The notes below the pieces were generated by a model. The model was given only the letters and a program-made list of their open reading frames with translations, ran no database searches and was not told the origin of the DNA. The translations under genes were made by a program, and so were the position numbers. A stretch of DNA of 64,000 nucleotides from Chthonomonadia bacterium. Lineage in GTDB: Bacteria; Armatimonadota; HRBIN16. This document shows positions 1-64,000 of the stretch, one piece after another (position 1 is the stretch's first letter; each line of letters opens with the position of its first letter). The stretch is from the NCBI GenBank assembly GCA_013314755.1, contig JABUFA010000001.1, forward strand, positions 23,594 through 87,593, read 5' to 3'.

Positions 1-292
1 ACCTTTAGCAACAGCCAGCCGAGCACCATTGTCGCATAGTTCGCGAACGTCATCAACACCAGTCCGCGCGAGTAGGGCAGGCGAAAGGCGATTCGCAACG
101 TGAGCGACTCCACCGCGCCGATGAGGAAGTTGCCGACCGTCGCCTGCAGGAACCCAGCCCACACCAGCGGCGTGCCCATGTTCGCCCACGCTGGAGGTGC
201 GAGCGCGAGTATCAACAGCGCTGACCATCGCCCCAGCCGCCAGCGGTCTGGTGGTGGCATGGTTCTCGTCCTCCTGATATAATAACCTTAAG

Positions 293-1255
293 ATGATAGA
301 GGTAGCCCGAGAAGTACTTCACATTGAGGCGCAGAGTATCCTGCGACTGGTAGACCGCCTGGACGAGCGTTTCGAGAAGGCGGTGCAGGTGATTCTGTCC
401 TGCAAGGGCAGAGTGGTGACAACCGGCATGGGCAAATCGGGGGCTATCGCCCGCAAGGTCTCCGCCACCTTCGCCAGCACAGGCACACCTGCCTTTTTCC
501 TGCACCCCGCAGAAGGTGTTCACGGCGACCTGGGCATGGTCACCGCCGAGGACGTGGTGCTTGCGCTTTCCACCAGCGGCGAGACGGATGAACTGCTGGC
601 GATTCTGCCCGCGCTCAAGCGGATTGGCGTTCGGCTGATTGCGATGGTGGGGCGCGTGGAGTCCACTCTGGCGCAGGCGGCGGATGTGGTGCTGGACGTG
701 TCGGTGGAGCGCGAAGCCTGTCCCTATAACCTTGCCCCCACCGCCAGCACGACCGCCATGTTAGCCATGGGCGACGCACTTGCCATCACGGTGATGCAGG
801 AGCGACGTTTCACCCCCGAAGACTTCGCAGTGTTCCACCCAGCAGGCACACTTGGCAGACGATTGCTCCTGCGCGTACACGACGTGATGCGCACCGGCGA
901 CAGCGTGGCGATAGTGCATCAGGGGCAGCCGCTTCGCGACGTGCTGTTTGCGATAACGCGGGCGAACGCGGGCGCGGCGTGCATCGTGGATGACAGGGGC
1001 GTGCTGGTGGGCATCATCACCGACGGCGACATCCGACGCCACCTCCTGCGCGACGTTGCGAACCTCGACCGCCCTGCCGAAGCATTGATGACGCGCACGC
1101 CGCATGTGGTTCGGGGCAACCCGCTGGCGGTTGAAGCCCTGCACCTCTTTGAAAGCCTGCCCCAGAAAATCGGCGAGATGCCCGTGCTGGACGAGGAGGG
1201 CAAACCTGTTGGAATGCTGATGCTGAAAGACCTTCTGCGCACGGGGATTGTGTAG
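293..1255 (+). CDS. kdsD: Arabinose-5-phosphate isomerase (KdsD/KpsF; SIS domain + tandem CBS domains)
   Basis: 320-aa ORF. SIS motif GMGKSGAIARK and a C-terminal CBS pair match the KpsF/GutQ family. kdsC follows immediately. Confidence 0.85.
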   Translation: MIEVAREVLHIEAQSILRLVDRLDERFEKAVQVILSCKGRVVTTGMGKSGAIARKVSATFASTGTPAFFLHPAEGVHGDLGMVTAEDVVLALSTSGETDELLAILPALKRIGVRLIAMVGRVESTLAQAADVVLDVSVEREACPYNLAPTASTTAMLAMGDALAITVMQERRFTPEDFAVFHPAGTLGRRLLLRVHDVMRTGDSVAIVHQGQPLRDVLFAITRANAGAACIVDDRGVLVGIITDGDIRRHLLRDVANLDRPAEALMTRTPHVVRGNPLAVEALHLFESLPQKIGEMPVLDEEGKPVGMLMLKDLLRTGIV

Positions 1256-1257
1256 GT

Positions 1258-1818
1258 ATGCTGGAACATCAGATGAGCGATGAAAGGCTGAAAGCGGTCA
1301 AAGCCGTTCTGCTGGATGTGGACGGCGTGCTGACCGACGGCGGAATCTATTACGACCCCACCGGGCGCGAAATCAAGCGGTTCCACGTCGCCGACGGACT
1401 CGGCATCGAACTGCTCAGGCACGCCGGCGTTCGAGTGGCTATTCTTTCCGGGCGGGCGTCCGAGGCGCTCACCCGCAGGGCGGCGGAGCTGAAGATTCTG
1501 GAGTGCTACCAGGGAGTGCGCGACAAGAAGGCACAGATAGAACGCCTGCGCCAGCAGTGGCAGATGAAGAAGGAGGAACTGCTCTACGTCGGCGATGACC
1601 TGAACGACCTGCCCGCGTTCGAGGCGGTTGGCGTGCGCGTGGCGGTGGCGAACGCCGCGCCGGAGCTGAAAGCACAGGCAGATTTCATCACCCGCGCTCC
1701 CGGAGGCAACGGCGCAGTGCGCGAGGTGTGCGAGTGGATTTTGAAGGCGCAGGGGGCATGGGAGCAGGCGATAGAGGCATACCTGCGGGGCAGGCGGGAG
1801 GCTGGCAGCGAGGCGTGA
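1258..1818 (+). CDS. kdsC: 3-deoxy-D-manno-octulosonate 8-phosphate phosphatase (HAD superfamily)
   Basis: 186 aa with HAD motif LLDVDGVLTDG and a C-terminal GDDLNDL motif. Starts 3 nt after the kdsD stop. Confidence 0.8.
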   Translation: MLEHQMSDERLKAVKAVLLDVDGVLTDGGIYYDPTGREIKRFHVADGLGIELLRHAGVRVAILSGRASEALTRRAAELKILECYQGVRDKKAQIERLRQQWQMKKEELLYVGDDLNDLPAFEAVGVRVAVANAAPELKAQADFITRAPGGNGAVREVCEWILKAQGAWEQAIEAYLRGRREAGSEA

Positions 1819-2546
1819 GCGGGCTGGTCATCCTGCACACCAACGATATGCACAACCGCCTGCGCGAGGAGAGGGCGGAGCGCCTGCGCCAGATTGTAGA
1901 GGAAGAACGCGCTCGATACCCGTGCCTCCTGCTGGACGCCGGCGATGCGGTCGGAGCAGGAAACGTTACCTTCAACCCCGCCGGCGAGCCTATCCTGGAC
2001 CTCATGTCCGACATCGGCTATACCGCGATGACCGTCGGCAACCGCGAGTTTCACCTGACCGAGGTGGGCTTCCATACGAAGCTGAACCGGGCACGCTTTC
2101 CGGTGCTCTGCGCCAACGTACGCCCGCGTAACGGAGCACGCCTGCCCGTCCAGCCCTATCTGCTTCTGGAGGTCGGTGAACGGCGTGTGGGCATAATCGG
2201 CTTGACCGTGCCCATGATTACCGAGCGGATGCTGAGTCGACACGTCAGCGCGTACGTCTTTGACGACCCCGTTCAGCGCGGATGCGAGCTGGCGGAGGAA
2301 CTGCGCCCACAGGTTGACCTTCTAATAGCCCTCACGCATATCGGGCTGAAACGGGACATGGAGCTGGCGCAGGCAACCGACCGAATAGACCTGATTATCG
2401 GGGGGCACAGCCACACCCTGCTGGAGGAACCCCTGCGCGAAGGTAACGCCGTCATCGTGCAGACAGGTGCACATGCGCGTTACGTAGGGCGTGTGCTGGT
2501 GGCTCCTGACAGCATAGAAGGTAGCCTGCTACCCCTTACCGTCTGA
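1816..2546 (+). CDS. Calcineurin-like metallophosphoesterase / 5'-nucleotidase-like protein
   Basis: Motifs LHTNDMHN, DAGD and GNREF typical of UshA-type metallophosphatases. The ORF-track start (1728) overlaps kdsC, so the start is probably the GTG near 1816. Start uncertain. Confidence 0.55.
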
Positions 2547-3959
2547 AGCCAGAACGCCCTTCCATATCCGGGCGGAACGGGCTGGAAGGCTAATCCTCTC
2601 TGTTCGCCCACCACTCACGGCACAGATGGCTCCCGTCCCGACCTCCTCCAGCCTGCTGACGCGGGGCACGGCGCGTTTGCGAAGCGGAATCTCTCCCTGC
2701 CACCCCTTTGCGCCGCCGTTGACGGTCACCATCCACACCTCTTCGCCCTGCCAGCGGGCGTATGCCAGCACATCTCCTTCCGCGTACAGCACATCGGTCT
2801 CGCCCGTCCGCCAGGCAGGGCTGGAATGGCGCAGGGCAATCATGGCGCGTACATGCCGGTACAGACGGCGGTTCCAGCGTCGCCTATCCCACTCGAAACA
2901 TGCCCGGCAATGAGGGTCGGCTTCGCCCGTCATGCCAATCTCGTCGCCGTAGTAGATGCACGGTGCGCCCGGCAGGGTGAACAACAGGGTATATCCCAGC
3001 ATCGCTCGGCGCACATCGCCCTCGCACACGGTCAGCCAGCGTGGGGTATCGTGGCTCCCCAGCAGGTTGATCTGCGCGTAAACCGCCTCGCGCGGATAGC
3101 GGCGCAGGAGGCGCATCAGTCCTGTTGCAAAGGCGGGGGCATCGGCAGAACCCTTCGCTACGAAGTCCATCAGCAGGTCGCGCAGAGGGTAGTTCATCAC
3201 GCCGTCAAACTGGTCGCCTTTTAGCCACCGCCTCGCGTCCTTCCAGATTTCGCCCACAATGTACGCCTCGGGGTTGGCGCTCTTGACCGTCTGCCGAAAC
3301 GCCTGCCAGAAGGTATCATCGTCGATTTCATTGGGCACGTCCAGCCGCCAACCATCCGCGCCCTGCTCTATCCAGTAGCGTGCCACGCTCAGCAGAAACT
3401 GCCGCACCTGTGGGTTGTCGGTGTTGAGCTTGGGCAGGGAACGAATGCCCCACCAGCAGGCATAGTTTGGACGCCTGCGCCCATCGTAGGGGTGGATGGG
3501 AAACTTGCGGATATGAAACCATCCGACGTACGGCGAGTGCGAACCGTTCTCCACAACGTCATGGAAGGGATAAAACCCTCGCCCACAGTGATTGAACACC
3601 CCGTCCAGAATGAAGCGTATCCCGTAAGCGTGCAGGTTGTTGCGCAGATTAACGAAGTCCTCCATCGTGCCCAACTTCGGGTCGATGCGGAAGTAGTCGT
3701 AGGTGTTATAGCGATGGTTGGATGGAGATTGAAAGATAGGGTTCAGGTAGATGGCGGTAATTCCCAGTTCCCGAAGGTAAGACAGATTCTGGCGAATGCC
3801 CTCCAGGTCGCCGCCCATGAAGTTATGTGGAGTAGGCGGAGTTCCCCAGGGCTGAACATTGGCGGGGTCGTTGGAGGGGGCGCCGTTGGCGAAACGGTCA
3901 GGAAAAATCTGATAGAAGACGGCGTGCTTCACCCAGTTGGGCGTGCAAAAGTCATTCAC
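2529..3959 (-). CDS. GH13 alpha-amylase family enzyme (neopullulanase/cyclomaltodextrinase-like)
   Basis: N-terminus WVKHAVFYQIFPDRF, then GGDL.GI...L.YL..LGITAIYLNPIF, DGVFNH and GWRLDV catalytic regions. Probable GTG start at 3959 preceded by GGAGG. Overlaps the HEPN ORF by 8 nt. Confidence 0.8.
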   Translation of the reverse strand: MNDFCTPNWVKHAVFYQIFPDRFANGAPSNDPANVQPWGTPPTPHNFMGGDLEGIRQNLSYLRELGITAIYLNPIFQSPSNHRYNTYDYFRIDPKLGTMEDFVNLRNNLHAYGIRFILDGVFNHCGRGFYPFHDVVENGSHSPYVGWFHIRKFPIHPYDGRRRPNYACWWGIRSLPKLNTDNPQVRQFLLSVARYWIEQGADGWRLDVPNEIDDDTFWQAFRQTVKSANPEAYIVGEIWKDARRWLKGDQFDGVMNYPLRDLLMDFVAKGSADAPAFATGLMRLLRRYPREAVYAQINLLGSHDTPRWLTVCEGDVRRAMLGYTLLFTLPGAPCIYYGDEIGMTGEADPHCRACFEWDRRRWNRRLYRHVRAMIALRHSSPAWRTGETDVLYAEGDVLAYARWQGEEVWMVTVNGGAKGWQGEIPLRKRAVPRVSRLEEVGTGAICAVSGGRTERISLPARSARIWKGVLASDGKG

Positions 3960-4449
3960 CCTGCGCCTCCGTACTCCACTGCTCCAGCATCTGGGCGAAC
4001 TGGTGGAGCTGCGTGCTGACCTTCTCGAACAGGGGGCGTATCCCCTCAACCAGCTGGGTCACTCGCTGTGGGTTCAAACGGAACGAATAGACATTGCGCA
4101 CCACATGACGAAAGCGCAAATATTCGTCCAGTTCCAGCACGGTACTGCTGTCCAGCACGGGTGGGCGCACCCCAGGCACGGAGATGCCCATCTGCTCCAG
4201 CAGGTCGCGGTGCCATCGTTCCCCGTCGGGCGTCGACTGGTCAACAACTCTGGCAATCTGCAGAAAGGCTCGCTCCAGCGCGGTGTAAAAGTCATGCAGG
4301 TTGTGCGCTGCAGCGTCCAGGTACACATCCTCGTCGGGGTGCTGTTCCATCAGCAGGCGCGCACGCTCTGCCCTGTCGACCACTCGTGCGACATCCTGCA
4401 GTTCGGCGCGAATGCGGGCAGCGAGCACGCGGTAGTCATCGTAGCTCAT
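3952..4449 (-). CDS. HEPN-domain protein (HepT-like toxin partner of the adjacent nucleotidyltransferase)
   Basis: 165-aa all-helical ORF with an R-x-R-H-x-x-R-N-x-Y segment resembling the HEPN Rx4-6H region. Its start overlaps the stop of the upstream MNT gene (ATGA-type coupling). Confidence 0.5.
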   Translation of the reverse strand: MSYDDYRVLAARIRAELQDVARVVDRAERARLLMEQHPDEDVYLDAAAHNLHDFYTALERAFLQIARVVDQSTPDGERWHRDLLEQMGISVPGVRPPVLDSSTVLELDEYLRFRHVVRNVYSFRLNPQRVTQLVEGIRPLFEKVSTQLHQFAQMLEQWSTEAQGE

Positions 4450-4808
4450 ACATCCACTCCCTCACGTTCAATTGCGTGCAGAATGCCCGGCTGGCACGTG
4501 TTGACATCCACCAGGTTAACCTCAATCTGGTCGTCCAGATAAGCCACCGCGCTCATCGCCCGCAGTGTATCCTGTGGCTGGATACCCCAGGCGGCAATGT
4601 CCACATCGGAGCGGTCGTCGAACATGCTGGGGCGGAGCAGAGAACCGAATACGACAACGCGCGTCGCCCCGTACTCGCGGCGCAGTAGTTCCGCTGCCTC
4701 ACGGGCGAGTTGCCACGCACGCTGATAACGCGCCTCTCTCTGCTGTTGGGCTTTGCGGCGACGCTGGCGCAGCGTTTGGATATATGGCCGCCACTCCGGT
4801 TTGCTCAT
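4446..4808 (-). CDS. Minimal nucleotidyltransferase (MNT, Pol-beta superfamily; MntA-like antitoxin)
   Basis: GS-x9-DxD nucleotidyltransferase signature VFGSLLRPSMFDDRSDVDIA. Probable ATG at 4808 with a GAGGTGG RBS. Confidence 0.65.
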   Translation of the reverse strand: MSKPEWRPYIQTLRQRRRKAQQQREARYQRAWQLAREAAELLRREYGATRVVVFGSLLRPSMFDDRSDVDIAAWGIQPQDTLRAMSAVAYLDDQIEVNLVDVNTCQPGILHAIEREGVDV

Positions 4809-4880
4809 GAGAACCGCCACCTCGCCTCTATTATAGCACACGGGGCAGGAATCTCTGGAGCGCAGGGGAAGTAATCTTAC

Positions 4881-6383
4881 ATGAAGTGGAAAGACGCACG
4901 GATGGCGGGGGTGCTGTTACACCCCACCTCTCTGCCTGGCGCATTTGGCATCGGGGAACTGGGCGGGGAAGCATACCGCTTCGTGGACTGGCTGGTGCGG
5001 GCAGGACAGAAGGTCTGGCAGGTGCTGCCGCTGGGACCGACTGGCTTTGCAGACTCGCCCTATTCCGCCTTCTCCGCCTTTGCGGGCAATCCCCTGCTCA
5101 TCAGTCTTCAGCGACTGCAGGACGAAGGCTTGCTGACGTGGGACGATTTTGTTGATTACCCATTCCTTCCCGAAGACAGGGTAGATTACGGCGCGGTTAT
5201 CCCTGCGAAGATGGGCGTCCTGCGCCTCGCCTACGAGCGGTGGAAGTCGCAGGGCGACGAAGAGGCGAAACGAGGGCTGGAACACTTCCGAGAACAACAT
5301 ACCTTCTGGCTGGAAGACTTCGCGCTGTTCATGGCGCTGAAGGAGGCATACGGGGGCAGAGCGTGGACCGAATGGGATAGAGACCTTGCCCACCGCAATC
5401 CTGATGCCCTGAACCGCGCCCGAAGGGAGCTGGCGGACGAGGTGCAGTTTCATCGCTTTGTGCAGTACTGCTTTGCCAGGCAGTGGTCCGACCTCAAACG
5501 CTACGCCAACGCGCAGGGTGTGTTGATTATGGGCGATATGCCCATCTTCGTGGCGCACGATAGCACGGATGTGTGGGCGAAACCGGAGATGTTCTATCTG
5601 GATGAGGACGGCAATCCGACCTTCGTTGCCGGCGTCCCGCCAGACTACTTCAGCCCCACCGGTCAGCGATGGGGAAATCCCGTGTATCGGTGGGAGGTGA
5701 TGAAGGAGCAGGGTTACCGGTGGTGGATAGAGCGTTTTCGGTGGACTCTGCAGATGATGGACATCGTGCGCGTCGACCATTTTCGTGGCTTCTCTGCCTA
5801 CTGGCAGGTCCCCGCCTCCGAGCCAACCGCAGTGAAGGGAAGGTGGGTGAAGGTGCCGGGCAGGGAGCTGTTCCGCACTCTGCAAAGGGAACTTGGCGAA
5901 CTGCCCATCGTGGCAGAGGACCTGGGCACCATCACGCCCGACGTCACGCGCCTGCGCAAGGGGCTGGGCTTTCCGGGTATGCGGGTTCTGCAATTCGCCT
6001 TTGACGGCGACCCGAATAACCTCTACCTGCCCTACAACTACGAGCCGGACACTGTGGTGTACACCGGCACCCACGACAACGACACGCTGGTCGGCTGGTT
6101 CAACGGGTTGAGCGAGGAGGAGAAGCGGCGTGTCTACGACTACGTCGGGCGTGAGGACATCAGCGTTCACTGGGAGATGATTCGGCTGGCTTACGCATCG
6201 GTGGCGCGATTAGCCATCGTGCCCCTGCAGGATTGGCTGGGACTGGGCAGTGGGGCACGCATGAACCAGCCGGGGCGCGAAGCGGGCAACTGGCAGTGGC
6301 GCTGTCGAAGAGAACATCTGAATGAAGGACTGGCGCAAGCCATCGCGAAAATGTGTGCTGTTTATGGACGAGACAGGTATTGA
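4881..6383 (+). CDS. malQ: 4-alpha-glucanotransferase (amylomaltase, GH77)
   Basis: 500 aa. N-terminus AGVLLHPTSLPG...GIGELG and internal GH77 motifs (DMPIFVAHDSTDVW, VYTGTHDNDT) match MalQ. Confidence 0.9.
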   Translation: MKWKDARMAGVLLHPTSLPGAFGIGELGGEAYRFVDWLVRAGQKVWQVLPLGPTGFADSPYSAFSAFAGNPLLISLQRLQDEGLLTWDDFVDYPFLPEDRVDYGAVIPAKMGVLRLAYERWKSQGDEEAKRGLEHFREQHTFWLEDFALFMALKEAYGGRAWTEWDRDLAHRNPDALNRARRELADEVQFHRFVQYCFARQWSDLKRYANAQGVLIMGDMPIFVAHDSTDVWAKPEMFYLDEDGNPTFVAGVPPDYFSPTGQRWGNPVYRWEVMKEQGYRWWIERFRWTLQMMDIVRVDHFRGFSAYWQVPASEPTAVKGRWVKVPGRELFRTLQRELGELPIVAEDLGTITPDVTRLRKGLGFPGMRVLQFAFDGDPNNLYLPYNYEPDTVVYTGTHDNDTLVGWFNGLSEEEKRRVYDYVGREDISVHWEMIRLAYASVARLAIVPLQDWLGLGSGARMNQPGREAGNWQWRCRREHLNEGLAQAIAKMCAVYGRDRY

Positions 6384-6461
6384 CACATCTGTATCAAGTG
6401 TGCTAACGTGTAGACAGGGTGATGTCACCCTGAAAAGGACGGAAAGGGGGTAATACTTTCG

Positions 6462-6701
6462 GTGTCCAGCTGGAAACAAAAAGAGGTGTCGCCGGTGGTG
6501 GCATGGGTTATCATCATCGTGATAGTGGTGATAGCGGCTGCTGCTATCTGGCGATACACGGGGGGACCCGGGCGTTCACGGGGACTGACCGAGGAACAGC
6601 GCAAGCAACTGGAGCAGATGTTCGGCGGAGGCAAGGCACCCGGACCCGGCGGGGCTCCTAGACAGGGTGCTCCTGCACCAGCTCCTCCTGCACCAAGATA
6701 G
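6462..6701 (+). CDS. Small single-pass membrane protein with Gly/Pro-rich C-terminal tail (hypothetical)
   Basis: A hydrophobic VAWVIIIVIVVIAAAAIW helix is followed by a GGPG / PAPAPPAP low-complexity tail. A GAGGTG RBS-like sequence precedes an internal GTG. No homology recognised. Confidence 0.25.
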   Translation: MSSWKQKEVSPVVAWVIIIVIVVIAAAAIWRYTGGPGRSRGLTEEQRKQLEQMFGGGKAPGPGGAPRQGAPAPAPPAPR

Positions 6702-6743
6702 GGGCGCTTTCACAACGAGAATCTATCAAGGAGGGATTTTCTG

Positions 6744-7562
6744 ATGAAACGACATGGCTTTACGCTCATTGAGCTGCTTGTTGTTATCGCGATTATCGCG
6801 ATACTGGCAGCCATCCTGTTCCCGGTGTTTGCGCAGGCGAGAGCCTCTGCGCGCAAGTCCGCCTGCCTGTCCAACATGAAGCAGCTGACGCTGGGCATGT
6901 TGCAGTACCTGCAGGATTACGATGAGAGGTTCCCCGGGTGGAACTGGGAGTTCTTCTGCAACGGTGGCAACAACGGTTTGCCCCGCGACTCGGCTGCGTT
7001 CTGGACGATGGCAATCTACCCCTACGTCAAGAACGACGGCGTGTATCAGTGCCAGGATGACCCCCTTCAGTGGAACGATGTATGGGCGGGCTGCAGTGAC
7101 GATGGTGGACGTAACGACCGCTTCGCCCCCATCAACCCGAACACCGGACAGCCGTGCGAGTTCTGGGATGCATGCAACCCCAAATACGTCTCGTACGGTC
7201 TTAACGAGACACTGACCGGAAGCTACCCAACCAACAAGCTGGGCGGCATCTCCACACCCGCCAACTGGGCGATGTTCTTTGATAGCAGCGCGCAGCTGGT
7301 AGACATCTATGTGTGGCAGCGACCCGATTCAGGCAACTTCAACTGGATAGCTTCACGCACGGCGTTCGCGACAGAGGGTTGCTGTAAAATCTGGGAGTGC
7401 TGTCGCACTGCCGATTCCTGGATCCAGCAGTACGGCAAGGGAGAATTGGACAAACTACCGCGCCACGCCGGTGGTGAGAACGTGAGCTTCGTGGACGGTC
7501 ACGCCAAGTTCTACCGCTGGACCGAACTGACCTGGGGCAACATGACCACAGGCGGTCAGTAG
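6744..7562 (+). CDS. Prepilin-type N-terminal cleavage/methylation domain protein, H-X9-DG (DUF1559) family
   Basis: N-terminus [33 protein letters not shown] is a class III signal (G-FTLIE). C-terminal H-x9-DG motif ([13 protein letters not shown]). Confidence 0.8.
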
Positions 7563-7633
7563 TGTATAGTACCGACCACTGCGCCGGGCGAGCAACTTGC
7601 TCGCCCGGTAGATCTTTTAGAGGTGGAGCCGCC

Positions 7634-9925
7634 ATGTCTTTCCTCAAATCTGGTATACTTATTCCCGCACTGTTAGTACTGCTACCCAATCTTCTGACAC
7701 AGGGAGGCAACATGCCTGATCCAAGCGAAGAGGCATTATCCTATCTGCAGCGCTGTAATGTGGTGTGGGATACACCCTCAAAAGACAGCTCCGGCTCCAT
7801 GCCTCTCGGCAACGGCGATATCGGGGTAAATATGTGGGTGGAACCGAACGGCGACCTCGTGTTCTACCTGAGCAAGACCGATGCCTGGAGCGAAAACAAC
7901 CGCCTGCTGAAACTGGGCAGGGTACGGGTGTCGTTAGAACCTTCTCTCCTGAGTGGGGGCGACTTCTTCCGTCAGGAACTGCGCCTGAGTGGTGGCGAAG
8001 TCATCGTACAGGCGGGTAGCCGCTCAAGCCCGACAAATCTGCGGGTGTGGGTGGACGCCAACCGCCCGGTAGTATGGGTGGACGTGGATAGCCCCCAGCC
8101 CGTGCAGATACGGGTGCAGCTGGAGGTCTGGAGGCAGAGCGACCGCACGCTCGAGGGCAAAGAGCTGTTCAGCGCGTACGGCATGATGGGTTCGCCCCAT
8201 CCCGTAGTGGAACATGCCGATACGGTGCTGGATGGGCAGAAGGACTGCATTATCTGGTATCACCGCAACCCGACCTCTATCTATGAGCTCACCCTGCGCC
8301 ACCAGGGGCTGGAGAGCCTGATTGGCAAACTACCTGACCCGCTACTGCATCGCACCTTCGGGGGGCTGATTCGCGGCAGAGACCTGGTGCGTACGGACAA
8401 ATACACCCTCGCCAGCGTCTCACCCGCAAAACAGTTTTCGGTCGCGGTGCATGTGTTGACTGCTCAGACCGAAACGGCAGAGGAGTGGGTGAGCCGTATC
8501 CGGGCGCAGGCGAAGCGGGTGGAGGCAGTGGGACGCACGCAGGCACGCGCCGCCCATCAGCGATGGTGGCTTAACTTCTGGCGACGCAGCTGGATTGTGG
8601 TCAGCGGTAGTCCGGAAGCGGAAGTGGTTACCCAGGGTTACGCGCTCCAGCGTTTCATCAACGCCTGTGCCGGGCGAGGAGCCTACCCGATTAAGTTCAA
8701 CGGCTCCATCTTCACGGTAGACTCGCGTGAGCCAGATGAGCACTTCGACGCCGACTATCGCCGCTGGGGCGGGGAGTACTGGTTCCAGAACACACGCCTG
8801 CCCTACTGGACAATGCTCCCCACAGGCGATTATGACATGATGCGCCCGCTGTTTGAGATGTATCTGAAGGCTCTGCCACTGGCGAAGGCGCGTACGCAAA
8901 TCTATTTCGGGCATGAAGGGGCATACTTCCCTGAAACCATCACCTCCTGGGGCACATACGCGAACTCGAACTACGGGTGGGACCGGCAGGGTAAGCCTGT
9001 TTCGTATATTGATAACCCGTATATCCGCTACTACTACTCGTGCAACCTGGAACTGCTGGCGATGGCGCTGGAACACTTCTTCCACACAGGTGACAGGCGG
9101 TTCCTGAGCGAGACACTTTTGCCCTTTGCGGACGCATTCATCACCTTTTACGACCGCCATTTCGGGCGCGACGGCGACGGGAAACTTCTGCTGAAGCCCT
9201 CGCAGTCTCTAGAGACCTATCCTGAGACGGTGAACCCTCTGCCGGATATTGCCGGTTTGCGCTGGGTTCTGCAGGAGCTGCTTCGAGTGCCTCTCAGCAG
9301 GCAGGATTTACACCGGCGCAACCTGTGGCGGCGACTGCTGGAACAGCTTCCTCCCCTGCCCATGAAGACGGAAGGGGGACAGACTTTCCTTCTGCCCGCT
9401 CAGGAAATCCTCGCCCCGCCGATTAACTCCGAAGACCCCGAACTGTACGCCGTGTTCCCCTATCGGCTGTATGGAGTGGGCAAGCCCGACCTGCAGGTGG
9501 CGCGCAATACCTACGCCCGACGACCATACAAAGGCAACGAAGGCTGGCGGCAGGACCCCATCTGGGCGGCTCTGCTGGGGCTGGCAGATGAGGCGAAGAC
9601 GATGGTTGCTCAGCGGTTCGCCACCAAACACGCGGGCAGTCGGTTCCCCGCCTTCTGGGGACCCAATTACGACTGGATACCCGACCAGGACCACGGTTGC
9701 GGGGGAATGATTGCCCTGCAGGCGATGCTGATGCAGACCGATGGTGAGAAGATACTGCTCTTCCCCGCCTGGCACAAAGAGTGGGACGTCTCCTTCCGCC
9801 TGCACGCCCCGGGCAAAACGGTGGTGGAAGCCGTCTGGCGCAACGGCAGGGTGCACTCCCTGAAGGTAACGCCCAGCTGGAGGGAGAAAGATGTGATGAT
9901 TATAGGCGCAGACAAAAGCGAGTAG
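7634..9925 (+). CDS. Secreted large protein, putative (alpha/alpha)6-barrel-type glycoside hydrolase (DUF5703-like)
   Basis: About 760 aa. Signal peptide MSFLKSGILIPALLVLLPNLL. The family assignment is from memory of similar PVC/Bacteroidetes proteins and is not verified. Confidence 0.4.
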   Translation: MSFLKSGILIPALLVLLPNLLTQGGNMPDPSEEALSYLQRCNVVWDTPSKDSSGSMPLGNGDIGVNMWVEPNGDLVFYLSKTDAWSENNRLLKLGRVRVSLEPSLLSGGDFFRQELRLSGGEVIVQAGSRSSPTNLRVWVDANRPVVWVDVDSPQPVQIRVQLEVWRQSDRTLEGKELFSAYGMMGSPHPVVEHADTVLDGQKDCIIWYHRNPTSIYELTLRHQGLESLIGKLPDPLLHRTFGGLIRGRDLVRTDKYTLASVSPAKQFSVAVHVLTAQTETAEEWVSRIRAQAKRVEAVGRTQARAAHQRWWLNFWRRSWIVVSGSPEAEVVTQGYALQRFINACAGRGAYPIKFNGSIFTVDSREPDEHFDADYRRWGGEYWFQNTRLPYWTMLPTGDYDMMRPLFEMYLKALPLAKARTQIYFGHEGAYFPETITSWGTYANSNYGWDRQGKPVSYIDNPYIRYYYSCNLELLAMALEHFFHTGDRRFLSETLLPFADAFITFYDRHFGRDGDGKLLLKPSQSLETYPETVNPLPDIAGLRWVLQELLRVPLSRQDLHRRNLWRRLLEQLPPLPMKTEGGQTFLLPAQEILAPPINSEDPELYAVFPYRLYGVGKPDLQVARNTYARRPYKGNEGWRQDPIWAALLGLADEAKTMVAQRFATKHAGSRFPAFWGPNYDWIPDQDHGCGGMIALQAMLMQTDGEKILLFPAWHKEWDVSFRLHAPGKTVVEAVWRNGRVHSLKVTPSWREKDVMIIGADKSE

Positions 9926-9937
9926 GAGAGTACAGCC

Positions 9938-10885
9938 TTGCCTCGTGCGGTGGTGACAGGAGGAGCGGGGTTTCTGGGGTCGCATCTGGTAGACCGACTG
10001 CTGGCGGAAGGCTATGAAGTCATCGTGCTGGATAACCTGATCACCGGCAGTGTGCAGAATATCGCGCATCTCGCCGGTAACGAACGCTTCCGCTTCATCA
10101 AACAGGATGTGACCGAATATCTCTATATCGACGGCGCGGTGGATATCGTCTTCCATTTCGCCTCGCCTGCCAGCCCGGTGGACTTCGCCACCAAGCCCAT
10201 CCAGATACTGAAGGTCAATGCACTGGGCACGCACAAAACGCTGGGGCTGGCGAAGGCAAAGGGCGCGCGCTACGTGCTGGCATCCACCTCGGAGGTATAC
10301 GGCGACCCCCTGATACACCCCCAAACAGAAGACTACACGGGCAATGTGAACCCGGTGGGCGTGCGAGGCGCATACGATGAAGGCAAACGCTTCGCCGAGG
10401 CGATGACCATGGCATACCACCGTCATCACGGACTGGACACGCGCATCGTGCGAATCTTCAATACCTTCGGCGAGCGCATGCGCCCGGATGACGGCAGGAT
10501 GATCCCCAACTTCATCGGGCAGGCACTGCGCGGCGAACCGATAACCGTGTACGGCGATGGACAGCAGACGCGCAGCTTCTGCTACGTCTCTGACCTGATA
10601 GAGGGCATCTGGAGGCTATCGCAACTGCCCGACTATCATGAACCGGTCAACATCGGCAACCCCGACGAGCGTACGGTGCTGGAGGTCGCTACCTTGATCC
10701 GGGAGATTGCCAACAGCAGGAGCGAGATAGTATTCCGCCCCCTCTTTTCGCCCGATGAGCCGCGCCGACGCAAGCCGGACATCACCCGGGCACGCCAACT
10801 GCTGGGCTGGGAGCCGCAGGTCAGCCTGGAAGAGGGACTGAGGCGCACCATTGAGTACTTTCGCCAGCGGATGGCACGTCCCTGA
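9938..10885 (+). CDS. uxs: UDP-glucuronate decarboxylase (UDP-xylose synthase; SDR family)
   Basis: Rossmann motif [10 protein letters not shown], a catalytic S..YxxxK region (ASTSEVYG...YDEGKR) and overall similarity to UXS1/ArnA-type decarboxylases. Confidence 0.85.
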
Positions 10886-10891
10886 GCTATT

Positions 10892-11269
10892 CTAACCCGC
10901 CTTCGCCTTCCAGATGGGCACGTCGCGTTTGAGCGACTCCAGCAGGAACTGGCATCCCGCGAAAGCCTCTGCCCGGTGCGGGGCGTGCACGCCGATAATC
11001 ACTGCAATCTCGCCCACGCCCACCCTGCCGAGCCGATGGCGAAAATACACCCTGCTCAGCCCAAACTGCTCACGTGCCTGCTGAATGTACTGTTCCAGCA
11101 TCTGCTCTGCCATCGGCTCGTACGCCTCATACTCCAGATACTGGATGGGCACGCCGTTTTCCAGCCGACGCACCACCCCCAGAAACTCCACCGATGCGCC
11201 CGAATGCTCACTCATCGCTTCACGATGCCATTCCTCTGGAGACAGCGGTTCACGGGTCAAATAGCGCAT
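10892..11269 (-). CDS. moaE: Molybdopterin synthase catalytic subunit
   Basis: 125 aa; the internal segment GxxxVFxGxxR...E...Y..YxxMA (VEFLGVVRRLENG...YLEYEAYEPMA) is typical of MoaE. Last gene of the Moco operon. Confidence 0.8.
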   Translation of the reverse strand: MRYLTREPLSPEEWHREAMSEHSGASVEFLGVVRRLENGVPIQYLEYEAYEPMAEQMLEQYIQQAREQFGLSRVYFRHRLGRVGVGEIAVIIGVHAPHRAEAFAGCQFLLESLKRDVPIWKAKAG

Positions 11270-11272
11270 GGC

Positions 11273-11524
11273 TCAGCCTCCACTCACAGGGGGTATCAGC
11301 GCAACTTCATCACCGTCATGCAGGACGGCGTCTGGCTCCACGTACTCACAGTTCACCGCCACGCGCGTGGACTTCATCCACTGTATCAGCTCAGGACAGG
11401 TTTCCTGCAGGTGGCAAATCAAGTCGCGCACGGTGGCGCCATCGGTCAGGCTGACGGACACGGTTTCCGCACCCAGTACCGTTTTCAGATGAGCAAAAGC
11501 CAGAACCGAAACGGTCATACGCAT
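11273..11524 (-). CDS. moaD: Molybdopterin synthase sulfur-carrier subunit
   Basis: About 83 aa ending in the diagnostic C-terminal Gly-Gly (…IPPVSGG). Its ATG overlaps the moeA stop (ATGA). Confidence 0.7.
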   Translation of the reverse strand: MRMTVSVLAFAHLKTVLGAETVSVSLTDGATVRDLICHLQETCPELIQWMKSTRVAVNCEYVEPDAVLHDGDEVALIPPVSGG

Positions 11525-12759
11525 CCCTCCATCGGGGCGATAGGCAGTGCTTTGACGAGCGTACCCTCGGCATAAGTGTTCTCGCCCGGCGGCAGGTAGA
11601 TAAAGGCGTTCGCCTGCGCCAGACTGCCCAGCAGAGAAGAACCCTGCGCAGTGGTCGGAGTGACACTCAGAATGCCGTCCGGCATCACACACAGCTGTGC
11701 GGTCTGGAATTCGGCGCGCGATTCCTTCTTGTGGACGGACGTCCCCAGGCGAGCGGTCACATAACGCGGCAGAGGTTGCGTCTCACCCTCCAGAGCGTTC
11801 AGATAGGGCAGGACAAACACCAGCAGTCCCACCACCACCGCCAGCGGGTTGCCCGGCAGACCGAATATCGTGCGACCATAGTGCTTTGCGAACAGGATGG
11901 GCTTACCCGGCTTCATGTTCACCCGCCAGAAGACGGTCTCCACACCCAGCTCCTTCAGGGCGGGCTTGACCAGGTCTCGCTCGCCGACGGACACACCACC
12001 TGTTAGAATAAGCACATCTGCCTCGCAAAGCGCCCGCTCCAGCCATCTGGTTATCAAAGACAGGTCATCTGCAACGGTGTCGGCAAAGATACACCCGACG
12101 CCTCGCGATTCGAGCCACAACCGCAGTATCAGACTGTTGGAGTCACGGATGGCATCGGGGCGAAGGGGCGCGTTGTAGGGAAGCAGTTCACTGCCCGTAG
12201 CCAGTAAAGCCACGCGCGGGCGCCGATACACCTGCAGGGGAGACAGCCCCAGCGCAGCAAGCAGTCCGATATGCTGTAACCCCAGCCGCGTGCCCGCCTC
12301 TAACAGAGGTGTGCCTGTGGCGATATCCTGCCCTTTAGGACGAACGTGCATGCCGGGCTTTATCGGCGCATCGATTCGCAGATAGTCCCCCTCGATCTGC
12401 GCCTGCTCGACGGGCAGGACCGTGTTTGCGCCTGCAGGCATCGGTGCGCCCGTGTTGATGACCACTGCCTCCATCGGCTGAAGCCCGGCGGAATAACCCC
12501 TTCCCGCCGCCGATTCGCCCACGATTCGCAGGTGTACCGGAGCGTCGGGCGTTGCGGAAACGGTATCCTCTGCACGCAGGGCGTAGCCGTCCATCGCCGA
12601 GTTGTCGAAAGGCGGGAGGTCATGCGGTGCCACCAGATTCTGGGCAAGTACGCGCCCCACGCACTCCGCCAGGTCTGCCGTTTCCACCCCCAGCGGATTC
12701 ACCCCCTCCAGCACCTTCGCCTGGGCTTCCTCCACGCTTATCATCGTTTTTGCCGTCAT
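11515..12759 (-). CDS. moeA: Molybdopterin molybdotransferase
   Basis: 414 aa. MoeA N-terminal region (LPPFDNSAMDGYALRAED) and a central MoCF-binding domain (GGVSVGERD). Confidence 0.9.
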   Translation of the reverse strand: MTAKTMISVEEAQAKVLEGVNPLGVETADLAECVGRVLAQNLVAPHDLPPFDNSAMDGYALRAEDTVSATPDAPVHLRIVGESAAGRGYSAGLQPMEAVVINTGAPMPAGANTVLPVEQAQIEGDYLRIDAPIKPGMHVRPKGQDIATGTPLLEAGTRLGLQHIGLLAALGLSPLQVYRRPRVALLATGSELLPYNAPLRPDAIRDSNSLILRLWLESRGVGCIFADTVADDLSLITRWLERALCEADVLILTGGVSVGERDLVKPALKELGVETVFWRVNMKPGKPILFAKHYGRTIFGLPGNPLAVVVGLLVFVLPYLNALEGETQPLPRYVTARLGTSVHKKESRAEFQTAQLCVMPDGILSVTPTTAQGSSLLGSLAQANAFIYLPPGENTYAEGTLVKALPIAPMEGCV

Positions 12760-12772
12760 CCGCTCTTCTCCC

Positions 12773-13528
12773 TCAGAGAAGCGTTAGCATGAGCTTACCA
12801 CATGCAATCGCCAGCACCACAGCCAGCACCCGGTTCAGGGCGCTCGGTACCAGGCGTCTCGCGCCGAAGTAGGAACCTACCAGCCCACCCACTATCGCCA
12901 CCGCCATCGGCAACCACAGCGACCCGACCACCAGTTTATCCGTGCTCACCCGCGCCAGCAGTCCCGCCAGCGAGTTCAACAGCACAAAAGAGGCTGCTAC
13001 CCCTGCGGTATCGCGCGGCGTCGCCCATTTCAGCAGAATAAGCAGAGGGCTGAGAAACACCCCGCCTCCAATGCCCACAATGCCCGAAATCAAGCCCACT
13101 CCTGCGCCCACGCCCAGCGCGGTCGGCAAAGCAGGCGATTTGACACCATCCGCACCTGCCGAAGCGGTCCCACCCTGGAACAACAGCAGTCGTAACGCTG
13201 CCATCGCCAGCCCAACCGTCAGCAACAGATGGAACAGCCACAGGGGAACCTTCACCAGGCCACCGATGAACGCCGCCGGAATGGAGGCAACCAGAAACGA
13301 ACCCGCCAGCCGCGCCGGAAAGTGCCCCGCCAGCGCGAACTGCACCAGCGCTAGCCCCGAAACCACGGTGTTCAGGATCAGCGCGGTCGTAGATGCCTCC
13401 TGCGGGGGAACAGAGGAAGCCATCAGCGTCAGTAATGCCAGATAGCCTGTGGCGCCGCCATGCCCTACCGAAGCGTAGAGCATCGCAACCACAAAAAAGC
13501 CTATCAGCAGGTAGTACGCCTCATGCAT
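12773..13528 (-). CDS. TauE/SafE (DUF81) family anion exporter-like permease
   Basis: Polytopic membrane protein with the characteristic VGHGGATGYLALL start region and an internal repeat. Probable start at the internal MHEAYYLL. Embedded in the Moco operon. Confidence 0.7.
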   Translation of the reverse strand: MHEAYYLLIGFFVVAMLYASVGHGGATGYLALLTLMASSVPPQEASTTALILNTVVSGLALVQFALAGHFPARLAGSFLVASIPAAFIGGLVKVPLWLFHLLLTVGLAMAALRLLLFQGGTASAGADGVKSPALPTALGVGAGVGLISGIVGIGGGVFLSPLLILLKWATPRDTAGVAASFVLLNSLAGLLARVSTDKLVVGSLWLPMAVAIVGGLVGSYFGARRLVPSALNRVLAVVLAIACGKLMLTLL

Positions 13529-14495
13529 CCCCACAACCCTTTGGCGTATGGTCGCCACCCTGCACCATCTGAATGGCATGGCGAAGCAGGGGGCGCAGGG
13601 CATCGAGGTGTTCCTGCACAGCGCGAGGACTGCCCGGAAGGTTAACGATTAGAGTGCGCCCGCGCACACCTGCCGTCGCCCGCGACAGGTAGGCAAAGGG
13701 CGTATGGATTGCCGTCTGCAGGCGCAACCAGTCGGTAATACTGGATAGTTCGCGGTCAATCGCCGACCGGGTGGCTTCAGGCGTAACGTCGCGCGGGGAG
13801 GGACCTGTTCCGCCCGTGGTCAGGATAAGCTCTGGCTGAAGGCTGTCACTCAGACGGATGAGCTCGTTGCGGATTGCGTCGCGGTCGTCGGGAACAAGCG
13901 TGTAGGAGACCACCTCTGCTCCCTGCTCTTCCAGCCAGCGTTGAACCAGAGCGCCGCTCTCGTCGGTGTACACGCCCGAGCTGGCGCGGTCGCTGATGGT
14001 CAGCACGGCGGCGCGAACACCTTCCAGCAGGCGAGATTCGGAAGGCTGGGGAGCGGTCTCCCTCTCCCACACGCCCGACTTGCCCCCCGACTTGCGAATC
14101 AGGCGTACGGAGAACTCCATCCCTGGGTCCTGTGACTTTGCCCAGTCATAAAGACACAGCGCGGCGACGCTGGCAGCGGTCAGCGCTTCCATCTCCACGC
14201 CGGTGCGGTCGTGGGTGCGCGCCCGAGCACGAATGATGATTTGCCCCTCCTCCAGACTCATGCTCAGTTCCACGCTATCCAGGCGGATGGGATGGCACAT
14301 GGGAAGAAGCTCGGGCGTGCGTTTGGCGGCAAACGTGCCAGCAACCTGCGCGGCGGGTATCGCCTGTCCTTTCGGCAGTTTGCCTTCCCAGAGCGCACGC
14401 AGCACCAGCGGGTCACCGCGCAGGATAGCCTCCGCTTCCGCCTCGCGCCGCGTCTCCGCCTTCTCGCCGACGTCAACCATGCGTACCTCGCCCAT
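13521..14495 (-). CDS. moaC: Bifunctional cyclic pyranopterin monophosphate synthase MoaC fused to MogA/MoaB-type molybdopterin adenylyltransferase domain
   Basis: The N-terminal half has MoaC signatures (MVDVGEK, PMCHPI). The C-terminal half has a MogA/MoaB domain (AAVLTISDRAS, TTGGTGPSPRDVTPEA). Confidence 0.8.
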   Translation of the reverse strand: MGEVRMVDVGEKAETRREAEAEAILRGDPLVLRALWEGKLPKGQAIPAAQVAGTFAAKRTPELLPMCHPIRLDSVELSMSLEEGQIIIRARARTHDRTGVEMEALTAASVAALCLYDWAKSQDPGMEFSVRLIRKSGGKSGVWERETAPQPSESRLLEGVRAAVLTISDRASSGVYTDESGALVQRWLEEQGAEVVSYTLVPDDRDAIRNELIRLSDSLQPELILTTGGTGPSPRDVTPEATRSAIDRELSSITDWLRLQTAIHTPFAYLSRATAGVRGRTLIVNLPGSPRAVQEHLDALRPLLRHAIQMVQGGDHTPKGCGDA

Positions 14496-14499
14496 CTGC

Positions 14500-15498
14500 T
14501 TATCCTCCTATCACCCGCATGGTTCGGAAGGTTGGGTGCGGCGCCAGCGTGACAAACTGATGCCCCTCGGGTTTGCTGAGCAGAGCCTGCTCTATGCCTT
14601 CCATGATTGCCTGTTCGCGCTGGTCTGGTGACAGCTTCAGCGCAGGCTTCATGTCCACGTGCACTCCATGTCCCAGACACGGGTAAAGCAATCCATCGGA
14701 GCTGAGGCGCATCCGGTTACAGCGATGGCAGAAGTTCGCAGTACACGCGCCGATGAATCCAAGCGTGCCCTGTGCACCGGGCAGACGAAACACACTCGCG
14801 GGACCACCGCCAACCGCCTCGCCCTCGGTCACCGGGATGAGTTCGCCCAGCTGGGCACAGCGCGCCTTCGCCTCGCCGATGGGGAACAGATGCCCCCGCC
14901 GATAGAAGCCGATGTTGCCGATGGGCATCAGCTCAATGAAGCGCACATGCAGAGGATATTCCAGCGTCAGCCGCGCGAAGTCCACCACCTCATCGTCGTT
15001 AATGCCCTTCATCAGCACGCAGTTGATTTTGACCGGCTTCAGCCCGACGGCGAGCGCTGTCTGGATACCTGCCCACACCTCTTCCCATTGCCCAGCAGGG
15101 GAAACGCGGTGGAACTTCTGAGGTTGAAGGGTGTCCAGAGAGATGTTCACCCGTTTCAATCCGTTGCGCTTGAGGGCATCGGCGTAGCGGGGAAGCAGGA
15201 TGCCGTTTGTGCTGAGAGAAATGTCGGTGATGCCCGGAATCTGCGCCAGCAGGCGCACCAGTTCGGGAACATGCGGGCGCACCAGAGGCTCGCCCCCGGT
15301 GATGCGCACCCGGCGCAGTCCATGTCGCGCCAGCACACGCACAATCTCGGCAATCTCTTCAAAGGTGAGCAGATGCTCGCGCGGTTCGTAGCCACGGTTC
15401 TCAGGTGCGACGCAGTACACACAGCACATGTTGCACCGTTCCGTGACTGAAATCCGCAGGTATTCAATTACCCGCCCGAACCGGTCCCGCAGGAGCAT
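14500..15498 (-). CDS. moaA: GTP 3',8-cyclase (radical SAM)
   Basis: CxxxCxxC radical-SAM motif (ERCNMCCVYC), a second auxiliary Fe-S cysteine cluster and a C-terminal GG. The real start is the ATG at 15498, not the ORF-track start 15708. Confidence 0.9.
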   Translation of the reverse strand: MLLRDRFGRVIEYLRISVTERCNMCCVYCVAPENRGYEPREHLLTFEEIAEIVRVLARHGLRRVRITGGEPLVRPHVPELVRLLAQIPGITDISLSTNGILLPRYADALKRNGLKRVNISLDTLQPQKFHRVSPAGQWEEVWAGIQTALAVGLKPVKINCVLMKGINDDEVVDFARLTLEYPLHVRFIELMPIGNIGFYRRGHLFPIGEAKARCAQLGELIPVTEGEAVGGGPASVFRLPGAQGTLGFIGACTANFCHRCNRMRLSSDGLLYPCLGHGVHVDMKPALKLSPDQREQAIMEGIEQALLSKPEGHQFVTLAPHPTFRTMRVIGG

Positions 15499-15589
15499 AC
15501 TCACCCTCACTTTACTTTTGCTAAATAACAGAATACCCTGCCTGCTGCGGGAAATCAAGAGAAGGGCAAAGCTATCCCGTACACAGGGA

Positions 15590-16057
15590 TTACTGTGCGC
15601 TCTGTGCCTCCTGCTCCTCCGCCAGCGCCTCGAGGAAGGCGTCCACGCCAGCCTGCGCCACGATACGGTCCTGCTCGATCGTGCCGGAGCTGACCCCAAC
15701 CGCGCCAATCACCTGACCGTCCACGACAATCGGCAAGCCGCCGCCGAATATCATGAACCGCCCCTGGTTGCTCACATGGATGCCAAACGCCGCACCGCCC
15801 TGTGGGGACGCGATGGTGGCGTATTCGTGGGTGCCGCGCCTTGTGCCGGCTGCGGTGAACGCCTTATTGATGGCGATGTCGATGCTGGTGATGCGTGCAT
15901 TGTCCATGCGGCAGAAAGCGATGAGGTTTCCTCCATCGTCCACAACGGCAATATCCATATCCTGTCCCAGTTCGCGCGACTTCGCCTCACACGCCTGAAT
16001 AATCAGCTTTGCGCCTTCCAGTGTCAGTTTAATTCGGTTCCTCTGTACCAGTGCCAT
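15590..16057 (-). CDS. GlcG/HbpS-like (DUF336) heme-binding family protein
   Basis: About 156 aa from the internal MALVQRN start. Pattern AxxKA..A...G..........GG........A (AINKAFTAA, FGGGLPIVVDGQVIGAVGVSG) is typical of DUF336. Confidence 0.65.
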   Translation of the reverse strand: MALVQRNRIKLTLEGAKLIIQACEAKSRELGQDMDIAVVDDGGNLIAFCRMDNARITSIDIAINKAFTAAGTRRGTHEYATIASPQGGAAFGIHVSNQGRFMIFGGGLPIVVDGQVIGAVGVSSGTIEQDRIVAQAGVDAFLEALAEEQEAQSAQ

Positions 16058-16182
16058 GCCTTTATGCCTCCCCTGTGAAAGAACGCTCATGCGTGCCTTT
16101 GCACTCAGTATACCACTTCGCACAGGGTAAGGCAACAGACATGGCAGGAAACGCGCCACCTTCGGCGAACTTATCTGCCGAG

Positions 16183-17199
16183 ATGAGTCGCTCACTGGGT
16201 GCACTTGTCTGTATCGTGCTGGGTTGCGTAACAGCATGGTGTGCAGAATGTCAGTCGGACGGCTGGCGCGCCCCCTTCGCCGTGCGCAACGCGGAACCGT
16301 TGAATGTCCTTTTCCTGCAGGCGACCCCCGAGTCAGCGCAGGTTCTGCCCAGAGGCGAGAGCCGGATCAGCCTCCATTTGGACGTTATCAACCACCTGCT
16401 GTTCGACAGAGCGGGAGACAACCGCTTCGAGCAGGATTTCGAAGTACAGCGGCTGACGATGGCATACACCACCGGTCTTGGCAACGGGTGGGATGTGGCG
16501 CTCTATCTGCCGGTGCTTGCGCGGAACGGCGGCTTTTTGGACGAGCTGATCAACGTCTGGCACCGGTGGTTCGGATTCAAGGGCGGCGGCAGGGCAAGCT
16601 ATCGGAACTATCAGATTCACGAACGCATCACGCAGGGCGGGCACAACCTTGTTTCACTGAGCAAACCAGCGGCAGGGACGGGTGACACCGTGCTGGAGCT
16701 GCGCCGGTCCCTGGGGCAATCGGGCAGGAGCTTCTGGGCGCTACGGGCTATACTCAAACTGCCCACAGGCAACCCCGCCCAGCAATTTGGAAGTGGGGCA
16801 GTAGATGCCGGATTGGGAGTGCTGTTCAGCTACCAGAGCGGTAAGAACCTCATCTGGCATGTAAACCTGAGCAGGGTGTGGGTGGGCAAACCCACCCATC
16901 TGGGCGCATCCGCACGCGACATGGTGCAGTGGCTGATAGCGGTGGAATATCTGCCCGACGCCCACACCTCGCTGGTTCTGCAGATTGACGATAATCGCAC
17001 CCCGGTGGTGGTCGGCGTGCCGTATGCAGATGGTGCCCGGCGTTCGCTGACGGTGGGCGTTTCGCGTGATATACGTCCCGGAATGCGCGCCGAGCTATCC
17101 ATCACCCAAAACCAGTTCGGCTGGCCGGCGCGAATTGCCCCCGATTTTCATCTTCACGCTGGCATCACCTGGGAATATGGAGGCTTAAAATCCCCTTAA
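16183..17199 (+). CDS. Putative lipoprotein / outer-membrane beta-rich protein (hypothetical)
   Basis: Signal peptide with lipobox VLGC (MSRSLGALVCIVLGCVTAWC). The rest has alternating-polarity, beta-barrel-like segments. No confident family. Confidence 0.4.
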   Translation: MSRSLGALVCIVLGCVTAWCAECQSDGWRAPFAVRNAEPLNVLFLQATPESAQVLPRGESRISLHLDVINHLLFDRAGDNRFEQDFEVQRLTMAYTTGLGNGWDVALYLPVLARNGGFLDELINVWHRWFGFKGGGRASYRNYQIHERITQGGHNLVSLSKPAAGTGDTVLELRRSLGQSGRSFWALRAILKLPTGNPAQQFGSGAVDAGLGVLFSYQSGKNLIWHVNLSRVWVGKPTHLGASARDMVQWLIAVEYLPDAHTSLVLQIDDNRTPVVVGVPYADGARRSLTVGVSRDIRPGMRAELSITQNQFGWPARIAPDFHLHAGITWEYGGLKSP

Positions 17200-17249
17200 C
17201 AATAGCGCGATATGATAACATTCGAGAACATCGTAGCGAGGAGGCAAGG

Positions 17250-18305
17250 ATGTTTCCGAACTCAAGACTGCTCTTGGCGGTGATAGCAGTCAGTGTGGTA
17301 ATTATCGCGGGCTGTGCGCCGAAAAAGAGCCCGAATACGACGGGCGCGACCGGGGCGAAGGTGCAAATCACGGGGGCGGGTTCTACATTTGTGTACCCCC
17401 TCATGTCGCGCTGGTCGGCGGAGTATGAAAAGAACAGCGGAGTGCAGGTGAATTACCAGAGCATTGGAAGCGGTGGAGGCATTCAGCAGTTCAAGGAAGG
17501 CACGATCGATTTTGGTGCTACCGATGTGGCGGTTTCGTTAGAGGAAGAGAAGACCTTCACCCGTCCGTTTGTGCAGATACCGGTAGTGGCAGGCACTGTA
17601 GCGGTGGTGTACAACCTGCCTGGCATCACCACCAACCTCAAACTCACCCCATCCGTGCTGGCAGACATCTTCCTGGGCAAGATAAAGAAGTGGAACGACG
17701 TCCGTATCGCGCAGCTGAACCCGGACGTTAAACTTCCGGACATGGACATCGTCGTGGTGCACCGCTCGGACGGCAGCGGCACCACCTACATCTTCACCGA
17801 CTACCTTTCTACCGTCAGTTCCGAATGGGAGCAGAAGATAGGCCGTGGCAAATCGGTGAGCTGGCCCACGGGCGTTGGCGGCAAGGGCAACGAAGGGGTC
17901 ACCGGTCAGGTGAAGCAGTTGCCGGGCGCCATCGGCTACGTGGAACTGAGCTACGCGAGGCACAACAACCTGCCCTTTGCGGCCATTCAAAACGCATCAG
18001 GTAATTTCGTCCTGCCTTCCGAAGAAACAGGTATGGAGGCAACTGCCGCAGCGGTGGAGCGACTGAAGCAGGATATCCGAAGCAGTGCGGTCAACATGCC
18101 CGGTGAAAACAGCTACCCGATTACCGGTTTCGTGTACGTGCTGCTGGACACCCAGCCGAAGGACAAGACAAAAGCGGCGGAGATTAAAAAGTTCTTCGAG
18201 TGGGTGCTGAAGGAGGGGCAGAAGATGGCTTCTGAACTGGACTACGTTCCGTTAGCCAGCGAAGTGGTGGAGATGTCGCTCCAGAAGCTTGCTGAGGTAC
18301 AGTAG
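17250..18305 (+). CDS. pstS: Phosphate ABC transporter substrate-binding protein
   Basis: Signal peptide plus TGAGSTFVYP / SIGSGGG / FGATD PstS motifs. First gene of the pstSCAB block. Confidence 0.9.
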   Translation: MFPNSRLLLAVIAVSVVIIAGCAPKKSPNTTGATGAKVQITGAGSTFVYPLMSRWSAEYEKNSGVQVNYQSIGSGGGIQQFKEGTIDFGATDVAVSLEEEKTFTRPFVQIPVVAGTVAVVYNLPGITTNLKLTPSVLADIFLGKIKKWNDVRIAQLNPDVKLPDMDIVVVHRSDGSGTTYIFTDYLSTVSSEWEQKIGRGKSVSWPTGVGGKGNEGVTGQVKQLPGAIGYVELSYARHNNLPFAAIQNASGNFVLPSEETGMEATAAAVERLKQDIRSSAVNMPGENSYPITGFVYVLLDTQPKDKTKAAEIKKFFEWVLKEGQKMASELDYVPLASEVVEMSLQKLAEVQ

Positions 18306-18310
18306 GCTGA

Positions 18311-19285
18311 ATGAACGAAACGACAACAGGCGACCCGACAGCACCAAAAGTGCGCACGCATAATCGGGCAGCGACCTTCTGGTCCGACCGGCTGTTCCGG
18401 GCGGCAGCGGTGGCGTGTGCCTCGGTGGTGGTACTGCTGGTGCTGTTCTTCGCGTACGAGCTGTGGCGTTCCTCAGAGCTGAGTATTCGCACCTTTGGGT
18501 GGCGTTTTTGGATATCGCGCGATTGGGACCCGGTGCGCGAGCGCTTCGGTGCGCTACCCTTCATCTGGGGAACGCTGGTTACTTCGGTCGCTGCGCTGAT
18601 TATCGCTGTGCCCTTAAGCCTGGGCACGGCTATCTTCATCGCCGAAGTTGCCCCACGCTGGTTGAGGCAGCCGGTGTCGTTCGTGGTAGAACTGCTGGCT
18701 GCGATTCCCTCGGTGGTATATGGCTTGTGGGGCGTGTTCGTGATGGTACCCTGGCTTCGCGAACACGTGCAGGTGCCGCTATCCCAGCGATTCGGACACA
18801 TTCCCCTGTTCGCAGGACCCGCTTTTGGCGTCAGCATGATGGCGGCGATACTTGTCCTGTCGGTGATGATTATCCCGTATATCACTGCGGTGTCGCGTGA
18901 GGTCATCCTGGCGGTACCGCAGGCGCAACGGGAAGCCTCTTACGGTCTCGGTGCCACCAAATGGGAAACCATTCGTCGGGTGGTGCTTCGCTATGCACGG
19001 GTGGGCATTCTGGGTGCGATTATCCTGGGCTACGGACGTGCCGTCGGCGAGACAATGGCGGTAACCATGGTGATCGGTAACCGCCCGGAAATTACCACCT
19101 CGCTATTACAGCCCGGCTATACTCTGGCAAGCGTTATCGCCAACGAGTTCACCGAGGCGACCTCGCCGCTGTATCTTTCCTCGCTGACGGAGCTGGGGCT
19201 ACTGCTGTTCATCATTACCCTGGTTATCAATGCACTGGCTCGCCTGCTGGTATGGCAGGTGAGCCGGGGGGAGGTCCAGCGTTGA
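18311..19285 (+). CDS. pstC: Phosphate ABC transporter permease
   Basis: Polytopic permease with an EAA-like loop (EASYGLGATKWETIRRVVL). Follows pstS. Confidence 0.9.
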   Translation: MNETTTGDPTAPKVRTHNRAATFWSDRLFRAAAVACASVVVLLVLFFAYELWRSSELSIRTFGWRFWISRDWDPVRERFGALPFIWGTLVTSVAALIIAVPLSLGTAIFIAEVAPRWLRQPVSFVVELLAAIPSVVYGLWGVFVMVPWLREHVQVPLSQRFGHIPLFAGPAFGVSMMAAILVLSVMIIPYITAVSREVILAVPQAQREASYGLGATKWETIRRVVLRYARVGILGAIILGYGRAVGETMAVTMVIGNRPEITTSLLQPGYTLASVIANEFTEATSPLYLSSLTELGLLLFIITLVINALARLLVWQVSRGEVQR

Positions 19286-20142
19286 TACGCCTTTCGCGGA
19301 CGCATGAGTGGTGGCGTCGTGTGCTGAACGTGCTCGCTCTGACGCTTACGGGCGTGTGCGCACTGCTGGTGATGGCGCCGGTGTTCATCATCCTCATCTA
19401 CCTGGTGACAAATGGCATCCGCTCGGTGAACTTAGAGTTTCTGACTAGCCTGCCCAAACCTCCGGGTGAGCCGGGCGGAGGGCTGGCGAACGCCATCGTG
19501 GGCAGTTTCTACATGGTGGGGCTGGCGCTGGTGTTGTCGCTGCCGATAGGAGTAGGAGCAGGGGTATACCTGGCGGAGTTCGGACAGAGCCGGTATGCTC
19601 ACCTGATCCGCTTTGTGGCGGACGTGCTGAACGGCATGCCCAGCATCGTGATAGGCGTCTCGGTGTGGGCACTGCTGGTGGTACCCATGCGTACCTTCTC
19701 GGCGCTTGCCGGGGGCGTGGCGCTGGCGTTTATCATGATACCGATGATTACCCGCACCACCGAAGAGATGGTACGCGCCGTGCCGAACGCCCTGCGTGAA
19801 GCCTCGCTGGGGCTGGGCGCCACCTACGCCCGCACCATGTGGAGCGTTGTCCTGCCCGCAGCGCGAGGCGGCATCGTTACGGGGGTGATGCTGGCTCTGG
19901 CGCGAGTTTTCGGCGAGGCGGCACCCCTGCTGTTCACCGCGCTGGGCAACCGATTCTGGAACCTGTATCTCGACCGCCCGATGGCGAGCCTACCCACCCA
20001 GATTTACGAGTACGCCAAGTCCCCTTACGAGGACTGGCATCGCCAGGCGTGGGCGGCGGCTCTGCTTTTGATTGTGGTGGTGCTGATACTGAACATCGTT
20101 GCGCGAGTATCTACCCGTGAACGCTTCCGGGCATTGAGGTGA
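19252..20142 (+). CDS. pstA: Phosphate ABC transporter permease
   Basis: Second permease with EAA loop [20 protein letters not shown]. Confidence 0.85.
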
Positions 20143-21011
20143 CGGACGTGGAAGGAGGTTTTTCGGCAGTGGTTGTCCAACCTGAAGTGTCGATGCAGGA
20201 GGATGCATCTATGGCAACCGTTATGTTCCGGCGGCAGGAGGAGGTCACAGCACCACCTCAGCCGAAAATCAGCACGCGCAACCTGAACGTCTATTACGGC
20301 AGTTTCCATGCCATCAAGGATGTGAACCTGGACATCCTGCCCAATCATATCACCGCACTCATCGGTCCATCAGGCTGTGGAAAATCCACCTTCCTGCGCT
20401 GTCTCAACCGAATGAACGACCTGATTGAGGGAGCGCGTGTGGAAGGCTCAGTCACGCTGGACGGGGAAGAGGTGAACTCTCCGCGCACGGATGTGGTGGC
20501 ACTGCGGCGGCGCGTGGGAATGGTCTTCCAGCGTCCCAACCCGTTCCCCATGTCCATTTACGATAACGTAGCCTACGGTCCGCGCATCCACGGCATCCGC
20601 CGACGCTCGGTGCTGAACGAGATTGTGGAGCGCAGCCTCCGACAGGCAGCACTGTGGGACGAGGTGAAGGACAAGCTGAGGCAATCCGCGCTGGCGCTGT
20701 CGGGCGGACAACAGCAACGACTGTGCATCGCGCGCGTGCTGGCGGTGGAACCGGAAGTGCTGTTGATGGACGAACCTGCTTCGGCACTGGACCCAACCGC
20801 CACCTTCCGTATTGAAGAGCTGATGCAGGAGTTGAAGAGCCGCTATACCATCGTTATCGTCACGCACAACATGCAGCAGGCGGCGCGCGTCAGCCAGTTT
20901 ACCGGTTTCTTCTACAAAGGGGAACTGTATGAGTTTGGCGAAACTGCCAAGATATTCACCAACCCCGACCGACGCGAGACGGAAGACTACATCCGCGGAA
21001 GATTCGGCTAA
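20139..21011 (+). CDS. pstB: Phosphate ABC transporter ATP-binding protein
   Basis: Walker [13 protein letters not shown] signature LSGGQQQRL and Walker B LLMDEP. The N-terminal ~25 aa of the ORF-track model may be upstream extension. Confidence 0.9.
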
Positions 21012-21034
21012 GCACCACGGGAGGTACCACGACG

Positions 21035-22597
21035 ATGACCAAACGCACGTTCCAGTTACTCACCCTGGCAGCATGGCTGATGCTGGCGATTACCCTGCAC
21101 GCCCAGCAGGTAGCCACCGGAGTCGTTTTCCACGACCAAAACCGCAACGGCGTGCGCGACCCAGCGGAGCCCGGTATCGCCAACGTGCTGGTTTCCAACC
21201 AGACCGAGGTCGTACGCACCGATAAGCAGGGGCGATACCGCCTGCCCGTCGGCGACGATACCATCCTGTTCGTCATCAAGCCGCGCGGCTGGCAGGTGAT
21301 GCTGAACGAAAACAATCTCCCTCAGCACTACTACATCCACAAACCGAACGGCTCACCGAAACTGCGCTTCCCTGGCGTGCCTCCAACGGGCGCACTGCCC
21401 GAATCGGTGGATTTCGCCCTCGTGCCTCAGCGTGAATCCGAGCGCTTCACCGCTGCCATCATGGGCGATACTCAGGCTCGAAACGTGCAGGAGGTATGGT
21501 ATCTTGCACATGACGTGATTCGGGAACTGATACCCAACCGGCAGATAGCCTTCGCCGCGGTACTGGGCGATATTGCCTTTGATGACCTCAGCGTCTACGA
21601 GCCGCTGAACGGCGTAATGGCGCAGATTGGCAGACCCTGGTACCCGGTGCTGGGCAACCACGACATGAACTACGACTCGCCGGATGACCAGTACAGCAAC
21701 GAGACCTTTGAGCGGACGTACGGACCCTCCTATTACGCCTTCGAGTGGGGCAGGGTGAGCTTTATCGTGCTGGACGATGTACAGTGGCAGGGTCAGCGCG
21801 ACGGTCAACCCGGGCGCTACACTGCCGGACTGGGCACGCAACAGCTGACCTTCATCCGCAACTACCTGCGCCACGTGCCCCGAAGCAACCTGGTGGTGCT
21901 GATGATGCATATTCCTCTGTGGGAACTGCCCGAGTCGGAGCGACAGCAGCTGTTTGAAGCGCTCGCGCCGTTCCGCAATACTCTTTCCTTCTCGGCGCAC
22001 ACGCATATCCAGACCCACCGCTTCTTCACGCGCGAGCAGGGCTGGAAAGGTGAACGCCCCCACCACCATGTGAACGCCGTCACCGCCTGCGGCAGCTGGT
22101 GGACCGGTGTGCCCGACCCAGTGGGCATCCCCCACACGACGATGCGTGACGGTGTACCCAACGGCTATCTGCTGGTGGAGTTCAGAGGCAATCAGTATAC
22201 CATCCGCTATAAACCGGCTCGCTATCCCGATGATTACCAGATGAACATCTACGTTCCCGACAGTGTACCCGCCGGCGAACTGGCAAACACGCGCGTGCTG
22301 GTAAACGTCTTCTTCGGTTCCGAGAGGTCGGTCGTGGAGATGCGAGTCGGCGAGAAGGGGGAGTGGATACCGCTGAAGCCCGTTCAGGAACCCGACCCCG
22401 CATACGCCGAAATGAAGAAGCTGGAGGAGCAGTACACCCTGCCCGGACGGCGGTTGCCCGGGCTGATGAACTCGCCGCACCTGTGGGCAGGCAACCTGCC
22501 TGCTAACCTGCCACGTGGAACGCATGTGCTGACTGTGCGCACGCGAGACATGTTCGGGCAGGAGTGGCATGACCGCCGGGTCTTTACCGTAAAATAA
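21035..22597 (+). CDS. Secreted calcineurin-like metallophosphoesterase with N-terminal SdrD-B/Cna-B-like domain (probable Pho-regulon phosphatase)
   Basis: Signal peptide, then GDTQ, LGDIAFDD and GNHD metallophosphatase motifs. Lies between pstB and phoU. Confidence 0.7.
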   Translation: MTKRTFQLLTLAAWLMLAITLHAQQVATGVVFHDQNRNGVRDPAEPGIANVLVSNQTEVVRTDKQGRYRLPVGDDTILFVIKPRGWQVMLNENNLPQHYYIHKPNGSPKLRFPGVPPTGALPESVDFALVPQRESERFTAAIMGDTQARNVQEVWYLAHDVIRELIPNRQIAFAAVLGDIAFDDLSVYEPLNGVMAQIGRPWYPVLGNHDMNYDSPDDQYSNETFERTYGPSYYAFEWGRVSFIVLDDVQWQGQRDGQPGRYTAGLGTQQLTFIRNYLRHVPRSNLVVLMMHIPLWELPESERQQLFEALAPFRNTLSFSAHTHIQTHRFFTREQGWKGERPHHHVNAVTACGSWWTGVPDPVGIPHTTMRDGVPNGYLLVEFRGNQYTIRYKPARYPDDYQMNIYVPDSVPAGELANTRVLVNVFFGSERSVVEMRVGEKGEWIPLKPVQEPDPAYAEMKKLEEQYTLPGRRLPGLMNSPHLWAGNLPANLPRGTHVLTVRTRDMFGQEWHDRRVFTVK

Positions 22598-22706
22598 ACC
22601 GAAAATCGCATTTGTTGCAACTTTGGGAGCTCCTGAACCTGTATGGAATAATGTATAATGATACCAATAATGCAAAAGCGAAGCAGGAAGGAGCAATCTG
22701 TCTGCG

Positions 22707-23426
22707 ATGACCGTCGTACGCCATGCTTTTGATGAAGAGCTTCAGCTGCTCCAGGACGAACTGCTTGCGATGGGCAGTTACGTGGAGCAGATGCTGGACC
22801 ATGCCGTGCAGTCACTGTGTAATCGCGATGAAGAGCTGGCTAAGGAGATAGTGCGTCGGGACGACGTGGTGGACGAGATGGACGTGAACATCGAAATGCA
22901 CTGTCTGCGCCTGCTGGCTCTTCAGCAACCGATGGCACGCGACCTGCGCCTGATCGGCACCGTGCTGAAAACCATTACCGACCTCGAACGTATCGGCGAC
23001 CACTCGGTGGACATCGCCAAAGCGGCTATCCAGCTCAAGGACTATCCGAACATCATCCAGCTGGTGGACGTGCCCCTGATGAAAGAGAAGGTGTGTGCGA
23101 TGATACGCGGGGGGCTGGACTCGTTCACCAAACACGACCTGGAGATGGCGTACGACGTGTGCGATATGGACAACGAAGTGGACAAGCTCTATCGGCGGAT
23201 GCGCCGCGCCATCATCGCTGCCATGCAGATAAACCCCACCAATCTGGAAGCCTCCACGCTGATGCTGCTGGTCATCTACTATCTGGAACGGTGCGCCGAC
23301 CATGCGGTGAACGTGGCGGAGCGGGTGGTGTTTGTGGAGACCGGCGTTTTGCGCCAGCTCGCCGCCAGCCACAGCGGCACCTGGACCCCCGAAGAGAACG
23401 GGGATAACAACTCCTCTGAGCCATGA
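22707..23426 (+). CDS. phoU: Phosphate signalling complex protein PhoU
   Basis: 239 aa with two PhoU repeats (E..VD..E and D..D motifs). Confidence 0.9.
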   Translation: MTVVRHAFDEELQLLQDELLAMGSYVEQMLDHAVQSLCNRDEELAKEIVRRDDVVDEMDVNIEMHCLRLLALQQPMARDLRLIGTVLKTITDLERIGDHSVDIAKAAIQLKDYPNIIQLVDVPLMKEKVCAMIRGGLDSFTKHDLEMAYDVCDMDNEVDKLYRRMRRAIIAAMQINPTNLEASTLMLLVIYYLERCADHAVNVAERVVFVETGVLRQLAASHSGTWTPEENGDNNSSEP

Positions 23427-24100
23427 GTGTGGACATCGCGCACAACGTTGCAGAAGTGCGTGAGCGAATCGCCCGCGCATGTGCCCGCGCCGGGCGCAAC
23501 CCTGAGGAGATTATTCTTATCGCGGTGTCGAAAACGGTGGACGTCGCACGCATCGAACAGGCTATCCTTGCAGGAATCAACCATTTTGGGGAGAATTACT
23601 ATCAAGAAGCGCGCGAGAAAATCCCTGCTATCCACGCTCCGGTACACTGGCATTTCATTGGGCATCTGCAGAAGAACAAAGCGCGAGGGGTGGTGCCGCT
23701 TTTCGAGTGGATACATACGGTGGACGACCTCGAGCTGGCACAGGAGATTGACCGACGGGCGCAGGCAGCAGGCAAGCAACAGCGGGTGCTGATTGAGGTC
23801 AACATCGCCCGGGAGCCTCAGAAGTACGGGGTTCCTCCGGAAGAGGCGTTATCGCTGGCGGAGCGGATAGCACAGTTGCCGAACGTGCGACTGGAGGGCT
23901 TCATGGGCATGGCGCCGATAGTGGAACAGGCAGAGCAGGCACGCCCCTATTTTGCCGAACTGCGTCGCCTGTTCGAGCAGTTGCCCAGAGCCAACCGGGT
24001 GCATCTTTCTATGGGCATGACGCAGGATTTTGAGGTGGCGATTGAAGAGGGCGCCACAATGGTGAGAATCGGCACGGCGATTTTCGGTGCGCGTGTGTGA
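23423..24100 (+). CDS. yggS: YggS/PLPHP family pyridoxal-phosphate homeostasis protein
   Basis: AVSKT lysine region, HFIGHLQ.NK and GMT.D motifs. Classic partner of sepF. Confidence 0.85.
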   Translation: MSVDIAHNVAEVRERIARACARAGRNPEEIILIAVSKTVDVARIEQAILAGINHFGENYYQEAREKIPAIHAPVHWHFIGHLQKNKARGVVPLFEWIHTVDDLELAQEIDRRAQAAGKQQRVLIEVNIAREPQKYGVPPEEALSLAERIAQLPNVRLEGFMGMAPIVEQAEQARPYFAELRRLFEQLPRANRVHLSMGMTQDFEVAIEEGATMVRIGTAIFGARV

Positions 24101-24113
24101 GGAGGGTGAAACG

Positions 24114-24521
24114 GTGCAGAGTGCGTTTGAGGAAGAGGAAGGTCGTTCGTGGTGGTCCCGGCTGCGCGAGAGGCTGTTTGGAGCAGGTGAAGACGAAGAG
24201 GAAGACGGCGGCACGGTTATTCGCCTGCACGCGCGGGCAGCACACCATGTCAACGTACTGTACGCGCGCACGATGGAGGACGCCAAACGCGCGGCGGATG
24301 GCTTGAAGGCGGGGCATCAACAGGTGGTAAACTTCCAGTATGCCGAGGGGCGTGTGCGCGAGCGCATTATTGACTTCCTGATGGGCGTGGTGTACGCGCT
24401 GGAGGGCACGGTGGAACGTGTGCATGAGCAGGTGTTCTTGTTTGCGCCCGCCAGTGTGCAGGTTGAGACCACCCACATCGACGATTTTCACAACGGGTCA
24501 TGGAGTGAGCGCGAACGGTGA
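24114..24521 (+). CDS. sepF: Cell division protein SepF
   Basis: C-terminal SepF domain (VNVLYARTMEDAKRAADGLKAGHQQVVNF). An N-terminal amphipathic WWSRLRERLFG helix implies a GTG start near 24114 with GGAGGG RBS, rather than the ORF-track 24087. Confidence 0.75.
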   Translation: MQSAFEEEEGRSWWSRLRERLFGAGEDEEEDGGTVIRLHARAAHHVNVLYARTMEDAKRAADGLKAGHQQVVNFQYAEGRVRERIIDFLMGVVYALEGTVERVHEQVFLFAPASVQVETTHIDDFHNGSWSERER

Positions 24522-25330
24522 GTCTGCAGGGCAAAGTCATTGCTGTCATTGGCACGGGGGCGATGGGTTCCGCCACCTGTCGCGGGCTGTTGAAGGCGAA
24601 CGCGGTGGAGCCTGAGCAACTCATCGCCACCGATGTGCATCACGAAAAGGTGGAGGCGCTGGTCAGAGAACTGGGCATCCGCTCGGCGGGGTCGAACGTG
24701 GAAGCGGCTCGGCAGGCGGATATCGTGATGCTGTGCGTGAAACCGTATCTGATTCACGATGTGGTGGAGGAGATTGCCCCCGCTATCACACCTGAAAAGC
24801 TGATTATCTCCATCGCGGCGGGCATTCCCATCGCGCGGATTGAAGACCTGCTACCTCCCGGCACGCCGGTGATTCGCGCCATGCCGAACACCTGCGCCAT
24901 TGTCGGGGCAGGCGCCGCCGCCTATTCGCGGGGACGTTATGCTACCGAACAACACGCCGCCGCCGCGCACGAGATTTTCACCTCTTTTGGCGAAGCGGTG
25001 GAGGTGGAGGAGCACCTGCTGAACGCCGTCACCGCCATCAGCGGCAGCGGTCCCGCCTACGCTTACCTGATGATTGAGGCGCTGTCTGACGGTGGCGTTC
25101 GTGCAGGACTTCCGCGCGACATCGCCACGTTTCTGGCAGCGCAGACCCTGCTGGGCGCGGCGAAGATGGTGCTGGAGACGGGGATGCATCCCGCCCAGCT
25201 GAAAGACATGGTGACCACCCCTGCGGGCACTACCATCGCCGCGCTGGTGGTGATGGAGCGGGCGGGAGTGCGCTCGGCGTTAATTGAAGCCGTCGCTGCG
25301 GCCATCGAACGGGCGAACGAGCTTTCGTAA
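24518..25330 (+). CDS. proC: Pyrroline-5-carboxylate reductase
   Basis: Rossmann IAVIGTGAMG and a C-terminal P5CR dimerisation domain (AISGSGPAY...PAGTTIAAL). Confidence 0.9.
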   Translation: MSLQGKVIAVIGTGAMGSATCRGLLKANAVEPEQLIATDVHHEKVEALVRELGIRSAGSNVEAARQADIVMLCVKPYLIHDVVEEIAPAITPEKLIISIAAGIPIARIEDLLPPGTPVIRAMPNTCAIVGAGAAAYSRGRYATEQHAAAAHEIFTSFGEAVEVEEHLLNAVTAISGSGPAYAYLMIEALSDGGVRAGLPRDIATFLAAQTLLGAAKMVLETGMHPAQLKDMVTTPAGTTIAALVVMERAGVRSALIEAVAAAIERANELS

Positions 25331-25355
25331 AGGACACCCAGTCAGAGAGGAGTGG

Positions 25356-26051
25356 CTATCCGTCACCTGCTCTCTGCCTGATGTCCTCCTCGCGACAGGG
25401 TCGCCAGTTCGTACAGAAGTCGGAATGAAAGCTGGGCAAACAGAATTGGTCTGTGAAAAGTAACCAGAAAGCCTCCCCAAATCCGACTCGCTTGCCCTCG
25501 GAGTCGTAGCGGCAGATGGGGTAATAACTTGCCGGATGCACGGAGCCGTCCAGATGGACGCGCAAAAGGGCACGACGTCCCCAACAGATAATTCCCTCTG
25601 GAGAGCCATTGATATAAGGGTTCCTACAGTTTTCATGCAACGTGCAGGCGAACAGTCCTGGGTTACTATCTACTTTGAGGATATCTTCGGCAATCGTGCG
25701 CTTGAGATAAAAATAACTGGTTGGGTATTGCATATCTTCCTGAAAGACCCCATCTTCGGCTGGATCCAGAGGACATATCCACACAGAGCGGTTTTTGACA
25801 TATGGGGCAAGGTTCTCCGTTCTGGGCGCCCAGGTGGCCAAATCGCCTGACGAGCCGTTGTAATCGCCCAGGTAAAGCGACCACGCCACATGCAGCTGCC
25901 GCAATTGAGAGGCGCATACCGATTTTTTCGCAGCGCGACGTGCGCTGGATACCACCGGCATCAGCAGGGCTGCCAGCAAAGAAATAATCAGGATCACGAT
26001 CAGTATCTCCAAAAGTGTCCACCCACGTGCCCGTTCCCGCATCGGAATCAT
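25356..26051 (-). CDS. Prepilin-type N-terminal cleavage/methylation domain protein (divergent H-X9-DG family)
   Basis: N-terminus RGWTLLEILIVILIISLLAALLMPV is a canonical G-WTLLE prepilin peptidase site. The C-terminal motif has degenerated. Confidence 0.7.
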   Translation of the reverse strand: MIPMRERARGWTLLEILIVILIISLLAALLMPVVSSARRAAKKSVCASQLRQLHVAWSLYLGDYNGSSGDLATWAPRTENLAPYVKNRSVWICPLDPAEDGVFQEDMQYPTSYFYLKRTIAEDILKVDSNPGLFACTLHENCRNPYINGSPEGIICWGRRALLRVHLDGSVHPASYYPICRYDSEGKRVGFGEAFWLLFTDQFCLPSFHSDFCTNWRPCREEDIRQRAGDG

Positions 26052-26055
26052 CTCC

Positions 26056-26493
26056 TTACAGGTCTTTGATGTTGTTCAGCCCTATGGCAACAAAGTAAGT
26101 AGCGACCACATATATACCCATCCCAACCAACTGCGCCAACATTAGAACAGAATCCATCACCAGCTTCTGCGGATGAATGAGCCTGTCGAGATTGGGAAAC
26201 AGAAATGCAAACAGAAAATATATCACCAGAAACGTGGTCAATTTCTTCTGTCTCACAGTGTCTGTTGTTGTAAGGAGGAGATAGATGCCTGCTGAGAGCG
26301 GTACAGCCAGTATCCATATCAGCAACCACTCATACCAGTGGGCAGGCAGGCGGGTATATTCTCCTATTGGCGTGCCAAGTACCAGCGAGAACAAGAGCAT
26401 GGATAACGCGACACACGCCCAGAGTAGCAGAGGCGGAAGCACCGCCAGCACCACCCAAATGGACACTTCTCGCTGTCGTTGCATGCTGTTCAC
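26056..26493 (-). CDS. Polytopic membrane protein (hypothetical)
   Basis: Four predicted TM helices and no recognisable motif. 5-nt gap to the pilin-like gene downstream on the same strand. Confidence 0.4.
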   Translation of the reverse strand: MNSMQRQREVSIWVVLAVLPPLLLWACVALSMLLFSLVLGTPIGEYTRLPAHWYEWLLIWILAVPLSAGIYLLLTTTDTVRQKKLTTFLVIYFLFAFLFPNLDRLIHPQKLVMDSVLMLAQLVGMGIYVVATYFVAIGLNNIKDL

Positions 26494-26629
26494 CTCGTGG
26501 CGGGGAGGTGTTCCTGATTTTGGGCTTCAGTCTTTGTTAGAAAGCTTAGTTACTATTGAAGACGATTCCTGCCTAAAAACGAGACTATGCATCTTTCTTG
26601 CGCCAGTCGGTGCTAAACGAATATCAGGC

Positions 26630-26830
26630 GGTTTTTGAACGACGGCTCGGCGGGAGCCTCGCCCTTCAGGGATGAAGAACCCCTCTCCCGACCTCTCCCC
26701 GACGCGGGGAGAGGTGAATCTCCCCTTCCCTCGCAGGGAATGGGCTGGGGGATAGGTCCCGTCCTTGAACCCCTCTCCCGACCTCTCCCCGACGCGGGGA
26801 GAGGTGATGCGCCCTGCGAGTTAGACTTCC
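26630..26830. repeat. Mosaic REP-like hairpin repeat cluster (two identical 41-bp units at 26677-26717 and 26767-26807, each containing palindrome CCTCTCCCCgacgcGGGGAGAGG)
   Basis: Direct read. Same units recur at 49.9-50.05 kb and 56.37-56.47 kb. Also contains CCTTCCCTcgcAGGGAAtGG, which is shared with 52.05 kb. Confidence 0.85.
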
Positions 26831-26893
26831 CTTAAACTCCGTTCCTCCTGCACATCGGGTATACTAGTACCAACCTACCTGAAGGAGAGCGCT

Positions 26894-27148
26894 ATGTGTC
26901 TGGCGATACCGGGACAGATATTGAGCATATCCGGCGATGACCCCCTTACCCGCACGGGCAGGGTGAGCTTTGGAGGCATCGTGAAAGAGGTCAACCTGGC
27001 TTATGTGCCCGAAGCGAAGGTGGGTGACTACGTGATTGTGCACGTGGGGTTTGCCATCAGCATTGTGGACGAGAAGGAAGCACAGGAGGTCTTCGAATAC
27101 CTGCGCCAGATGGAAGAACTGGGCGAACTGCAGGAGCAGGCAACATGA
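26894..27148 (+). CDS. hypC: [NiFe]-hydrogenase maturation factor HypC
   Basis: 84 aa beginning MCLAIP, the invariant HypC N-terminus. Confidence 0.9.
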
Positions 27149-28245
27149 GGTTTATCGAGGAGTACCGCGACCCCGAATCCGCCAAACGCCTTGCGGAAGC
27201 CATCCACAAAACCGTCACCCGCCCATGGACAATCATGGAAATCTGCGGTGGGCAGACGCACGCCATCATGAAGTTCGGCATCGATGAGCTCCTGCCGCCC
27301 CAGATAACGCTGTTACACGGTCCGGGCTGTCCGGTGTGTGTAACTCCCGTGGAGCTGATTGATAAAGCAGTGGAGCTGGCGTCGCGCCCGGAGGTCATTT
27401 TCTGTTCCTTTGGGGACATGCTGCGCGTGCCGGGCACGAGCAAGGACCTGCTTTCCGTGAAGGCAGAGGGTGGGGATGTGCGCATCGTGTACTCGCCCTT
27501 GGACGCCCTGCAGCTGGCAATCAAAAACCCCGACCGACAGGTGGTCTTCTTTGCGGTGGGCTTCGAGACGACTGCGCCCGCCAACGCGATGGCGGTCTAT
27601 CAGGCGAAGCAGAAAGGGGTGCAGAACTTCTCTATTCTGGTCTCGCATGTGCTGGTTCCCCCTGCGATTGAAGCCATCCTGCGTTCCCCCACCTGCCGTG
27701 TACAGGGCTTTCTGGCAGCAGGGCATGTCTGCACCGTCATGGGCTACACCGAGTACGAGCCGATTGCGCAACGGTATCATGTGCCCATCGTGGTCACGGG
27801 TTTTGAACCGCTGGACATCCTGCAGGGCGTGTACATGTGCGTGAGGCAGCTGGAGGAGGGGCGAGCGGAGGTGGAAAATCAGTATGTGCGCTCCGTACGG
27901 CGTGAGGGTAACCGCCCGGCGCAGGAGCTGATTCGCGAGGTGTTCGAGGTCGTTCCGCGCAAGTGGCGAGGCATCGGCGAGATACCGCAAAGCGGGCTGG
28001 GCTTGCGCGAGCCGTATCAGCAGTTCGACGCCGAAAGACGCTTTGCCCTGAGCACAGGCAGTGTGGAAGAGGCTTCAGAGTGCATCAGCGGCCTGGTTCT
28101 TCAAGGAGTCAAAAAGCCACCCGAGTGTCCCGCTTTCGGCACGCGCTGCACCCCCGAACACCCGTTAGGCGCAACGATGGTCTCTTCGGAAGGCGCGTGC
28201 GCCGCCTACTTCAAATACCGGCGAGGCGTTCAGGCAGCGCGTTGA
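27145..28245 (+). CDS. hypD: [NiFe]-hydrogenase maturation factor HypD
   Basis: CGxH, GPGCPVC and FxPxH-type HypD motifs ([24 protein letters not shown]). Confidence 0.9.
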
Positions 28246-29969
28246 ACCCCTGCCAGATGGTCGTCAAACGTCCGCACGAACTCTCGCCCGCAAGCCATCA
28301 GCTGATGCAGTAGCTGGGGTTCTGGCTGGCTGTGCAGCTGTTCGCACAGCGCATGGAACCGCGCATGACACTCTGCAGATGTCTCAAGATACGGGCACGC
28401 CGGCACGGCGCTTTGCTGAGCCTGTTCCAGCCACACGCGAAACCGACAACCCTCTTCCGTCGGCACGTCCAGCGGCGTACGTCCCGCCACAAACGCTTTC
28501 GCCCGCCGCGTCATCTGCAGGTGGTCGTAAACAATCTGGCTGATGACCTGCTGGATAGCGTAGCCGCCGTGGTCGTGTATGGCGTTCTGCACACGCTCCT
28601 GCCACACTTCCGGGGCGATTTCGGTAATCAGCACGCCTGCCTCCTGCGCGTGGGTAGCACGGTTCCGCCCGTTGCGCTTGGAAACATACAGCGACTGGTC
28701 CGCCTCTTCCACCAGCGACTCGGGGTTCAGGGTGTGCAGGGCAACGCTGGCAACTCCAAGGCTGACCGTAATCGGTTGATAACAGCAGGGGGTGCTTTCC
28801 ACCGCCCGCCGGACCTGCTCGGCAAAGCCCATCGCCTGTGTGGCGTCCAGACCGGGTAAGATGACCGTGAACTCCTCGCCGCCATAACGTGCGCAGAAAA
28901 ACTCCTCGCCGCACTGCTCAAGCAGGACATGCGCCACTTTGCGAAGCACCTCGTCGCCCGCCTGGTGACCGAAGGTATCGTTGAACCGCTTGAAATGGTC
29001 AACGTCCAGCAGGATAAGGGAGAGGGGTGCATCCTGCTCCAGCGACCAGAGGAACTCGCGCCACAGTCGCTGGCGAAAAACCCGATGGTTTGGCAGTCCG
29101 GTCATCGCATCGGTCGCTGCCATCATCTCCAGCTCGGCGTTAACCTGCGCCAGCCGCTGGGTGAGCTGCTGAAGGTTTTCGTTTTGCGCCTCCAGCTCCT
29201 CGCGCTGTGCCTCGATAATTTCCTCCTGCTGTTTCCGAGCGGTGATGTCCACATTCGCGCTGATCGCTCTCCAAACCGCTCCACTGGGGTCGACAAGCGG
29301 AAAGGTGCTGCACAGCACCCATCTCTCCTCGCCGTCTCTGGTGCGGTCTTTCCACTCGATATTGCGCACAGCACGCCCCGAAAAGACCTCTTCAATTACC
29401 TGCCGGGTGCGCGGGGCATCTTCGGGGCGGCAGATGAGATCGTAAACACTGCGTCCGATGGCTTCTTCGGCGCGGTAACCGTAAAGGCGCTCCGCCTCCC
29501 GGTTCCACTCGTGCACCACGCCGTCGCGGTCGTAGGTGAAGCAGGCGACGGACATCTCCTGGAACAGCTGCGTCATGTAGCTGAGGGCTCGCTCCTGCTC
29601 GCGCAGGGCGGTCTGTAACTGCTCCGTGCGCTCCGCGACCAGGTCCTCCAGGTGCTGGCTGTAGCGGCGCAGCTTCGCGGTTGTGTTCTGAGCCAGCCAC
29701 ACCGTCAACACCACGAACACACTGCCGAACAGAAACACCTGCGAGACTATCGCCTGCAGCCAGTTGATATGGTCTGCCAGTATCGCCCAGATGCTGAACA
29801 GATACCCCAGCAGGAAAAAGGTCATCAGCACCATCAGAATCCTCAACAGGGTGCAATACCCGGCTGCTTGCACCGCCTGGCGCATCCCCCAGGCGCGGCG
29901 GATGGAAACAAACATCAGCCCTGCGCCAATGCTGATACCGATAACGTCTATGAGCTCTTTAAAAGACAT
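28230..29969 (-). CDS. Membrane-anchored sensor diguanylate cyclase: TM - coiled coil - PAS - GGDEF (GGEEF) - C-terminal CZB-like zinc-binding domain
   Basis: GGDEF domain with RYGGEEF and the DxLTGL-like motif [11 protein letters not shown] segment ([32 protein letters not shown]). The C-terminal YDHLQM...[12 protein letters not shown]...C...H...H..C resembles the chemoreceptor zinc-binding (CZB) motif; this is a domain call from memory. Confidence 0.75.
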
Positions 29970-30128
29970 ACTGTATGCACCTCTTCCGGACCGGCAGGAG
30001 ATATATCTTGCGTTCTATAGCACAACACCTCGTTAATAATAATCGGTATCACATAGTGGAGGCTGAAGGGCAGGATAAGGGCGAGACGGCGCGGAAATAG
30101 CATATACGTAAATCTGGGAGGCACACGG

Positions 30129-31193
30129 GTGGACCAGCAGATGGCGTCCGATAGTTTTGCTCTTTCCTGTCCCATCCCCATCCAGCAATATCCAGCAATC
30201 GTGATGGCTCATGGCGGGGGCGGCAGGCTGATGCATCAGCTGATTGAAAAGATGTTTGTTGCCACCTTTGCCAGCAGTGCCCTGAGCCAGCGACACGACA
30301 GCGCACAGATGGAACTGCCCGCGGGACGCCTCGCCTTCACCACCGACTCCTATGTGGTGCGTCCGCTCTTCTTTCCGGGCGGAGACATTGGCAAGCTGGC
30401 GGTATACGGCACGGTCAACGACCTCGCGATGAGCGGCGCACGTCCCCTGTACCTCAGCCTAGGCATGATTCTGGAAGAGGGTCTGCCGATGGAGACGCTG
30501 TGGCAGGTGGTGCTCTCTATCGCGCAGGCGGTGCGGAAAACGGGCGTGCAGATTGTCACCGGCGATACGAAGGTGGTGGACCGGGGCAAAGGTGATGGCA
30601 TCTTCCTGAACACGTCGGGCGTGGGCGTGATAGAACACGACCTGACCATCGCACCACAGGCGGTGCGGGCGGGCGATGCGGTCATCCTCAGCGGCGACAT
30701 CGGGCGCCACGGCATCGCGGTGATGGCGGTGCGTGAAGGGCTGGAGTTTGAAAGCGCCATTGAAAGCGACTGCGCGCCTCTGGCGGAGCCGGTGCTGGCG
30801 CTGATTGGGGAAGGCATAGAGGTACGCTGTCTGCGCGACCTCACGCGCGGCGGTCTGGCAAGTGCGGTCGTTGAGATTGCCGAGGCGGCGAGGGTGCAGA
30901 TACTGCTGGAAGAGGCGCGCATCCCCGTGCGCGAAGACGTGCGCGGCGCCTGCGAGATACTCGGTTTTGACCCCCTCTATGTCGCCAACGAGGGGCGATT
31001 CGTGGCGTTCGTGCCGGCGGAACAGGCAGAACGGGCGGTGCAAACACTGAGGCGGTTCCCTGCGTGCGAGGGGGCGACGGTGGTGGGGGAGGTCAGCCGC
31101 GCCGACGAAGGGACGGTTATCCTGCGCAGCGTCATCGGCACGTCGCGCGTGGTGGACATGCTCAGCGGCGAACAGTTACCCCGGATATGTTGA
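30129..31193 (+). CDS. hypE: [NiFe]-hydrogenase maturation factor HypE (carbamoyl dehydratase)
   Basis: PurM-like fold motifs, an N-terminal CPIP motif and the C-terminal invariant …PRIC cysteine tail. Confidence 0.9.
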
Positions 31194-31219
31194 GGCAACA
31201 ACACAAAAGGAGGAACGCG

Positions 31220-32827
31220 ATGGAACAACGCTTTAGGGATTTTTTAGAAAATCATGTGAACGAAGTGCGCCCGCTGGCGCGAGAGACCGCGCTGGCGTGG
31301 TGGGAAGCGAACGTGACGGGTAGCGAAGAGGCGTTTGAACGCGCTGCGCTACTGCAGGCGCAGATGATGAAAATATACGCCCGCGAACACGAGTACCGTT
31401 TCCTGCAGGAAATCCCAAACGACAGCCTGTCCGACCCCCTGCTCCGCCGACAGCACAAGCTTCTGCTGGATGAATATCGCGGTCACCAGATGTCCGAAAA
31501 GACCATCGACGAAATCGTCCAGCGTGAGAAGGAGATTGAGAAGGAGTACAACACCTATCGCGCCCTGTTCCGCGGCCAGCGCGTCAGCGACAACGCCCTG
31601 CGTGACATCCTGCAAAAGAGCACTGACAGCGAAGAACGACGCGAGGCATGGGAAGCCAGCAAACAGATTGGCGAGCGGGTAGCAGACGCGGTGCGCGAAC
31701 TGGTGCGCATTCGCAACCGCGAGGCGCGACGGCTGGGCTTTCGCGACTACTACGCCATGCAGCTGGAACTGCAGGAGCTGGACGAAATGCGCCTGTTCAA
31801 CCTGCTGGAAGAACTGCATCAGCTGAGCAACGCCCCCTTCCAGCGGTACAAGCAAAAGCTGGACGCACGCCTTGCGGAGCGATTTGGCATCGCGGTAGAT
31901 GACCTGCGCCCCTGGCACTACACCGACCCCTTCTTCCAAAGCCCTCCGCCGGGCGAGGTGGACCTGAACCCGCTGTTTGAGGACAAGGACATCGAGGCGA
32001 TTTCCCGGCAGTTCTACGCAGCCGTCGGGCTACCAGTAGAGCCGATTCTGGAGCGGAGTGACCTCTACGAGCGCGAAGGCAAGAGTCAGCACGCCTTCTG
32101 CATCGATATCGACCGCGAGGGCGACGTACGCATCCTGTGTAACCTGCGCCCCAGCGAGCGCTGGATGGGCACGATGCTCCATGAACTGGGACATGCGGTG
32201 TACGACTACTACATCGACCGTTCCCTGCCGTATCTGCTTCGCACGCCGGCGCACACCCTCAGCACCGAAGCCATCGCGATGCTGTTCGGCAGGATGCACC
32301 GCAACGCCTCGTGGCTCCAGCGATACGCAGGCGTCCCCGCCGAGCAGGCGCAGGCGGTCGCACGCCCCGCTATCGAGGAGATGCAGGCATCGCTCATCGT
32401 CTTCACCCGATGGGTGCTGGTGATGACGCACTTCGAAAGAGCCATGTACGCCGACCCCGACAGCGACCTGAACAGCCTGTGGTGGCAGCTCGTGGAGAAG
32501 TACCAGTGGCTGACCAAACCCGAAGGGCGCAATGCCCCAGACTGGTGCGCGAAGGTACACATTGCGCTGGCGCCCGTGTACTACCAGAACTACATCCTGG
32601 GCGAGATGGAAGCGTCGCAGCTGGTGCATGTCCTGCGCACGAAGGTGCTGGCGGGAGAGCCGAGGGACGCCATCGTGTACAGCCCAAAGGTAGGCGAGTT
32701 TCTGAAGGAGAAGGTGTTCTCCACCGGAGCCACGCTCCCGTGGGAGGAGGCTCTGCAATATGCCACCGGCGAAAGGCTGAACCCGGCGTACTTTGTGGCG
32801 CAGATGGAAGCAGAAGAGCCGATTTAG
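31220..32827 (+). CDS. Zinc metallopeptidase, M2/M32-like (ACE-like / carboxypeptidase Taq-like) HEXXH enzyme
   Basis: HEXXH in GTMLHELGHAVYDYY. The N-terminal region ALAWWEANVTGSEEAFERAA resembles the M2/M32 N-terminal helices. AAGGAGG RBS before ATG 31220. Exact family not resolved. Confidence 0.55.
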   Translation: MEQRFRDFLENHVNEVRPLARETALAWWEANVTGSEEAFERAALLQAQMMKIYAREHEYRFLQEIPNDSLSDPLLRRQHKLLLDEYRGHQMSEKTIDEIVQREKEIEKEYNTYRALFRGQRVSDNALRDILQKSTDSEERREAWEASKQIGERVADAVRELVRIRNREARRLGFRDYYAMQLELQELDEMRLFNLLEELHQLSNAPFQRYKQKLDARLAERFGIAVDDLRPWHYTDPFFQSPPPGEVDLNPLFEDKDIEAISRQFYAAVGLPVEPILERSDLYEREGKSQHAFCIDIDREGDVRILCNLRPSERWMGTMLHELGHAVYDYYIDRSLPYLLRTPAHTLSTEAIAMLFGRMHRNASWLQRYAGVPAEQAQAVARPAIEEMQASLIVFTRWVLVMTHFERAMYADPDSDLNSLWWQLVEKYQWLTKPEGRNAPDWCAKVHIALAPVYYQNYILGEMEASQLVHVLRTKVLAGEPRDAIVYSPKVGEFLKEKVFSTGATLPWEEALQYATGERLNPAYFVAQMEAEEPI

Positions 32828-32971
32828 TACCCCACCTATTCCATATCTCTGGAGGGCGAGCGGAGAATGGTCTGGGTATCCACCTCGTCCTCCAGAAGCA
32901 CAGTGGTTTGCAGGTATCTTCCCGTACCTCGGCGAATACGAAAGGTGACTTCACACATCAGTGACCTGACC

Positions 32972-34297
32972 ATGCAACCCATTCTCTGGGCGCTGGCTTT
33001 CGTGCTGACATATCCGGCGGTCGCTTATGCGCTGACCGCAACCTATTCTCTAGCCACCCGGCGAGGCAGGGGAACGCTGGCGCTGTCGCTGGTGCTGCTG
33101 TTAGCGCTGGGGGGCGTGCTGGCGTGGGCAATCACGCGCATTATCCCGGCGCCCCCGGGCTGGCTGGTGTGGGACCTCATCGTATGGCTGCCATCGCTGG
33201 CGGTGGTGCGCACCCGTATCCGAAACGCCCGGGAGGCAGGAGAAGGACAGACCGCTCGCGCTATCCAGCAGGCACTGCGCCACTCCGTCCTGCATACCGT
33301 CCTGCTGAGCGGAGCGATACTGTTCTGTATCCCCTTCGCGTGGTTGGTGGTAACTTCGCTCAAGGAAGATGAGGACATGAGCAAGTTTCCCCCCGTATGG
33401 GTGCCGCGCCAGCAGGTGAAGGTCACCATCCATGGCAAAGAATGCGGCGTCAGCATTCTAAACCGCAACGGACAGAAGCTGAAGGTCGCCACCCTGGAGG
33501 AGTTGGAAACGGGCGAGCATCGCGTGCAGGTGCTGGAACCGGCAAGCCGACGCGGCGAGGTGTTCCTGGTTCCCGGTTCGCGGCTGCAGAAGGTGCGCGT
33601 GTTCGCTCCCAAATGGGAGAACTACTGGGATGCCCTGCGCTTCCTGCCCCCCGAGACGAACTACGGATTGGTGTTTCTGTGGAACACGCTGTTCCTGTCC
33701 ATCCTCAGCATCATCGGCACGGTGTTGAGCAGTTCGCTGGTGGCGTTCGCGTTCAGCCGGTTGCGCTGGCCCGGCAGGGACATCTGGTTCGTGGTGCTTC
33801 TGGCAACCATGATGGTGCCCGGCGCGGTGACCATGCTTCCGGTGTTTGTCATTTTCCGTGCGCTGGGGTGGGTGGATACCCTGCGCCCGCTGTGGGTTCC
33901 CGCCTTCTTCGGCAGTGCGTTCAATATCTTCCTGCTTCGCCAGTTCTTCATGACCATCCCGATGGACCTGGAAGACGCCGCCAAAATAGACGGTTGCAGC
34001 TACTTCGGCATCTACTGGCGCATTATGCTCCCGCTGATTAAGCCTGCGCTGGCAGCGGTCACCATCTGGACGTTCATGGGCGCGTGGAATAACTTCATGG
34101 GTCCGCTCATCTATATCTCCAGCCCCGAAAAGATGCCTCTGGCGTATGCTCTGCAGCTGTTCCAGTCCCAGCATGGTGGCGAGCCAGGTATGCTGATGGC
34201 GGCGGCAACGATGGTGATGCTGCCCGTGCTGGTGCTGTTCTTCTTCACGCAGAGATACTTTATCGAGGGCGTAACGCTGACCGGTATCAAAGGCTAG
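32972..34297 (+). CDS. Carbohydrate-type ABC transporter permease (MalG/CUT1-like) with ~170-aa N-terminal membrane + periplasmic extension
   Basis: The C-terminal 270 aa is a typical CUT1 permease including the EAA loop (DLEDAAKIDGCSYFGIYWRIMLPL). The N-terminal four TM helices and a periplasmic beta-rich segment are unusual. No cognate ATPase or binding protein is adjacent. Confidence 0.6.
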   Translation: MQPILWALAFVLTYPAVAYALTATYSLATRRGRGTLALSLVLLLALGGVLAWAITRIIPAPPGWLVWDLIVWLPSLAVVRTRIRNAREAGEGQTARAIQQALRHSVLHTVLLSGAILFCIPFAWLVVTSLKEDEDMSKFPPVWVPRQQVKVTIHGKECGVSILNRNGQKLKVATLEELETGEHRVQVLEPASRRGEVFLVPGSRLQKVRVFAPKWENYWDALRFLPPETNYGLVFLWNTLFLSILSIIGTVLSSSLVAFAFSRLRWPGRDIWFVVLLATMMVPGAVTMLPVFVIFRALGWVDTLRPLWVPAFFGSAFNIFLLRQFFMTIPMDLEDAAKIDGCSYFGIYWRIMLPLIKPALAAVTIWTFMGAWNNFMGPLIYISSPEKMPLAYALQLFQSQHGGEPGMLMAAATMVMLPVLVLFFFTQRYFIEGVTLTGIKG

Positions 34298-34318
34298 GGA
34301 GAAGGCGGTGACTATTGA

Positions 34319-35104
34319 ATGCGCTTCGGCGAGGAGCTGGTGCATGAGGAAATCTACCGCCTGCTCACGCGCGAGTACAGCCAGGCGAGCTGTGTCTCGC
34401 TGGCAGTGCTTCTGGCAGCGGCGGGCGGAGCCGTTCTCGGGGGCTGGATCTCCACGTTCTCTCCAGGTACCGCCGAGCCGGGCGCCGTCATCGTGATCAC
34501 TATGGGCGTCTCCGCGCTGATTGCCTACGCCTACACCGTCGCGCGCCGCAAGCCCGAACTGAGCACCGACGACATCCGCCGCGTATTGCCCCTGCTCAAC
34601 CTCGATGAGGGCGAGCAGGCGTACGTGGACTCACTCCTCGCCATCGGGGATAATCCATATCTGAGCGACGAGACCGCCGTGCAGATTGTGACAGAGATGA
34701 GGCGCCTGCTGAACACCTACTATCAGGTGCAAAACCATTTGGAGCAACTGCGCGAAGCGATGGGGACCGCCAGCGAAGAAGAGCGTGAGAAACTGCGCCA
34801 GCGGTTAGAACAGGCACAGGACGCCGAAGCACGAAGCGCCCTGCAAGAGAGCCTGCAGCTGCTGGAAGGGCGACTGAAAAGCCGTCAGACGCTGTCAACC
34901 TACGCCCAGCGAATGGAGGCGCACCTGGAGCTGATACTGCAAACGCTCAAAAGCCTGCGCGACTCCCTTGCTCGCCTGAAAATAGCCCCCGAAGGGCCGG
35001 GCGAGTTCGACATCGAACACCTGCGCCAGCGACTGCTGGAGATTCAGCAGGAGACCTCCGCTATTGAAAGCGCCGTGCAGGAAGTGCTCGGCGGTGCGTT
35101 ATGA
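34319..35104 (+). CDS. Membrane-anchored coiled-coil protein (hypothetical)
   Basis: Two N-terminal TM helices followed by ~150 aa of heptad-like, E/Q/L/R-rich sequence. No motif recognised. Confidence 0.4.
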   Translation: MRFGEELVHEEIYRLLTREYSQASCVSLAVLLAAAGGAVLGGWISTFSPGTAEPGAVIVITMGVSALIAYAYTVARRKPELSTDDIRRVLPLLNLDEGEQAYVDSLLAIGDNPYLSDETAVQIVTEMRRLLNTYYQVQNHLEQLREAMGTASEEEREKLRQRLEQAQDAEARSALQESLQLLEGRLKSRQTLSTYAQRMEAHLELILQTLKSLRDSLARLKIAPEGPGEFDIEHLRQRLLEIQQETSAIESAVQEVLGGAL

Positions 35105-35163
35105 AAACCCCTCTCCCAGCGGACTGAGAGAGGGGCAGAGGGTGAGTGGCTGAGGACAATCGT

Positions 35164-35957
35164 TCAGTCTTTCCACAGCAGGGCGCCGCGATAGCCACCC
35201 TGGCAGTATACCGGATACGATTCATCCGCCCAGAAGTTGCGATCGGACTTGGCGTGGCCGTCGGCGAACACGAAGTTAATCGCGCCCACAGGCTTTTCGG
35301 CAGGTCCCGTCACGTGGTGCACCGGGCGCCCGTACAGCCATCCACTGTTTGGCAACGAAACGCACCAGAATGGACCCTCGCCATTGACCGTGATGCCGTA
35401 GAACGATGCCCACATTTGGGTGACGGTGTCCGCAAAAATAGCGACGGACGCAGGTGAGCCGATTGCCCCAAGCGTGCGCGGCGTGCACTGGTTGCCGATG
35501 ATGTACTCATTGAAGCCGTAGGTGATGCAGTAGTCCGGCAGCTGTCCGTTAGCCTCCACGTAGTTTGCCATGTAGTATCGGCAGTTGCCAGCCATCGGGC
35601 ACCAGGGACACGCACTCTCGGTTACTCCCGCGCCGATGCTGGGACACTGGAACAGCCCCTTGCTCTTCACGTAGGGCATCAGCAGTGCCGTCCACAGCAC
35701 GTTGGGCTGGTCGGGATTACTGCACCAGGGCGCGCCTCCCGGACCGCCGGGCCAGGGGTTCCACACGAAGGTCTCGTCGTAGTCCTGGATGTACATGTTG
35801 TGCGCCAGACCTATCTGCTTGGTGTTGGACAGACAACCGGTCATGCGCGCCTTCTCCCGTGCCTGAGCGAACACGGGGAACAGAATCGCCGCCAGGATAG
35901 CAATTATCGCTATCACGACGAGCAACTCGATAAGCGTAAAGCCGTTGCGTTTCATGA
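35164..35957 (-). CDS. Prepilin-type N-terminal cleavage/methylation domain protein, H-X9-DG (DUF1559) family
   Basis: Internal start [37 protein letters not shown] with GGAGGG RBS, and a C-terminal [10 protein letters not shown]9-DG motif. The ORF-track N-terminal extension (TTG at 36096) is unlikely. Start coordinate approximate. Confidence 0.75.
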
Positions 35958-35968
35958 TGTTACCCTCC

Positions 35969-37087
35969 TCATGATTTTGTATGCGTCTCACCCGCGGCAT
36001 GGTCACATGAATCGCGTACGACCAGTTCCACGGGCAGATACTCCACACTACTCTGCTCTTCAGTGGATGAGCGCATGGTCGAAAGCAATCGTTCAATCGC
36101 CCGCTCTCCCATGCGGTACAGCGGTTGGCGCACCACCGTTAGCGGTGGCTGTAGATGCGCTGCCGAAGGCGGGTCATCAAAGCTCACGATGCTCACATCC
36201 TGGGGCACACGCAGACGCAGGGTGCGTATCAGCCCCAGCACATCCAGGGTCAGGTAGTAGCCCGCGCAAAAGATGGCGGTAATCGGCTCGCGGCGCAACA
36301 GCAGGGAGGTTAGATGCCGGCGTGACGCCTCGTCCATTTGCCAGTTTGAGCGTGCCCGAACAACCCAGTCGTCCTCCACCGGGATACCATGCTCGTCCAT
36401 CGCCTGCAGATAGCCGTGCAGACGGTCACGGCAGTTGGTGGCAGAGTCTTTGCCGTTCACATAGGCGATGCGCCGATGTCCCAGCCGGAAAAGGTAGCTG
36501 ACCGCCATCCGCGCCCCGCCGATATTGTCGCTGTCCACACAGGCGAAAGGCGCTTCCTTCCACGACGCGCCCAGCACCACAAAAGGAACGCCCCTGGCAA
36601 ACAGACGATACAGCGTATCATACCCCTGCTCGTCCGGGATCAGAAAGAGAAAGCCCGCGTCGGGATATGCCTGAACCAGATGCTCGTAGCCGTCATAGTG
36701 GGCGGCTTCCACTACCAGCGCGAAGCCGTTCGCGCTTGCCCGGTCACGAAATGCATGGAAGGGCCAGCGCAGGTAGGTATCTTCCTCTAGATGGTCAGCA
36801 AATGGAGGCACCATCACCACCGTCGGGCGAGCGACCGTATGTGTCGACGGCTTTCTGTGCTGTACATAAGTGCCCGACCCCACCCGCCGTACCAGCACGC
36901 CTGCCCGCACCAGCTCCTGAATGGCGCGGTTGACCGTCATCTGGCTCACGCCGAACTGGCGGGCGATGGCGCGCTCGCTAGGGATGCGTTCTCCTTCGCG
37001 CACCTTGCGCTGGGCGATGAGCTGTTCGATATGTCTCTGGATGCGCTGATAGCGCGGTTCGGATACGGGCATGAGAACCCTCGCCAT
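35969..37087 (-). CDS. AraR-like hybrid transcriptional regulator (GntR-type wHTH N-terminus + LacI/PBP-type sugar-binding C-terminus)
   Basis: N-terminal [12 protein letters not shown]...[28 protein letters not shown] is a GntR HTH. The remaining ~290 aa resembles a LacI-family periplasmic-binding-fold effector domain. Divergent from the GH116 gene. Confidence 0.65.
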
Positions 37088-37236
37088 TTGTTCTATAACA
37101 TTTGAGTTTATTCTATATCATTCTGCAGAGAATGTCAAGGGCGTGTTTGACGACGTGGCCTTCGTCACAGGTAACAGCGATGAGATGGGCGAAGTAAAAA
37201 ATACGAAACCCTATCTGAACATGAGAGGATTGCGCT

Positions 37237-39864
37237 ATGCCGTTGATTCACTCGACCGTTCAACATACATCCGGTATCCCGCTTGGGGGGATTGGCACCG
37301 GCTCGGTGGAGATACGCCCGGACGGGCTGTTTGGCGAGTGGCAGATATTCAACATGGGCGCGTGGTCGCCCGGTACGCCCGGTGGGGTACGCACCGAAGA
37401 CCTGGTACAGCCCGAAGACCTCGTATTCGTTCTGCGCGTTGCCACGCCGGACGGAGATGTGCAGATACGCTACCTTGCCCTGCGCGAAAGCCTGCACGAC
37501 CTGTATTCGGCGGGGTGGGCGCGCTCGGTCAGGGCAATTCAGTTCGAGGGCATGTTTCCTGTTGCCCGCCTGCATTACGTGGACGAAACACTGCCCGTCA
37601 GTGTGAGCGCGGAGGTCTTCTCGCCGTTCATCCCGCTGGACAGTCGCGCCTCGGGCACACCGGGCTTTTACGTGCGCTTTCTTGTTCGGAACGAAGCGGG
37701 GGATCCCGTTGACGTGTCCATTGCCGGCGTCCTGCGCAACATGGCTGGTATTGGGCAGGACAGCAGGAAGGCTCGCAACCTGCTTCAACTGCTGGACAGG
37801 GGGATGGCGATACAGTTGACGGCAGAGAATATACAGCCTAACCACCCCTCTACCGGCGACATGTGCTTCGCGGTGACAGGCGGCGAGGTGAGTTATATCA
37901 CCGGCGGCTACCGCGAGGAGTACCGTTCCATGCTGTTCTGGCGGAATCGCTTCGGGCTGAAGCCGGTATCTGTTCTGCGCCGCTTCCGCGAGGAAGGCAG
38001 TTTGCCCAATCTTGCCCCGGAAACCGCTCCCGAACTTCCGGCGGACTTCAGCGCGTCCCGGCTCTCTCAGCAGGAGCGCGAGGCGGTGCTCCAGCAGCTT
38101 CTGCAACACCCCTTTGTTTACGACAAATACCATCGCCTTGCACAGATTGACCCCCAGCTGGCGGCATCGGCTGAGTTTCTGGAGGAGGTCGCGATGAACC
38201 TTCAGGAACTGCGGGAGCGCAGCACCGAATGGGGCTACGCAGGGCTTTGCAGTCGCCAGCAGGTGGAACCTGAATGCGAGCGCGAAGCGCTGTTCGTCGT
38301 CGGCTGGTTCTTCCCCAACCACATCAGCCCCACCGGCGCCCGCATCGGGCATCAGTACGAGCACTGGTTCGGCAGCTCGCTGGACGTGGTGAACTACCTG
38401 GTGCACAACGCCCCATCCCTGCGCGAGCGCACGCTGGACTTCGTGGAGTCCATCTACGACTCCAGCCTGCCCGCCGAAGCCGCCGATGCCATCAGCGGAC
38501 AGCTTTCCACCCTGACAAAGTGCACCTGGTGGACAAAAGAGGGGCATTTTGGGGTGTGGGAAGGGCTGGGATGCTGTGGATTCCACACCACCGACATCAC
38601 CTATCAGGGGTCGTTCCCCATCCTTGCGCTGTTCCCCGACCTGCAGAAAACGCAGATGAGACATGGTGCGAAGTTCCAGCGTGAGGACGGGCGCGTGCAC
38701 CACTTCTTCACTCCAGATTTCAGTGCGGTGGACAACGATTTTGCCCGCGTGGACATGAACCCGCAGTTTGTGATGCTGACGGCGCGTGATTACCTGTGGA
38801 CAGGCGACAGGGACTATCTGCAGAGCCTCTATCCGCACGTGGTGCGTGCGATGGACAACACCCTTCTGCTGGACACGGACGGCGACGCCCTGCCCGACAC
38901 CGATACCCGTCGCAATACGTACGACGTGTGGGATTTTCAGGGCAGTCCCTCCTATATCTGCAGTCTGTGGCTGGGCGCACTCAAAAGCGCGGTCCGGCTG
39001 GCGGAGGAGATGGGCGACGTCGAGAACGCGCAAAGGTGGCAGTCGCTGTACGAGCGGGGCGTGCAGAGCTTCATCGCGAAGCTGTGGAACGGCGAGTACT
39101 TCGTGCTTTGGCGCGACAGAGACCTGGTCGACGAGTGCTGTATGAGCGACCAGCTCAGCGCGGAGTGGTTCTTTGCTGTCAGCGGCTGGAAGCCCACTCT
39201 TCCCGAGGAGTATATCGACCGCGCGCTGGATGCCATCCTGCGCTATAACTTCCGACAGGGAGAGGGTCTGCGCAACGCTTCGTATCCTCCGGGCAAAGCA
39301 CACCGCCTTGCGGCATCGAGTAATCTGCAGGCAGAGGGGTTGTGGACGGGCATTGAATATACCGTCGCCGCTCTGCTTATCGCGCGGGGCAGGTTGACCG
39401 AAGGCATGGCAATCGTGCGCGACATTCACGACCGTCACCTGCGGGCAGGCAGATTCTGGAACCACGTGGAGTGCGGCAATCACTACTACCGGGCGATGTC
39501 GGCATGGACCCTGCTGAATGCGCTCACCGGTTTCGGCTGGGACGCCACAAAGGGCGAGCTGACTATTGCGCCGTCCATCCGGGCGACCGAAAGCAGTTAC
39601 CCCTTCTTTACCCCTGTAGCGTGGGGCGTCTATTCGGAGAGCGCGGGAACGGCAGGGAACAGGGCACAAATTGCCGTGGTGGAAGGTGATCTGCGCCTAT
39701 GCACCCTGCGTCTGCCGCGCTGGCGGGGAGGTAAGGAGGTCAGGGTCACTGTGGACATACAGCCGCTCAATGCGGAGGCGGTCCCGGATGGCGAGGGTAT
39801 TGCCCTTCGGTTTGCGGTACCGGTTGTGCTGAGCGCCGGTCAGCAGATGACGGTCACGGTGTAA
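37237..39864 (+). CDS. GH116 family glycosyl hydrolase (GBA2-type beta-glucosidase/glucosylceramidase-like)
   Basis: N-terminus SGIPLGGIGTGSVEIRPDGLFGEWQIFN matches the GBA2 N-terminal domain signature. 875 aa with a C-terminal (alpha/alpha)6 catalytic region. Confidence 0.7.
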   Translation: MPLIHSTVQHTSGIPLGGIGTGSVEIRPDGLFGEWQIFNMGAWSPGTPGGVRTEDLVQPEDLVFVLRVATPDGDVQIRYLALRESLHDLYSAGWARSVRAIQFEGMFPVARLHYVDETLPVSVSAEVFSPFIPLDSRASGTPGFYVRFLVRNEAGDPVDVSIAGVLRNMAGIGQDSRKARNLLQLLDRGMAIQLTAENIQPNHPSTGDMCFAVTGGEVSYITGGYREEYRSMLFWRNRFGLKPVSVLRRFREEGSLPNLAPETAPELPADFSASRLSQQEREAVLQQLLQHPFVYDKYHRLAQIDPQLAASAEFLEEVAMNLQELRERSTEWGYAGLCSRQQVEPECEREALFVVGWFFPNHISPTGARIGHQYEHWFGSSLDVVNYLVHNAPSLRERTLDFVESIYDSSLPAEAADAISGQLSTLTKCTWWTKEGHFGVWEGLGCCGFHTTDITYQGSFPILALFPDLQKTQMRHGAKFQREDGRVHHFFTPDFSAVDNDFARVDMNPQFVMLTARDYLWTGDRDYLQSLYPHVVRAMDNTLLLDTDGDALPDTDTRRNTYDVWDFQGSPSYICSLWLGALKSAVRLAEEMGDVENAQRWQSLYERGVQSFIAKLWNGEYFVLWRDRDLVDECCMSDQLSAEWFFAVSGWKPTLPEEYIDRALDAILRYNFRQGEGLRNASYPPGKAHRLAASSNLQAEGLWTGIEYTVAALLIARGRLTEGMAIVRDIHDRHLRAGRFWNHVECGNHYYRAMSAWTLLNALTGFGWDATKGELTIAPSIRATESSYPFFTPVAWGVYSESAGTAGNRAQIAVVEGDLRLCTLRLPRWRGGKEVRVTVDIQPLNAEAVPDGEGIALRFAVPVVLSAGQQMTVTV

Positions 39865-39879
39865 TCTTTCCCCCTTTCA

Positions 39880-39911
39880 ATAAAAAATGGGCTGGGGGAA
39901 ATCCCCAGCCC
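39880..39911 (-). terminator. Rho-independent terminator (GGGCTGGGG-gaaat-CCCCAGCCC + T-run on minus strand)
   Basis: Perfect 9-bp GC stem immediately followed on the minus strand by ATTTTTTATT. Lies downstream of the CHRD/PEP-CTERM gene and also at the 3' end of GH116. Confidence 0.7.
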
Positions 39912-39923
39912 ACTGCGTGTGGT

Positions 39924-40457
39924 CTACCTGCGTCTGCGTCGCAGAGCCAGCAGACCCACACCAATACCCAACCCTGCCATTGTTGCAGGCTCCGGCACAA
40001 CCGGCAAAGCGGTAATCTGTCCGCGGATTTCGCCGCCCGGGTAGGCGGTGGTGTGGACGTTAATGTAGGTGTTACCACTGAGCAGGTTTGCTTCTTCCGC
40101 CGCGGGGAACGGTGCACCGATTATCACCTTGATCAGCTGACCACTCAGCGCGGCGTAGCTGCTGCCGTTGCCGATGTTGAAGATGACCGGACCGTTCACC
40201 CCGATGGGAGCGCGGTGGATATGCGAGCCGGTAATATCGCCCTGCGACAACCCGGTGATGGAGATAGCCAGGTTGATGGTCTTCGTCACGTCATCATAGC
40301 TGCCGAAGAGCACCCCGCTCGCATTGGTAGAAACTGGCGGTACCTCCTGCGAACCTGTCAGAGTCGCCTGCAGGTACCACAACCCTGCGCTCGACGGCAG
40401 AGCGATCAAGCTCAACAATGCCATCAGCACAGCGAACCGAATGCTGAACTTCTTCAA
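39924..40457 (-). CDS. CHRD-domain protein with PEP-CTERM sorting signal
   Basis: Signal peptide, a CHRD-like core (SHIHRAPIGVNGPVIF) and a C-terminal VPEPATMAGLGIGVGLLALRRRRR (PEP + TM + Arg cluster). TTG start. Confidence 0.75.
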   Translation of the reverse strand: MKKFSIRFAVLMALLSLIALPSSAGLWYLQATLTGSQEVPPVSTNASGVLFGSYDDVTKTINLAISITGLSQGDITGSHIHRAPIGVNGPVIFNIGNGSSYAALSGQLIKVIIGAPFPAAEEANLLSGNTYINVHTTAYPGGEIRGQITALPVVPEPATMAGLGIGVGLLALRRRRR

Positions 40458-40536
40458 ACGATCTCCCCTCCTTTCATATGTTGGGTTTTGCGCATACCCT
40501 CCCCATTTCTGGTATACCAGAGAAATATGCCCTTTT

Positions 40537-40569
40537 TATGACAAACAGCCTGCCCAACTTGGGCAGGCT
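40537..40569 (-). terminator. Rho-independent terminator-like hairpin between the two PEP-CTERM genes
   Basis: Stem AGCCTGCCCA/TGGGCAGGCT (10 bp) followed on the minus strand by TTTGTCATAAAAA. Confidence 0.5.
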
Positions 40570-40584
40570 TATCTCTCCCATCTG

Positions 40585-41106
40585 TTAAGCGCGTCGCCGT
40601 CGCAGGAACAGCAAGCCAAGCCCTGTCGACAGCCCAACCAGCGTGACCGGCTCGGGCACAGGAATCAGCTGTCCCCGAATATCCTTCGTGCCGCTGGGGG
40701 TCTGGATCTGGATGTAGGTGTTGCCTGCCAGCAGGTCGGCTTCATAGGCAGACGGGAACAATCCACCGGTGATGAATCGCGAGAATACTGTGCCATTACC
40801 TGACCAGGATGCTCCACCGTCCATGTCATAAATCGCAGGTCCGTTCGTGCCTGGCGCGCCTACGTGAATCTTAGCACCAACTATCTCGCTCTGGGTAAGC
40901 CCCACTTCGTACACTGCGATATTGAACAGTTTGGACACGTCGTCGTAGCTCATGATAGCTTGCCCAAATGCGGTGGTGCTTGTGGGTGGCACGACCTGAC
41001 TGCCGGAGAGGTTTGCGGTGAGCACCCATACGGTGGCGCTGGATGGCAATGCCACCACCGCAAGCAACGTCATGAGCACTCCTAACCGCGTGCATAAGCG
41101 AAGCAT
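40585..41106 (-). CDS. CHRD-domain protein with PEP-CTERM sorting signal (tandem paralog)
   Basis: Same architecture as the downstream gene (AKIHVGAPGTNGPAIY; …VPEPVTLVGLSTGLGLLFLRRRRA). Start at the internal MLRLCT. Confidence 0.75.
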   Translation of the reverse strand: MLRLCTRLGVLMTLLAVVALPSSATVWVLTANLSGSQVVPPTSTTAFGQAIMSYDDVSKLFNIAVYEVGLTQSEIVGAKIHVGAPGTNGPAIYDMDGGASWSGNGTVFSRFITGGLFPSAYEADLLAGNTYIQIQTPSGTKDIRGQLIPVPEPVTLVGLSTGLGLLFLRRRRA

Positions 41107-41277
41107 ATTTGCTCCTCCTTTCGTATCATCATGGACCCGTGAACACCAACCCGGTGCGAGCTGAACTCCCACCTTAATTGTAGTATACACCCTGTACAAA
41201 ATGCTGTCAAGCATTTTTCGCAGTTGCCAGGAAAAAATTGTTGGGATTTACGCACCGGACTGAAATGGCGCAGTGCT

Positions 41278-42159
41278 CTATCCCTTCACCGCCCCCAGCT
41301 GGATACCGCGCACCAGGAACCGCTGGGAGACCACAAACAGTATCACCAGCGGAATGATGTTCATCACGCTTGCCGCCATAATCAGGTTGGTCTGGCGTCC
41401 GTAGTTGGTGTCGAAATACAGCATCCCGATGGGCAGGGTGCGCAGGTGGTCGCTCTTGATAAGAATAAGGGGCCAGAAGAACGAGCCATAGTTGCCCATG
41501 AAGGTGAAAATGGCAAGCGTAATCAGCCCGGCACGCGAGAGGGGCATGATGATGTCCCAGAATATCTGCCAGTGCGACGCGCCGTCTATCTTCGCCGCCT
41601 CGTCCAGCGAGGGCGGGATGGTGAGCATGAACTGACGCAGGAGGAACGTGCCGAACGCGCTGAACGCCGCGGGCACAATCAGACCGATGTACGAGTCCAG
41701 CAGATGCAGCCATACCATCAGCGTATAGTTGGGAATCATGGTCACCACGCCCGGTATCATCAGCGTGGCAAGGTAGAGGCGGAAGATGGTGTCGCGTCCT
41801 TTCCACCGAAGGCGGGCGAATGCATAAGCTGCCATCGCGCTGGTGAGGCACTGCAGAAAGGTCACCCAGGCAGCGATGAACACGCTGTTGAAGTAGTACC
41901 GCGCGAAGGGAATCTGCTCGAACACCCGCGCGTAGTTTTCGGGATGCCAAACGGTGGGTAGAGGATTAATCTGCTCGACCTCTTCCAGCGGCTTGAAGCT
42001 GGCAAGCACCATCCACACAAAGGGCGCGAGCGAGGTCAGCGCCATCAGCGTCAGCGCGAGGTGGCTGAGCACCCCCTTCACCAGCGAACGTCGCCCCCGC
42101 CCGCCGACCGGTGCCGTCTGTGCTCTGCCAAAGACTGTTCCCTGTGCCTCCTCTACCAT
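41278..42159 (-). CDS. Sugar ABC transporter permease (MalG-like, CUT1)
   Basis: Six TM helices and EAA loop DEAAKIDGASHWQIFWDIIMPL. Confidence 0.85.
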   Translation of the reverse strand: MVEEAQGTVFGRAQTAPVGGRGRRSLVKGVLSHLALTLMALTSLAPFVWMVLASFKPLEEVEQINPLPTVWHPENYARVFEQIPFARYYFNSVFIAAWVTFLQCLTSAMAAYAFARLRWKGRDTIFRLYLATLMIPGVVTMIPNYTLMVWLHLLDSYIGLIVPAAFSAFGTFLLRQFMLTIPPSLDEAAKIDGASHWQIFWDIIMPLSRAGLITLAIFTFMGNYGSFFWPLILIKSDHLRTLPIGMLYFDTNYGRQTNLIMAASVMNIIPLVILFVVSQRFLVRGIQLGAVKG

Positions 42160-42166
42160 CGCAGGC

Positions 42167-43138
42167 TTAATAGCTGACCTCCTTCGCGCCGAACTTCCAG
42201 TTAATCAACGTAACCACGAAGATAATCGCGAACAGAATCCACGAGATAGCGGAAGCGTAGCCAATCTGGAACTCCTCGAAGGCTTTGGTGTAGATGTAGT
42301 AGGTCAGGGTAGTGGTGGTGCCAGCAGGTCCGCCGCCGGTCATGACCCTTGCCTGTTCAAAACCGCCCTGCAATCCGCCGATGAAGCTCATCACCACGAT
42401 GAAGAAGGTGGTGGGCGCCAGCTGGGGCCAGGTGACGTTGCGGAAGACCGCCCATTTGCCCGCGCCGTCCAGCTGTGCGGCTTCAATCAGCTCCTGGGGC
42501 ACGTTGGTCAGCGCCGCCAGATACAGAAGCATATTGTTGCCGCCGATGGCAATCCAGATGCCCATGATGATGAGCGCGTCGCGGGCGCCCAGCCCGAACT
42601 GTTTCATGCTCACGCGCACCTGTTCCACCTCCAGCCCCAGCAGATTGGCGGTGGAAAGCAGCCATTCGGGCGCCTTCACCTTCAGCCCCAGCGCTTCGCT
42701 CACCGCGTTAATCATGGCGTTAATCGGACCGAAGTCGGGGTTATACAGCGCCTTCCACAGAATCATCAGCGCCACTCCGCTGGTGATGCTGGGCAGATAG
42801 AACAGCGTGCGGTACACCACAATGCCGCGCAAACGCTGACTGAGCAGAATCGCCAGCGCCAGTGAGCCGGCAATCGCCACCGGCATACCCAGCATCAGGT
42901 AGAGGGTGTTGATGAAATAAAGCCAGAACTGGGTGTCGTGCATCAGTTCGACGTAGTTGCCGAAGCCTATCCACTGGAAGGGCACAGTGCGCTGGAGGTT
43001 CCAGTTCGAGAAGCTGACCACCAGCGAGAACAGCACGGGTCCCGCCGTGAACACCCCGAAGCCGACGAAGTTCGGCAGGAGGAACAGCCACGCGATGGCG
43101 CGTTCATCTCCTGCTTTGCGGGCGGGTAGAACGCTCAT
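42167..43138 (-). CDS. Sugar ABC transporter permease (MalF-like, CUT1)
   Basis: EAA loop [23 protein letters not shown]. Precedes the MalG-like gene. Confidence 0.85.
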
Positions 43139-43617
43139 AGTTTATAACCGAACCGGCGCAGGAGCTGCTTGCGTTCCTGAATGTCCTGCTCGGTCTCCAC
43201 GCCTTTGGTCTTGATGCCATCAATAACGCCCAGCACGCCTCGTCCCTGTTCGGTTTCAGCGACGATGACCTGCAGAGGGTTGGCGGTGGCGCAGAAGATG
43301 CGGCACACCTCAGGCACTGCCTTCACCGCGTTAAGCACGTTAATCGGGAAGCCGTCCTTCAGGAAGATGATAAACACATGCCCCGCCGACAAAAGCAGCG
43401 CGTTCTTCTTGGCGAGCTCTATCAGCTCCGCATCGTTGCCGCTGTAGCGCACCAACGCAGGTCCCGACGACTCGCAGAAGGCAAGCCCGAACTTCAAAGA
43501 AGGCGAGGAACCTGCCAGCACCTCATGCAGGTCTTCCACCGTCTTGATAAAGTGCGACTGCCCCAGAATCAGGTTGTAGGCGTTGGGGTTTTCAATCTGT
43601 ACGACATGGAGCTCCAT
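43135..43617 (-). CDS. Conserved hypothetical protein (possibly DUF355/adenosine-specific-kinase-like), embedded in sugar ABC operon
   Basis: 160-aa soluble ORF whose stop overlaps the MalF-like permease start. The family assignment is a weak recollection, not a motif match. Confidence 0.4.
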
Positions 43618-43691
43618 CTCTCAACCCTCCCGCGGTATGGATTCAGCCATCCGATTCGCGCAGGGGATGCAGACTCCTGCTGAGTATCAGC

Positions 43692-45053
43692 TCACCGCTG
43701 AGTCTGCGCCTGCACCAGCGCGAGGTAGCGTTTGCGCAGTTCGGGGTCGCGCTGAATTGTCTTCTGGATCTCCTCGTTAATCTGGCGCGCGGCGGTGCGC
43801 AGGGCGTCCGCTGCCGATTTCTGATTGCTCTTCACTAGGTCTAACTGCTTGTTCAGGATGCGCATGGCGGTCTGCCCGTTGACGAAGGGGCTGATTTCAT
43901 CGGGCACGGCGTAGTTCATCGCATCGCGCCACACGGCGTTAAAATCCTCCTCCGGGTAGGCGGGGTCATGCAGGTATTTTTCGGTATACGAGTACTTCTT
44001 CACCGGCGCGAGGGCGTCCGCCTGATGGTTAATCAGCTCGTTATACTCCTTGCTGGCGAGGTACAGCACGAACTTCAGCGCGTGTTGTCGGCGTGGGCTG
44101 TTGCGGTTGATCAGCGAGGCACGCCCGTAGCCGCGAAAGATGCGGTATGGTCCATGTGGCGACTCCACCGCGCCCAGCTTTAGCCCCCGATAGCTGCGCA
44201 GGGTACACAGCCACCATCGCCCGCCCAGCGCCATCGCGCCCTTCTTCGCGCCAAACCAGGTAATCGTGCCCGAACCCCAGCCTCCCTGTGTCGCCATCGC
44301 CGCCTCCTCCACCGGGCTGGGCATCACGCGGTACTTATAGATAAGGTCCTGCATGAACTGCACCGCCGCAATCGCCTGCGGACTGTCGATGATACAGCGT
44401 GTGCCGTCGGGTGTGTACAGCCGTCCACCCCATTGCAGCACGAAATGATACCAGTTCCACCAGTCCATCAGGAAGCCGAATTGCACCGGTCTGCCGCTCC
44501 GGTCGCGGATAGTGAGCTTCTGGGCGACCTCCAGAAACTGTTCCCATGTCCAGGGTCCTTTGGGATAGGGCACGCCGTATCGGTCGAAGATGTCCTTGTG
44601 GAACCAGATGGCGTTAACCGCCGCGTTGGTGGGAAAGCCGTAGACGCGCCCTTCGTGGATGATGTTGGGGTGCACCGCCCGCCACACGTCGTTTTCCACG
44701 TCGATGCCCGCCTTTTTGAGTTCGTCGGTGATGTCCCACGCGATGCCCGAGCGCACGTAGGCGGAGAGCTGAAAACCGTCGTAACAGTCGAAGATGTCGG
44801 GTCCGACGCCTGCCAGCGACTGCACAATGACCTTCTCCATGCCGGTGTTGCTGGGGTCCAGGCGCAGGTCATATTCGGGGTGCAGTTTGTTGAACAAGGC
44901 AATCTGCTCACGGCGGGCAGGGTTATCATCGCTGACCCACACCAGGGGGATTTTGCCCTGGGCGGTGTCGCGCGGCTGGATACGCCACGCAACCAGCGAG
45001 AGCAGAACCAGTACGACAAACGCCCCAGCGAAGAAGTATTTCATGGGAACCAC
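43692..45053 (-). CDS. ABC transporter extracellular solute-binding protein (family 1, sugar)
   Basis: Signal/anchor helix followed by a ~430-aa SBP-type fold. First gene of the SBP-x-MalF-MalG block. Confidence 0.85.
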   Translation of the reverse strand: MVPMKYFFAGAFVVLVLLSLVAWRIQPRDTAQGKIPLVWVSDDNPARREQIALFNKLHPEYDLRLDPSNTGMEKVIVQSLAGVGPDIFDCYDGFQLSAYVRSGIAWDITDELKKAGIDVENDVWRAVHPNIIHEGRVYGFPTNAAVNAIWFHKDIFDRYGVPYPKGPWTWEQFLEVAQKLTIRDRSGRPVQFGFLMDWWNWYHFVLQWGGRLYTPDGTRCIIDSPQAIAAVQFMQDLIYKYRVMPSPVEEAAMATQGGWGSGTITWFGAKKGAMALGGRWWLCTLRSYRGLKLGAVESPHGPYRIFRGYGRASLINRNSPRRQHALKFVLYLASKEYNELINHQADALAPVKKYSYTEKYLHDPAYPEEDFNAVWRDAMNYAVPDEISPFVNGQTAMRILNKQLDLVKSNQKSAADALRTAARQINEEIQKTIQRDPELRKRYLALVQAQTQR

Positions 45054-45093
45054 CCTTACTTCCTATCTTTCTATTTCTCATATCTTTCTCCTC

Positions 45094-46752
45094 TTACCCC
45101 AACGTGCGCTGGAATAACCACTCCACAAAGTGAACGAGCGCAGGAGTCTTTTTGTGCCGAAGCCATAGGAAGGCAAGCGGAAAGCCAATCACTGCTCGCT
45201 TTTCTCGATGAGCAATGAGGCGTGTGCTGCCGAGGGTGGCCAGGTATGTCCACTGCTTGCCTAGAGAAGAGATATCTATGGGCAAAATGGGTAGATCGTT
45301 GTGTGTCACGGGGATTTCACCGCTTGGGGTCTGTACGGTATACCCCCTGTCGTTCCTTGCATGAGGCGTGTTGACCACCTCTACCACGCTGGGAAGGATA
45401 GCTGCCACTTCTTCCAATCGCTTCCTGTCTTCAAGAGGTAAGGTTTCCATTGGCGAAAACGCTACGTAGATTCCTTTATAGTCGCGCAGATTTTCCTGCA
45501 GATTATCTTCACAGACGACTCGCACAGGATATCCGTGCTGTGTTAACATATGCCACGCTCCAAATTGAGCATCATGTAACCACTCGGTTTGTTCTCGGTA
45601 GCAATAATTCGTCCACTTGGAAACGAACAGCAAGACCGTGTTTGCGGAGTCCGTACGCCGAGAGGTCGTAACGTTTTGGGCAATTTTAGCGGCCTCCGTA
45701 ACTAGCCGATGCTCAGAGGGCAGCTTATCGCTGTAGGAATAGTTGGCGATTTTGAGGTGTGCTCCTTCAGCAAGAGCAGCGCCGAGCACACGCAAAATCT
45801 GAGCATCGGTATAGCCAAACTTTTCCTGCAAAATGGGACCATCTATCTCGAAGCTAACTGGTAATCCCGTGATACCCTGCAGAGCAGCCACCGAAGCGGC
45901 GGCATGCCAAGCGGGGTCCTTTGCGTGCCAGAAGAAGTCGTAGCTATGTACGATGTGATTTGCCCCTCTCGACAGGCCGAAGTAGTCCGAGTTAGACATT
46001 GTGGCACTGGCACTGCGGTACCCTTCTCCCAGAGGAACGCTGATAAAAGCACGTGGATTACCTTCTCGGATTGCCTGTACAAAGCGATATACAGCACCAC
46101 GCCAGCTATGTTCACGGAATGCAATAAAAGCACGATGAGATGGGCTCAGGTCAGGTTCTCCGTTGGTGTGGTTGGGAAGAACAGGAGGCTGTTGAGGCAG
46201 ATTTGCGTTGCCTGCAATACGCTTCAGCCAGGCAGGGCGGGGGATGGAAATAGATTGACGCCACTTATTTACACTGGCAGGGTCGTAGCTCCACCAGTCT
46301 GACCATTTGAGTTCTCCATGTACCCCGATAAATGGGCTAAACTGTACAGGCTCATTGTGAAATTGTCGAGCGAGCATCGTACAGAGAGGAAGGAAGCACT
46401 CCCAGAAGCGGTCGTCGTTAATGGAGGGAATAGGCATTACCACTTTGCCCGTGTGGTCGCACCAGAGGTTGCACTTCAACCATGCTGGCATAGCACTAGC
46501 ATAATAGGTATTGATACGCACTCGAAGATACATTCCCAGCTTCTTAGTGATGGCGAGCCGTTGTGAGACAAAGGAGAAATCGTACTGGTGCGGTCTCGGC
46601 TCTAGTTTGCTCCACGGAGCAGTAATTTCCATAACATTAAAGCCAGCACGCTTCAAATCCTTGCTCCACTGTTGGAAGAGGGACAGTTGTTGACAGGGTA
46701 GAGTCCAGTCCCATATGTCGAAAGCCAGTTCACGTTCGTGGTTTTGACCCAT
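45094..46752 (-). CDS. Putative glycoside hydrolase, GH42-like TIM-barrel plus trimerisation-like domain
   Basis: N-terminal FNVMEITAPWSKLEPRPHQYDF resembles the GH42/GH35 barrel start. The central Rossmann-like segment resembles the GH42 middle domain. Region has visibly lower GC. Confidence 0.45.
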   Translation of the reverse strand: MGQNHERELAFDIWDWTLPCQQLSLFQQWSKDLKRAGFNVMEITAPWSKLEPRPHQYDFSFVSQRLAITKKLGMYLRVRINTYYASAMPAWLKCNLWCDHTGKVVMPIPSINDDRFWECFLPLCTMLARQFHNEPVQFSPFIGVHGELKWSDWWSYDPASVNKWRQSISIPRPAWLKRIAGNANLPQQPPVLPNHTNGEPDLSPSHRAFIAFREHSWRGAVYRFVQAIREGNPRAFISVPLGEGYRSASATMSNSDYFGLSRGANHIVHSYDFFWHAKDPAWHAAASVAALQGITGLPVSFEIDGPILQEKFGYTDAQILRVLGAALAEGAHLKIANYSYSDKLPSEHRLVTEAAKIAQNVTTSRRTDSANTVLLFVSKWTNYCYREQTEWLHDAQFGAWHMLTQHGYPVRVVCEDNLQENLRDYKGIYVAFSPMETLPLEDRKRLEEVAAILPSVVEVVNTPHARNDRGYTVQTPSGEIPVTHNDLPILPIDISSLGKQWTYLATLGSTRLIAHREKRAVIGFPLAFLWLRHKKTPALVHFVEWLFQRTLG

Positions 46753-46847
46753 TTTCTTCCTCCGATAGGAAGAGCCTCCACGAATCGGGATGTAAAGGGA
46801 GTCCCCGTACCGGCAACAAGATACGAGGACTCCTCTTCCGCCTGCCG

Positions 46848-47648
46848 TTACATATCAGGACTCAGGAGGTGGGTAGAGACGTAATCCTGAGCCTCTGCTT
46901 CAGAGTTCGCCATGTACCAGTTATCCCAGGGGTTGACCAATAACGGATAGTTATCCGTTAGGTTCCACATCAGGCGAGGGCGTACGGTCTGGCTGGACCT
47001 CAATGCTTTTGCGTGTCCATCTACGAATGTCCAGTTGATGGTCCCGCCGTGTGTTCGCAGAGGATACCAGGTGTATCCGATGTACCACAGCCCAGCATCG
47101 AAGAGCTCGAAGGGCAGCTCTACGATGATTATCTTAGACGCAGGCTCTTGGATACCGGCAAGGGCGAAGGCGTTTTGTCCACTACCGTATGTCCAGCCGA
47201 ACACGTACGCGTTCATCGCGTAGCCTTTGGGGCGGGTGACTGTGCCCCAACCTCCGGTACGTCCAACAGCCTCGTCTGGACGGGAAGGACAGACAAAGAT
47301 CTGGTGGTTTTTCACATAGGGCATCAACAGGTCGTACCAAATGATGAGGTCGACGCCCCAGTCACTTCGTCGTCCAACCCAGCGGTCATAGTTGGGCATA
47401 GGCAACATTTCGTCGTAGTCCTGCGTGTACATCACCATGCCAAGCCCAAGCTGCTTCATGTTCGAGAGACAAGCGGACTTTCTGGCTTGTTCGCGTGCAC
47501 GTGCGAACACCGGGAACAGAATCGCTGCCAGTATCGCGATTATCGCGATAACCACCAGCAATTCGATCAGGGTAAAAGCTGTGGCCGTGCGTCTCACTGG
47601 TTTTTTCCCTCCTTCGTTCGTCCGAGTTTTTGAGCGTTTCTGCCACAC
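46848..47648 (-). CDS. Prepilin-type N-terminal cleavage/methylation domain protein, H-X9-DG (DUF1559) family
   Basis: [35 protein letters not shown]-terminus and C-terminal FVDGHAKAL. Exact start uncertain. Confidence 0.7.
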
Positions 47649-47829
47649 CTATTTGTGGTCGGGATGTGGCATTGTTGCCTGCGAAGGCAACGGTGGTAGC
47701 CACGGTGGCTTTTCTGGCTCGTACAGGATGGTCTTGCGCCACACTATTACCGCGATAGCGAGCAACACGATAATCAGGGCAAGCCCTATTCCGACGAACC
47801 TCTTTTGCTGCATGTGTTTATCACCTCCC

Positions 47830-48840
47830 TCAGAGACGGGGTGCTGGACCTGTGCTTTTCCTAATTACGAGGCTTGTTTGGAACCGACAGATCTGGGTTG
47901 GTTCAACAGGAGACCGACGCAATGCCAAAACCATCTCAGCCGCCTTTTGTCCCAGTCCAAAAGCATCTATTCGTACAGTAGTAAGCGGTGGTTCCATCAT
48001 ACTTGCCATTGGCACATCATCATGCCCTACAATCGAGACCTGTTCTGGCACGCGTAGTCCTAGGCTAACAGCGCTAAACATCGCACCAATTGCAAGGTCG
48101 TCTTTTCGGGCAAAGATTGCCGTAGGGGGGTTAGGCTGGGTGAACAAATGCCGAGCCGCCGCAGCACCCTCTGCCACAGTGAAGCCGGCAGTTACTATGT
48201 TACGTTCCTCGAGAGAGACTCCGTACTTCTGCAACGCTTCCCGGAACCACGTTGGGAAAAGATCGTCTTCCCGGATGCCAATAAAACCGATGCGTCGATG
48301 CCCCAAAGAGACCAGCAAATCCGCTACTTCCTCCACTCCGTGTTTCATATCCGTTGTAATACATCCTACATAAGGTAAATCGGCTTCGGTGGGTGCTCCG
48401 TAAATCACAAAGGGCGTAGCAGGGTTAGCGAGCTGTTTGATATGCTCACGCACAGGACTCCAGCCTTTTATCAGGATCACCCCGTCTACTGCTGCCGAGC
48501 GCACCCATCTAAGCAAGGGGGAATCTGCGCTATCTAGACGAAACACGTTATCCAACAGTAAGCCATAACCATGCATATGCAGGGTAGACTGAACGCCTCG
48601 TGCAAAGTCCGTGAGAAACAGGTCTGAAAGGATTTCCTGGTCGGTGTGGTGGAGGGCAATGATGTGGCTTTGTCCCGTGACGAGCTGCTGAGCGTGGGGG
48701 TTTGGAATATACCCCAGTTCTCTCATGCGCCGAAGCACCATCTCGCGTGTTTTGGCGCTAACTCGCCCTCTACCACTCAACACGTGCGACACGGTGGTCG
48801 GAGAAACTCCTATTAGTTTGGCGAACTCTTTGATGCGCAT
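47830..48840 (-). CDS. LacI family transcriptional regulator
   Basis: N-terminal HTH MRIKEFAKLIGVSPTTVSHVLSG and a C-terminal PBP-fold effector domain. Confidence 0.85.
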   Translation of the reverse strand: MRIKEFAKLIGVSPTTVSHVLSGRGRVSAKTREMVLRRMRELGYIPNPHAQQLVTGQSHIIALHHTDQEILSDLFLTDFARGVQSTLHMHGYGLLLDNVFRLDSADSPLLRWVRSAAVDGVILIKGWSPVREHIKQLANPATPFVIYGAPTEADLPYVGCITTDMKHGVEEVADLLVSLGHRRIGFIGIREDDLFPTWFREALQKYGVSLEERNIVTAGFTVAEGAAAARHLFTQPNPPTAIFARKDDLAIGAMFSAVSLGLRVPEQVSIVGHDDVPMASMMEPPLTTVRIDAFGLGQKAAEMVLALRRSPVEPTQICRFQTSLVIRKSTGPAPRL

Positions 48841-49269
48841 ATTGTATTGGAAAATACAACGACTTATAGGAAAATCGTTTTGGCAAATTCAATTGTATCC
48901 TAAACTCTTCTCTATGTCAAGGGATTAGTGTGATGTTTTCCCAAAAAATCAGTAAAAGGCTTGGTGGAAATCGACCGGAATGCTCGGTTAGTAATCTCAG
49001 GTATACTTTGTGGGCTAATTTCGATGTATGCCGAGAACGCTGGTAATGACTAAGCTCGACCGTTTTCGGTGTGGACTGGTCGGAGAATGCATCCGCCGAT
49101 TTGAAAAACAGGGTTTGCAGTGGATGCAGCGTTTCGTCTCCTTTGGCTGGTTGACGCCTCTTTCCAAGCGTGGTTATCGGCTATGTGTGATGCTGGGGTG
49201 TCTGGCGGCGTTTTCGGCGCGTGCTTCGCGTGCACCTGCGAGGAGCCGTCGTTCGAAGGTAGAGGCGGC

Positions 49270-49680
49270 GTTAGACGGGATAGTGGCGGTTCATGCGAAG
49301 ATGGATGCTCAGGGGCATGAGGATAGGTTGCTGGTGGTATTGGGTGTTAGGTTTGAGTGGCCGGCGTGTGTGAGGTGTGGGGAGAAGTGTTCGTTTGGTG
49401 TCATGTTGGTGGAGTGGGAGTGTTCGTTGGCAGACTGGGGATCGGTGTCGTGTTCTGGGCATGCAGGTATGGAATGCGTTTGGTGAGGGATTTGGCACGG
49501 TTTGTGTGCGTGAAGGGGCGAGTTGGGTAGAAATGGCTGAAGGATTAGTGGCTTGGCTGGTGGAGGCTAAAGAGGGGATTGCGGTGTTCTTGGGTAGATT
49601 TCTGGGGGTTTGAATGGTTATGATAGATGATGAAGCAAGGCTTTGGGGGGATCGTGGGGGCGGTGTTCAGCTAAAAGTTC
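49270..49680. other. Strongly GT-skewed, C-depleted non-coding tract (~400 bp)
   Basis: The plus strand is almost devoid of C over ~400 nt in an otherwise ~60% GC genome. Overlapping ORFs encode improbable W/G/V-rich or P/H/T-rich peptides. Confidence 0.6.
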
Positions 49681-49689
49681 AAAAGTCGG

Positions 49690-50095
49690 GACATCTCCCG
49701 CGAGGAGAGGGAAAAACAGATCGGCGGAAGCCTTGCCCTCCAAGGGATGCTGTAGGGGCAACCCTCTGTGGTTGCCCTCTCCAATGCCGAACAGCCCCAC
49801 CTGAACTCACCGAAGGCGGAAAGGGACTGTCCCCCTGCTTGCGAGGGGACAACACGGGGGCTTACCATACCGCAAGAAAGCCCCTCCTAACCTCCCCGCA
49901 GGCAGGGAGGAACCCCTCTCCCGCCCTCTCCCCGACGCGGGGAGAGGAGTGTCGAAAGAAGCCCTCACCCTGACCCTCTCCCACGAGGAGAGGGCAACAC
50001 GGGGTAAAACCCCTCTCCCAGCCTCTCCCCGACGCGGGGAGAGGTGATGCGCCCCTGAACGGAAAGATTTTTCCGAGAAATCTCTCCCGAACACC
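49690..50095. repeat. Dense array of REP-like hairpin repeats (at least 5 distinct palindromic units)
   Basis: Contains GGGCAACCctctgtGGTTGCCC, GTCCCCctgcttgcgaGGGGAC, CCTCCCcgcaggcaGGGAGG, CCCTCTCCCacgagGAGAGGG and two CCTCTCCCCgacgcGGGGAGAGG units. A 95-bp composite (49950-50045) is repeated inverted at 56372-56465. Confidence 0.85.
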
Positions 50096-50211
50096 CCAAA
50101 ATCTATTGACTCTGATAAACATACCTGCTATACCATATCTGAAACAGGTAGCACAGCTCCCGCAGTCGGTTTGGGAGAGCCAAAACACTTGCTGATTGAG
50201 GGTGCTGAAAA

Positions 50212-51111
50212 GTGTGGCATTGCCTCTCTGTCAGCGCAGATTCCATATCTCTTGCAGTCTCTTCCACGAAGGACGGGGCAAGAGCAGCCCCTGTCACTCC
50301 CTTCGTTGACCATAACCCCTCTCTTGTCTGGTCGGTTGTTTCGGCTGAAATCCTTGCTGAGGGCAACGTGCAGATAGCGTATGAGTATGGGTATGGGTTT
50401 GACGGCGGTCGTCGCTGGCGGAAGGACTACCTGAATGGGGTGTGGACTCGGTATCCGTGCGGTGTGGCGTGCGGTGCTGGGGAGCTGGTGGAGCAGCAGA
50501 AGCCGCTGGAGGGAGGCAGCTGGACAACGAGTGCGCTGTATTTGCAGGGCATTTCGCTGGTTCGGCGAAACAGTGAGTGGCATCACTTTGACCCGTTCGG
50601 CACAGCTGGAGTGATAACCAACGGGAGTGGTCAGGTGGTGAGCAACAACCTGTATGACCTGTTTGGTGTCATCAGATATGAGCAGGGCAGCGCGCAGACG
50701 CCGTGGAGGTGGATATGGTTTCGTACCAGTGAGGAAGACCTGCTGACAGTAAGTAGAGTTCTCACTCAGCCGGAACGTGACCTTGCTCTTTCGAGGCCGG
50801 CGCTCGTACCGCTAGGAGCGGGTGGAATAATAGGAGGGATGCTTTGCCTGCTGGCGTGTGCGTGGGTTGGGACTGGTGTTCATGAGTACTGGAACGACTG
50901 TCAACGCGAGTGCAGCAGCATGGATAATCCTGTTCGGTGCATGCCTAATTGCTTGATAACAAAAACATGCCAGAGTGCAATTGACACAGTGGCATGTATT
51001 GGATGCGGTGCATGTATCTGTTTGGTTCCTGTAGTCCGTCCTCTGTGTGTAAAGGTGGGCAGAGCAGCTATACGCATATGGGTGAAGCTTAGGGATATTC
51101 TACGAGAATGA
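50212..51111 (+). CDS. N-terminally truncated Rhs/YD-repeat C-terminal fragment with degenerate core end and Cys-rich hydrophobic tip
   Basis: Contains EWHHFDPFGTAGVITNGSGQVVSNNLYDLFGV, which matches the Rhs core signature YYHxDHLGSxxLLTDxxGxxVWxxxYDPFGE at most positions. A degraded RYYDP…DPIGLAGG-like segment follows (RVLTQPERDLALSRPALVPLGAGGI). The tip is C-rich with a TM stretch. There is no N-terminal Rhs body upstream. Lower GC than surroundings. Confidence 0.5.
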   Translation: MWHCLSVSADSISLAVSSTKDGARAAPVTPFVDHNPSLVWSVVSAEILAEGNVQIAYEYGYGFDGGRRWRKDYLNGVWTRYPCGVACGAGELVEQQKPLEGGSWTTSALYLQGISLVRRNSEWHHFDPFGTAGVITNGSGQVVSNNLYDLFGVIRYEQGSAQTPWRWIWFRTSEEDLLTVSRVLTQPERDLALSRPALVPLGAGGIIGGMLCLLACAWVGTGVHEYWNDCQRECSSMDNPVRCMPNCLITKTCQSAIDTVACIGCGACICLVPVVRPLCVKVGRAAIRIWVKLRDILRE

Positions 51112-51118
51112 GGGGGGC

Positions 51119-51688
51119 TTGATGATGCTTCGCCTAGGATGGAGGGATACCTTTGCAGCAGTGTGCTTTGTGCTAATATACGTGTTGTCCCCGCCGTCCA
51201 AGCAGCTGTATTCTCGGCTCGGAACGTGGCCTGTATCGGAGTATTTCTCTATCGCCTTCGCTTTGGCGGTCGGGTTCACCTTTCGTTACTTCCACACGCG
51301 CTGGTCGCCAGAATGGCAAAGCAAAGTGGGAATGGGGCTATTAGTGCTCGCAGGCTTGGGAGCAGCAGGTGGCGACTTTGTCATCTCGGCTGCTATAGCT
51401 TGGTCGGCTTCGCTGGTCTTACTTTTTCGAGCAGTCTTTCGCGACGACAGCGAGGCGCGGTGGGCGGCGCCTATCATGTTTTTCGGTTTTTGGGCAGTGA
51501 TACTGTGTGCGATACTTGTGCACCTCGGTGGAATGAATGCGCTGGGCAGTGCGTTCGCAGTCGCATGGGCGCTGTTTATCATTGGTCTCTACATGCAAGC
51601 AGGTAATGGCGGGGACAAATTGCAAGAACCGCAGGGGCATCCTGTGCTGTTAGCGTTTCATGGGCTTCTGTTTATTGCCGCATTGTGA
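51119..51688 (+). CDS. Polytopic membrane protein (hypothetical; candidate immunity protein of the adjacent Rhs-like tip)
   Basis: 189 aa with 5-6 predicted TM helices. Starts 8 nt after the Rhs-fragment stop. No motif recognised. Confidence 0.45.
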   Translation: MMMLRLGWRDTFAAVCFVLIYVLSPPSKQLYSRLGTWPVSEYFSIAFALAVGFTFRYFHTRWSPEWQSKVGMGLLVLAGLGAAGGDFVISAAIAWSASLVLLFRAVFRDDSEARWAAPIMFFGFWAVILCAILVHLGGMNALGSAFAVAWALFIIGLYMQAGNGGDKLQEPQGHPVLLAFHGLLFIAAL

Positions 51689-52050
51689 TGGACAGGTACA
51701 GGGCTTTATGAAGCTTTGCGGTCTTGCGCTCGTGAAGCGGTATGCCAGACATTGCCCAACGCTCTGGAGGGCGCGCGCTGCGAATTGCGTTGCTTCCTTC
51801 AGCAGTTTTTCCAGTACTTTCTTTTAGATGTTATAGCCCTGCTCATTGTAGTGGGGTATGTTGTAGCGTTGGCTTCTTCTGTGCGGCGTCGCTGGGTTTC
51901 TGGGGCTTCGCAAGGCAATTCACTATAGCTCCGTCAAGCCTGAATCTTGGTGGTATAGATACTCCACGCAACGGTATTTGCGGTTCATTATCTTTCACCT
52001 CTAACAGTAAGCATAACACAAAGATGAAAAGTTCCACACCCTAGGCATCG

Positions 52051-52121
52051 CTCTCCTTCCCTCGCAGGGAAGGGGCTGGGGGTTAGGTTCAAACGGCTCG
52101 GCAGGAGCCTTGCCCTCCATC
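52051..52121. repeat. REP-like repeat copy (CCTTCCCTcgcAGGGAAGG + GGCTCGGCAGGAGCCTTGCCCTCC modules)
   Basis: Modules shared with 26.64-26.76 kb and 49.72 kb, in a different order. Confidence 0.8.
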
Positions 52122-52325
52122 AAATGTTGACAGTTACAACTCTTTCTTGCGATAATAAGACATCCTGATAGTATCGGAAAACCTGCCATGTCGCGCCGGG
52201 AGCGGATATATCGCTTCTTCCTTCACCATGGGTGCACACCGCAGCGATGGTGCTGACGACGAGTATACACAAACGACGCCCCGAACGGGGATGTGGAGGT
52301 TGCACAGGGTGTGGAGGTGATTGAG

Positions 52326-52904
52326 ATGCGAAGACCGCTGGCTTTTACACTGGTGGAGATACTGGTGGTGCTGGCGATTATCGCTGTGCTGGCGGCGCTA
52401 ACCATCAGCGGGGTGCAGTATGCCACTAAATACGCGCATCGTAGCACATGTATCAGCAATCTGCGCCAGCTGGTGACCGCGCTGAAGATGTATGACCAGA
52501 ACTGGGGAGGACCGCCGCCGTTATTGGTGGCGCACAACACTTGGGACAAGGTTCAGCCGGAGATTAAACCGGTCCTGCTCTGTCCTGCCGATTTCTCCAA
52601 GGGGGAGTTGCTTCCCGGCACTCTTAAACCCAAGCATGGTAAGTGGGTGCACAGTTCTTACAGTCCGTTCTACTTCATGAACGAGCTGGACTGTTCGGGC
52701 AGGCTTGACCAGCCCAGTTGGGCGCCGCTTCCTGATGCGGAGCGGATTTGGTTCATCTGTCGCTGGCATGCCCCTCATCCCTGGCTGTACGCCTATGCGG
52801 ACGGGCATGTGGAGTGGGCGAACGAGTTTTTACCCGGTCAGTCCGAGGGAAGAACTGCGCAGTATATCAGGCGACTAAAAGAGGTATGCCCGAACAAGCC
52901 ATGA
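52326..52904 (+). CDS. Short prepilin-type N-terminal cleavage/methylation domain protein
   Basis: MRRPLAFTLVEILVVLAIIAVLAAL class III signal and a degenerate C-terminal ADGHVEW motif. Confidence 0.6.
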   Translation: MRRPLAFTLVEILVVLAIIAVLAALTISGVQYATKYAHRSTCISNLRQLVTALKMYDQNWGGPPPLLVAHNTWDKVQPEIKPVLLCPADFSKGELLPGTLKPKHGKWVHSSYSPFYFMNELDCSGRLDQPSWAPLPDAERIWFICRWHAPHPWLYAYADGHVEWANEFLPGQSEGRTAQYIRRLKEVCPNKP

Positions 52905-52950
52905 TAGGTTCCTTTACCCCAACAATCTACCGGAGAAGGAGGGAGGCAAA

Positions 52951-53433
52951 ATGACTTCCAGAGTTCACAGACTGGTCGCAGTGTGGGTTGTGCTTGCCGG
53001 GCTGGCAGTCTGGGTTACTGCCACCAATGCCGGGCAGGGAGGAGGTCCAAGCTGGGGCACGTTGGCGCCGCAATATTTTGGCGACGCCTGTCAAAGCACC
53101 TGCCCACCCCCGGACGAGTGTTCGCTTCGCTGGATTAGAACGCGTTCTCAGAACTGTTGCATCTGGGACTGGGGATGCTGGCTCAATCCGTCGGAGCCGA
53201 ACTATCAAATCAAGCCATGCCAGCGGGATGAGTGGGAGTGCGTCTGGCTACCTGCTCCTCTTCCGCCTGCGCCGCCCAGCGGTGGGAGGTCATCAAACGC
53301 GAGCGTTGCCAACAACGATTCTGCGCTGGTTCCTCAGACACCCCCCGTTATTCGCTGCTGTCAGGAGGCTTACCAATGCCAGGAGGTAGACGGAAATCCC
53401 TGTTGCGACCCGGTAAATGCGCTGTGTCCATGA
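52951..53433 (+). CDS. Cysteine-rich small secreted protein (hypothetical)
   Basis: Signal peptide (cleavage near TATNA). The ~135-aa mature region has 14 Cys including CC and CxxC pairs. AGGAGGGAGG RBS. Ends at a hairpin/T-tract terminator. Confidence 0.5.
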   Translation: MTSRVHRLVAVWVVLAGLAVWVTATNAGQGGGPSWGTLAPQYFGDACQSTCPPPDECSLRWIRTRSQNCCIWDWGCWLNPSEPNYQIKPCQRDEWECVWLPAPLPPAPPSGGRSSNASVANNDSALVPQTPPVIRCCQEAYQCQEVDGNPCCDPVNALCP

Positions 53434-53486
53434 GAGCCATGGGTCGGTAAGTGAACCTAAGGTTTTCCATCTTTGCTGTTTGGGAA

Positions 53487-53527
53487 GGGCGGTTCTGTGC
53501 AAGAGCAGGACCGCCCCTCATTTTGTC
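53487..53527 (+). terminator. Bidirectional terminator hairpin between Cys-rich gene (+) and clpB (-)
   Basis: Stem GGGCGGTTCTG / CAGGACCGCCC (one mismatch) followed on the plus strand by CTCATTTTGTCT. Confidence 0.55.
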
Positions 53528-53616
53528 TAAACTCGAGTTCTCTCGTTTCTTCCCATATCTTTTTGAGCTTTTGCAGTATGGTTGCCCCCTGTGTTCCGAT
53601 GGCGGTTATCCGCGTG

Positions 53617-56223
53617 TTACCCCACCACTTCTGCCTGCACGCGCCTGGTGAACACCAGCTCACCGTTCTGGGCGTCCACCACGATATGGTCGCCCTCGGC
53701 GAACTCGCCAGCCAGCAGTTTGGTGGCGATGGTGTCCATCACGCGCTTCTGCAGGACGCGCTTCAGCGGTCGCGCACCATACACGGGGTCAAAGCCCTCC
53801 GCCGCCAGCACTTCCTTCGCTGCGTCGGTGACCGTCAGCTGGATGTGTTTGTCCTCCAGTCGCTTCTGCAGGAGGCGAATCTGGATGTCCACAATCTGCT
53901 TAATCTCGTTCACCGACAGCGGATTGAACACGATAATCTCGTCGATGCGGTTCAGGAACTCGGGGCGGAAGTGTGCCCGCACCGCGTCCATCACCTGCAT
54001 CCGCGCCTCCTGCATGTCCAGGAAGGCGTTCTCGGCAAGGAAGTGCGAACCGATGTTGGAGGTCATAATCAACACGGTGTTCTTGAAGTCCACCGTGCGA
54101 CCTTTGCCATCGGTCAGGCGACCGTCGTCCAGCACCTGCAGGAGCACGTTGAACACCTCCGGGTGCGCCTTTTCAATCTCGTCCAGCAGGATGACGCTGT
54201 ACGGACGCCGGCGCACCGCTTCGGTAAGCTGTCCGCCCTCTTCGTAGCCCACATAGCCGGGCGGGGCGCCAATCAGCCGTGCCACCGAGTGCTTCTCCAT
54301 GTACTCCGACATGTCGATGCGGATCATCGCCCGCTCGTCGTCGAACAGGAACTCGGCTAAGGCGCGCGCCAGCTCGGTCTTACCGACGCCGGTCGGTCCC
54401 AGGAACATGAACGAGCCGATGGGTCGGTTCGGGTCCTGCAAGCCGGCACGTGCCCGACGCACGGCGTTCGCCACCGCCTGAATCGCGTGGTCCTGTCCAA
54501 CCACGCGCTGGCGCAACCGCTCCTCCATGTGCAGGAGCTTCTGCATCTCGCCTTCCATCAGGCGCGAGACGGGAATGCCCGTCCACTTGCTGACCACCTC
54601 AGCGATGTCGTCGGCGTCGACCTCCTCTTTCAGCAGTTTCATGTGCTTCTGCAGTTCCTCCAGACGCTTCGTTTCGGCGTCCAGCTGCTTCTGTAGGGAG
54701 AGGATGACGCCGTAGCGCAGTTCCGCCGCTCTGGCGAGGTCGCCTTCACGCTCCGCAGCCTGCTCCTGCAGGCGCGCCTGCTCGATCTGCTCCTTGATAC
54801 TGCGGATGCGCGAGATAATCTCCTTCTCCTGCTGCCAGTGTGCCTTCAGGCGGTTGCTCTCCTCGCGCAGGTTGGCGATTTCCGCCTCCAGCTTCTCCAG
54901 TCGCTCCTTGCTGGCAGGGTCATCCTCCTTGCGCAGAGCCTCGCGCTCGATCTCCAACTGGCGGATGCGCCGCTCGATTTCGTCGATTTCGGTGGGCATG
55001 GAGTCGATCTCCATGCGCAGGCGCGATGCCGCCTCGTCAATCAGGTCAATCGCCTTGTCGGGTAGGAAGCGGTCGGCAATGTAACGATGCGAAAGAGTCG
55101 CCGCTGCCACGATGGCGCTGTCGGTGATGCGCACGCCGTGGTGCACCTCGTATCGCTCCTTCAGCCCGCGCAGGATGGCGATGGTGTCCTCCACATCAGG
55201 CTCACTGACCAGAATGGGCTGGAAGCGTCGCTCCAGCGCAGGGTCCTTCTCAATATGTTTGCGATACTCGTCCAGCGTGGTGGCGCCCACACAGCGCAGC
55301 TCACCTCGCGCCAGCATCGGCTTCAGCATGTTCGCGGCGTCAATGGCGCCTTCCGCTGCGCCCGCGCCCACCAGCGTGTGCAGTTCGTCAATGAAGACGA
55401 TAATCTGCCCCTCGGCGGACTGAATCTCGCGCAGAACCGCCTTCAGACGGTCTTCGAACTCGCCGCGATACTTGGTGCCTGCCACCAGCGCGCCCAGGTC
55501 CAGCTGCCAGACGCGCTTGTTCTTGAGACCTTCGGGCACGTCGCCCGCCACGATGCGCTGTGCCAGCCCTTCTACGATGGCGGTCTTGCCGACGCCCGGT
55601 TCGCCGATAAGCACCGGGTTGTTCTTGGTTCGCCGCGACAGCACCTGTATCACGCGCCGGATTTCGTCGTCGCGCCCGATGACGGGGTCCAGCTTGCCTT
55701 TGCGGGCGAGGTCGGTCAGGTCGCGTCCGTACCGCTCCAGCGCCTGGTATTTCTCTTCCGGGTTCTGGTCGGTGACGCGATGCCCGCCGCGAATCTCCAT
55801 CAACGCCTGATACAGGCTATCCGGCGTCACGCCTGCCTGTTTCAGCAGTCGACCCGCCGCGCCCTGCGTGTCCTGCACCAGCGCCATCAGCAGGTGCTCG
55901 GTGCTGACGTACTCGTCCTTCAGGCGCTCTGCCTCTTCAAAGGCTTTGTCCATCACCTGCTTGAAGCGCGGCGTGATGTACGACGCGACCGATGCGCCGT
56001 GTACCTGTGGCAGTTTCTTCAGTTCCGCCTCCACATACCGGCGCAGAACGGGCAGTTGCACGCCCAGCTTCTGCAGAACGGTCGGCACGATGCTTTCGGT
56101 CTGGTCAATGAGTGCCAGCAAGAGATGTTCGGCGTCGATGTTTTGATGATTCATGCGCTCAGCGATGCTTTGTGCGTTCTGCACCGCCTCCTGAGCGCGG
56201 ATGGTCAATTTATCCAATCGCAT
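53617..56223 (-). CDS. clpB: Chaperone ClpB (Hsp104-type AAA+ disaggregase)
   Basis: 868 aa with two AAA+ modules ([15 protein letters not shown]; [15 protein letters not shown]) and a long coiled-coil middle domain. Confidence 0.95.
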
Positions 56224-56265
56224 GGTCTACCCTCCTGCGTATGATATTCTCGTTTTCTCACCTGT

Positions 56266-56295
56266 ATTATACCACTTGATATTACTATTATCAAG
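56266..56295 (-). promoter_or_regulatory. Consensus sigma70-type promoter of clpB (TTGATA-17-TATAAT) overlapped by HAIR-like inverted repeat CTTGATA-N7-TATCAAG (candidate HspR operator)
   Basis: Read directly: -10 at 56266-56271, -35 at 56289-56294, 17-bp spacer. The palindrome 56275-56295 differs from the HAIR consensus CTTGAGT-N7-ACTCAAG at 2 positions per half-site. Confidence 0.6.
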
Positions 56296-56371
56296 TCTTT
56301 TGCGCACTATATTAGAAAATATTTGATAGTGAAAGGCGGCTAATATCCAGCCTTTCCCTGCAAGGGAACGA

Positions 56372-56465
56372 GAGCCTCACCTCTCCCCGCGTCGGGGAGA
56401 GGCCGGGAGAGGGGTTTTCCGTGTTTCCCTCTCCTTGTGGGAGAGGGTCAGGGTGAGGGCTTCTC
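56372..56465. repeat. REP-like composite repeat, inverted copy of 49950-50045
   Basis: The reverse complement matches GCCCTCACCCTGACCCTCTCCCAC(G/A)AGGAGAGGG…CCCCTCTCCC.GCCTCTCCCCGACGCGGGGAGAGGTGA with few substitutions. Confidence 0.85.
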
Positions 56466-56549
56466 CTGCAGGTAGGGCTGTTCCACAAAGGACTCCCCCT
56501 GCAAACCGCGTATACGAATGTAAAACGCGCTATCGTGAAGGAGGCTCCG

Positions 56550-57734
56550 ATGTCTCAGCCGGATATTTGCAAGCGGTTCATGCTGTCCTTCTGGTGTGCT
56601 CCACCACCGGAAGAGACCACTCTGCAGCGCTATCACGAAATCGCGGAGTGCGGTTTCAACGTGGTGCTGCCGCCGTGTGGTGCATGGAGCAGGGAGCTGA
56701 ATCATCAGATTCTCGACCTGTGCCAGAAGACGGGGCTGAAAGCGATTGTTGGGGACAGCAGGGTAATTGCAAAACAGCCGGACGACCCCGATTTCGAGAA
56801 GAACCTCGACGCGGTGATTGCCGACTACGCGAAGCACCCTGCGCTGGCGGGCTACTTTCTGGTGGACGAACCGAACGCCTCCGCTTTTGCCCTTCTGGGG
56901 GCGGTGAACCGATACCTGCTGAAGAAAGACCCAAAGCACCTGCCCTATGTCAACCTCTTTCCCAACTACGCGAACGAACAGCAGCTGGGCACCAAAACCT
57001 ACGACGAACACGTCGCACGCTACATCGAGGAGGTTCAGCCCGCCCTGGTCAGCTGGGACCACTATGCGCTGTTCGAAAACGGCGAACGCGGCATCTACTT
57101 CGAGAATCTAGAGATTGTGCGCAGGCACTGCCTGCAGGCAAAACTGCCCTTTGTGCAGATCGTGCTGACCGTGCCTCACGGTCCCTATCGCGACCCCGAT
57201 GAGGCGGACCTGCGCTGGCAGGCGTACACCACTCTGGCTTATGGCGCGAAAGGTATCCTGTGGTTCACCTACTGGACGCCGCCGTTTGACCCTCAGTGGC
57301 GATTCCGCAACGCCATCATTAACGAGAAGGGCACGCCGTCGGCGAAGTACACCATCCTGAAAGACCTCCACCAGCGTATCCAGGCGGTAGCCGGGGTGCA
57401 GATGCGCCTGCGCAGTATGGGAGTGTATCATACGCCGCCCCTGCCTGCAGGAACGATAGGCTTGGACGCAAAGTCGCCCGTATCGGAGTGCGATAGCCCG
57501 GAGGTGCTGATTGGCTGGCTGAGGGATGGACGCCGCAGGGACTATCTGTGGGTGGTCAACCGTTCGTTCAAGGAGAGCCGCCGGGTGGTGCTTCGCCTGC
57601 GTGCGACCGTGCGCGAGGTGGGCGAGCTCAGCCAGTACGACGGACAGGTACGCCCTGCCCGGTATGAGGAGGCGGGGCGCATCCTGCGAACGGATTTACT
57701 GCCCGGCGAGGGCGGGTTGTTTGTGCTGGCATAA
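56550..57734 (+). CDS. Hypothetical TIM-barrel glycoside-hydrolase-like protein
   Basis: About 395 aa. Pattern of alternating beta/alpha segments with conserved acidic/aromatic residues (GYFLVDEPN…, VSWDHYALF, ILWFTYWTPP) resembles GH42/GH113-type barrels. No confident family. Confidence 0.35.
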   Translation: MSQPDICKRFMLSFWCAPPPEETTLQRYHEIAECGFNVVLPPCGAWSRELNHQILDLCQKTGLKAIVGDSRVIAKQPDDPDFEKNLDAVIADYAKHPALAGYFLVDEPNASAFALLGAVNRYLLKKDPKHLPYVNLFPNYANEQQLGTKTYDEHVARYIEEVQPALVSWDHYALFENGERGIYFENLEIVRRHCLQAKLPFVQIVLTVPHGPYRDPDEADLRWQAYTTLAYGAKGILWFTYWTPPFDPQWRFRNAIINEKGTPSAKYTILKDLHQRIQAVAGVQMRLRSMGVYHTPPLPAGTIGLDAKSPVSECDSPEVLIGWLRDGRRRDYLWVVNRSFKESRRVVLRLRATVREVGELSQYDGQVRPARYEEAGRILRTDLLPGEGGLFVLA

Positions 57735-57786
57735 CCCGCCGATGGATGCGGTATAATGGAAAACCAGTAACGCTGTGGAGGTACGC

Positions 57787-60621
57787 ATGGAGGCTTTCCT
57801 AGGGCTATCGGCGGAATGTGTTGGGCTGTCGCCGCCGATGTGTGAAGACGTCGCTTTCGTGGACCGCCTGCTGGGCGAGGTGCTGAGCACGCAGGAGGGA
57901 GAACGCCTGGTGCACATCGCCCGCCAGCTCTATGAGGAATCGGAGACGGCGGACCCCCTGAGCCTGATGGAACGCATTCCGGATCTGCGCGACCCGCTGT
58001 TTGTGCATCGGCTGTTGCGGGCGTATGCGGTGCTGTTTCAGCTGCTGAACATCGTGGAGCAGAAAGAGATTGTCCGGGTGAACCGCGAGCGGCAGGTACG
58101 GGCAACAGGTGTGCCTCGCCCGGAGTCGATACGTGAGGCGATACTGCGTTTGAAAGAGAGCGGGGTGAGCGCGGAAGAGATGCAGAACCTGCTGTACCGG
58201 CTGGATATCTGCCCCACCATCACCGCGCACCCGACCGAAGCCCGGCGACGCTCGATACTGGATAAGATTTATCGCATCGCCGAGCACATGGCTCAACGCG
58301 CCCTGCCCCCGGACGCTCCACGTCTTGACCTATCCCTGAACGCTATGGGCATCGCCGATAGGGAAATCCGCCGCACACTCACCGCTCTGTGGCAGACCGA
58401 CGAGTTTGGTTCCGCAGCGGTCACCCCGCAGGACGAAGTGCGCAACGCCCTCTATTTCTTCCAGCACACCATCCTGGATGTGGTCGCCTGGCTGGTAGAT
58501 GACCTGCGTGCCGCGTTGAGGGAAGCCTACCCGGGCGCCGATTTCGACATACCACCCTTCATCCGCTATCGGTCGTGGGTGGGCGGCGACCGCGACGGCA
58601 ACCCGAGCGTCACCCCGGAGGTTACGTGGTGGACGCTGTTGATGCACAAGCGGCTGATTCTGCACCACTATCTGCGCCGGGTGCGCGACCTGCGGCGCGA
58701 GCTCACCCAGAGCACCCGACTGGTCCCTGCCAGCGAGGAGCTGCTTCTTGCCCTGCAGGAGTACCAAGAGCAGATTGCGCTCCCTGCACACATCCTGCGC
58801 CGGCACGTCCACGAGCCTTACGCGCTTCAGCTGTGTTATATTGAGGTGCGCCTGAAAGCCACCCTACAGCACCTGAGCGCACTGACCGACTTCCATGCCG
58901 AAGGTCCCTCCTTCGTAGCGCATTTTCCGGCATACCAGCACAGCCGGGAACTGATAACCGACCTCTGCCTGATGCAGCGAAGCCTGCGCGAAAACCGGGC
59001 TGGCGACCTGGCAGACGAGGGCGTCCTGGCGAATCTGGTCACGCAAGCGCAGGTGTTCGGATTTCATCTGGCGACGCTGGACATCCGCCAGCACAGCGAC
59101 GAGCACGCAAAGGCGGTCGACGAGATTCTTTCCGCCGCGCAGGCACTGCCACGTGGCAAACGCTATGAAGACCTGTCGGAAGAGGAGAAGGTGCGCCTGC
59201 TGACCCGCGAACTGTGCAACGCCCGTCCGCTGCTTCCGCGCGAGTGGAACTGCTCGGCGCATACGCAGTCAGTTCTGCAGGTCTTCGAGGTGGTGAAACA
59301 TGCCCTGCGCTATATCTCCCCTGAATCGGTGAGGGCATACGTTATCTCCATGACGCACGGCATCAGCGATGTGCTGGAGGTGCTGCTTCTGGCGAAAGAG
59401 GCGGGGCTGGTTCGCTGGCGCGACGGTCAGATGGAGAGCGACCTGGATGTGGTGCCGCTGTTTGAAACCATCCATGACCTGAGCACCTGCCATACATTGA
59501 TGAAGCAGTTGTTTGCCAATCGCGCCTATCGGCATCACCTGCAGGCTCGGGGCAGGTTCCAGGAGATTATGCTGGGCTACTCCGACAGCAGTAAGGACGG
59601 CGGCTATCTGGCGGCGAACTGGTGGCTCCATCAGACGCAGGCTCGGCTGGCGCAAACCTGCCAGCGGGCAGGAGTGGAGTTTCGCCTGTTCCACGGCAGA
59701 GGCGGCACCGTTGGTCGGGGCGGAGGACGAGCGAATCTGGCTATTCTCTCTCAGCCGCCGGGCAGTATGAACGGGCGTATCCGCTTCACCGAACAGGGCG
59801 AGGTGGTCTCCTTCCGCTACGGTCTGGCGCCCATCGCACACCGCCACCTCGAACAGATTGCCAACGCCGTTCTGCTCGCCACCGTCGGGCACGGTCGAAA
59901 ACGCATCCCAGAAGAGTGGCAATCGGTGCTGAGCAGTCTGGCGCAGCGATCTCTACAGGTGTACCGCGCGCTGGTGTACGAAGACCCCGACTTCTGGACG
60001 TTTTACACGCAGGCAACCCCTATCTCCCACATCAGCCGCCTGCCCATCGCCTCGCGCCCCGTGTTCCGACCACGTGGGGACATGGTGGGACTGGAAAGCC
60101 TGCGTGCCATCCCGTGGGTGTTCGCATGGGTGCAGAGCCGGTATGTGATACCGGGCTGGTATGGCGTGGGCAGTGCGCTGGAATGGTTCGGCTCGCAGTC
60201 GCCCGAGAACGTGGCACTGCTGCAGGAGATGTACCGGCGATGGTCTTTCTTCCGCATGGTGATTGATAACGCCCAGCTGGAGCTGGTGCGCGCCCACCTG
60301 CCTACGGCGCGACTCTACGCCTCCCGCGTCCAACCGCACGAGGTCGGACAGCGATTACATGCCCTGATCGAGCAGGAGTACCGGCGTACGGTAGAGTGGA
60401 TACTGCGCGTGACCGGGCAGGCGGAGCTGATACAGAACGCGCCGGTCGTTCGCCGTACAGTGCAACTGCGTAACCCGGCGGTCATGCCTTTGAGCAAGCT
60501 TCAGTTAGCCCTGCTGCACCGGTGGGATAAGCGATCAGGCGGCGAGGAGCAGGACCTCTGGCATGATGCCATTCTACTGAGCATTGCGGGTATCGCCGCG
60601 GCAATGCAAAGCACGGGATAG
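57787..60621 (+). CDS. ppc: Phosphoenolpyruvate carboxylase
   Basis: ITAHPTEARR, GYSDSSKDGGYLAANW and FHGRGGTVGRGGG PEPC signatures. ATG at 57787 with GGAGG RBS. Confidence 0.9.
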   Translation: MEAFLGLSAECVGLSPPMCEDVAFVDRLLGEVLSTQEGERLVHIARQLYEESETADPLSLMERIPDLRDPLFVHRLLRAYAVLFQLLNIVEQKEIVRVNRERQVRATGVPRPESIREAILRLKESGVSAEEMQNLLYRLDICPTITAHPTEARRRSILDKIYRIAEHMAQRALPPDAPRLDLSLNAMGIADREIRRTLTALWQTDEFGSAAVTPQDEVRNALYFFQHTILDVVAWLVDDLRAALREAYPGADFDIPPFIRYRSWVGGDRDGNPSVTPEVTWWTLLMHKRLILHHYLRRVRDLRRELTQSTRLVPASEELLLALQEYQEQIALPAHILRRHVHEPYALQLCYIEVRLKATLQHLSALTDFHAEGPSFVAHFPAYQHSRELITDLCLMQRSLRENRAGDLADEGVLANLVTQAQVFGFHLATLDIRQHSDEHAKAVDEILSAAQALPRGKRYEDLSEEEKVRLLTRELCNARPLLPREWNCSAHTQSVLQVFEVVKHALRYISPESVRAYVISMTHGISDVLEVLLLAKEAGLVRWRDGQMESDLDVVPLFETIHDLSTCHTLMKQLFANRAYRHHLQARGRFQEIMLGYSDSSKDGGYLAANWWLHQTQARLAQTCQRAGVEFRLFHGRGGTVGRGGGRANLAILSQPPGSMNGRIRFTEQGEVVSFRYGLAPIAHRHLEQIANAVLLATVGHGRKRIPEEWQSVLSSLAQRSLQVYRALVYEDPDFWTFYTQATPISHISRLPIASRPVFRPRGDMVGLESLRAIPWVFAWVQSRYVIPGWYGVGSALEWFGSQSPENVALLQEMYRRWSFFRMVIDNAQLELVRAHLPTARLYASRVQPHEVGQRLHALIEQEYRRTVEWILRVTGQAELIQNAPVVRRTVQLRNPAVMPLSKLQLALLHRWDKRSGGEEQDLWHDAILLSIAGIAAAMQSTG

Positions 60622-60632
60622 AGAGCAAAAGA

Positions 60633-60654
60633 GCGGCGCCCGGCAGGGCGCCGC
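60633..60654 (+). terminator. GC-rich hairpin downstream of ppc / convergent with cytochrome-like gene
   Basis: Perfect 9-bp stem GCGGCGCCC-ggcag-GGCGCCGC. No clear U-tract, so it may be a Rho-dependent or structural terminator. Confidence 0.4.
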
Positions 60655-60692
60655 AATCTGCAGGTCTATGAGGTGTTTTGCTGAAAAAGCTC

Positions 60693-61055
60693 CTACTCGG
60701 CAGGCTTGGTCTCCGCCGGCTTGCTCTTGGGGTCGCCCGGCAGGGCTCCCGCCTTGATCTCGTCGCCGTTGGATACGCCATCCTTGTCCGAGTCGAGCTT
60801 TTCGATAGACTTCAGGATTTCAGCGGTCAAATCCTTCGTCTTCTTCTCCTGCAACGCCTTCTGCAGGTCCTTGCCATAGACGTTCAACTCCTTGCCTTTC
60901 ACATGGCAAACGTTGCATTTCACTTTGGCAAGGTCGCTATCTTTGGAAGCAGGATAGGTCTTGTTGAACACCACCTGCATTTTGGGGGACGCCAGCACAC
61001 CGGCGATCAACCCCAGCGCCAGCAAGGTGCTTGTTAGCAGTCTGGTCACCTTCAT
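60693..61055 (-). CDS. Small secreted protein with CxxCH heme-binding motif and C-terminal EF-hand-like Ca-binding loop
   Basis: Signal peptide, then KCNVCHVKG (CxxCH), then DSDKDGVSNGDE (canonical 12-residue EF loop D-x-D-x-DG…E) and a K/P-rich tail. Confidence 0.55.
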   Translation of the reverse strand: MKVTRLLTSTLLALGLIAGVLASPKMQVVFNKTYPASKDSDLAKVKCNVCHVKGKELNVYGKDLQKALQEKKTKDLTAEILKSIEKLDSDKDGVSNGDEIKAGALPGDPKSKPAETKPAE

Positions 61056-61340
61056 CGGTTGTTCCTCCTGTTGTCTTGTTAGATACTCCACGGTTTGCTC
61101 TACTTGCCCGCCGGCTTGCTCTTGGGGTCACCCGGCAGGGTTCCCGCCTTGAGCTCGTCGCCGTTGGATACGCCATCCTTGTCCGAGTCGAGCTTTTCGA
61201 TAGACTTCAGGATTTCAGCGGTCAAATCCTTCGTCTTCTTCTCCTGCAACGCCTTCTGCAGGTCCTTGCCATAGACGTTCAACTCCTTGCCCTTCACGTG
61301 GCACACAGTGCATTTCGCCTTTGTCAGGTCACTTTCCGGT
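60720..61340. repeat. Tandem ~400-bp gene duplication (cytochrome-like paralogs) with ~95% nt identity over the 3' ~220 bp of each copy
   Basis: 60720-60940 versus 61120-61340 align with only scattered substitutions. The 5' parts (signal peptides) diverge. Confidence 0.8.
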
Positions 61341-61447
61341 GCGGCAGGGTACGTCTTTTTACTCACCACAAAGTACTTGGGCGTGGCAAGTGCACTCACC
61401 ATCAATCCCAGCGCCAGCAAGGTACTTACCAACCATCGGACCTTCAT
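61100..61447 (-). CDS. Small secreted CxxCH + EF-hand-like protein (tandem paralog)
   Basis: KCTVCHVKG and DSDKDGVSNGDE. The C-terminal ~80 codons are about 95% identical at nucleotide level to the downstream copy. Confidence 0.55.
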   Translation of the reverse strand: MKVRWLVSTLLALGLMVSALATPKYFVVSKKTYPAAPESDLTKAKCTVCHVKGKELNVYGKDLQKALQEKKTKDLTAEILKSIEKLDSDKDGVSNGDELKAGTLPGDPKSKPAGK

Positions 61448-61733
61448 TGGATATATCCCCCTTTATTTCGGTGAAATATTCACCCACTAATATTATATTA
61501 CAAATTTACCTGACTACATAGAGTAAGGGCGATTTTTTCTCTCAATTTCTATCGCCGCTTGCGCTTTCGTCCTGAGCCGCGCGTTCCCTTTGTTGCCCTG
61601 ACCTCCTATCGTTCCGGTTTCTCTTGCTATGCCGTTGATCCGATTCAGCCCCGAAGGCTGGCTCACAAAGGGGAACCCTTCCGTGCTTCACCCACGTAAC
61701 CTCCAAATTTTTCGTTTTTCCCGCGGAAAGATA

Positions 61734-61762
61734 TTGACGGGTTTGGTATGGTGTTTTATAAT
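61734..61762 (+). promoter_or_regulatory. Consensus sigma70-type promoter (TTGACG-17-TATAAT) for the pilin-like gene at 61820
   Basis: Read directly. Followed by a 5'UTR hairpin GTTAAGcccTTAAC and an AGGAGG RBS before GTG 61820. Confidence 0.55.
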
Positions 61763-61819
61763 TAAGAATAGGGTTAAGCCCTTAACTACATTCAAACAGA
61801 TCAAAGGAGGTGCACAGTC

Positions 61820-62770
61820 GTGAAGCGCGGTTTTACGCTCATTGAGCTGCTGGTGGTCATCGCGATTATCGCGATACTGGCAGCGATTTTGTTCCCCGTG
61901 TTCGCTCAGGCACGGGAGAAAGCCCGCCAGGCTTCCTGCCTCACCCACTTCAAGCAGGTGGGCACGGGCATCATGATGTACCTGCAGGATTACGACGAAA
62001 CCTTCCCCCACAACCGGACCTGGGGACCAACCGGGGCGGTGGTGCTCAACTGGAAGTACCGCATCCTGCCGTACATCAAGAACATGCAGATTTATGAGTG
62101 CCCGAACGCTCGCCCGCAAATATCGCGTATGCTCGGTGACACCCAGAATGCCTATCGTGGCTCACAGGCAGACGAAACATGGGCGCACTGCCATCCAAGC
62201 TCGCCGTGGTACCGCAACGACCCGTTCTGCAGTATCCTTCAGAGGGAGAACATTTGGTTCCCACGAGGATACACGGTGAACGGCGCAGTATTCCAGACAG
62301 GCGTTCAGCTCGACGCCAACGGCAACGCCGTTGCGGCAACCTATCAGCGGCAACTGTCTGACCTGGATGTGCCTGCGGAGACCATCTGGCTGCAGGATGC
62401 CCGCAACTACGAGTCCGATACCGGTCCATGGGCGCTGGTGCGGTGCTGGTGCGCTCCACCAGGCGACCCGTTGGGCGGGGATGTGCCAACAAGTGAGTCG
62501 CCCTGTGGCATCGTGCGCCAGTACGGCTGGCTGGTTAACCATCTCAAAGGTACGCACTTCGTGTTCGCTGACGGACACGTCAAGTGGACACGCATCCCCT
62601 CGGCAATTGGAAGTAACCTCTGGAAATGGCACTGCTTCCAGCGGCCAGGTGAGAAAACCTTTGCCGGTGGCGACAACGTAAAAGACTTCGATTCGAGCTA
62701 CTGTCGCCAGCCCAATCCGGATACCTGCCGCACGGTCGCTGGCATTCTGGTGGCGGCAGAGTACAAGTAG
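61820..62770 (+). CDS. Prepilin-type N-terminal cleavage/methylation domain protein, H-X9-DG (DUF1559) family
   Basis: [37 protein letters not shown]-terminus, C-terminal FADGHVKW. Consensus promoter and AGGAGG RBS upstream. Confidence 0.8.
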
Positions 62771-62823
62771 TCTCGTGTAGGGGGTATCAGATTGCTGCCC
62801 GCAGAGGCTTCTCTGCGGGCATT

Positions 62824-64000
62824 TTACTTCTGTCCACGCGCCCGTTTCTTGGCGTCCAGCAGGCGGCTTATCTGCTCGCCCGACGAGGCGGGAGGTGTAG
62901 CGGATTGAGGGACTGGCTTCTCGTCTGTTGCCGCCGGCGTGGATAACGGCTCGTTTGCTGGCTGAGGCGGCGTGTACTTTTCACGCAGGCGTTGTTTGCG
63001 CTGGAGCAGTCGCGAGGTTGCCTCAGCGGTCTGCCGGGCGGAAGGTATCCATCGGAAGCGTCCTGTCAGCCTCGCCCATGCCTCCTGCCATTCGGGAAGC
63101 GTGTCCACCTGCCACAGGATGCGTCGCAGGGCGATATCTATCGGCAGAAGGAACAGCACCACGAACAGCAGGGGAATGCTTGCTTCCGATGGCACGCGCA
63201 CCGGCACACGCTGTGAGCCGAAAATCTCCTGCGGCGGCGGCTGCTGTTTGCCGCCGGTGAGTCGGGCAATCTGCTCCAGCAGGTCGGGGTTACTCTTCAG
63301 GTCGCGATATTCGGGCGAGTAGGCGATGGTGTCCGTGCCGATACTGACGCCGATGGTGCCGTTCGGGCGGCGGTATTGCGTGGCGACAACGTAGGTTCCG
63401 TAGCCCCGTGCGTCAAAGGAGGCTTCGTAGCGGGTGGCGCCCGTCTGCGATAGCACCAGCGGCACCACCTGACCGGTGGGCGCGATGAGTTTGGCGGAGA
63501 GCGAGTGGTTGTTGTTGTCCGCCGGTGCACGCAGGAGGTCCACCGCCACGTAGCCCTTGCCTCCCGAGATGTTGACCTGTGTACGCACGTCTTCAGCGGG
63601 CAGACTGCGCAGCACTGTTCGCACCGCACGCGCGGCAAAGGCAGGAAACTCGCCCCATTTCACCCACTGCGCGCACCACTTCGCCCAACCATCCGAAGTA
63701 AAAGCCATACCGCGCCCAACGCCATACTGCCATACCGCAAAGATGGGGTCTTCTTTGTGCGACAGCAGACCCAGCCGCGCGCCCGGCTTGGCAGTGGTGG
63801 TGTTGTAGCCCAGCAGGGGCGGTGAACCTTCCCAGCCGATGCCCGTCACAATCTCGTCGCCGGTGTAGCGCACGTAGAAGGGTTCTTCAATGAACTGCGC
63901 TTTGCTGGCAATCATCGCCTCTTTGGTGAAAATCTGCGGCAGGTTCGCCATGCGGTCGGTGAAGTAATAGCGTCCGCCCCCCGCCTTCGCCAGCTGCTGG
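62824..64000 (-). CDS. C-terminal part of a larger membrane-anchored hypothetical protein (continues beyond window)
   Basis: The open frame continues without a stop through position 64000. The C-terminal region has a TM helix (IPLLFVVLFLLPIDIAL) followed by a basic, proline-rich tail. Confidence 0.4.
   Translation of the reverse strand, partial: QQLAKAGGGRYYFTDRMANLPQIFTKEAMIASKAQFIEEPFYVRYTGDEIVTGIGWEGSPPLLGYNTTTAKPGARLGLLSHKEDPIFAVWQYGVGRGMAFTSDGWAKWCAQWVKWGEFPAFAARAVRTVLRSLPAEDVRTQVNISGGKGYVAVDLLRAPADNNNHSLSAKLIAPTGQVVPLVLSQTGATRYEASFDARGYGTYVVATQYRRPNGTIGVSIGTDTIAYSPEYRDLKSNPDLLEQIARLTGGKQQPPPQEIFGSQRVPVRVPSEASIPLLFVVLFLLPIDIALRRILWQVDTLPEWQEAWARLTGRFRWIPSARQTAEATSRLLQRKQRLREKYTPPQPANEPLSTPAATDEKPVPQSATPPASSGEQISRLLDAKKRARGQK

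Follow-up and report, generated by a model that had tools for sequence, protein, structure and literature searches.

BoxC or PIT elements are intergenic repeats of Escherichia coli, reportedly treated by Bergler in 1992 and by Hoyne and Maher in 2000-2002. Rickettsia palindromic elements (RPEs) are said to be inserted in frame in genes, as Ogata et al. reportedly described in 2000. An oligonucleotide of the E. coli triplex motif, TMECO, forms a triplex in vitro (Holder et al. 2015, PMC4666352). In vivo footprinting in E. coli did not detect stable triplexes, PIT elements showed neither promoter nor terminator activity there, and the E. coli motif is located upstream of ORFs more often than downstream (PMC4666352). 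TMECO has been reported from 262 proteobacterial genomes, and purine-motif triplexes are not formed by RNA (PMC4666352).

Judged by their sequence, the triplex-motif (TM) units of the four loci described here are repeats of the BoxC/PIT/TMECO class in an Armatimonadota genome. The likeness comprises the three-segment build and class II polarity, the intergenic, multi-copy occurrence in either orientation and sometimes as inverted pairs, the absence of terminator and promoter anatomy, and a presence that differs among relatives. Unlike BoxC, the units reside in a host that is not proteobacterial, and at least five stem families (A, B, C, E, and F) form mosaic arrays with other hairpins. Furthermore, no partner gene was previously proposed for BoxC, whereas in the present analysis such units bracket DUF559 genes, including E. 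coli ycjD.

The loci also resemble REP/BIME/REPIN systems with a RAYT gene (REPtrons) in having short structured intergenic repeats in mosaic clusters, with inverted dyads as a likely unit, a nuclease-type gene in single copy with repeats of its own type on both sides, and fewer repeats in lineages without the gene. The comparison with REP/BIME mosaics made in an earlier, sequence-only reading is borne out for a dispersed, modular, intergenic family. However, TM units have no GTAG foot and possess an extra mirror segment, their partner gene encodes a PD-(D/E)XK (Vsr-like) DUF559 protein and not a HUH Y1 transposase, and the arrays are located at gene starts as often as at gene ends.

Triplex-motif units of the window

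The window is a stretch of 64,000 nucleotides from a Chthonomonadia bacterium, in which the four loci are located at 26.63-26.83 (locus 1), 49.69-50.09 (locus 2), 52.05-52.12 (locus 3), and 56.37-56.47 kb (locus 4). On its G-rich strand, a TM unit begins with a pyrimidine arm and a loop; the complementary purine arm follows and, after a gap of 1-6 nt, a mirror copy of that purine arm with T allowed in place of A. Units were defined by a pyrimidine stem, a loop of at least 3-6 nt, a purine stem, a loop of 1-6 nt, and an antiparallel-identical third segment (G·G, A·A/T·A), with at most one mismatch, and the window units have this class II architecture. A purpose-written search for the pyrimidine arm, purine arm, and mirrored third segment identified 11 units in the window, in comparison to a mean of 0.03 in 30 dinucleotide-preserving shuffles. 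Ten units belong to the four loci and one is isolated.

Module A, AACCCCTCTCCCGACCTCTCCCCGACGCGGGGAGAGGTGA, is positioned on the + strand at 26678, 26768, 49911, and 50008, and is inverted at 56377-56416. Module B occupies 49957-50002 (+) and 56419-56464 (-) and is partial at 49691; Module C lies at 26720 and 52051 and, in weak form, at 56352. A fourth module, D, is found at 26640, 49714, and 52091. The individual features are:

26640-26668, + strand: Module D copy 1, hairpin-forming unit, CGACGGCTCGGCGGGAGCCTCGCCCTTCA
26679-26714, - strand: TM unit A1; the - strand reads CCTCTCCCC-gcgtc-GGGGAGAGG-tcg-GGAGAGGGG
26722-26756, + strand: TM unit C1, slightly degenerate, CCCCTTCC..GGAATGGG-ctgg-GGGATAGG
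26769-26804, - strand: TM unit A2, inside which three independent metagenome contigs stop (window position 26785)
35108-35148, + strand: isolated degenerate TM unit outside the four loci, CCCCTCTCCC-agcggact-GAGAGAGGGG-cag-AGGGTGAGTG
49691-49711, + strand: partial B-like hairpin, ACATCTCCCGCGAGGAGAGGG
49714-49742, + strand: Module D copy 2
49752-49777, + strand: Module G, REP-like hairpin with a 5' GTAG foot, GTAG-GGGCAACC-ctctgt-GGTTGCCC
49823-49861, + strand: Module E, degenerate here; CAZOGB01, a related MAG, has the intact unit GTCCCCCC..GGGGGGAC-ta-CAGGGGGG
49880-49910, - strand: TM unit F, CCTCCCTG-cctg-CGGGGAGG-tta-GGAGGGGC
49912-49948, - strand: TM unit A3
49962-49994, - strand: TM unit B1, CCCTCTCCt-cgt-GGGAGAGGG-tca-GGGTGAGGG, BoxC/TMECO pattern with one stem mismatch
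50009-50044, - strand: TM unit A4
52053-52088, + strand: TM unit C2, CTCCTTCCCT-cgc-AGGGAAGGGG-ctg-GGGGTTAGGT
52091-52119, + strand: Module D copy 3, ending 8 nt before a strong promoter-like site (52127-52156)
56352-56370, no strand assigned: C-like hairpin with no recognisable third segment, CTTTCCCTGCAAGGGAACG
56380-56415, + strand: TM unit A5, CCTCTCCCC-gcgtc-GGGGAGAGG-ccg-GGAGAGGGG
56427-56459, + strand: TM unit B2, CCCTCTCCt-tgt-GGGAGAGGG-tca-GGGTGAGGG

The palindromes quoted in the sequence-only reading were all found where it had placed them in the four loci, and every unit in the window is intergenic, as it had claimed. It had also noted spurious ORFs, and the one at 26635-26835 contains the PLSRPLPDAGRGE/D peptide twice. 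The Rhs-like islet that it had proposed was not confirmed: none of the ORFs at 50212-52044 has a significant match in Pfam, and their lone match, HisKA_7TM, is below the cut-off.

The TM architecture is common to Modules A, B, C, and F, the stems of which differ, whereas E is degenerate in the window. The repeats had been described as hairpins. The hairpin is present, and the Watson-Crick portion of A, B, and C, computed as DNA, has an energy of -8.3 to -11.4 kcal/mol; nevertheless, the description is incomplete because the main modules all carry a third, mirror-symmetric segment, which makes them intrastrand triplex motifs (PMC4666352). Among the units from the window, the Armatimonadota(-like) loci, and the DUF559 loci, 250 have class II and 19 the reverse polarity. 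The third segments of distinct hairpins with asymmetric stems follow the mirror rule only in 89 cases and the direct-repeat rule only in four, and the mirror rule is kept across 41 different stems. The T-for-A substitutions fit a purine motif on the G-rich strand and do not fit Watson-Crick alternatives or a pyrimidine motif. The sequence of a TM unit has what a class II purine-motif triple helix (G·G-C, A·A-T, T·A-T) would require when the G-rich strand is single-stranded. Rfam covariance models had no match at the gathering score in the whole window and only chance-level matches in the segment 49400-50300.

Module B matches an intergenic repeat of 5422 of the 5426 E. coli genomes (BLAST; 87-92% identity to the E. 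coli copies). Units B1 and B2 fit the TMECO consensus CCCTCNCCC-N3-6-GGGNGAGGG-N3-GGGNGAGGG with one stem mismatch, which the published definition permits (PMC4666352), and their second loop is TCA, not TTA or CCG. Modules A, C, E, and F do not fit the consensus and share the architecture alone. The window copies are intergenic, multi-copy, and without strand bias, as in the BoxC class, and both orientations of TM units occur, also within one array.

Dispersal and turnover of the repeats

Contrary to the earlier proposal, the family is not specific to this genome. The exact 23-nt A core is present in at least 87 stretches from Nostocales, Chloroflexota, rumen Clostridia, Archangium, and other Armatimonadota-like MAGs, and Module B matches the E. 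coli repeat. The mirrored third segment is conserved in the A-core stretches. Every metagenome contig with 99.97-100% identity to the window stops at 26785, inside A2; such a break is the signature of a multi-copy repeat. A related MAG contains 57 TM units in 150 kb.

Other modules are also shared. Module G is present in CAZOGB01, and Module D pairs in related MAGs with the inverted partner TGGAGGGCGAACCTCCCGGTGAGCC to form long imperfect hairpins. Unit C1, read on the - strand, and unit A1 form a C(-)/A(+) dyad, built like those on the flanks of DUF559 genes in other Armatimonadota. An element of ~165 nt with inverted ends GGWTGTTTGAAAAGT contains the exact A core and a C-like unit in Nostocales, and the window arrays differ from it in lacking these AT-rich inverted ends. 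A MITE was defined as 100-400 nt bounded by terminal inverted repeats and a target-site duplication; the arrays of the window share no termini and show no duplications, and such termini were found only in the Nostocales carrier element. The cyanobacterial SDR/MITE families (Elhai et al. 2008), as they are described in papers that cite them (PMC5861425, PMC3116915), are similar in having structured units of 20-40 nt, nested or adjacent, inside larger repeats; the likeness is to that description.

Even close relatives differ through gain and loss of TM units. Upstream of clpB, the entire array (56352-56464) is missing from a syntenic relative, L095, in which the clpB promoter and operator are conserved; both are kept in three relatives without the array. 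The loop of an O-antigen-ligase/TPR gene contains one in-frame TM unit in L063 and four in L096, whereas the inserted peptide is absent from 16 orthologues. This resembles RPEs, in that a small palindromic repeat is tolerated in frame in a protein loop. However, the sequence and host are unrelated to those of RPEs, and no unit of the window lies inside a gene. With their multi-copy, cross-phylum occurrence, gain and loss, lack of terminator or promoter anatomy, and in-frame occurrence, the units behave as selfish or neutral miniature elements, which pile up where insertions are tolerated, and not as local regulators of hypC, clpB, or other neighbours.

Association of the units with DUF559 genes

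TM units are statistically associated with DUF559, which is the only small gene family common to three phyla among the A-core loci. In 80 metagenome loci picked solely for encoding a DUF559 (Vsr-like) protein, TM density is 7.6 per kb over the 100 nt that precede the gene, 6.4 per kb immediately beyond its end, and 0-0.09 per kb at distances above 1 kb. A unit is located within 150 nt upstream of the DUF559 start in 50 of 70 loci (71%, median distance 21 nt) and at the stop codon in 30 of 67 (45%), whereas the other genes of these loci have one upstream or at the stop in 1 of 74 and 3 of 84 cases (1-4%), and random positions in 7 of 1440. At the thresholds of the analysis, 29% of the loci have no upstream unit, and none was found with five viral DUF559 relatives. 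In DUF559 cassettes, one TM unit overlaps the stop codon. The upstream and downstream units share the purine stem in 17 of 23 loci, in comparison to 35% expected between loci. The Armatimonadota DUF559 genes L183 and L184 each have the same C(-)/X(+) dyad on either side. Residues D63, E74, D76, and H80 are 99-100% conserved among 69 DUF559 proteins. To our knowledge, no biochemical activity has been described for this subfamily. The link between the TM repeats and the DUF559 nuclease appears to be new and undescribed; the repeats themselves belong to a known class.

In E. coli, 3378 of 5426 genomes have the DUF559 gene ycjD, as a single copy. A degenerate unit lies over its stop codon, and a canonical BoxC is located 180 nt downstream. 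In an evenly spaced genome sample, strains with ycjD have a median of 20 BoxC places (16-31, n=37) and those without it 5.5 (2-19, n=22; Mann-Whitney p = 8e-10). The genomes without ycjD still contain BoxC places. The contrast tracks phylogroups and therefore represents few independent events. It is in line with per-strain counts from the literature and with the distribution of ycjD among phylogroups that has been published.

The explanation that we favour, and consider reasonably probable, is that the loci are mosaic clusters of BoxC/PIT/TM units with G and D hairpins, spread as non-autonomous partners of a DUF559 nuclease. This nuclease is a small stand-alone protein (~126 aa), its fold is of the Vsr-like PD-(D/E)XK type, and its gene lies between cognate TM dyads in the way that RAYT genes lie between REPs. 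We infer that its target may be the folded unit, which it would recognise and nick while the DNA is transiently single-stranded or supercoiled, and that repair or recombination after the nick might copy, delete, or reshuffle the units. A mirror repeat is not a product of simple template switching, which counts against this copying step. No DUF559 gene or remnant is located within the 64-kb window. The TM units could equally be expression signals of the DUF559 gene, as the third segment ends with the Shine-Dalgarno-like ..AGGT, or the gene could prefer landing in TM arrays.

More tentatively, BoxC-like TM repeats and small DUF559 nucleases may constitute an unrecognised, REP/RAYT-like mobile system that crosses phyla and drives units without genes of their own, a possibility to which we give somewhat less than even weight. 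If so, ycjD would be the missing partner of BoxC, and a DUF559 nuclease would be what copies, removes, and rearranges gene-less units by the hundreds, among them the window arrays and E. coli BoxC. The bracketing of DUF559 genes may thus explain the spread of the long-puzzling BoxC-type repeats.

Competing explanations of the arrays

Ordinary REP/BIME elements (REPINs), spread by a RAYT (Y1 HUH) encoded elsewhere in the genome and with an incidental low-complexity third segment, are an unlikely source of the arrays. The clusters are mosaic like BIMEs, the 5' GTAG foot that is canonical for RAYT-type REPs (PMC6006769) is present in Module G, and in Planctomycetes and Acidobacteria the class 3 Y1 genes have atypical flanking structures, the foot of which is CnGA (PMC6006769); CCGA and CTGA precede the A and B hairpins on the C-rich strand. 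However, in the GT[AG]G foot test, Modules A, B, C, E, and F had no GTAG and G alone had it. The RAYT gene for which the sequence-only reading had suggested a search was sought with a HUH/Y1 motif screen of the window and ~90 related loci (~660 kb), which identified only one RAYT, from Trichormus (L009), the own flanking REPs of which differ (GTAGGGTGGG). The gene found consistently between TM units encodes DUF559 and not a Y1 transposase. The mirrored third segment covaries with the 41 stems and is therefore not incidental.

It is similarly improbable that the arrays are cis structural elements of the host, such as supercoil sinks, topological insulators, or nucleoid-protein sites upstream of promoters, extruding a hairpin or triplex under negative supercoiling. 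Loci 1 and 4, two of the four, lie between divergently transcribed genes, the window arrays end just upstream of promoter-like sites, and among the 16 classifiable arrays of the Armatimonadota(-like) loci 7 occupy divergent spacers, which make up 30 of 119 spacers overall. The upstream preference of the E. coli motif (PMC4666352) and the stability of the A, B, and C hairpins as DNA also fit. However, the divergent-spacer enrichment is small and comes from few cases, module content and orientation vary between sites, units also occur inside a coding gene, and clpB keeps its promoter and operator without the array; the E. coli tests revealed neither an effect as promoter or terminator nor a stable triplex in vivo (PMC4666352). 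The terminator or insulator role suggested earlier is not supported, and rho-independent terminators or RNA-stabilising hairpins at gene ends are very improbable. The units form GC-rich hairpins, locus 2 lies 3' of the ORF 49028-49486 and locus 3 of the ORF 51742-52044, and a unit covers the stop codon in DUF559 cassettes. Nevertheless, no T-run follows any unit of the window, the promoter and terminator scans flagged none, loci 1 and 4 are flanked by two gene starts, the arrays are upstream of predicted promoters, and the one at clpB is absent from L095, in which the promoter is conserved. Furthermore, both orientations occur inside one array, and the mirror rule is conserved although purine-motif triplexes do not form in RNA (PMC4666352). 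Chance low complexity, a degenerate CRISPR, or real coding repeats (the RPLPDAGRGE peptides) have a negligible probability. Polypurine/polypyrimidine sequences do generate ORFs, and units are translated in frame in the membrane-protein loop of two related genomes, but this reading is already contradicted by the shuffles, by the orthologues without the inserted peptide, and by the spacing and orientation. A CRISPR array, which the sequence-only reading had rightly dismissed, would have identical repeats at regular spacing with unique spacers; the units are heterogeneous, with copies in both orientations and different frames, and are spaced irregularly, by 90 nt in one pair, 97 nt in another, and then ~23,000 nt.

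Mosaic arrays of triplex-motif units

The four repeat loci of the window, at 26.63–26.83 (locus 1), 49.69–50.09 (locus 2), 52.05–52.12 (locus 3), and 56.37–56.47 kb (locus 4), are mosaic arrays of BoxC-class triplex-motif (TM) units and REP-like hairpins. The palindromes quoted in the sequence-only reading were all found in their places by a sequence check, and the positions of the modules were obtained by a mismatch-tolerant search of the window. The same repeat families were recovered by a repeat search (families D3, D8, D12, I5–I8, and I11).

Modules in the window
26678, 26768, 49911, 50008, plus strand: module A, TM unit (AACCCCTCTCCCGACCTCTCCCCGACGCGGGGAGAGGTGA)
56377–56416, inverted: module A, inverted copy
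49957–50002, plus strand; 56419–56464, minus strand; 49691, partial copy: module B, TM unit (AGAAGCCCTCACCCTGACCCTCTCCCACGAGGAGAGGGCAACACGG)
26720, 52051; 56352, weak copy: module C, TM unit
26640, 49714, 52091: module D, hairpin unit (AAACGGCTCGGCAGGAGCCTTGCCCTCCA)
49752–49777: module G, REP-like hairpin with a GTAG foot (GTAG-GGGCAACC..GGTTGCCC)

Searching the whole window against Rfam gave no match at the gathering score, only matches with chance-level E-values. In high-GC loci, noise prevented k-mer islands (k=11 and k=13) from delimiting the arrays, and an explicit motif finder was used instead. The TM finder set a minimum stem length of 8 nt, allowed one mismatch in the duplex and one in the triple rule, and took loops of 3–9 and 1–6 nt. 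It identified 11 units in the window, whereas 30 shuffles that preserve dinucleotides average 0.03; the repeat family is real and non-random. Ten of the 11 units fall in the four loci, and the eleventh is a degenerate unit at 35108–35148. The earlier likening to REP/BIME elements pointed to the right neighbourhood, but the actual class is BoxC/PIT/TM. Similarly, the modules do contain a hairpin, as had been proposed, but none of the main ones is a plain hairpin: each has three segments on its G-rich strand.

Three-segment build of the units, G-rich strand (pyrimidine arm, loop, purine arm, loop, third segment)
Unit A: CCTCTCCCC-gcgtc-GGGGAGAGG-ccg-GGAGAGGGG
Unit B: CCCTCTCCt-tgt-GGGAGAGGG-tca-GGGTGAGGG
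Unit C: CCCCTTCCCT-cgc-AGGGAAGGGG-ctg-GGGGTTAGGT
Unit F: CCTCCCtG-cctg-CGGGGAGG-tta-GGAGGGGC
Unit E, a further TM module, intact only in relatives: TCCCCCTG-cttg-CGGGGGGA-ctac-AGGGGGGC

The third segment mirrors the purine arm, A being replaced by T at some positions. An intramolecular triple helix of the purine motif (G·G-C, A·A-T, T·A-T) requires such a mirrored segment. Because the stems are of low complexity, a mirror repeat and a shifted direct repeat are inseparable in the window alone. Among the hairpins with asymmetric stems from all fetched loci, which represent 41 different stems, 89 follow only the mirror rule versus four that follow only the direct rule, and these stems rule out a direct repeat or an alternative hairpin. 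The polarity is strict, with 250 units in the order 5'-pyrimidine-purine-third-3' versus 19 in the reverse order. On the G-rich strand, the purine motif tolerates replacements of A by T. The same replacements would be mismatches if the third segment paired as an alternative Watson-Crick hairpin, or if the complementary strand or RNA adopted the pyrimidine motif; therefore, the constraint appears to act on G-rich single-stranded DNA. The mirror rule, holding across dozens of stems, provides comparative evidence that the three-segment build itself is under constraint.

The arrays generate spurious ORFs with a repeated peptide, as had been noted: ORF 26635–26835 holds PLSRPLPDAGRG twice. Three metagenome contigs, 99.97–100% identical to the window, all begin at 26785 within a copy of A, where assemblers stop because the sequence is multi-copy. 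In related MAGs, module D and its inverted partner form long imperfect hairpins.

Spread, turnover, and gene context

The exact 23-nt core of A occurs in at least 87 stretches of a species-representative genome collection; the hosts, among the matches listed, include many Nostocales, Chloroflexota MAGs, rumen Clostridia, an Archangium MAG, and the genomes CAZOGB01 and CAKZNX01. CAKZNX01 has a 2.2-kb stretch 76% identical to the window and O-antigen-ligase orthologues annotated as Armatimonadota, and CAZOGB01 has a prepilin-type gene family in common with the window and a DUF559 protein 85% identical to that of a Chthonomonadetes; therefore, both were treated as Armatimonadota-like MAGs. The mirrored segment upstream of the A core is conserved in these hosts. 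In Nostocales a C-like unit comes next, and in Clostridia the second loop contains an extra small hairpin, with both flanking segments retained. The full set of modules A–G is present in CAZOGB01, in arrays of up to six units. The TM class thus spans phyla, and the description of the family as genome-specific does not hold, given the exact A core in several phyla and the match of module B to an E. coli repeat. The BoxC class hereby extends to Armatimonadota, with several stem families co-resident. Papers citing Elhai 2008 are the source for likening the units to cyanobacterial SDRs. A viral vector was considered and rejected, as no viral contig gave an exact match to the A core and no TM units lie beside five viral relatives of DUF559.

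The sequence surroundings of the arrays are as follows.

Gene context and promoter-like sites
Locus 1: divergent spacer between the starts of a membrane-protein ORF (26056–26493, minus strand) and hypC (26894)
Loci 2 and 3: between co-directional ORFs in the low-GC3 stretch at 49–53 kb
Locus 4: divergent spacer between the starts of clpB (53617–56223, minus strand) and ORF 56535–57734
52127–52156: promoter-like site TTGACA-18-GATAAT, downstream of the array
56294–56266, minus strand: near-perfect clpB promoter TTGATA-17-TATAAT, downstream of the array

The units are devoid of terminator and promoter anatomy. The scan of the window units detected neither a T-run after any of them nor a terminator-like flag, which speaks against the terminator role once suggested. 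The clpB promoter overlaps the inverted repeat CTTGATAATAGTAATATCAAG (56262–56300, minus strand), which is kept in three relatives and which we take to resemble the HspR operator (HAIR, CTTGAGT-N7-ACTCAAG); this would suggest HspR-type heat-shock control of clpB. The window is Armatimonadota DNA: its ClpB is 95% identical to a protein of "MAG: Armatimonadota bacterium" and 72–76% identical to other Armatimonadota/Chthonomonadaceae proteins; exact look-ups of ClpB and of protein P0242 returned no match. The stretch 49000–53450, bounded by loci 2 and 3, has a lower GC content (0.54) and low third-position GC, and may be an acquired islet. Calling it Rhs-like is unsupported, because its ORFs at 50212–52044 have no significant Pfam match.

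Comparison with relatives indicates rapid turnover of the units. Locus L095 encodes a ClpB 95% identical to that of the window, next to the same divergent neighbour followed by PEP carboxylase. Its spacer upstream of clpB is 194 nt long versus 311 nt in the window, and the C'-A-B array is wholly absent, with the clpB promoter and the overlapping inverted repeat kept. Two more relatives with other neighbours also keep the promoter and miss the array. In the CAKZNX01 locus L063 (1288–1335), one A unit lies in frame in an O-antigen-ligase/TPR gene (..SSSPDLSPTRGEGQGV..) and forms a loop between two hydrophobic segments. The same loop of a 71%-identical orthologue (L096:4883–5066) has four units (A, A, C, and B-like) and about 56 residues, and 16 other orthologues have a short loop with no inserted unit. 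The one-unit loop looks like a deletion between the first and last purine arms of the four-unit version. The spacer losses and in-frame cases show that the units are dispensable, are inserted, and expand and contract, and are not conserved coding sequence; the orthologues devoid of the insert dispose of the alternative that the modules are conserved exons. The in-frame units of L063 and L096 recall the Rickettsia palindromic elements. Short-read assemblies break at the units, which also give rise to spurious ORFs and in-frame insertions, so that their annotation improves gene calls in these lineages.

Across the loci L093, L094, and L095 and the window (53617–57734), the ClpB proteins are 94–95% identical and clpB has three different upstream neighbours: queG, a bact-PGI_C domain (phosphoglucose-isomerase-type) gene, or the 399-aa ORF of the window. 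The synteny break, just upstream of the conserved promoter, is the site of the window's array. Nine arrays at related loci appeared to lie inside ORFs; eight were rejected as being in frames of at most 250 codons or near the start (first ~30 codons) of a long frame, the latter (L061) a probable 5' extension, which leaves L063 as the only genuine case.

DUF559 genes and the E. coli BoxC repeats

Screening the window and related loci for HUH/Y1 motifs of a RAYT, the transposase partner of REPs, gave one match, in Trichormus (locus L009). It was ruled out as a partner, since it is flanked by different REPs of its own. At the Trichormus sp. NMC-1 locus (L009:1–1140), the A and C units lie in a MITE-like element of ~165 nt that has GGWTGTTTGAAAAGT as its inverted ends and adjoins the RAYT-like gene (SNHVHYLL...YIHANP, 255 aa) flanked by GTAGGGTGGGTT REPs.

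Clustering of the ORFs from loci fetched with the A core identified one small family common to three phyla, DUF559 (PF04480), which has a Vsr-like PD-(D/E)XK fold (PDB: 3HRL). Every one of these genes has TM units directly upstream. For an unbiased test, 80 metagenome loci were fetched by DUF559 peptide patterns alone.

TM unit density around DUF559 genes
100 nt before the gene start: 7.6 per kb
Inside the gene: 0.07 per kb
100 nt just past the gene end: 6.4 per kb
More than 1 kb from the gene: 0–0.09 per kb

A unit ends within 150 nt of the DUF559 start codon in 50 of 70 loci (median 21 nt) and is present at the stop codon in 30 of 67, the stop often lying within the third segment (ACCTAACCCC or ACCTATCCCC). 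The controls gave 1/74 and 3/84 for other genes in the same loci and 7/1440 for random positions. Stems vary between loci, yet the two sides of a gene share theirs in 17 of 23 loci versus 35% expected. The typical cassette is [C-type unit (-)]-spacer-[X-type unit (+)]-gene-[C(-)]-spacer-[X(+)], with the same dyad on both sides, including in two Armatimonadota genomes (L183 and L184). Read on the minus strand, locus 1 of the window comprises A(+) and then a C(-)/A(+) dyad of cassette-like build. The DUF559 proteins are short (median 126 aa), and D63, E74, D76, and H80 are 99–100% conserved. In these independently fetched loci, the units thus bracket a conserved small nuclease gene. A profile search of the six-frame translation found no DUF559 remnants in the 64-kb window. 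The excerpted literature mentioning DUF559 or ycjD contained no link to these repeats; the association is strongly supported and apparently undescribed.

Stand-alone DUF559 genes bracketed by TM dyads are found at L097–L176, L183, L184, L030, L067, L071, and E. coli L177:4041–4828. In the unit ~20 nt before the start codon, the third segment ends in ..AGGT, which is Shine-Dalgarno-like. Many cassette-bearing contigs are only 1–2 kb long.

Repeats of the BoxC/PIT/TM class were already known in the early 1990s and have been linked to genome instability; no origin is known for them. Module B matches an intergenic repeat of E. coli that 5422 of the 5426 complete genomes contain, one such copy lying between mrcB and hrpB. 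This repeat was named BoxC, later PIT, and later TMECO, with the pattern CCCTCNCCC-N3-6-GGGNGAGGG-N3-GGGNGAGGG and 3610 copies in 262 proteobacterial genomes (PMC4666352). The copies are always intergenic, have no strand bias, and occur more often upstream than downstream of ORFs; G/C-rich motifs are abundant in cyanobacteria also (PMC4666352). A TMECO oligonucleotide forms a triplex in vitro according to CD and NMR, and no stable triplex was seen in vivo (PMC4666352). Earlier work detected no promoter or terminator activity, TM-bearing loci have excess variability between strains, and no mobility mechanism or partner protein is known (PMC4666352).

The DUF559 gene of E. coli K-12 is ycjD, which adjoins fabI. 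BoxC was first noticed at fabI/envM. A degenerate unit extends across the ycjD stop codon, and a canonical BoxC lies 180 nt downstream. The gene is single-copy and present in 3378 of 5426 E. coli genomes. BoxC was counted with a combined BoxC and ycjD query in genomes taken at even steps down the ranking: those with ycjD (n=37) have a median of 20 BoxC places (range 16–31) versus 5.5 (range 2–19) in those lacking it (n=22; Mann-Whitney p = 8e-10). By phylogroup, the strains of Holder presumably comprise B2 with 0–2 copies, A/B1/C with 19–30, and D/E/F with 6–15. The contrast agrees with the per-strain table of Holder, which lists 0–2, 6–15, or 19–30 BoxC copies depending on the strain group (PMC4666352), and with Pugh et al. 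2026, where ycjD is confined to ST69, ST182, and the phylogroups A, B1, and C, its site elsewhere being occupied by eefRABCD. The contrast follows phylogeny, so it is supportive and not decisive. In K-12 (L177:4300–4440), the last ~50 nt of ycjD (GGAGACGGTGCTGGAGAATATTC..GAACCG) are repeated ~100 nt downstream, which looks like a remnant of a second DUF559 3' end beside BoxC.

Proposed mechanism and further features of the window

The window family belongs to the already described BoxC/PIT/TM class, to which our analysis adds the comparative evidence for the mirror rule and the DUF559 association. We propose that the DUF559 nuclease would recognise the folded unit where DNA is supercoiled or transiently single-stranded, and that its nicking, followed by repair, could drive the copying, loss, and reshuffling of units. 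Dyads without a gene would be non-autonomous derivatives of the DUF559 system.

REPs driven by a RAYT are a less likely reading: the only RAYT in the screened loci, that of Trichormus, is flanked by other GTAGGGTGGG REPs. A reading of the units as terminators meets the missing T-runs and terminator flags. Chance would have to produce the excess over the shuffled sequences, and a coding origin is at odds with the orthologues that have no insert. A structural role in the host, with the units buffering supercoiling upstream of promoters, has some plausibility, because the arrays are positioned upstream of promoters and in divergent spacers. DUF559 is widespread, with ycjD as its E. coli member, and is a concrete, testable candidate for the missing BoxC enzyme, which places the nature of BoxC elements within direct test. 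If the link is functional, two orphan features would be explained at once, and the units with DUF559 would constitute a second REPtron-like system with a different nuclease fold.

The window contains paralogous genes with a prepilin-type N-terminal methylation motif at 6744–7562, 35164–36096 (minus strand), 46848–47648 (minus strand), and 61820–62770, and further prepilin-type paralogues at 25356–26051 (minus strand) and 52293–52904. The paralogues are 75–77% identical over ~180 nt; a large family of this type is typical of Armatimonadota and Planctomycetota. At 60713–60974 and 61108–61369, a 262-nt segment is duplicated in tandem (90% identity, 395-nt spacing); the duplication corresponds to two adjacent small minus-strand ORFs, 60693–61091 and 61100–61447.

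Follow-up and report, generated by a model that had tools for sequence, protein, structure and literature searches.

Our analysis suggests that a gene for a membrane-anchored diguanylate cyclase (DGC) was inserted into a hyp gene cluster in the ancestor of one clade of thermophilic, hot-spring Armatimonadota, that the hyp genes around it serve hydrogenases encoded elsewhere, and that the resulting block has been kept by packing and inertia. We give this explanation, taken as a whole, a probability of about 0.6.

The hyp genes and their surroundings

In the window, by which we mean the whole 64-kb stretch of DNA that was analysed, the reading frames lie exactly where the sequence-only reading had placed them, with a 579-aa membrane sensor cyclase on the opposite strand between hypC-hypD and hypE:

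26894-27148, + strand: hypC, 84 aa (PF01455, E=1.2e-27; TIGR00074, 88 bits against a cut-off of 48)
27145-28245, + strand: hypD, 366 aa (PF01924, E=5.4e-160; TIGR00075, 520.8 bits against 192.8)
28230-29969, - strand: TM–PAS–GGDEF–CZB diguanylate cyclase gene, 579 aa (domain and orthologue searches)
30129-31193, + strand: hypE, 354 aa, GTG start (TIGR02124, 461 bits against a cut-off of 251.6)

As judged from their sequences, HypC, HypD and HypE are intact, bona fide equivalogs. They are full length, score far above the cut-offs and keep their signature residues, which in the translations are the essential N-terminal Cys2 of HypC (MCLAIPG), the GPGCPVC and GFETT motifs of HypD, and a PRIC motif at the C-terminal end of HypE. 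The hypC stop overlaps the hypD start (ATGA), Pfam detected no additional domain in any of the three proteins, and HypD is 68-81% identical to HypD of standard clusters from many phyla. Across the clade the Hyp proteins are 84-95% identical, which indicates strong purifying selection, against 58-61% for the DGC, which evolves much faster.

In agreement with the earlier observation, hydrogenase large and small subunit genes, hypA, hypB and hypF were not found in the 64-kb window by Pfam scans covering most of the ORFs that reach 100 aa, by tblastn with E. coli HypA, HypB, HypF, HycE, HycG and HycI as queries, or by a motif scan for the hydrogenase large subunit. HypF, HypA, HypB and a large subunit were also not found within ±10 kb in the clade loci compared. 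With an opposite-strand gene between hypD and hypE the locus is not a canonical hyp operon, and it has lost hypF, whose normal place is immediately before hypC. These absences would suit hypCDE genes that are decaying remnants or have been recruited to a non-hydrogenase role, the DGC insertion then being a sign that a dying operon is falling apart. We find this scarcely credible in view of the full-length, high-scoring and strongly conserved Hyp proteins, and of the hydrogenases reported in KatS3mg022 and KatS3mg023, sister MAGs of the class HRBIN16 (PMC9671151). Both of these MAGs carry the same DGC as the window. Multiple bidirectional hydrogenases have also been reported for the HRBIN16 'OTU12-like' bacterium (PMC11788075). 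Calling the hyp genes orphans is right only in the local sense. HypC, HypD and HypE are probably ordinary maturation proteins serving [NiFe]-hydrogenases encoded elsewhere, and hypF, hypA, hypB and the hydrogenase genes would now lie elsewhere in the clade genomes.

The cyclase and its C-terminal domain

The domain scan of 28230-29969 returned both PAS and GGDEF, as anticipated, and the protein was divided as follows, all on the - strand:

29682-29969: N-terminal membrane anchor, aa 1-96 (Kyte-Doolittle scan and orthologue alignment)
29220-29573: PAS domain, aa 133-250 (PAS_4, E=4.5e-17; TIGR00229, 81.5 bits against 22.9)
28659-29120: GGDEF domain, aa 284-437 (PF00990, E=1.5e-39; TIGR00254, 154.5 bits against 37.4)
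28233-28613: divergent CZB, helical-bundle domain, aa 453-579 (profile, alignment and orthologue evidence)
28521-28523, 28446-28448, 28365-28367 and 28353-28355: codons of the putative Zn ligands H483, C508, H535 and H539, respectively

The anchor consists of three hydrophobic segments (about aa 5-24, 35-66 and 70-96) joined by short loops, and its C39 is invariant in the orthologue alignment. The active site RYGGEEF (aa 361-367) is invariant among 26 orthologues, as are the residues assigned to metal and substrate binding (D322, D324, N330, D339, K431 and R435), and the GGDEF domain also carries an invariant PCCY (C395, C396) that is specific to the DGC family. The RxxD inhibitory site (I-site) was not found at its usual position. 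With GGEEF present and the I-site absent, the enzyme is predicted to be catalytically competent. Its orthologues form about 31 full-length clusters with 54-98% identity, and every cluster with a source name comes from Armatimonadota.

The identification of the tail as a divergent CZB homologue holds up as a call of remote homology, under the Pfam threshold. Pfam CZB (PF13682) matches aa 483-543 with profile positions 1-61 of 64, scoring 17.0 bits (E=0.0076) when the full protein is scanned and 21.8 bits (E=2.5e-4) when the tail is scanned alone; both fall short of the gathering threshold of 29.4 bits. The same family is matched by 17 of 22 orthologue tails (best E=4.1e-6), any other family by at most three. 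When a profile of the tail was run against 1.84 billion representative proteins, only 13 proteins were found, among them canonical PAS-GGDEF-CZB, tandem-CZB and MCP-CZB proteins; P0122 and P0124-P0129 came up with E=1e-11 to 1e-5, and P0131 with E=7.8e-4. The eight Pfam-scanned proteins outside the DGC family all exceed the CZB gathering score (40-99 bits), and five of them are PAS-GGDEF-CZB proteins whose CZB scores 49-54 bits. A reciprocal search from the canonical P0126 led back to the window's DGC family, with 33-37% identity over 83-98% of the query.

We then compared the tail with that of E. coli DgcZ (YdeH), the CZB-regulated diguanylate cyclase (PDB 3T9O, 4H54). MAFFT placed H483, C508, H535 and H539 on DgcZ H22, C52, H79 and H83, and hhalign placed the last three of these in the same way, in an ungapped register. 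In the MAFFT alignment of 12 sequences the Cys, Trp and H535 columns do not vary, and within the DGC family R509 and W513 are invariant. Conservation in the tail is among the highest at the Cys, at the position of His535 and at W513. The fold was judged to be a four-helix bundle like the DgcZ CZB; a PDB sequence-profile search did not find DgcZ, and Foldseek gave no significant match. Taken together, the earlier impression of a CZB-like C-terminus stands as homology, under the PF13682 threshold, and the TM–PAS–GGDEF–CZB order is indeed the reverse of that in DgcZ.

A tail derived from or resembling CZB may nevertheless bind no zinc and serve only for dimerisation or as a linker, the enzyme then being regulated by its PAS and membrane parts alone. 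DosC has such a zinc-free, CZB-like middle domain, and the canonical relative P0129 also touches PF21118 (DosC_2nd). The tail's score under the Pfam threshold fits this idea, and so does the variation at the ligand positions (His to Val or Leu, Cys to Tyr, Met or Glu, His to Cys, Met or Gln): among the 26 family sequences the first His is Val or Leu in six, a loss found in one subclade, the Cys is lost in three, and the last His is Cys in five. The CZB α3 motif, reportedly given by Draper in 2011 as Cx[LFMVI]Gx[WFLVI], corresponds to C-R-F-R-V-W in the window, which keeps the Cys, the Trp and the hydrophobic residue but has another residue in place of the Gly; that this Gly is not conserved also fits a zinc-free tail. 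Against a zinc-free tail, the window protein and most orthologues keep all four ligands in register with DgcZ, the Cys, His535 and W513 columns are strongly conserved as described, and a Cys at the fourth position would still bind zinc, so that we consider it improbable. In the reading that we prefer, the tail would be a four-helix bundle of divergent CZB type that holds a complete 3His/1Cys site. If the analogy to E. coli DgcZ holds, bound Zn2+ would keep the GGDEF domains in a non-productive arrangement, and loss of zinc or oxidation of Cys508 would free c-di-GMP synthesis, with the PAS domain and the membrane segment as possible further inputs.

Origin and persistence of the gene order

The outgroup comprised 80 HypD loci spread over many phyla, with a Chthonomonadales MAG among the sources. 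There the usual order is large subunit…hypF-hypC-hypD-hypE(-hypA-hypB); hypE directly follows hypD in most of the loci, and a GGDEF gene lies between them in none (0/80). This supports the proposal, made from the sequence alone, that the DGC gene was inserted into the hyp operon: it appears to be a lineage-specific insertion into a formerly contiguous hypCDE cluster. Presumably the clade ancestor, from which KatS3mg022 and KatS3mg023 also descend, had a canonical cluster, and the TM–PAS–GGDEF–CZB gene landed on the opposite strand between hypD and hypE. As a rival to any functional meaning, a random lineage-specific insertion with hypCDE intact elsewhere had been considered. The event is lineage-specific, as that view has it, and is not a one-off accident of the window's genome, since it is fixed in 10/10 orthologue loci despite reshuffled flanks. 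The convergent and divergent order hypCD→←DGC←→hypE is kept in 11/11 loci (the window and 10 orthologue loci), and the outer flanks of the four-gene block differ in at least four ways. A crude count gave about 11 changes at the outer junctions against one at the inner ones (a DsrE gene in L003/L004), with a binomial P of about 0.05 for events that are not phylogenetically independent. Inertia alone would lead one to expect somewhat less constancy than 11/11 loci in at least four different flank contexts.

The junctions and non-coding parts of the locus hold the following elements:

26677-26814, + strand: a 48-nt repeat present twice within the 400 nt upstream of hypC, both copies containing a palindromic hairpin (CCTCTCCCCGACGCGGGGAGAGG)
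26860-26865 and 26881-26889, + strand: promoter-like -10 hexamer TATACT and Shine-Dalgarno GAAGGAGAG ahead of the hypC ATG, read by eye
28230-28245: convergent 3' overlap of hypD and the DGC gene, 16 nt
29970-30128: divergent control region between the DGC gene and hypE, 159 nt
30039-30046, DGC strand: CCGATTAT element in that control region
30103-30108, hypE strand: TATACG, with GGGAGG, ahead of the hypE GTG

The two repeat copies upstream of hypC are 94% identical and 90 nt apart. The element occurs at five window sites (26692, 26782, 49925, 50022 and 56380) against 0 expected, and is a dispersed REP-like element, not specific to hyp. TATACT and the Shine-Dalgarno may act as start signals of hypC; a strict sigma-70 scan found no full promoter there. 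Cut off from hypCD, hypE must have its own promoter. At the other junction, the DGC C-terminus (…QRAA, stop) is encoded on the reverse complement of that of HypD (…QAAR, stop), and an overlap of 4-20 nt was found in 10/10 loci (the window and nine orthologue loci). A terminator-like site was not found at this junction; the overlapping ends leave no room for one between the two genes, and as a consequence the convergent transcripts must run into each other. CGATWAT occurs within 60 nt upstream of the DGC gene in 7/10 loci (nine orthologue loci and the window, which itself has no match within those 60 nt); the background rate predicts 0.0045 occurrences per 40 nt.

It is possible, though unlikely, that the block is a functional module, with the DGC a dedicated sensor coupled to hydrogenase maturation. 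Its CZB (zinc/oxidant) and PAS (O2/redox) would report whether the oxygen- and metal-sensitive assembly of NiFe(CN)2CO can proceed. The signal would leave either as c-di-GMP or as transcriptional interference over the hypD overlap and the promoter region shared with hypE, and hypCDE expression or biofilm behaviour would be timed to an anoxic, H2-metabolising phase. The invariant four-gene order between repeatedly reshuffled flanks on both sides argues for such a module, as do the detection of the DGC family only beside hyp genes, the compact divergent control region with its conserved CCGATAAT element, the universal hypD overlap without a terminator, and the sensing of both Zn and oxidants by CZB domains (PMC8262984). 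Against it stand the fast divergence of the DGC relative to the Hyp proteins, the loss of the first ligand His in one subclade, the lack of extra Pfam domains in HypC, HypD and HypE, and an unrelated block (Lon–HSP20–TPR–RNase J–DHDPS–ASD) that is equally conserved among L001-L003. Moreover, the products of hypCDE make the Fe(CN)2CO moiety, handling iron and cyanide rather than nickel or zinc, and nickel insertion is the job of hypA and hypB, both absent here. In the Rfam search no c-di-GMP-I or -II riboswitch reached the gathering score anywhere in the 64-kb window, and 26000-31500 gave no match even at E<=1. The functional link between Ni/Zn status and the second messenger that had been suggested found no direct support. 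A special coupling of hyp and DGC is further disfavoured by another convergent overlap, of 18 nt, between two unrelated genes of the window (2529-2546). More specifically, the DGC might be a checkpoint sensor for [NiFe]-cofactor assembly, its Cys-Zn site and PAS reading the cytoplasmic status of zinc, oxidant or O2. Through c-di-GMP, or through head-on transcription over the hypD overlap and the promoter shared with hypE, it would then confine hypCDE expression or behaviour linked to hydrogenase to the anoxic part of the diel cycle in the hot spring; this we hold to be decidedly improbable.

Most likely, the hyp–DGC block has persisted because its genes are tightly packed and by phylogenetic inertia, to which some transcriptional coupling may add, and the DGC takes no part in cofactor assembly. 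Its tie to the hyp genes would be positional, by way of the compact divergent promoter region in common with hypE and the 3' overlap with hypD. If the link is only positional, the locus exemplifies ordinary operon erosion in a lineage with scattered hyp genes; if the checkpoint reading is true, it would be the first link of c-di-GMP signalling to hydrogenase maturation. A sensor gene fixed inside a hyp cluster also yields a hypothesis, cheap to test, on how facultative anaerobes living in mats with a diel oxic/anoxic cycle bring their H2 metabolism into line with their lifestyle. For a related taxon, metatranscriptomes have already been published.

Comparison with known systems

CZB-regulated cyclases have so far been studied only in the DgcZ form, with an N-terminal CZB and in host-associated bacteria. 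Like DgcZ, the window DGC combines a GGDEF cyclase domain, its GGEEF site intact, and a CZB four-helix bundle, with an aligned His/Cys/His/His ligand set and a conserved Trp after the Cys (C-x-F-x-x-W). Unlike DgcZ, it has the CZB C-terminal to GGDEF, adds N-terminal membrane segments and a PAS domain, and is without the RxxD I-site; its CZB, with putative zinc binding, scores under the Pfam threshold and has only some 15-17% identity with the DgcZ domain, and it belongs to a thermophilic environmental bacterium, not a host-associated one. A DgcZ-like protein would be soluble, of about 300 aa and ordered CZB→GGDEF, and NF007380, a 296-position diguanylate cyclase equivalog, gave the 579-aa window protein 138.6 bits against a cut-off of 256, over the GGDEF part only (positions 98-291). 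A 2021 survey describes the CZBs of cyclases as N-terminal (PMC8262984), and the GGDEF→CZB order is rare. The locus documents this reversed PAS–GGDEF–CZB order in a membrane-anchored protein of thermophilic Armatimonadota. Should the zinc/cysteine switch still operate from this C-terminal position, a CZB bundle would be able to signal to GGDEF through either of its ends.

Canonical hyp clusters (hypF-hypC-hypD-hypE with or without hypA and hypB, beside hydrogenase genes) share the HypC, HypD and HypE equivalogs with the window, and differ in having hypE joined to hypCD and the other maturation and hydrogenase genes nearby. H. pylori TlpD and other chemoreceptors resemble the DGC in carrying a CZB with the 3His/1Cys motif at the C-terminus of a signalling protein; the published mechanism is that such receptors sense HOCl and oxidants by means of a Cys–Zn redox switch (PMC8262984, PMC6715182). 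In the window, by contrast, the output is GGDEF rather than an MCP signalling domain, and there are no chemotaxis genes nearby.

The PAS–GGDEF–CZB and REC–PAS–GGDEF–CZB proteins (P0122, P0124-P0127, P0259-P0263), for which no experimental study was found in the literature searched, differ from the DGC in that 8/10 checked have a CZB above the Pfam threshold or listed under PF13682, and in domain positions that leave no space for a membrane anchor. P0122 is annotated as a Deltaproteobacteria MAG. These proteins share with the window DGC the order PAS→GGDEF→C-terminal CZB, homology over the whole length at the identity given above, and both the linker helix (EEW..R..) and the DHLQ…CR[LF]..W…H..[LF]H signature.

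Gene content of the hyp locus

The four open reading frames (ORFs) of the locus lie exactly where the sequence-only reading had placed them. Their assignments are listed here with the parts of the diguanylate cyclase (DGC) encoded between hypD and hypE.

Table. Features of the hyp locus (window positions; residues for the parts of the DGC)
26894-27148, plus strand: hypC (ORF; TIGR00074, 88 bits against a cut-off of 48)
27145-28245, plus strand: hypD, start overlapping the hypC stop (TIGR00075, 520.8 bits against 192.8)
28230-29969, minus strand: DGC, 579 aa (ORF and HMM scans)
DGC, about aa 5-24, 35-66 and 70-96: three hydrophobic N-terminal segments
DGC, aa 133-250: PAS domain
DGC, aa 284-437: GGDEF domain (E=1.5e-39, RYGGEEF present)
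DGC, C-terminal, about 130 aa: helical tail
30129-31193, plus strand: hypE (TIGR02124, 461 bits against 251.6)

The genes hypC, hypD and hypE are intact, and their translations keep the signature residues (Cys2 of HypC, GPGCPVC and GFETT of HypD, and the C-terminal PRIC of HypE). As the sequence-only reading had also stated, no hydrogenase structural genes, hypA, hypB or hypF were found in the 64-kb window by a Pfam scan of most large ORFs, by tblastn with E. coli HypA, HypB, HypF, HycE, HycG and HycI, or by a large-subunit motif search. The other genes around the locus include those for Moco biosynthesis, the pst phosphate transporter, proC, an M2/M3-type peptidase, glycoside hydrolases and many DUF1559 pseudopilins. 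A stretch at about 45000-53000 has a G+C content of 0.50-0.57 versus about 0.60 and a GC3 of 0.42-0.67 versus mostly 0.68-0.82; it carries a GH42-like gene, a LacI regulator, a pseudopilin and several ORFs without a Pfam match, and may be a horizontally acquired island.

The hyp genes are probably orphan only locally. According to PMC9671151, hydrogenase genes occur in three Armatimonadota MAGs, the only encoders being KatS3mg022 and KatS3mg023 (mg022 and mg023), both assigned to class HRBIN16, and the UBA5829 MAG mg024. The DGC orthologues P0018 and P0010 belong to mg022 and mg023. The description of the hyp genes as orphan is correct for the 64-kb window; the published account of hydrogenases concerns these sister MAGs. 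When a HoxH-like large subunit from a Chthonomonadales locus (L055) served as query, the top matches included three Armatimonadota clusters, none of them traceable to KatS3mg022 or KatS3mg023. HypD, HypE or diguanylate entries were absent from the supplements of PMC11788075 that were searched.

The cyclase and its C-terminal tail

Judged by its sequence, the GGDEF domain of the DGC is catalytically competent: the catalytic residues are all kept despite fast divergence in an alignment of 26 orthologues (A1), and no RxxD is present at the I-site position. A Pro-Cys-Cys-Tyr motif inside this domain (cysteines at aa 395-396; window 28782-28787) is invariant in 26/26 orthologues, whereas the canonical PAS-GGDEF-CZB relatives P0122-P0127 lack it. 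C39 in a membrane segment and C143 in the PAS domain are likewise invariant, and these features may hint at an additional redox or metal site.

The tail had been read as a CZB zinc-binding domain. The Pfam CZB model covers aa 483-543, nearly the whole profile length, with scores of 17.0 bits in the full protein and, for the tail taken alone, 21.8 bits. Both fall under the curated threshold of 29.4 bits, and strict CZB membership by HMM is therefore not obtained. When 22 orthologue tails were scanned singly, 17 matched CZB (best E=4.1e-6), and any other Pfam family was matched by at most three. A hemerythrin-like reading of the tail, with only 3/22 weak matches, was rejected in favour of CZB.

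Profile searches led to the same family. Searched against 1.84 billion representative proteins, the tail profile retrieved just 13 proteins. Eight matches from outside the family were scanned against Pfam: five are PAS-GGDEF-X proteins in which X lies above the CZB threshold (49-54 bits), and the other three are a tandem-CZB protein (99 bits), the CZB protein P0129 and an MCP-CZB fragment. The reciprocal search from the canonical PAS-GGDEF-CZB protein P0126 recovered first the small family of the query, next REC-PAS-GGDEF-CZB proteins and after these the DGC family, the last at 33-37% identity across 83-98% of the query. Against PDB chains at E<=10, the tail profile retrieved designed bundles only, and not E. 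coli DgcZ.

In a direct, ungapped hhalign comparison with DgcZ, C508, H535 and H539 fell on C52, H79 and H83, and a MAFFT alignment of 12 sequences additionally set H483 on H22. This register gives the window DGC a complete putative 3His/1Cys site. The only invariant columns of the MAFFT alignment are the Cys (C508), the Trp after it (W513; W57 in DgcZ) and H535. Of the 26 family sequences, six have Val or Leu instead of His at the first ligand position, five have Cys instead of His at the last, and three lack the ligand Cys. Taken together, the single-tail scans, the reciprocal searches and the ligand register support a divergent CZB homologue with a full set of putative zinc ligands; the earlier assignment stands as homology and fails at the curated threshold.

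Synteny in the clade and in outgroups

We found about 31 full-length orthologue clusters of the DGC, at 54-98% identity. Their named sources are all Armatimonadota, including several hot-spring MAGs, KatS3mg022 and KatS3mg023 among them, and the next-best matches (36-46% identity) have no tail. One clade genome with the locus is GCA_026003195.1, on contig BPGU01000002.1. A metagenome contig scan with full-length A1 was dominated by generic GGDEF patterns (ARYGGEEF, [FY]GHQAGDE) and gave no orthologues, the best match being 39% identical.

In all ten orthologue loci (L001, L002, L003/L004, L086, L087, L088, L170, L171 and L172) hypC-hypD converge on the DGC gene, and hypE diverges from it in the nine whose contig is long enough, L172 having a cut gene there. 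The 3' ends of hypD and the DGC gene overlap by 4-20 nt in 9/9 loci compared (L004, a near-duplicate of L003, left out). The outer flanks vary in at least four ways; for example, the M2/M3 peptidase side of the window is common only to L087 and L170, Lon…ASD flanks L001-L003, NlpC/P60 and ceramidase flank L086 and L171, and melibiase is on one side of the block in L088 and on the other in L001-L003. Inside the four-gene block a single change was seen, in L003/L004, where a DsrE gene separates the DGC gene from hypE. This DsrE/DsrF-like gene (9289-9735 in both loci) marks one subclade, which is also the one with Val in place of the first CZB ligand His. Clade members share 84-95% identity in their Hyp proteins and only 58-61% in the DGC, so that, by sequence comparison, the DGC evolves much faster than its neighbours.

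The contrast set comprised 80 listed HypD loci from GTDB species representatives of many phyla, including one Chthonomonadales MAG, with HypD 68-81% identical to that of the window; the window's own species was absent among these matches. In most of the 80, hypC-hypD-hypE are contiguous, the typical order being large subunit…hypF-hypC-hypD-hypE(-hypA-hypB), and in none does a GGDEF gene lie between hypD and hypE. Since most outgroup loci are contiguous and the clade loci split, the DGC gene is a derived, clade-specific insertion that has since become fixed. The insertion proposed from the sequence alone is thereby borne out by the outgroups, with the qualification that it is shared by 10/10 orthologue loci. 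The remaining hyp cluster is dispersed in the same clade.

The closest outgroups among the matches listed (L005 and L007, HypD 81%, from MAGs labelled Bipolaricaulota and Fraserbacteria) carry an ORF of 362-364 aa without a Pfam match between hypC and hypD (8867-9961 and 8865-9953, respectively), and L005 has thyX in place of a downstream hypE. The DGC insertion is thus not the only kind of interruption in hyp clusters with this HypD subfamily. By their MAG labels, the listed matches (L005-L084) are scattered over very different phyla, from Bipolaricaulota, Fraserbacteria, Verrucomicrobia, Chloroflexota, Acidobacteriota and cyanobacteria to Thermoplasmata archaea, and the window HypD is just 72% identical to that of the sole listed Armatimonadota (Chthonomonadales) representative. 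This scatter points to horizontal transfer of the hyp genes or to a degree of mis-binning.

Promoters, signalling and comparison with DgcZ

The divergent region between the DGC gene and hypE measures 102-313 nt, or 746 nt with DsrE inserted. In 7/10 loci examined, namely L001, L002, L003, L088, L170, L171 and L172 out of nine orthologue loci and the window, a CGATWAT element (mostly CCGATAAT) sits within the 60 nt before the DGC start codon, at a distance of 12-35 nt, where background would give 0.0045 per 40 nt; it is probably a -10 box or operator of the DGC promoter. The window instead has CCGATTAT at 30039-30046, about 70 nt upstream of the DGC start, and AGTATAC recurs close by on the hypE side. 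By eye, TATAC(T/G) -10-like hexamers precede hypC and hypE, and a strict sigma-70 scan of 26400-31400 found no promoter. In addition, a 23-nt palindromic hairpin, CCTCTCCCCGACGCGGGGAGAGG, occurs five times in the window versus 0 expected by chance (26692-26714, 26782-26804, 49925-49947, 50022-50044 and 56380-56402), two of these copies falling inside the 48-nt tandem repeats that closely precede hypC; the element resembles intergenic repeats of the REP or MITE type.

By analogy with DgcZ, CZB-bound zinc would keep the GGDEF pair inactive, and loss of zinc or oxidation of Cys508 would switch on c-di-GMP synthesis, with further inputs expected from the PAS and membrane segments. The gene hypE would need its own promoter beside that of the DGC gene. 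Because the 3' ends overlap, no terminator fits between hypD and the DGC gene, and the convergent hypCD and DGC transcripts would have to overlap, allowing interference.

A metal or redox link of the DGC to hydrogenase maturation is conceivable, but we found no support for it and regard it as unlikely. A crude junction count gave about 11 outer changes versus one inner (P about 0.05), the events not being independent, and other, unrelated gene blocks are just as syntenic among L001-L003. The closest listed outgroup clusters are plastic as well, with the extra ORF in L005 and L007 and hypE missing downstream in L005. An 18-nt convergent overlap at 2529-2546 joins an unrelated pair, a calcineurin-like phosphoesterase gene (plus strand) and an alpha-amylase-family gene (minus strand); such overlaps are therefore a general feature of compaction in this genome, occurring beyond the hypD-DGC junction as well. 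A direct link through a c-di-GMP riboswitch was rejected, since none was found. Moreover, hypCDE build the Fe(CN)2CO moiety and handle neither nickel nor zinc.

In summary, the locus is that of a membrane-anchored, PAS-containing CZB cyclase of reversed domain order, conserved inside a hyp cluster. The GGDEF→CZB order appears rare, yet not unique to the window genome: the thermophile DGC family itself comprises about 31 clusters, and a CZB match was recorded in only about eight others among the top matches listed for the P0126 search. Whereas E. coli DgcZ runs CZB→GGDEF, the window DGC runs GGDEF→CZB, and the domain positions confirm the reversal first noticed in the sequence-only reading.

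Follow-up and report, generated by a model that had tools for sequence, protein, structure and literature searches.

Introduction

Insertion sequences of the IS701 family leave short target duplications, about 4-5 bp in length. Strand-specific biases in base composition are known from rather different systems, including vertebrate mitochondrial DNA, in which the H strand is G+T-rich and the deamination skew is proportional to the time spent single-stranded; kataegis, in which strand-coordinated clusters of somatic changes arise at resected double-strand breaks; and linear replicons, in which replication from both ends is associated with mirrored skews. At the level of RNA, Rho prefers to load on transcripts that are C-rich, G-poor and unstructured. 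Targeting of DNA secondary structure by mobile elements has been described for the IS1272/IS1182 family, members of which insert at stem-loops as opposed to a primary-sequence motif; in the case of IS1272 the inverted repeat is reported to be replaced, without duplication of the target (PMC5678879).

The subject of this work is a strand-asymmetric tract at positions 49270-49680 of a 64,000-nucleotide stretch (the window) of Chthonomonadia bacterium contig JABUFA010000001.1, to which an earlier note, made from the sequence alone, had drawn attention. The tract is very probably a non-functional fossil, derived from the right-hand (3') arm of an insertion sequence that resembles IS701. Intact relatives of this element resemble the IS701 family in having a homologous DDE transposase, a single ORF, 17-bp inverted repeats and a multicopy, mobile habit. 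However, members of the Fimbriimonadales clade score under the curated NCBIfam cutoff and the most skewed of them are invisible to the DDE_5 model, their insertions duplicate a whole palindrome of 22-35 bp, and they carry an extreme, mirrored gradient of strand composition. The copy in the window departs further from the family in that both the left arm and the catalytic core are missing.

Results

The plus strand of the 411 bases at 49270-49680 contains 180 G, 120 T, 71 A and 40 C, a C share of 9.7% compared with a mean of 29.1% for the window. Measured over 400 nt, GC skew reaches +0.651 at 49261-49660 (window mean 0.017, standard deviation 0.104), with the next highest value at 0.336, while G+T peaks at 76% at 49324-49623 (mean 50.5%, standard deviation 4.5%). 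The composition is far outside chance expectation, confirming that a GT-skewed, C-depleted tract of about 400 bp is present. The G+T-rich, C-depleted core (49261..49660, plus strand; C 9.5-9.7%) lies wholly within the transposase fragments and element end described below. The earlier note had placed the tract correctly; however, the skewed block is wider, with skew climbing from ~49150 and stopping at ~49690. It had also described the strand as nearly C-free, which is an overstatement given the 40 C left in 411 bases, mostly in GC and TC contexts, and as having many GGA and GGG runs, which in fact number 13 and 27, respectively, compared with 13.4 and 33 expected.

The same sequence recurs at 97-100% identity in contigs of the separate sequencing runs SRR33387333, SRR32929653 and SRR12999147, indicating that the tract is real and not an assembly artefact. 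It is present also in public record FMSI01029362.1, although this record and the SRR33387333 contig are both 2243 bp and may therefore be one sequence. An origin from tandem or periodic repeats was rejected, since TRF found no tandem repeats in the tract and autocorrelation gave no significant lag, as was enrichment in G-quadruplexes, of which there are no canonical motifs compared with 1.6-4.4 in shuffled sequences. Similarly, a phage or plasmid origin was rejected, as blastn of the tract returned no phage or plasmid match and a plasmid tblastn with the relative P0110 was also empty.

Although Pfam returned nothing under E 0.2 in any of the six frames of the tract, hmmsearch with a family profile built from 83 full-length transposases identified two fragments in different reading frames. 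Fragment A (49106..49345, plus strand) corresponds to profile positions 134-211, with an i-E of 7e-15 and a bias of 0.2 bits, and shares its reading frame with the ndk remnant upstream. Residues 146-224 of P0004 match it by tblastn (E 3e-12, 41% identity), the fragment being ~41% identical at the protein level to both P0002 and P0004, and P0002 was matched at E 1.2e-4 in an exhaustive phmmer search of 1.84 billion proteins. In this frame the depletion of C falls mainly on third codon positions, where its share is 0.11, compared with 0.29 at the first and 0.31 at the second. Fragment B (49320..49613, plus strand) represents the C-terminus and matches profile positions 389-462 at 49320-49547 with an i-E of 7e-5 after a 12-bit bias correction, and its frame, which includes an ORF open at 49377-49613, stays open to a TGA at 49611-49613. 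Residues 400-479 of P0110, a weakly skewed relative from Rubrobacter, match 49332-49577 by tblastn (E 4.5e-7), as P0063 does the region of fragment B (E 5e-4). These independent tblastn matches involve relatives with weak skew as well as skewed ones. Between the two fragments the catalytic core, equivalent to profile positions ~212-388 or roughly 530 bp, has been deleted.

The element continues beyond fragment B in a non-coding right end (49614..49690, plus strand), which was delimited by aligning it to its counterparts in the intact elements of L009, L010 and L021. Within it lie the subterminal TGTTCA box that is conserved in the family (49664-49669) and, at 49673-49690, a terminal inverted repeat in degenerate form, AAAAGTTCAAAAGTCGGG, the end of which is uncertain by ~3 nt. 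The intact right ends read ...TGTTCACG...GAAA(G)TGAxAAACxTCAG with a hairpin immediately after, and when compared by eye 10 of 17 positions of the repeat in the window match that of P0004. The element abuts a REP-like hairpin array at 49691..50050, composed of repeat families D1-D3 and inverted repeats and not assigned to a strand.

Homology to IS701 transposases is therefore evident in both fragments, but since the DDE core is missing and the fragments lie in different frames, the copy in the window is a dead remnant as opposed to a functional member of the family. Only the right terminal repeat is present, the left end having been lost at the ndk junction, and mobility and multiple copies are apparent for the relative P0004 but not for this copy. 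In short, the element is truncated, internally deleted and immobile. With the left end absent and the right end placed to within ~3 nt, no target duplication is demonstrable at this copy. A stop at 49484 is not homologous to the transposase stop, the profile alignment placing the C-terminus in another frame that extends to 49611-49613. Neither phmmer of the 1.84 billion proteins nor other searches turned up an intact copy nearer to the parent element, and given the ~41% identity of fragment A to P0002 and P0004 the parent subfamily is unsampled.

At its left side the remnant is joined to the first ~30 codons of a pseudogene for nucleoside diphosphate kinase (ndk; 49028..49117, plus strand), recognised by homology to an intact gene in the sister MAG L003. 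L003 is syntenic with 40625-49113 of the window at ~92% DNA identity, apart from 45342-46636, which it lacks, and has at the ndk site an intact gene of 137 amino acids (Pfam NDK, E 4e-58) plus a tRNA-Gly in place of the tract, which is absent. Collinear 30-bp blocks within 49028-49117 are identical to the L003 gene at 23, 22 and 25 positions; at 49118-49147 identity drops to 16/30 on the +6 diagonal, and further on there is only noise, so that decayed homology possibly reaches as far as 49147. The remnant has also suffered a 16-bp deletion in the ribosome-binding region, and the conserved KPDG motif has become KLDR.

Intact relatives of the element have a single ORF, a length of ~1.65 kb and perfect 17-bp terminal inverted repeats. 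In NCBIfam they match transpos_IS701_3 best (E 1e-20 to 2e-36), under the curated 170-bit cutoff, and Pfam DDE_5 (PF13546) is above cutoff in P0018 and P0110, whereas the most skewed Fimbriimonadales members go undetected by that model. Identical copies of the P0004 transposase occur in at least five genomic contexts, and in both orientations on one 3-Mb contig, indicating that this element is active. Seven insertion sites in relatives are flanked by direct duplications of a whole 22-35 bp REP-like palindrome; intact members insert at REP-like hairpins and duplicate the hairpin in its entirety. The habit is shared with IS1272/IS1182 elements to the extent that insertion is at hairpin-forming sequences, but differs in that the whole hairpin is duplicated directly on both sides and in that the transposase belongs to another family.

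Along the top strand of intact relatives from hot-spring Fimbriimonadales, a left end rich in C+A gives way to a right end rich in G+T, with GC skew along the element running from -0.68 to +0.79 in L009 and from -0.57 to +0.74 in L010; the right arms of intact relatives have skews of +0.6 to +0.79, and flanks beyond the elements about -0.1 to 0. Skew is more pronounced at third codon positions than at the other two, with third-position G+T at 0.88 in the last sextile compared with 0.06-0.14 in the first. The difference in third-position G+T between last and first quarters is 0.70-0.82 in elements, compared with 0.013 +/- 0.057 in 33 ordinary ORFs of the window. In this clade, then, each strand gains G+T towards its own 3' end. 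Since the bias is strongest at synonymous sites and is seen also in the non-coding ends, it is mutational in origin and not selected; it alters the amino-acid content of the transposase, from a P/T/H/Q-rich N-terminus to a G/V/W/C-rich C-terminus. A long inverted repeat (foldback) as the cause of the mirrored composition was rejected, as only the 17-bp terminal repeat is symmetric. A point against the interpretation is that in a relative from the Chloroflexota the sign of the gradient is reversed. The positive skew of fragment A also exceeds that of the corresponding part of P0002, and the parent of the remnant therefore crossed zero skew earlier along its length, as do P0004 and P0020.

The earlier note had stated that no credible ORF explains the asymmetry, which holds for the present-day sequence, although the asymmetry was inherited from an element that was once coding. 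Of its suggested origins, that of a decayed low-complexity gene was right as to decay, the tract consisting of a decayed transposase gene plus a non-coding element end, but wrong as to low complexity. It had pointed also to a G-poor regulatory RNA from the minus strand. The composition is as described (C 44%, G 10%, C/G ratio 4.5), the predicted minus-strand RNA has a minimum free energy (MFE) of only -25 kcal/mol over 410 nt, and the C-rich, G-poor, unstructured character of a rut site, over at least ~80 nt, is found on this strand as a matter of composition only. However, a rut-like Rho-loading function, or that of another G-poor regulatory RNA, which would stop antisense read-in to lacI, is improbable. 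The fold z-score of +0.87 is the same as for shuffled sequences, indicating a by-product of composition, and the tract is a remnant of recent, lineage-specific origin on which no constraint is detectable. Promoter prediction gave nothing upstream of the tract on the minus strand, with the exception of the lacI promoter, which lies downstream of it. Any effect on termination would be incidental and not the reason for the existence of the tract, and a selected function finds no support.

ORF152 (49028..49486, plus strand), which public assemblies annotate as a gene of 146 amino acids, is a chimera of the ndk N-terminus, transposase fragment A and fragment B read out of frame. It could conceivably encode a new protein, with an Ndk-derived N-terminus, a transposase-derived tail and a function of its own, since the fusion is in frame and remains open for 152 codons through G+T-rich sequence (the probability of the last 72 codons being open by chance was estimated from composition at ~0.02), and since it is kept in three strain variants, one of them with an in-frame 6-bp deletion. 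Against this, the ribosome-binding region of ndk is deleted, the second half is an out-of-frame reading of fragment B, no Pfam family was found for the protein, and homologues are limited to strain variants, P0001 being the sole relative found. Moreover, comparison of the window with variant L007 revealed approximately nine nonsynonymous changes to one synonymous, plus the in-frame 6-bp deletion, and a divergence of 2.2% in the tract compared with 0.79% in lacI. Although the numbers are small, the remnant appears to evolve at about the rate of non-coding DNA. ORF152 is probably spurious, and a functional chimera is very hard to credit.

A further suggestion was that the tract encodes a GU-rich, GGA-bearing RNA, which would act as a sponge for CsrA/RsmA as CsrB and RsmZ do. 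The plus strand is indeed G-rich with 13 GGA motifs, and the conserved promoter region upstream of ndk could drive its transcription. However, likeness to the known sponges ends with G-richness and the presence of GGA, without enrichment of the motif, structure, conservation or an Rfam match. GGA is not in excess and AGGA occurs twice compared with 2.2 expected; the plus strand folds no better than shuffled sequences (MFE z -0.66); and the Rfam scan that the earlier note had proposed gave no match in 49150-49690, even at E values up to 10. Conservation in relatives, on which that note had also relied as a test, is lacking, the tract being absent from the closest related genome, the syntenic L003, and diverging more quickly than the gene next to it. 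No CsrA signature emerged when the 64-kb window was translated in six frames, which is a weak test, and the positive identification of the tract as transposase-derived leaves this idea with next to no probability.

In-place hypermutation of one strand of resident DNA (the rest of ndk or a neighbour), for example by a cytosine deaminase toxin, is equally remote and is refuted for ndk by the absence of collinear similarity to the orthologous gene on any diagonal past ~49147: although C depletion with gain of G and T resembles clusters of C>T plus C>G and an RHS-type toxin fragment lies 0.5 kb downstream, two-letter alphabets gave no match, C>T, C>G/T, C>T+A>G and A/C>G/T models (searched against the window, L003-L006 and local flanks, with shuffled controls for the immediate flanks) did no better than unrelated loci or flank shuffles, a degenerate 45-mer scan returned only the tract itself from metagenomes and nothing from a viral collection, strain differences have no ongoing C-specific spectrum, and transposase homology accounts for the sequence.

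Discussion

The data point to the following history for the locus, in which the tract is the right arm of a dead IS701-like element. A family element would originally have sat next to a REP hairpin, as suggested by the abutting REP array and the habit of the family. Comparison with the sister MAG, together with the profile match, indicates that a deletion or rearrangement then fused ndk at codon ~30-40 to the transposase at codon ~134, an event that eliminated the remainder of ndk and the left arm of the element. A second deletion removed the catalytic core, leaving an element incapable of transposition that evolves, on small numbers, at approximately the non-coding rate. The G+T richness was inherited as opposed to made in place, being the usual composition of right arms in the clade.

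A search of the literature for mirrored skew inside insertion sequences found no description. Of the known systems, vertebrate mitochondrial DNA is comparable in that its G+T enrichment is graded, specific to a strand and most marked at synonymous sites. However, in the Fimbriimonadales clade the gradient is far steeper and has mirror symmetry around the midpoint of a transposon of 1.65 kb, and the small sample of substitutions has no excess of C>T. Kataegis and linear replicons share with it a bias that switches strand across a centre, and loss of C with gain of T and G approximates C>T plus C>G changes, but the bias in the insertion sequence is heritable, near equilibrium and located in an active bacterial element, being neither somatic nor a replication-origin effect; the papers located on strand-coordinated clusters deal with eukaryotes. 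Displacement replication from the element ends would predict a gradient of the opposite sign. Untemplated polymerase products of the AbiK or DRT1 kind were dropped as a cause, published products being random or A-rich and no reverse transcriptase being nearby.

It is possible, and suggested here tentatively, that the transposition intermediate has left the gradient as a mutational footprint of a kind not described before, through heat or host deaminase damage in single-stranded 3' tails or in the long repair tracts of hairpin insertion. In the preferred mechanism the 3'-ended strands would be single-stranded in the intermediate, either through 5'->3' resection of the excised element or during long-patch gap repair after hairpin-targeted insertion. 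At high temperature, deamination or bypass of abasic sites could deplete the exposed strands of C (and A), changes that fill-in synthesis would then make permanent. That the zero crossing lies left of centre could be explained if transcription added a uniform G+T bias to the non-template strand. Substitutions polarised among P0005, P0007 and P0008 with P0003 as outgroup, a set of only 43 events, suggest an excess loss of C in the right arm, at 5/44 compared with 1/222 for G; the changes are C>G and C>A with zero C>T, which in this small sample is unlike the prediction for simple deamination. The clusters P0005, P0007 and P0008 comprise 272-462 member sequences, and copies number in the hundreds in JGI 3300066320, 3300066321 and 3300071268.

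Identification of the remnant gives both the odd tract and its 'hypothetical protein' ORF152 a history, namely the loss of ndk via an IS-associated deletion, and accounts for the tract abutting the REP array. In the family at large, duplication of the whole hairpin hints at structure-specific targeting of REP hairpins. The active transposase gene tolerates a within-gene compositional gradient that is among the most extreme known to the author, and is dragged by it under Pfam detection. If the gradient does mark segments that are single-stranded or resynthesised, it would provide a natural read-out of mechanism in a poorly studied insertion sequence family and, if true, may represent a case, in thermophilic bacteria, of a mobile element being mutated by damage or by defence.

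Genomic context and composition of the tract

The G+T-rich, C-poor tract lies on the plus strand between lacI (47830-48840, minus strand) and an array of REP-like hairpins (approximately 49691-50050). The climb in skew begins at about 49150 and ends near 49690. Base counts for 49270-49680 are 180 G, 120 T, 71 A and 40 C, and with C at 9.7% the earlier description of the tract as nearly C-free was too strong. The strand asymmetry itself is real and extreme: GC skew reaches +0.651 in the 400-nt window 49261-49660, against a mean of 0.017 (sd 0.104) for the 64 kb and 0.336 in the second most skewed stretch, with G+T peaking at 76% compared with 50.5 ± 4.5% for the window. The same sequence recurs at 97-100% identity in contigs of separate sequencing runs, indicating that the tract is not an artefact; record FMSI01029362.1 also contains it, equals the SRR33387333 contig in length and may be that very contig. 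Within the tract, GTGTTC occurs five times (49387, 49420, 49450, 49584 and 49663; 0.17 expected) and GCTGGTGG twice (0.04 expected). The copies at 49387 and 49420 are in frame and 33 nt apart (SVRL/SVRW), and may stem from a local duplication; in strain variant L007, 6 bp are deleted between the two.

The closest genome in a species-level collection, MAG CAZOGB010000006.1 (locus L003), is syntenic with 40625-49113 at ∼92% identity, minus 45342-46636, and diverges afterwards. At the position of ORF152 (49028-49486, plus strand) it encodes a complete nucleoside diphosphate kinase of 137 aa (Pfam NDK, E 4e-58), with tRNA-Gly(CCC) after it. What remains of ndk in the window is its first ∼30 codons, with a 16-bp deletion in the ribosome-binding region and a mutated KPDG motif, indicating that the gene is a pseudogene there. 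Similarity to the L003 ndk is collinear in three blocks up to 49117 (23/30, 22/30 and 25/30 matches). A +6 diagonal may add 16/30 as far as 49147, beyond which there is only noise; all sequence from about 49110-49147 onward is thus lineage-specific. A second indel between the lineages affects a gene at 45094-46752 (weak Glyco_hydro_42/35 matches), most of which (45342-46636) is missing in L003. On the far side of the tract, 0.2 kb past the REP-like array, an ORF at 50212-51111 encodes an RHS/YD-repeat-like C-terminal sequence without an N-terminal body, of which no exact copy is on record; a multi-pass membrane protein is encoded next (51119-51688), and the two may represent an orphan toxin tip and its immunity gene. 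DUF1559 and N-methyl proteins encoded in the window, along with the database matches described below, assign the organism to Fimbriimonadales (Armatimonadota) or its neighbourhood.

Readings of the tract that were rejected

The suggestion in the earlier note of a GGA-rich, CsrA-sponge-like RNA did not hold: GGA and GGG runs do not exceed compositional expectation (13 GGA versus 13.4 expected), folding of either strand is unexceptional against dinucleotide shuffles (z = -0.66, plus; +0.87, minus), and Rfam gave no match inside the tract at E up to 10. Periodic repeats were absent by TRF or autocorrelation, as were canonical G-quadruplex motifs, Pfam matches in all six frames, and anything resembling the tract in phage and plasmid collections. 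A degenerate 45-mer scan, in which each G or T was allowed to have been C, recovered the tract alone from the metagenome collection and nothing from the viral collection. Hypermutation of ndk in place was rejected by comparison of the tract with orthologous ndk in purine/pyrimidine, keto/amino and strong/weak alphabets. Explicit models (C>T, C>G/T, C>T plus A>G, and A/C>G/T), run against the whole window, L003-L006 and the tract's own flanks, gave best scores not above unrelated-locus matches, and those in the immediate flanks did not exceed shuffled controls.

Identification as an IS701-like remnant

A word-indexed protein search with ORF152 returned only its strain-variant counterpart. An exhaustive HMMER search with the post-ndk part against 1.84 billion representatives revealed one further protein, P0002 (477 aa; E 1.2e-4, query 1-77 versus residues 143-218), encoded in the complete Fimbriimonadales genome AP024673.1 (locus L009). 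P0002 has ∼300 homologues, many with Pfam DDE_5 and one titled 'Transposase IS701-like DDE domain'. The top NCBIfam model for proteins of the family is transpos_IS701_3 (E 1e-20 to 2e-36, under the curated cutoff). A profile built on 83 full-length members matched 49106-49345 at profile positions 134-211 (i-E 7e-15, negligible bias) and, in a different frame, 49320-49547 at positions 389-462 (i-E 7e-5, with 12 bits deducted for bias), the two matches being collinear. Tblastn concurred, with residues 400-479 of the weakly skewed Rubrobacter transposase P0110 aligning to 49332-49577 (E 4.5e-7). No stop codon interrupts the second fragment's frame before a TGA at 49611-49613, and the last 80 nt of the tract can be aligned with the right-hand termini of complete elements, including the family's conserved TGTTCA box (49664-49669; the GTGTTC copy at 49663 is this subterminal box) and a degenerate terminal repeat ending near 49690, immediately before the REP hairpin. 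The profile matches, tblastn and right-end alignment together argue that the tract is the right arm of an IS701-like element minus its first ∼133 codons, left end and catalytic core. Since the latter two are absent and a duplication is not demonstrable, the tract does not qualify as an intact IS701; as an object, it is an ordinary dead IS fragment.

The ORF152 frame is the former transposase frame, which accounts for its third-position C depletion at 49114-49270 (0.11 versus 0.29 and 0.31 at the other two codon positions). Public assemblies annotate ORF152 as a 146-aa gene; it is best read as a chimeric artefact, and its changes between strains comprise ∼9 nonsynonymous versus 1 synonymous. 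Divergence between the window and L007 is 0.79% in lacI, 2.1% in the lacI-ndk spacer, 5.8% in the ndk remnant and 2.2%, plus the 6-bp deletion, in the tract. All 10 differences from the closer variant L002 (99.55% identical) fall within the 300 bp 49447-49745, with none in the 1.9 kb to the left, pointing to relaxed constraint or to a small patch of recombination. Strain comparisons gave no sign of a present function.

The strand gradient of the parent clade

The L009 element (5922-7552, with 17-bp inverted repeats) changes in GC skew from -0.68 to +0.79 and in AT skew from +0.58 to -0.55 across its length, the flanks being close to zero. P0004, which shares 60% protein identity with P0002, is encoded by a 1650-bp element with a like profile and the repeats CTGAAGTTTATCACTTT and AAAGTGATAAACTTCAG. 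The element is active: an identical P0004 transposase is found in at least five different contexts, and one 3-Mb contig carries copies facing either way, which excludes chromosomal replication direction as the cause of the skew. For P0002, P0003 and P0004, third codon positions in the first quarter of the CDS (C 0.58-0.71, A 0.18-0.28, G 0.06-0.14, T 0.02-0.05) are near-exact complements of those in the last (C 0.06-0.08, A 0.04-0.06, G 0.62-0.66, T 0.22-0.28), total GC3 staying at ∼0.70. The last-minus-first difference in third-position G+T is 0.70-0.82 in the elements, versus 0.013 ± 0.057 in 33 ordinary long ORFs of the window. Among codon positions the third is the most skewed, and the skew extends into the untranslated ends. 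Symmetry of position is restricted to the terminal 17 bp, ruling out long inverted repeats as arms.

Compared with the intact right arm, for which the skews of the L009 and P0004 elements give a calculated composition of approximately G 50-55, T 27-34, A 8-10 and C 6%, the tract in the window (G 44, T 29, A 17, C 10%) is somewhat relaxed. Its composition is inherited from this clade. By an amino-acid proxy, the extreme gradient is limited to the P0002-P0008 clade, with P0018 and P0020 intermediate. At the DNA level P0110 shows a weak mirror and the Chloroflexota transposase P0063 a reversed sign (L023 1001-2404; third positions G 0.47 and C 0.21 in the first quarter, 0.26 and 0.38 in the last); hosts or subfamilies may thus differ in the sign of the gradient. 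The skew reshapes the amino-acid content of the transposase. Its N-terminal quarter abounds in P/T/H/Q/N/K, its C-terminal quarter in G/V/W/C/F/L (L009 6001-7434, L010 1501-2958, L021 1001-2455). Pfam DDE_5 was undetected in P0002, P0003 and P0004, whereas the less skewed P0018 and P0110 pass its cutoff. Downstream of the P0002 element, a gyrA-like gene with intein and LAGLIDADG domains (L009 10537-13434) bears no relation to the tract.

Insertion at REP hairpins

Seven insertions of P0002, P0004, P0005 and P0020 elements have the same complete 22-35 bp REP-like palindrome on both sides in direct orientation: L010 (1385-1419 and 3070-3104), L011, L012 and L017 (∼1394-1419 and 3069/3070-3095), L024 (295-320 and 1974-1999), L022 (914-935 and 2528-2549) and L009 (5900-5921 and 7553-7574). 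This arrangement indicates that elements of the family enter REP sequences at the foot of the hairpin and duplicate the entire hairpin, which implies structure-specific insertion with an unusually long and variable target duplication. The placement of the tract upstream of a REP array, as first noted, is explained by this habit. IS1272 is likewise reported to target inverted-repeat structures, but without duplication (PMC5678879).

Possible origin of the gradient

The gradient is element-symmetric, graded inward from each end and maximal at silent sites, each strand being G+T-rich toward its 3' end, and these features point to a mutational process tied to the element ends. Because transcribing the transposase gene should shift one strand evenly along its length, it cannot produce a mirror, and forks or displacement synthesis from the ends would be expected to give the opposite sign. 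A tentative explanation, which we consider somewhat less than even in probability, is that 3'-ended strands are exposed single-stranded, either by 5'->3' resection of the excised linear element or in long gaps left by its unusual insertion mode, and that fill-in synthesis then fixes damage to C (and A). Damage would be faster in a hot-spring host, and an additional uniform transcription-linked bias could place the zero crossing left of centre. In a simple equilibrium argument, an excess of C>T and A>G changes in the exposed strand, set against a genomic AT-to-GC pressure, can yield G > T >> C and A with GC3 undiminished. In a small sample of 43 changes in P0005, P0007 and P0008, polarised with P0003 as outgroup, per-site loss in the right arm was 5/44 for C versus 1/222 for G, with a mirror trend in the left arm (G 3/65 versus C 6/223) that was not significant. 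The right-arm C changes were C>G and C>A, with no C>T, so that abasic-site bypass, a biased repair polymerase or a host deaminase may each be the damage route.

No description of a mirrored gradient inside insertion sequences was found in full-text literature searches, an absence that is not proof. Compared with IS701 elements as usually described, the clade differs in its whole-hairpin duplication and its mirrored compositional gradient, and the significance of the finding rests on this property of the clade, not on the tract itself.
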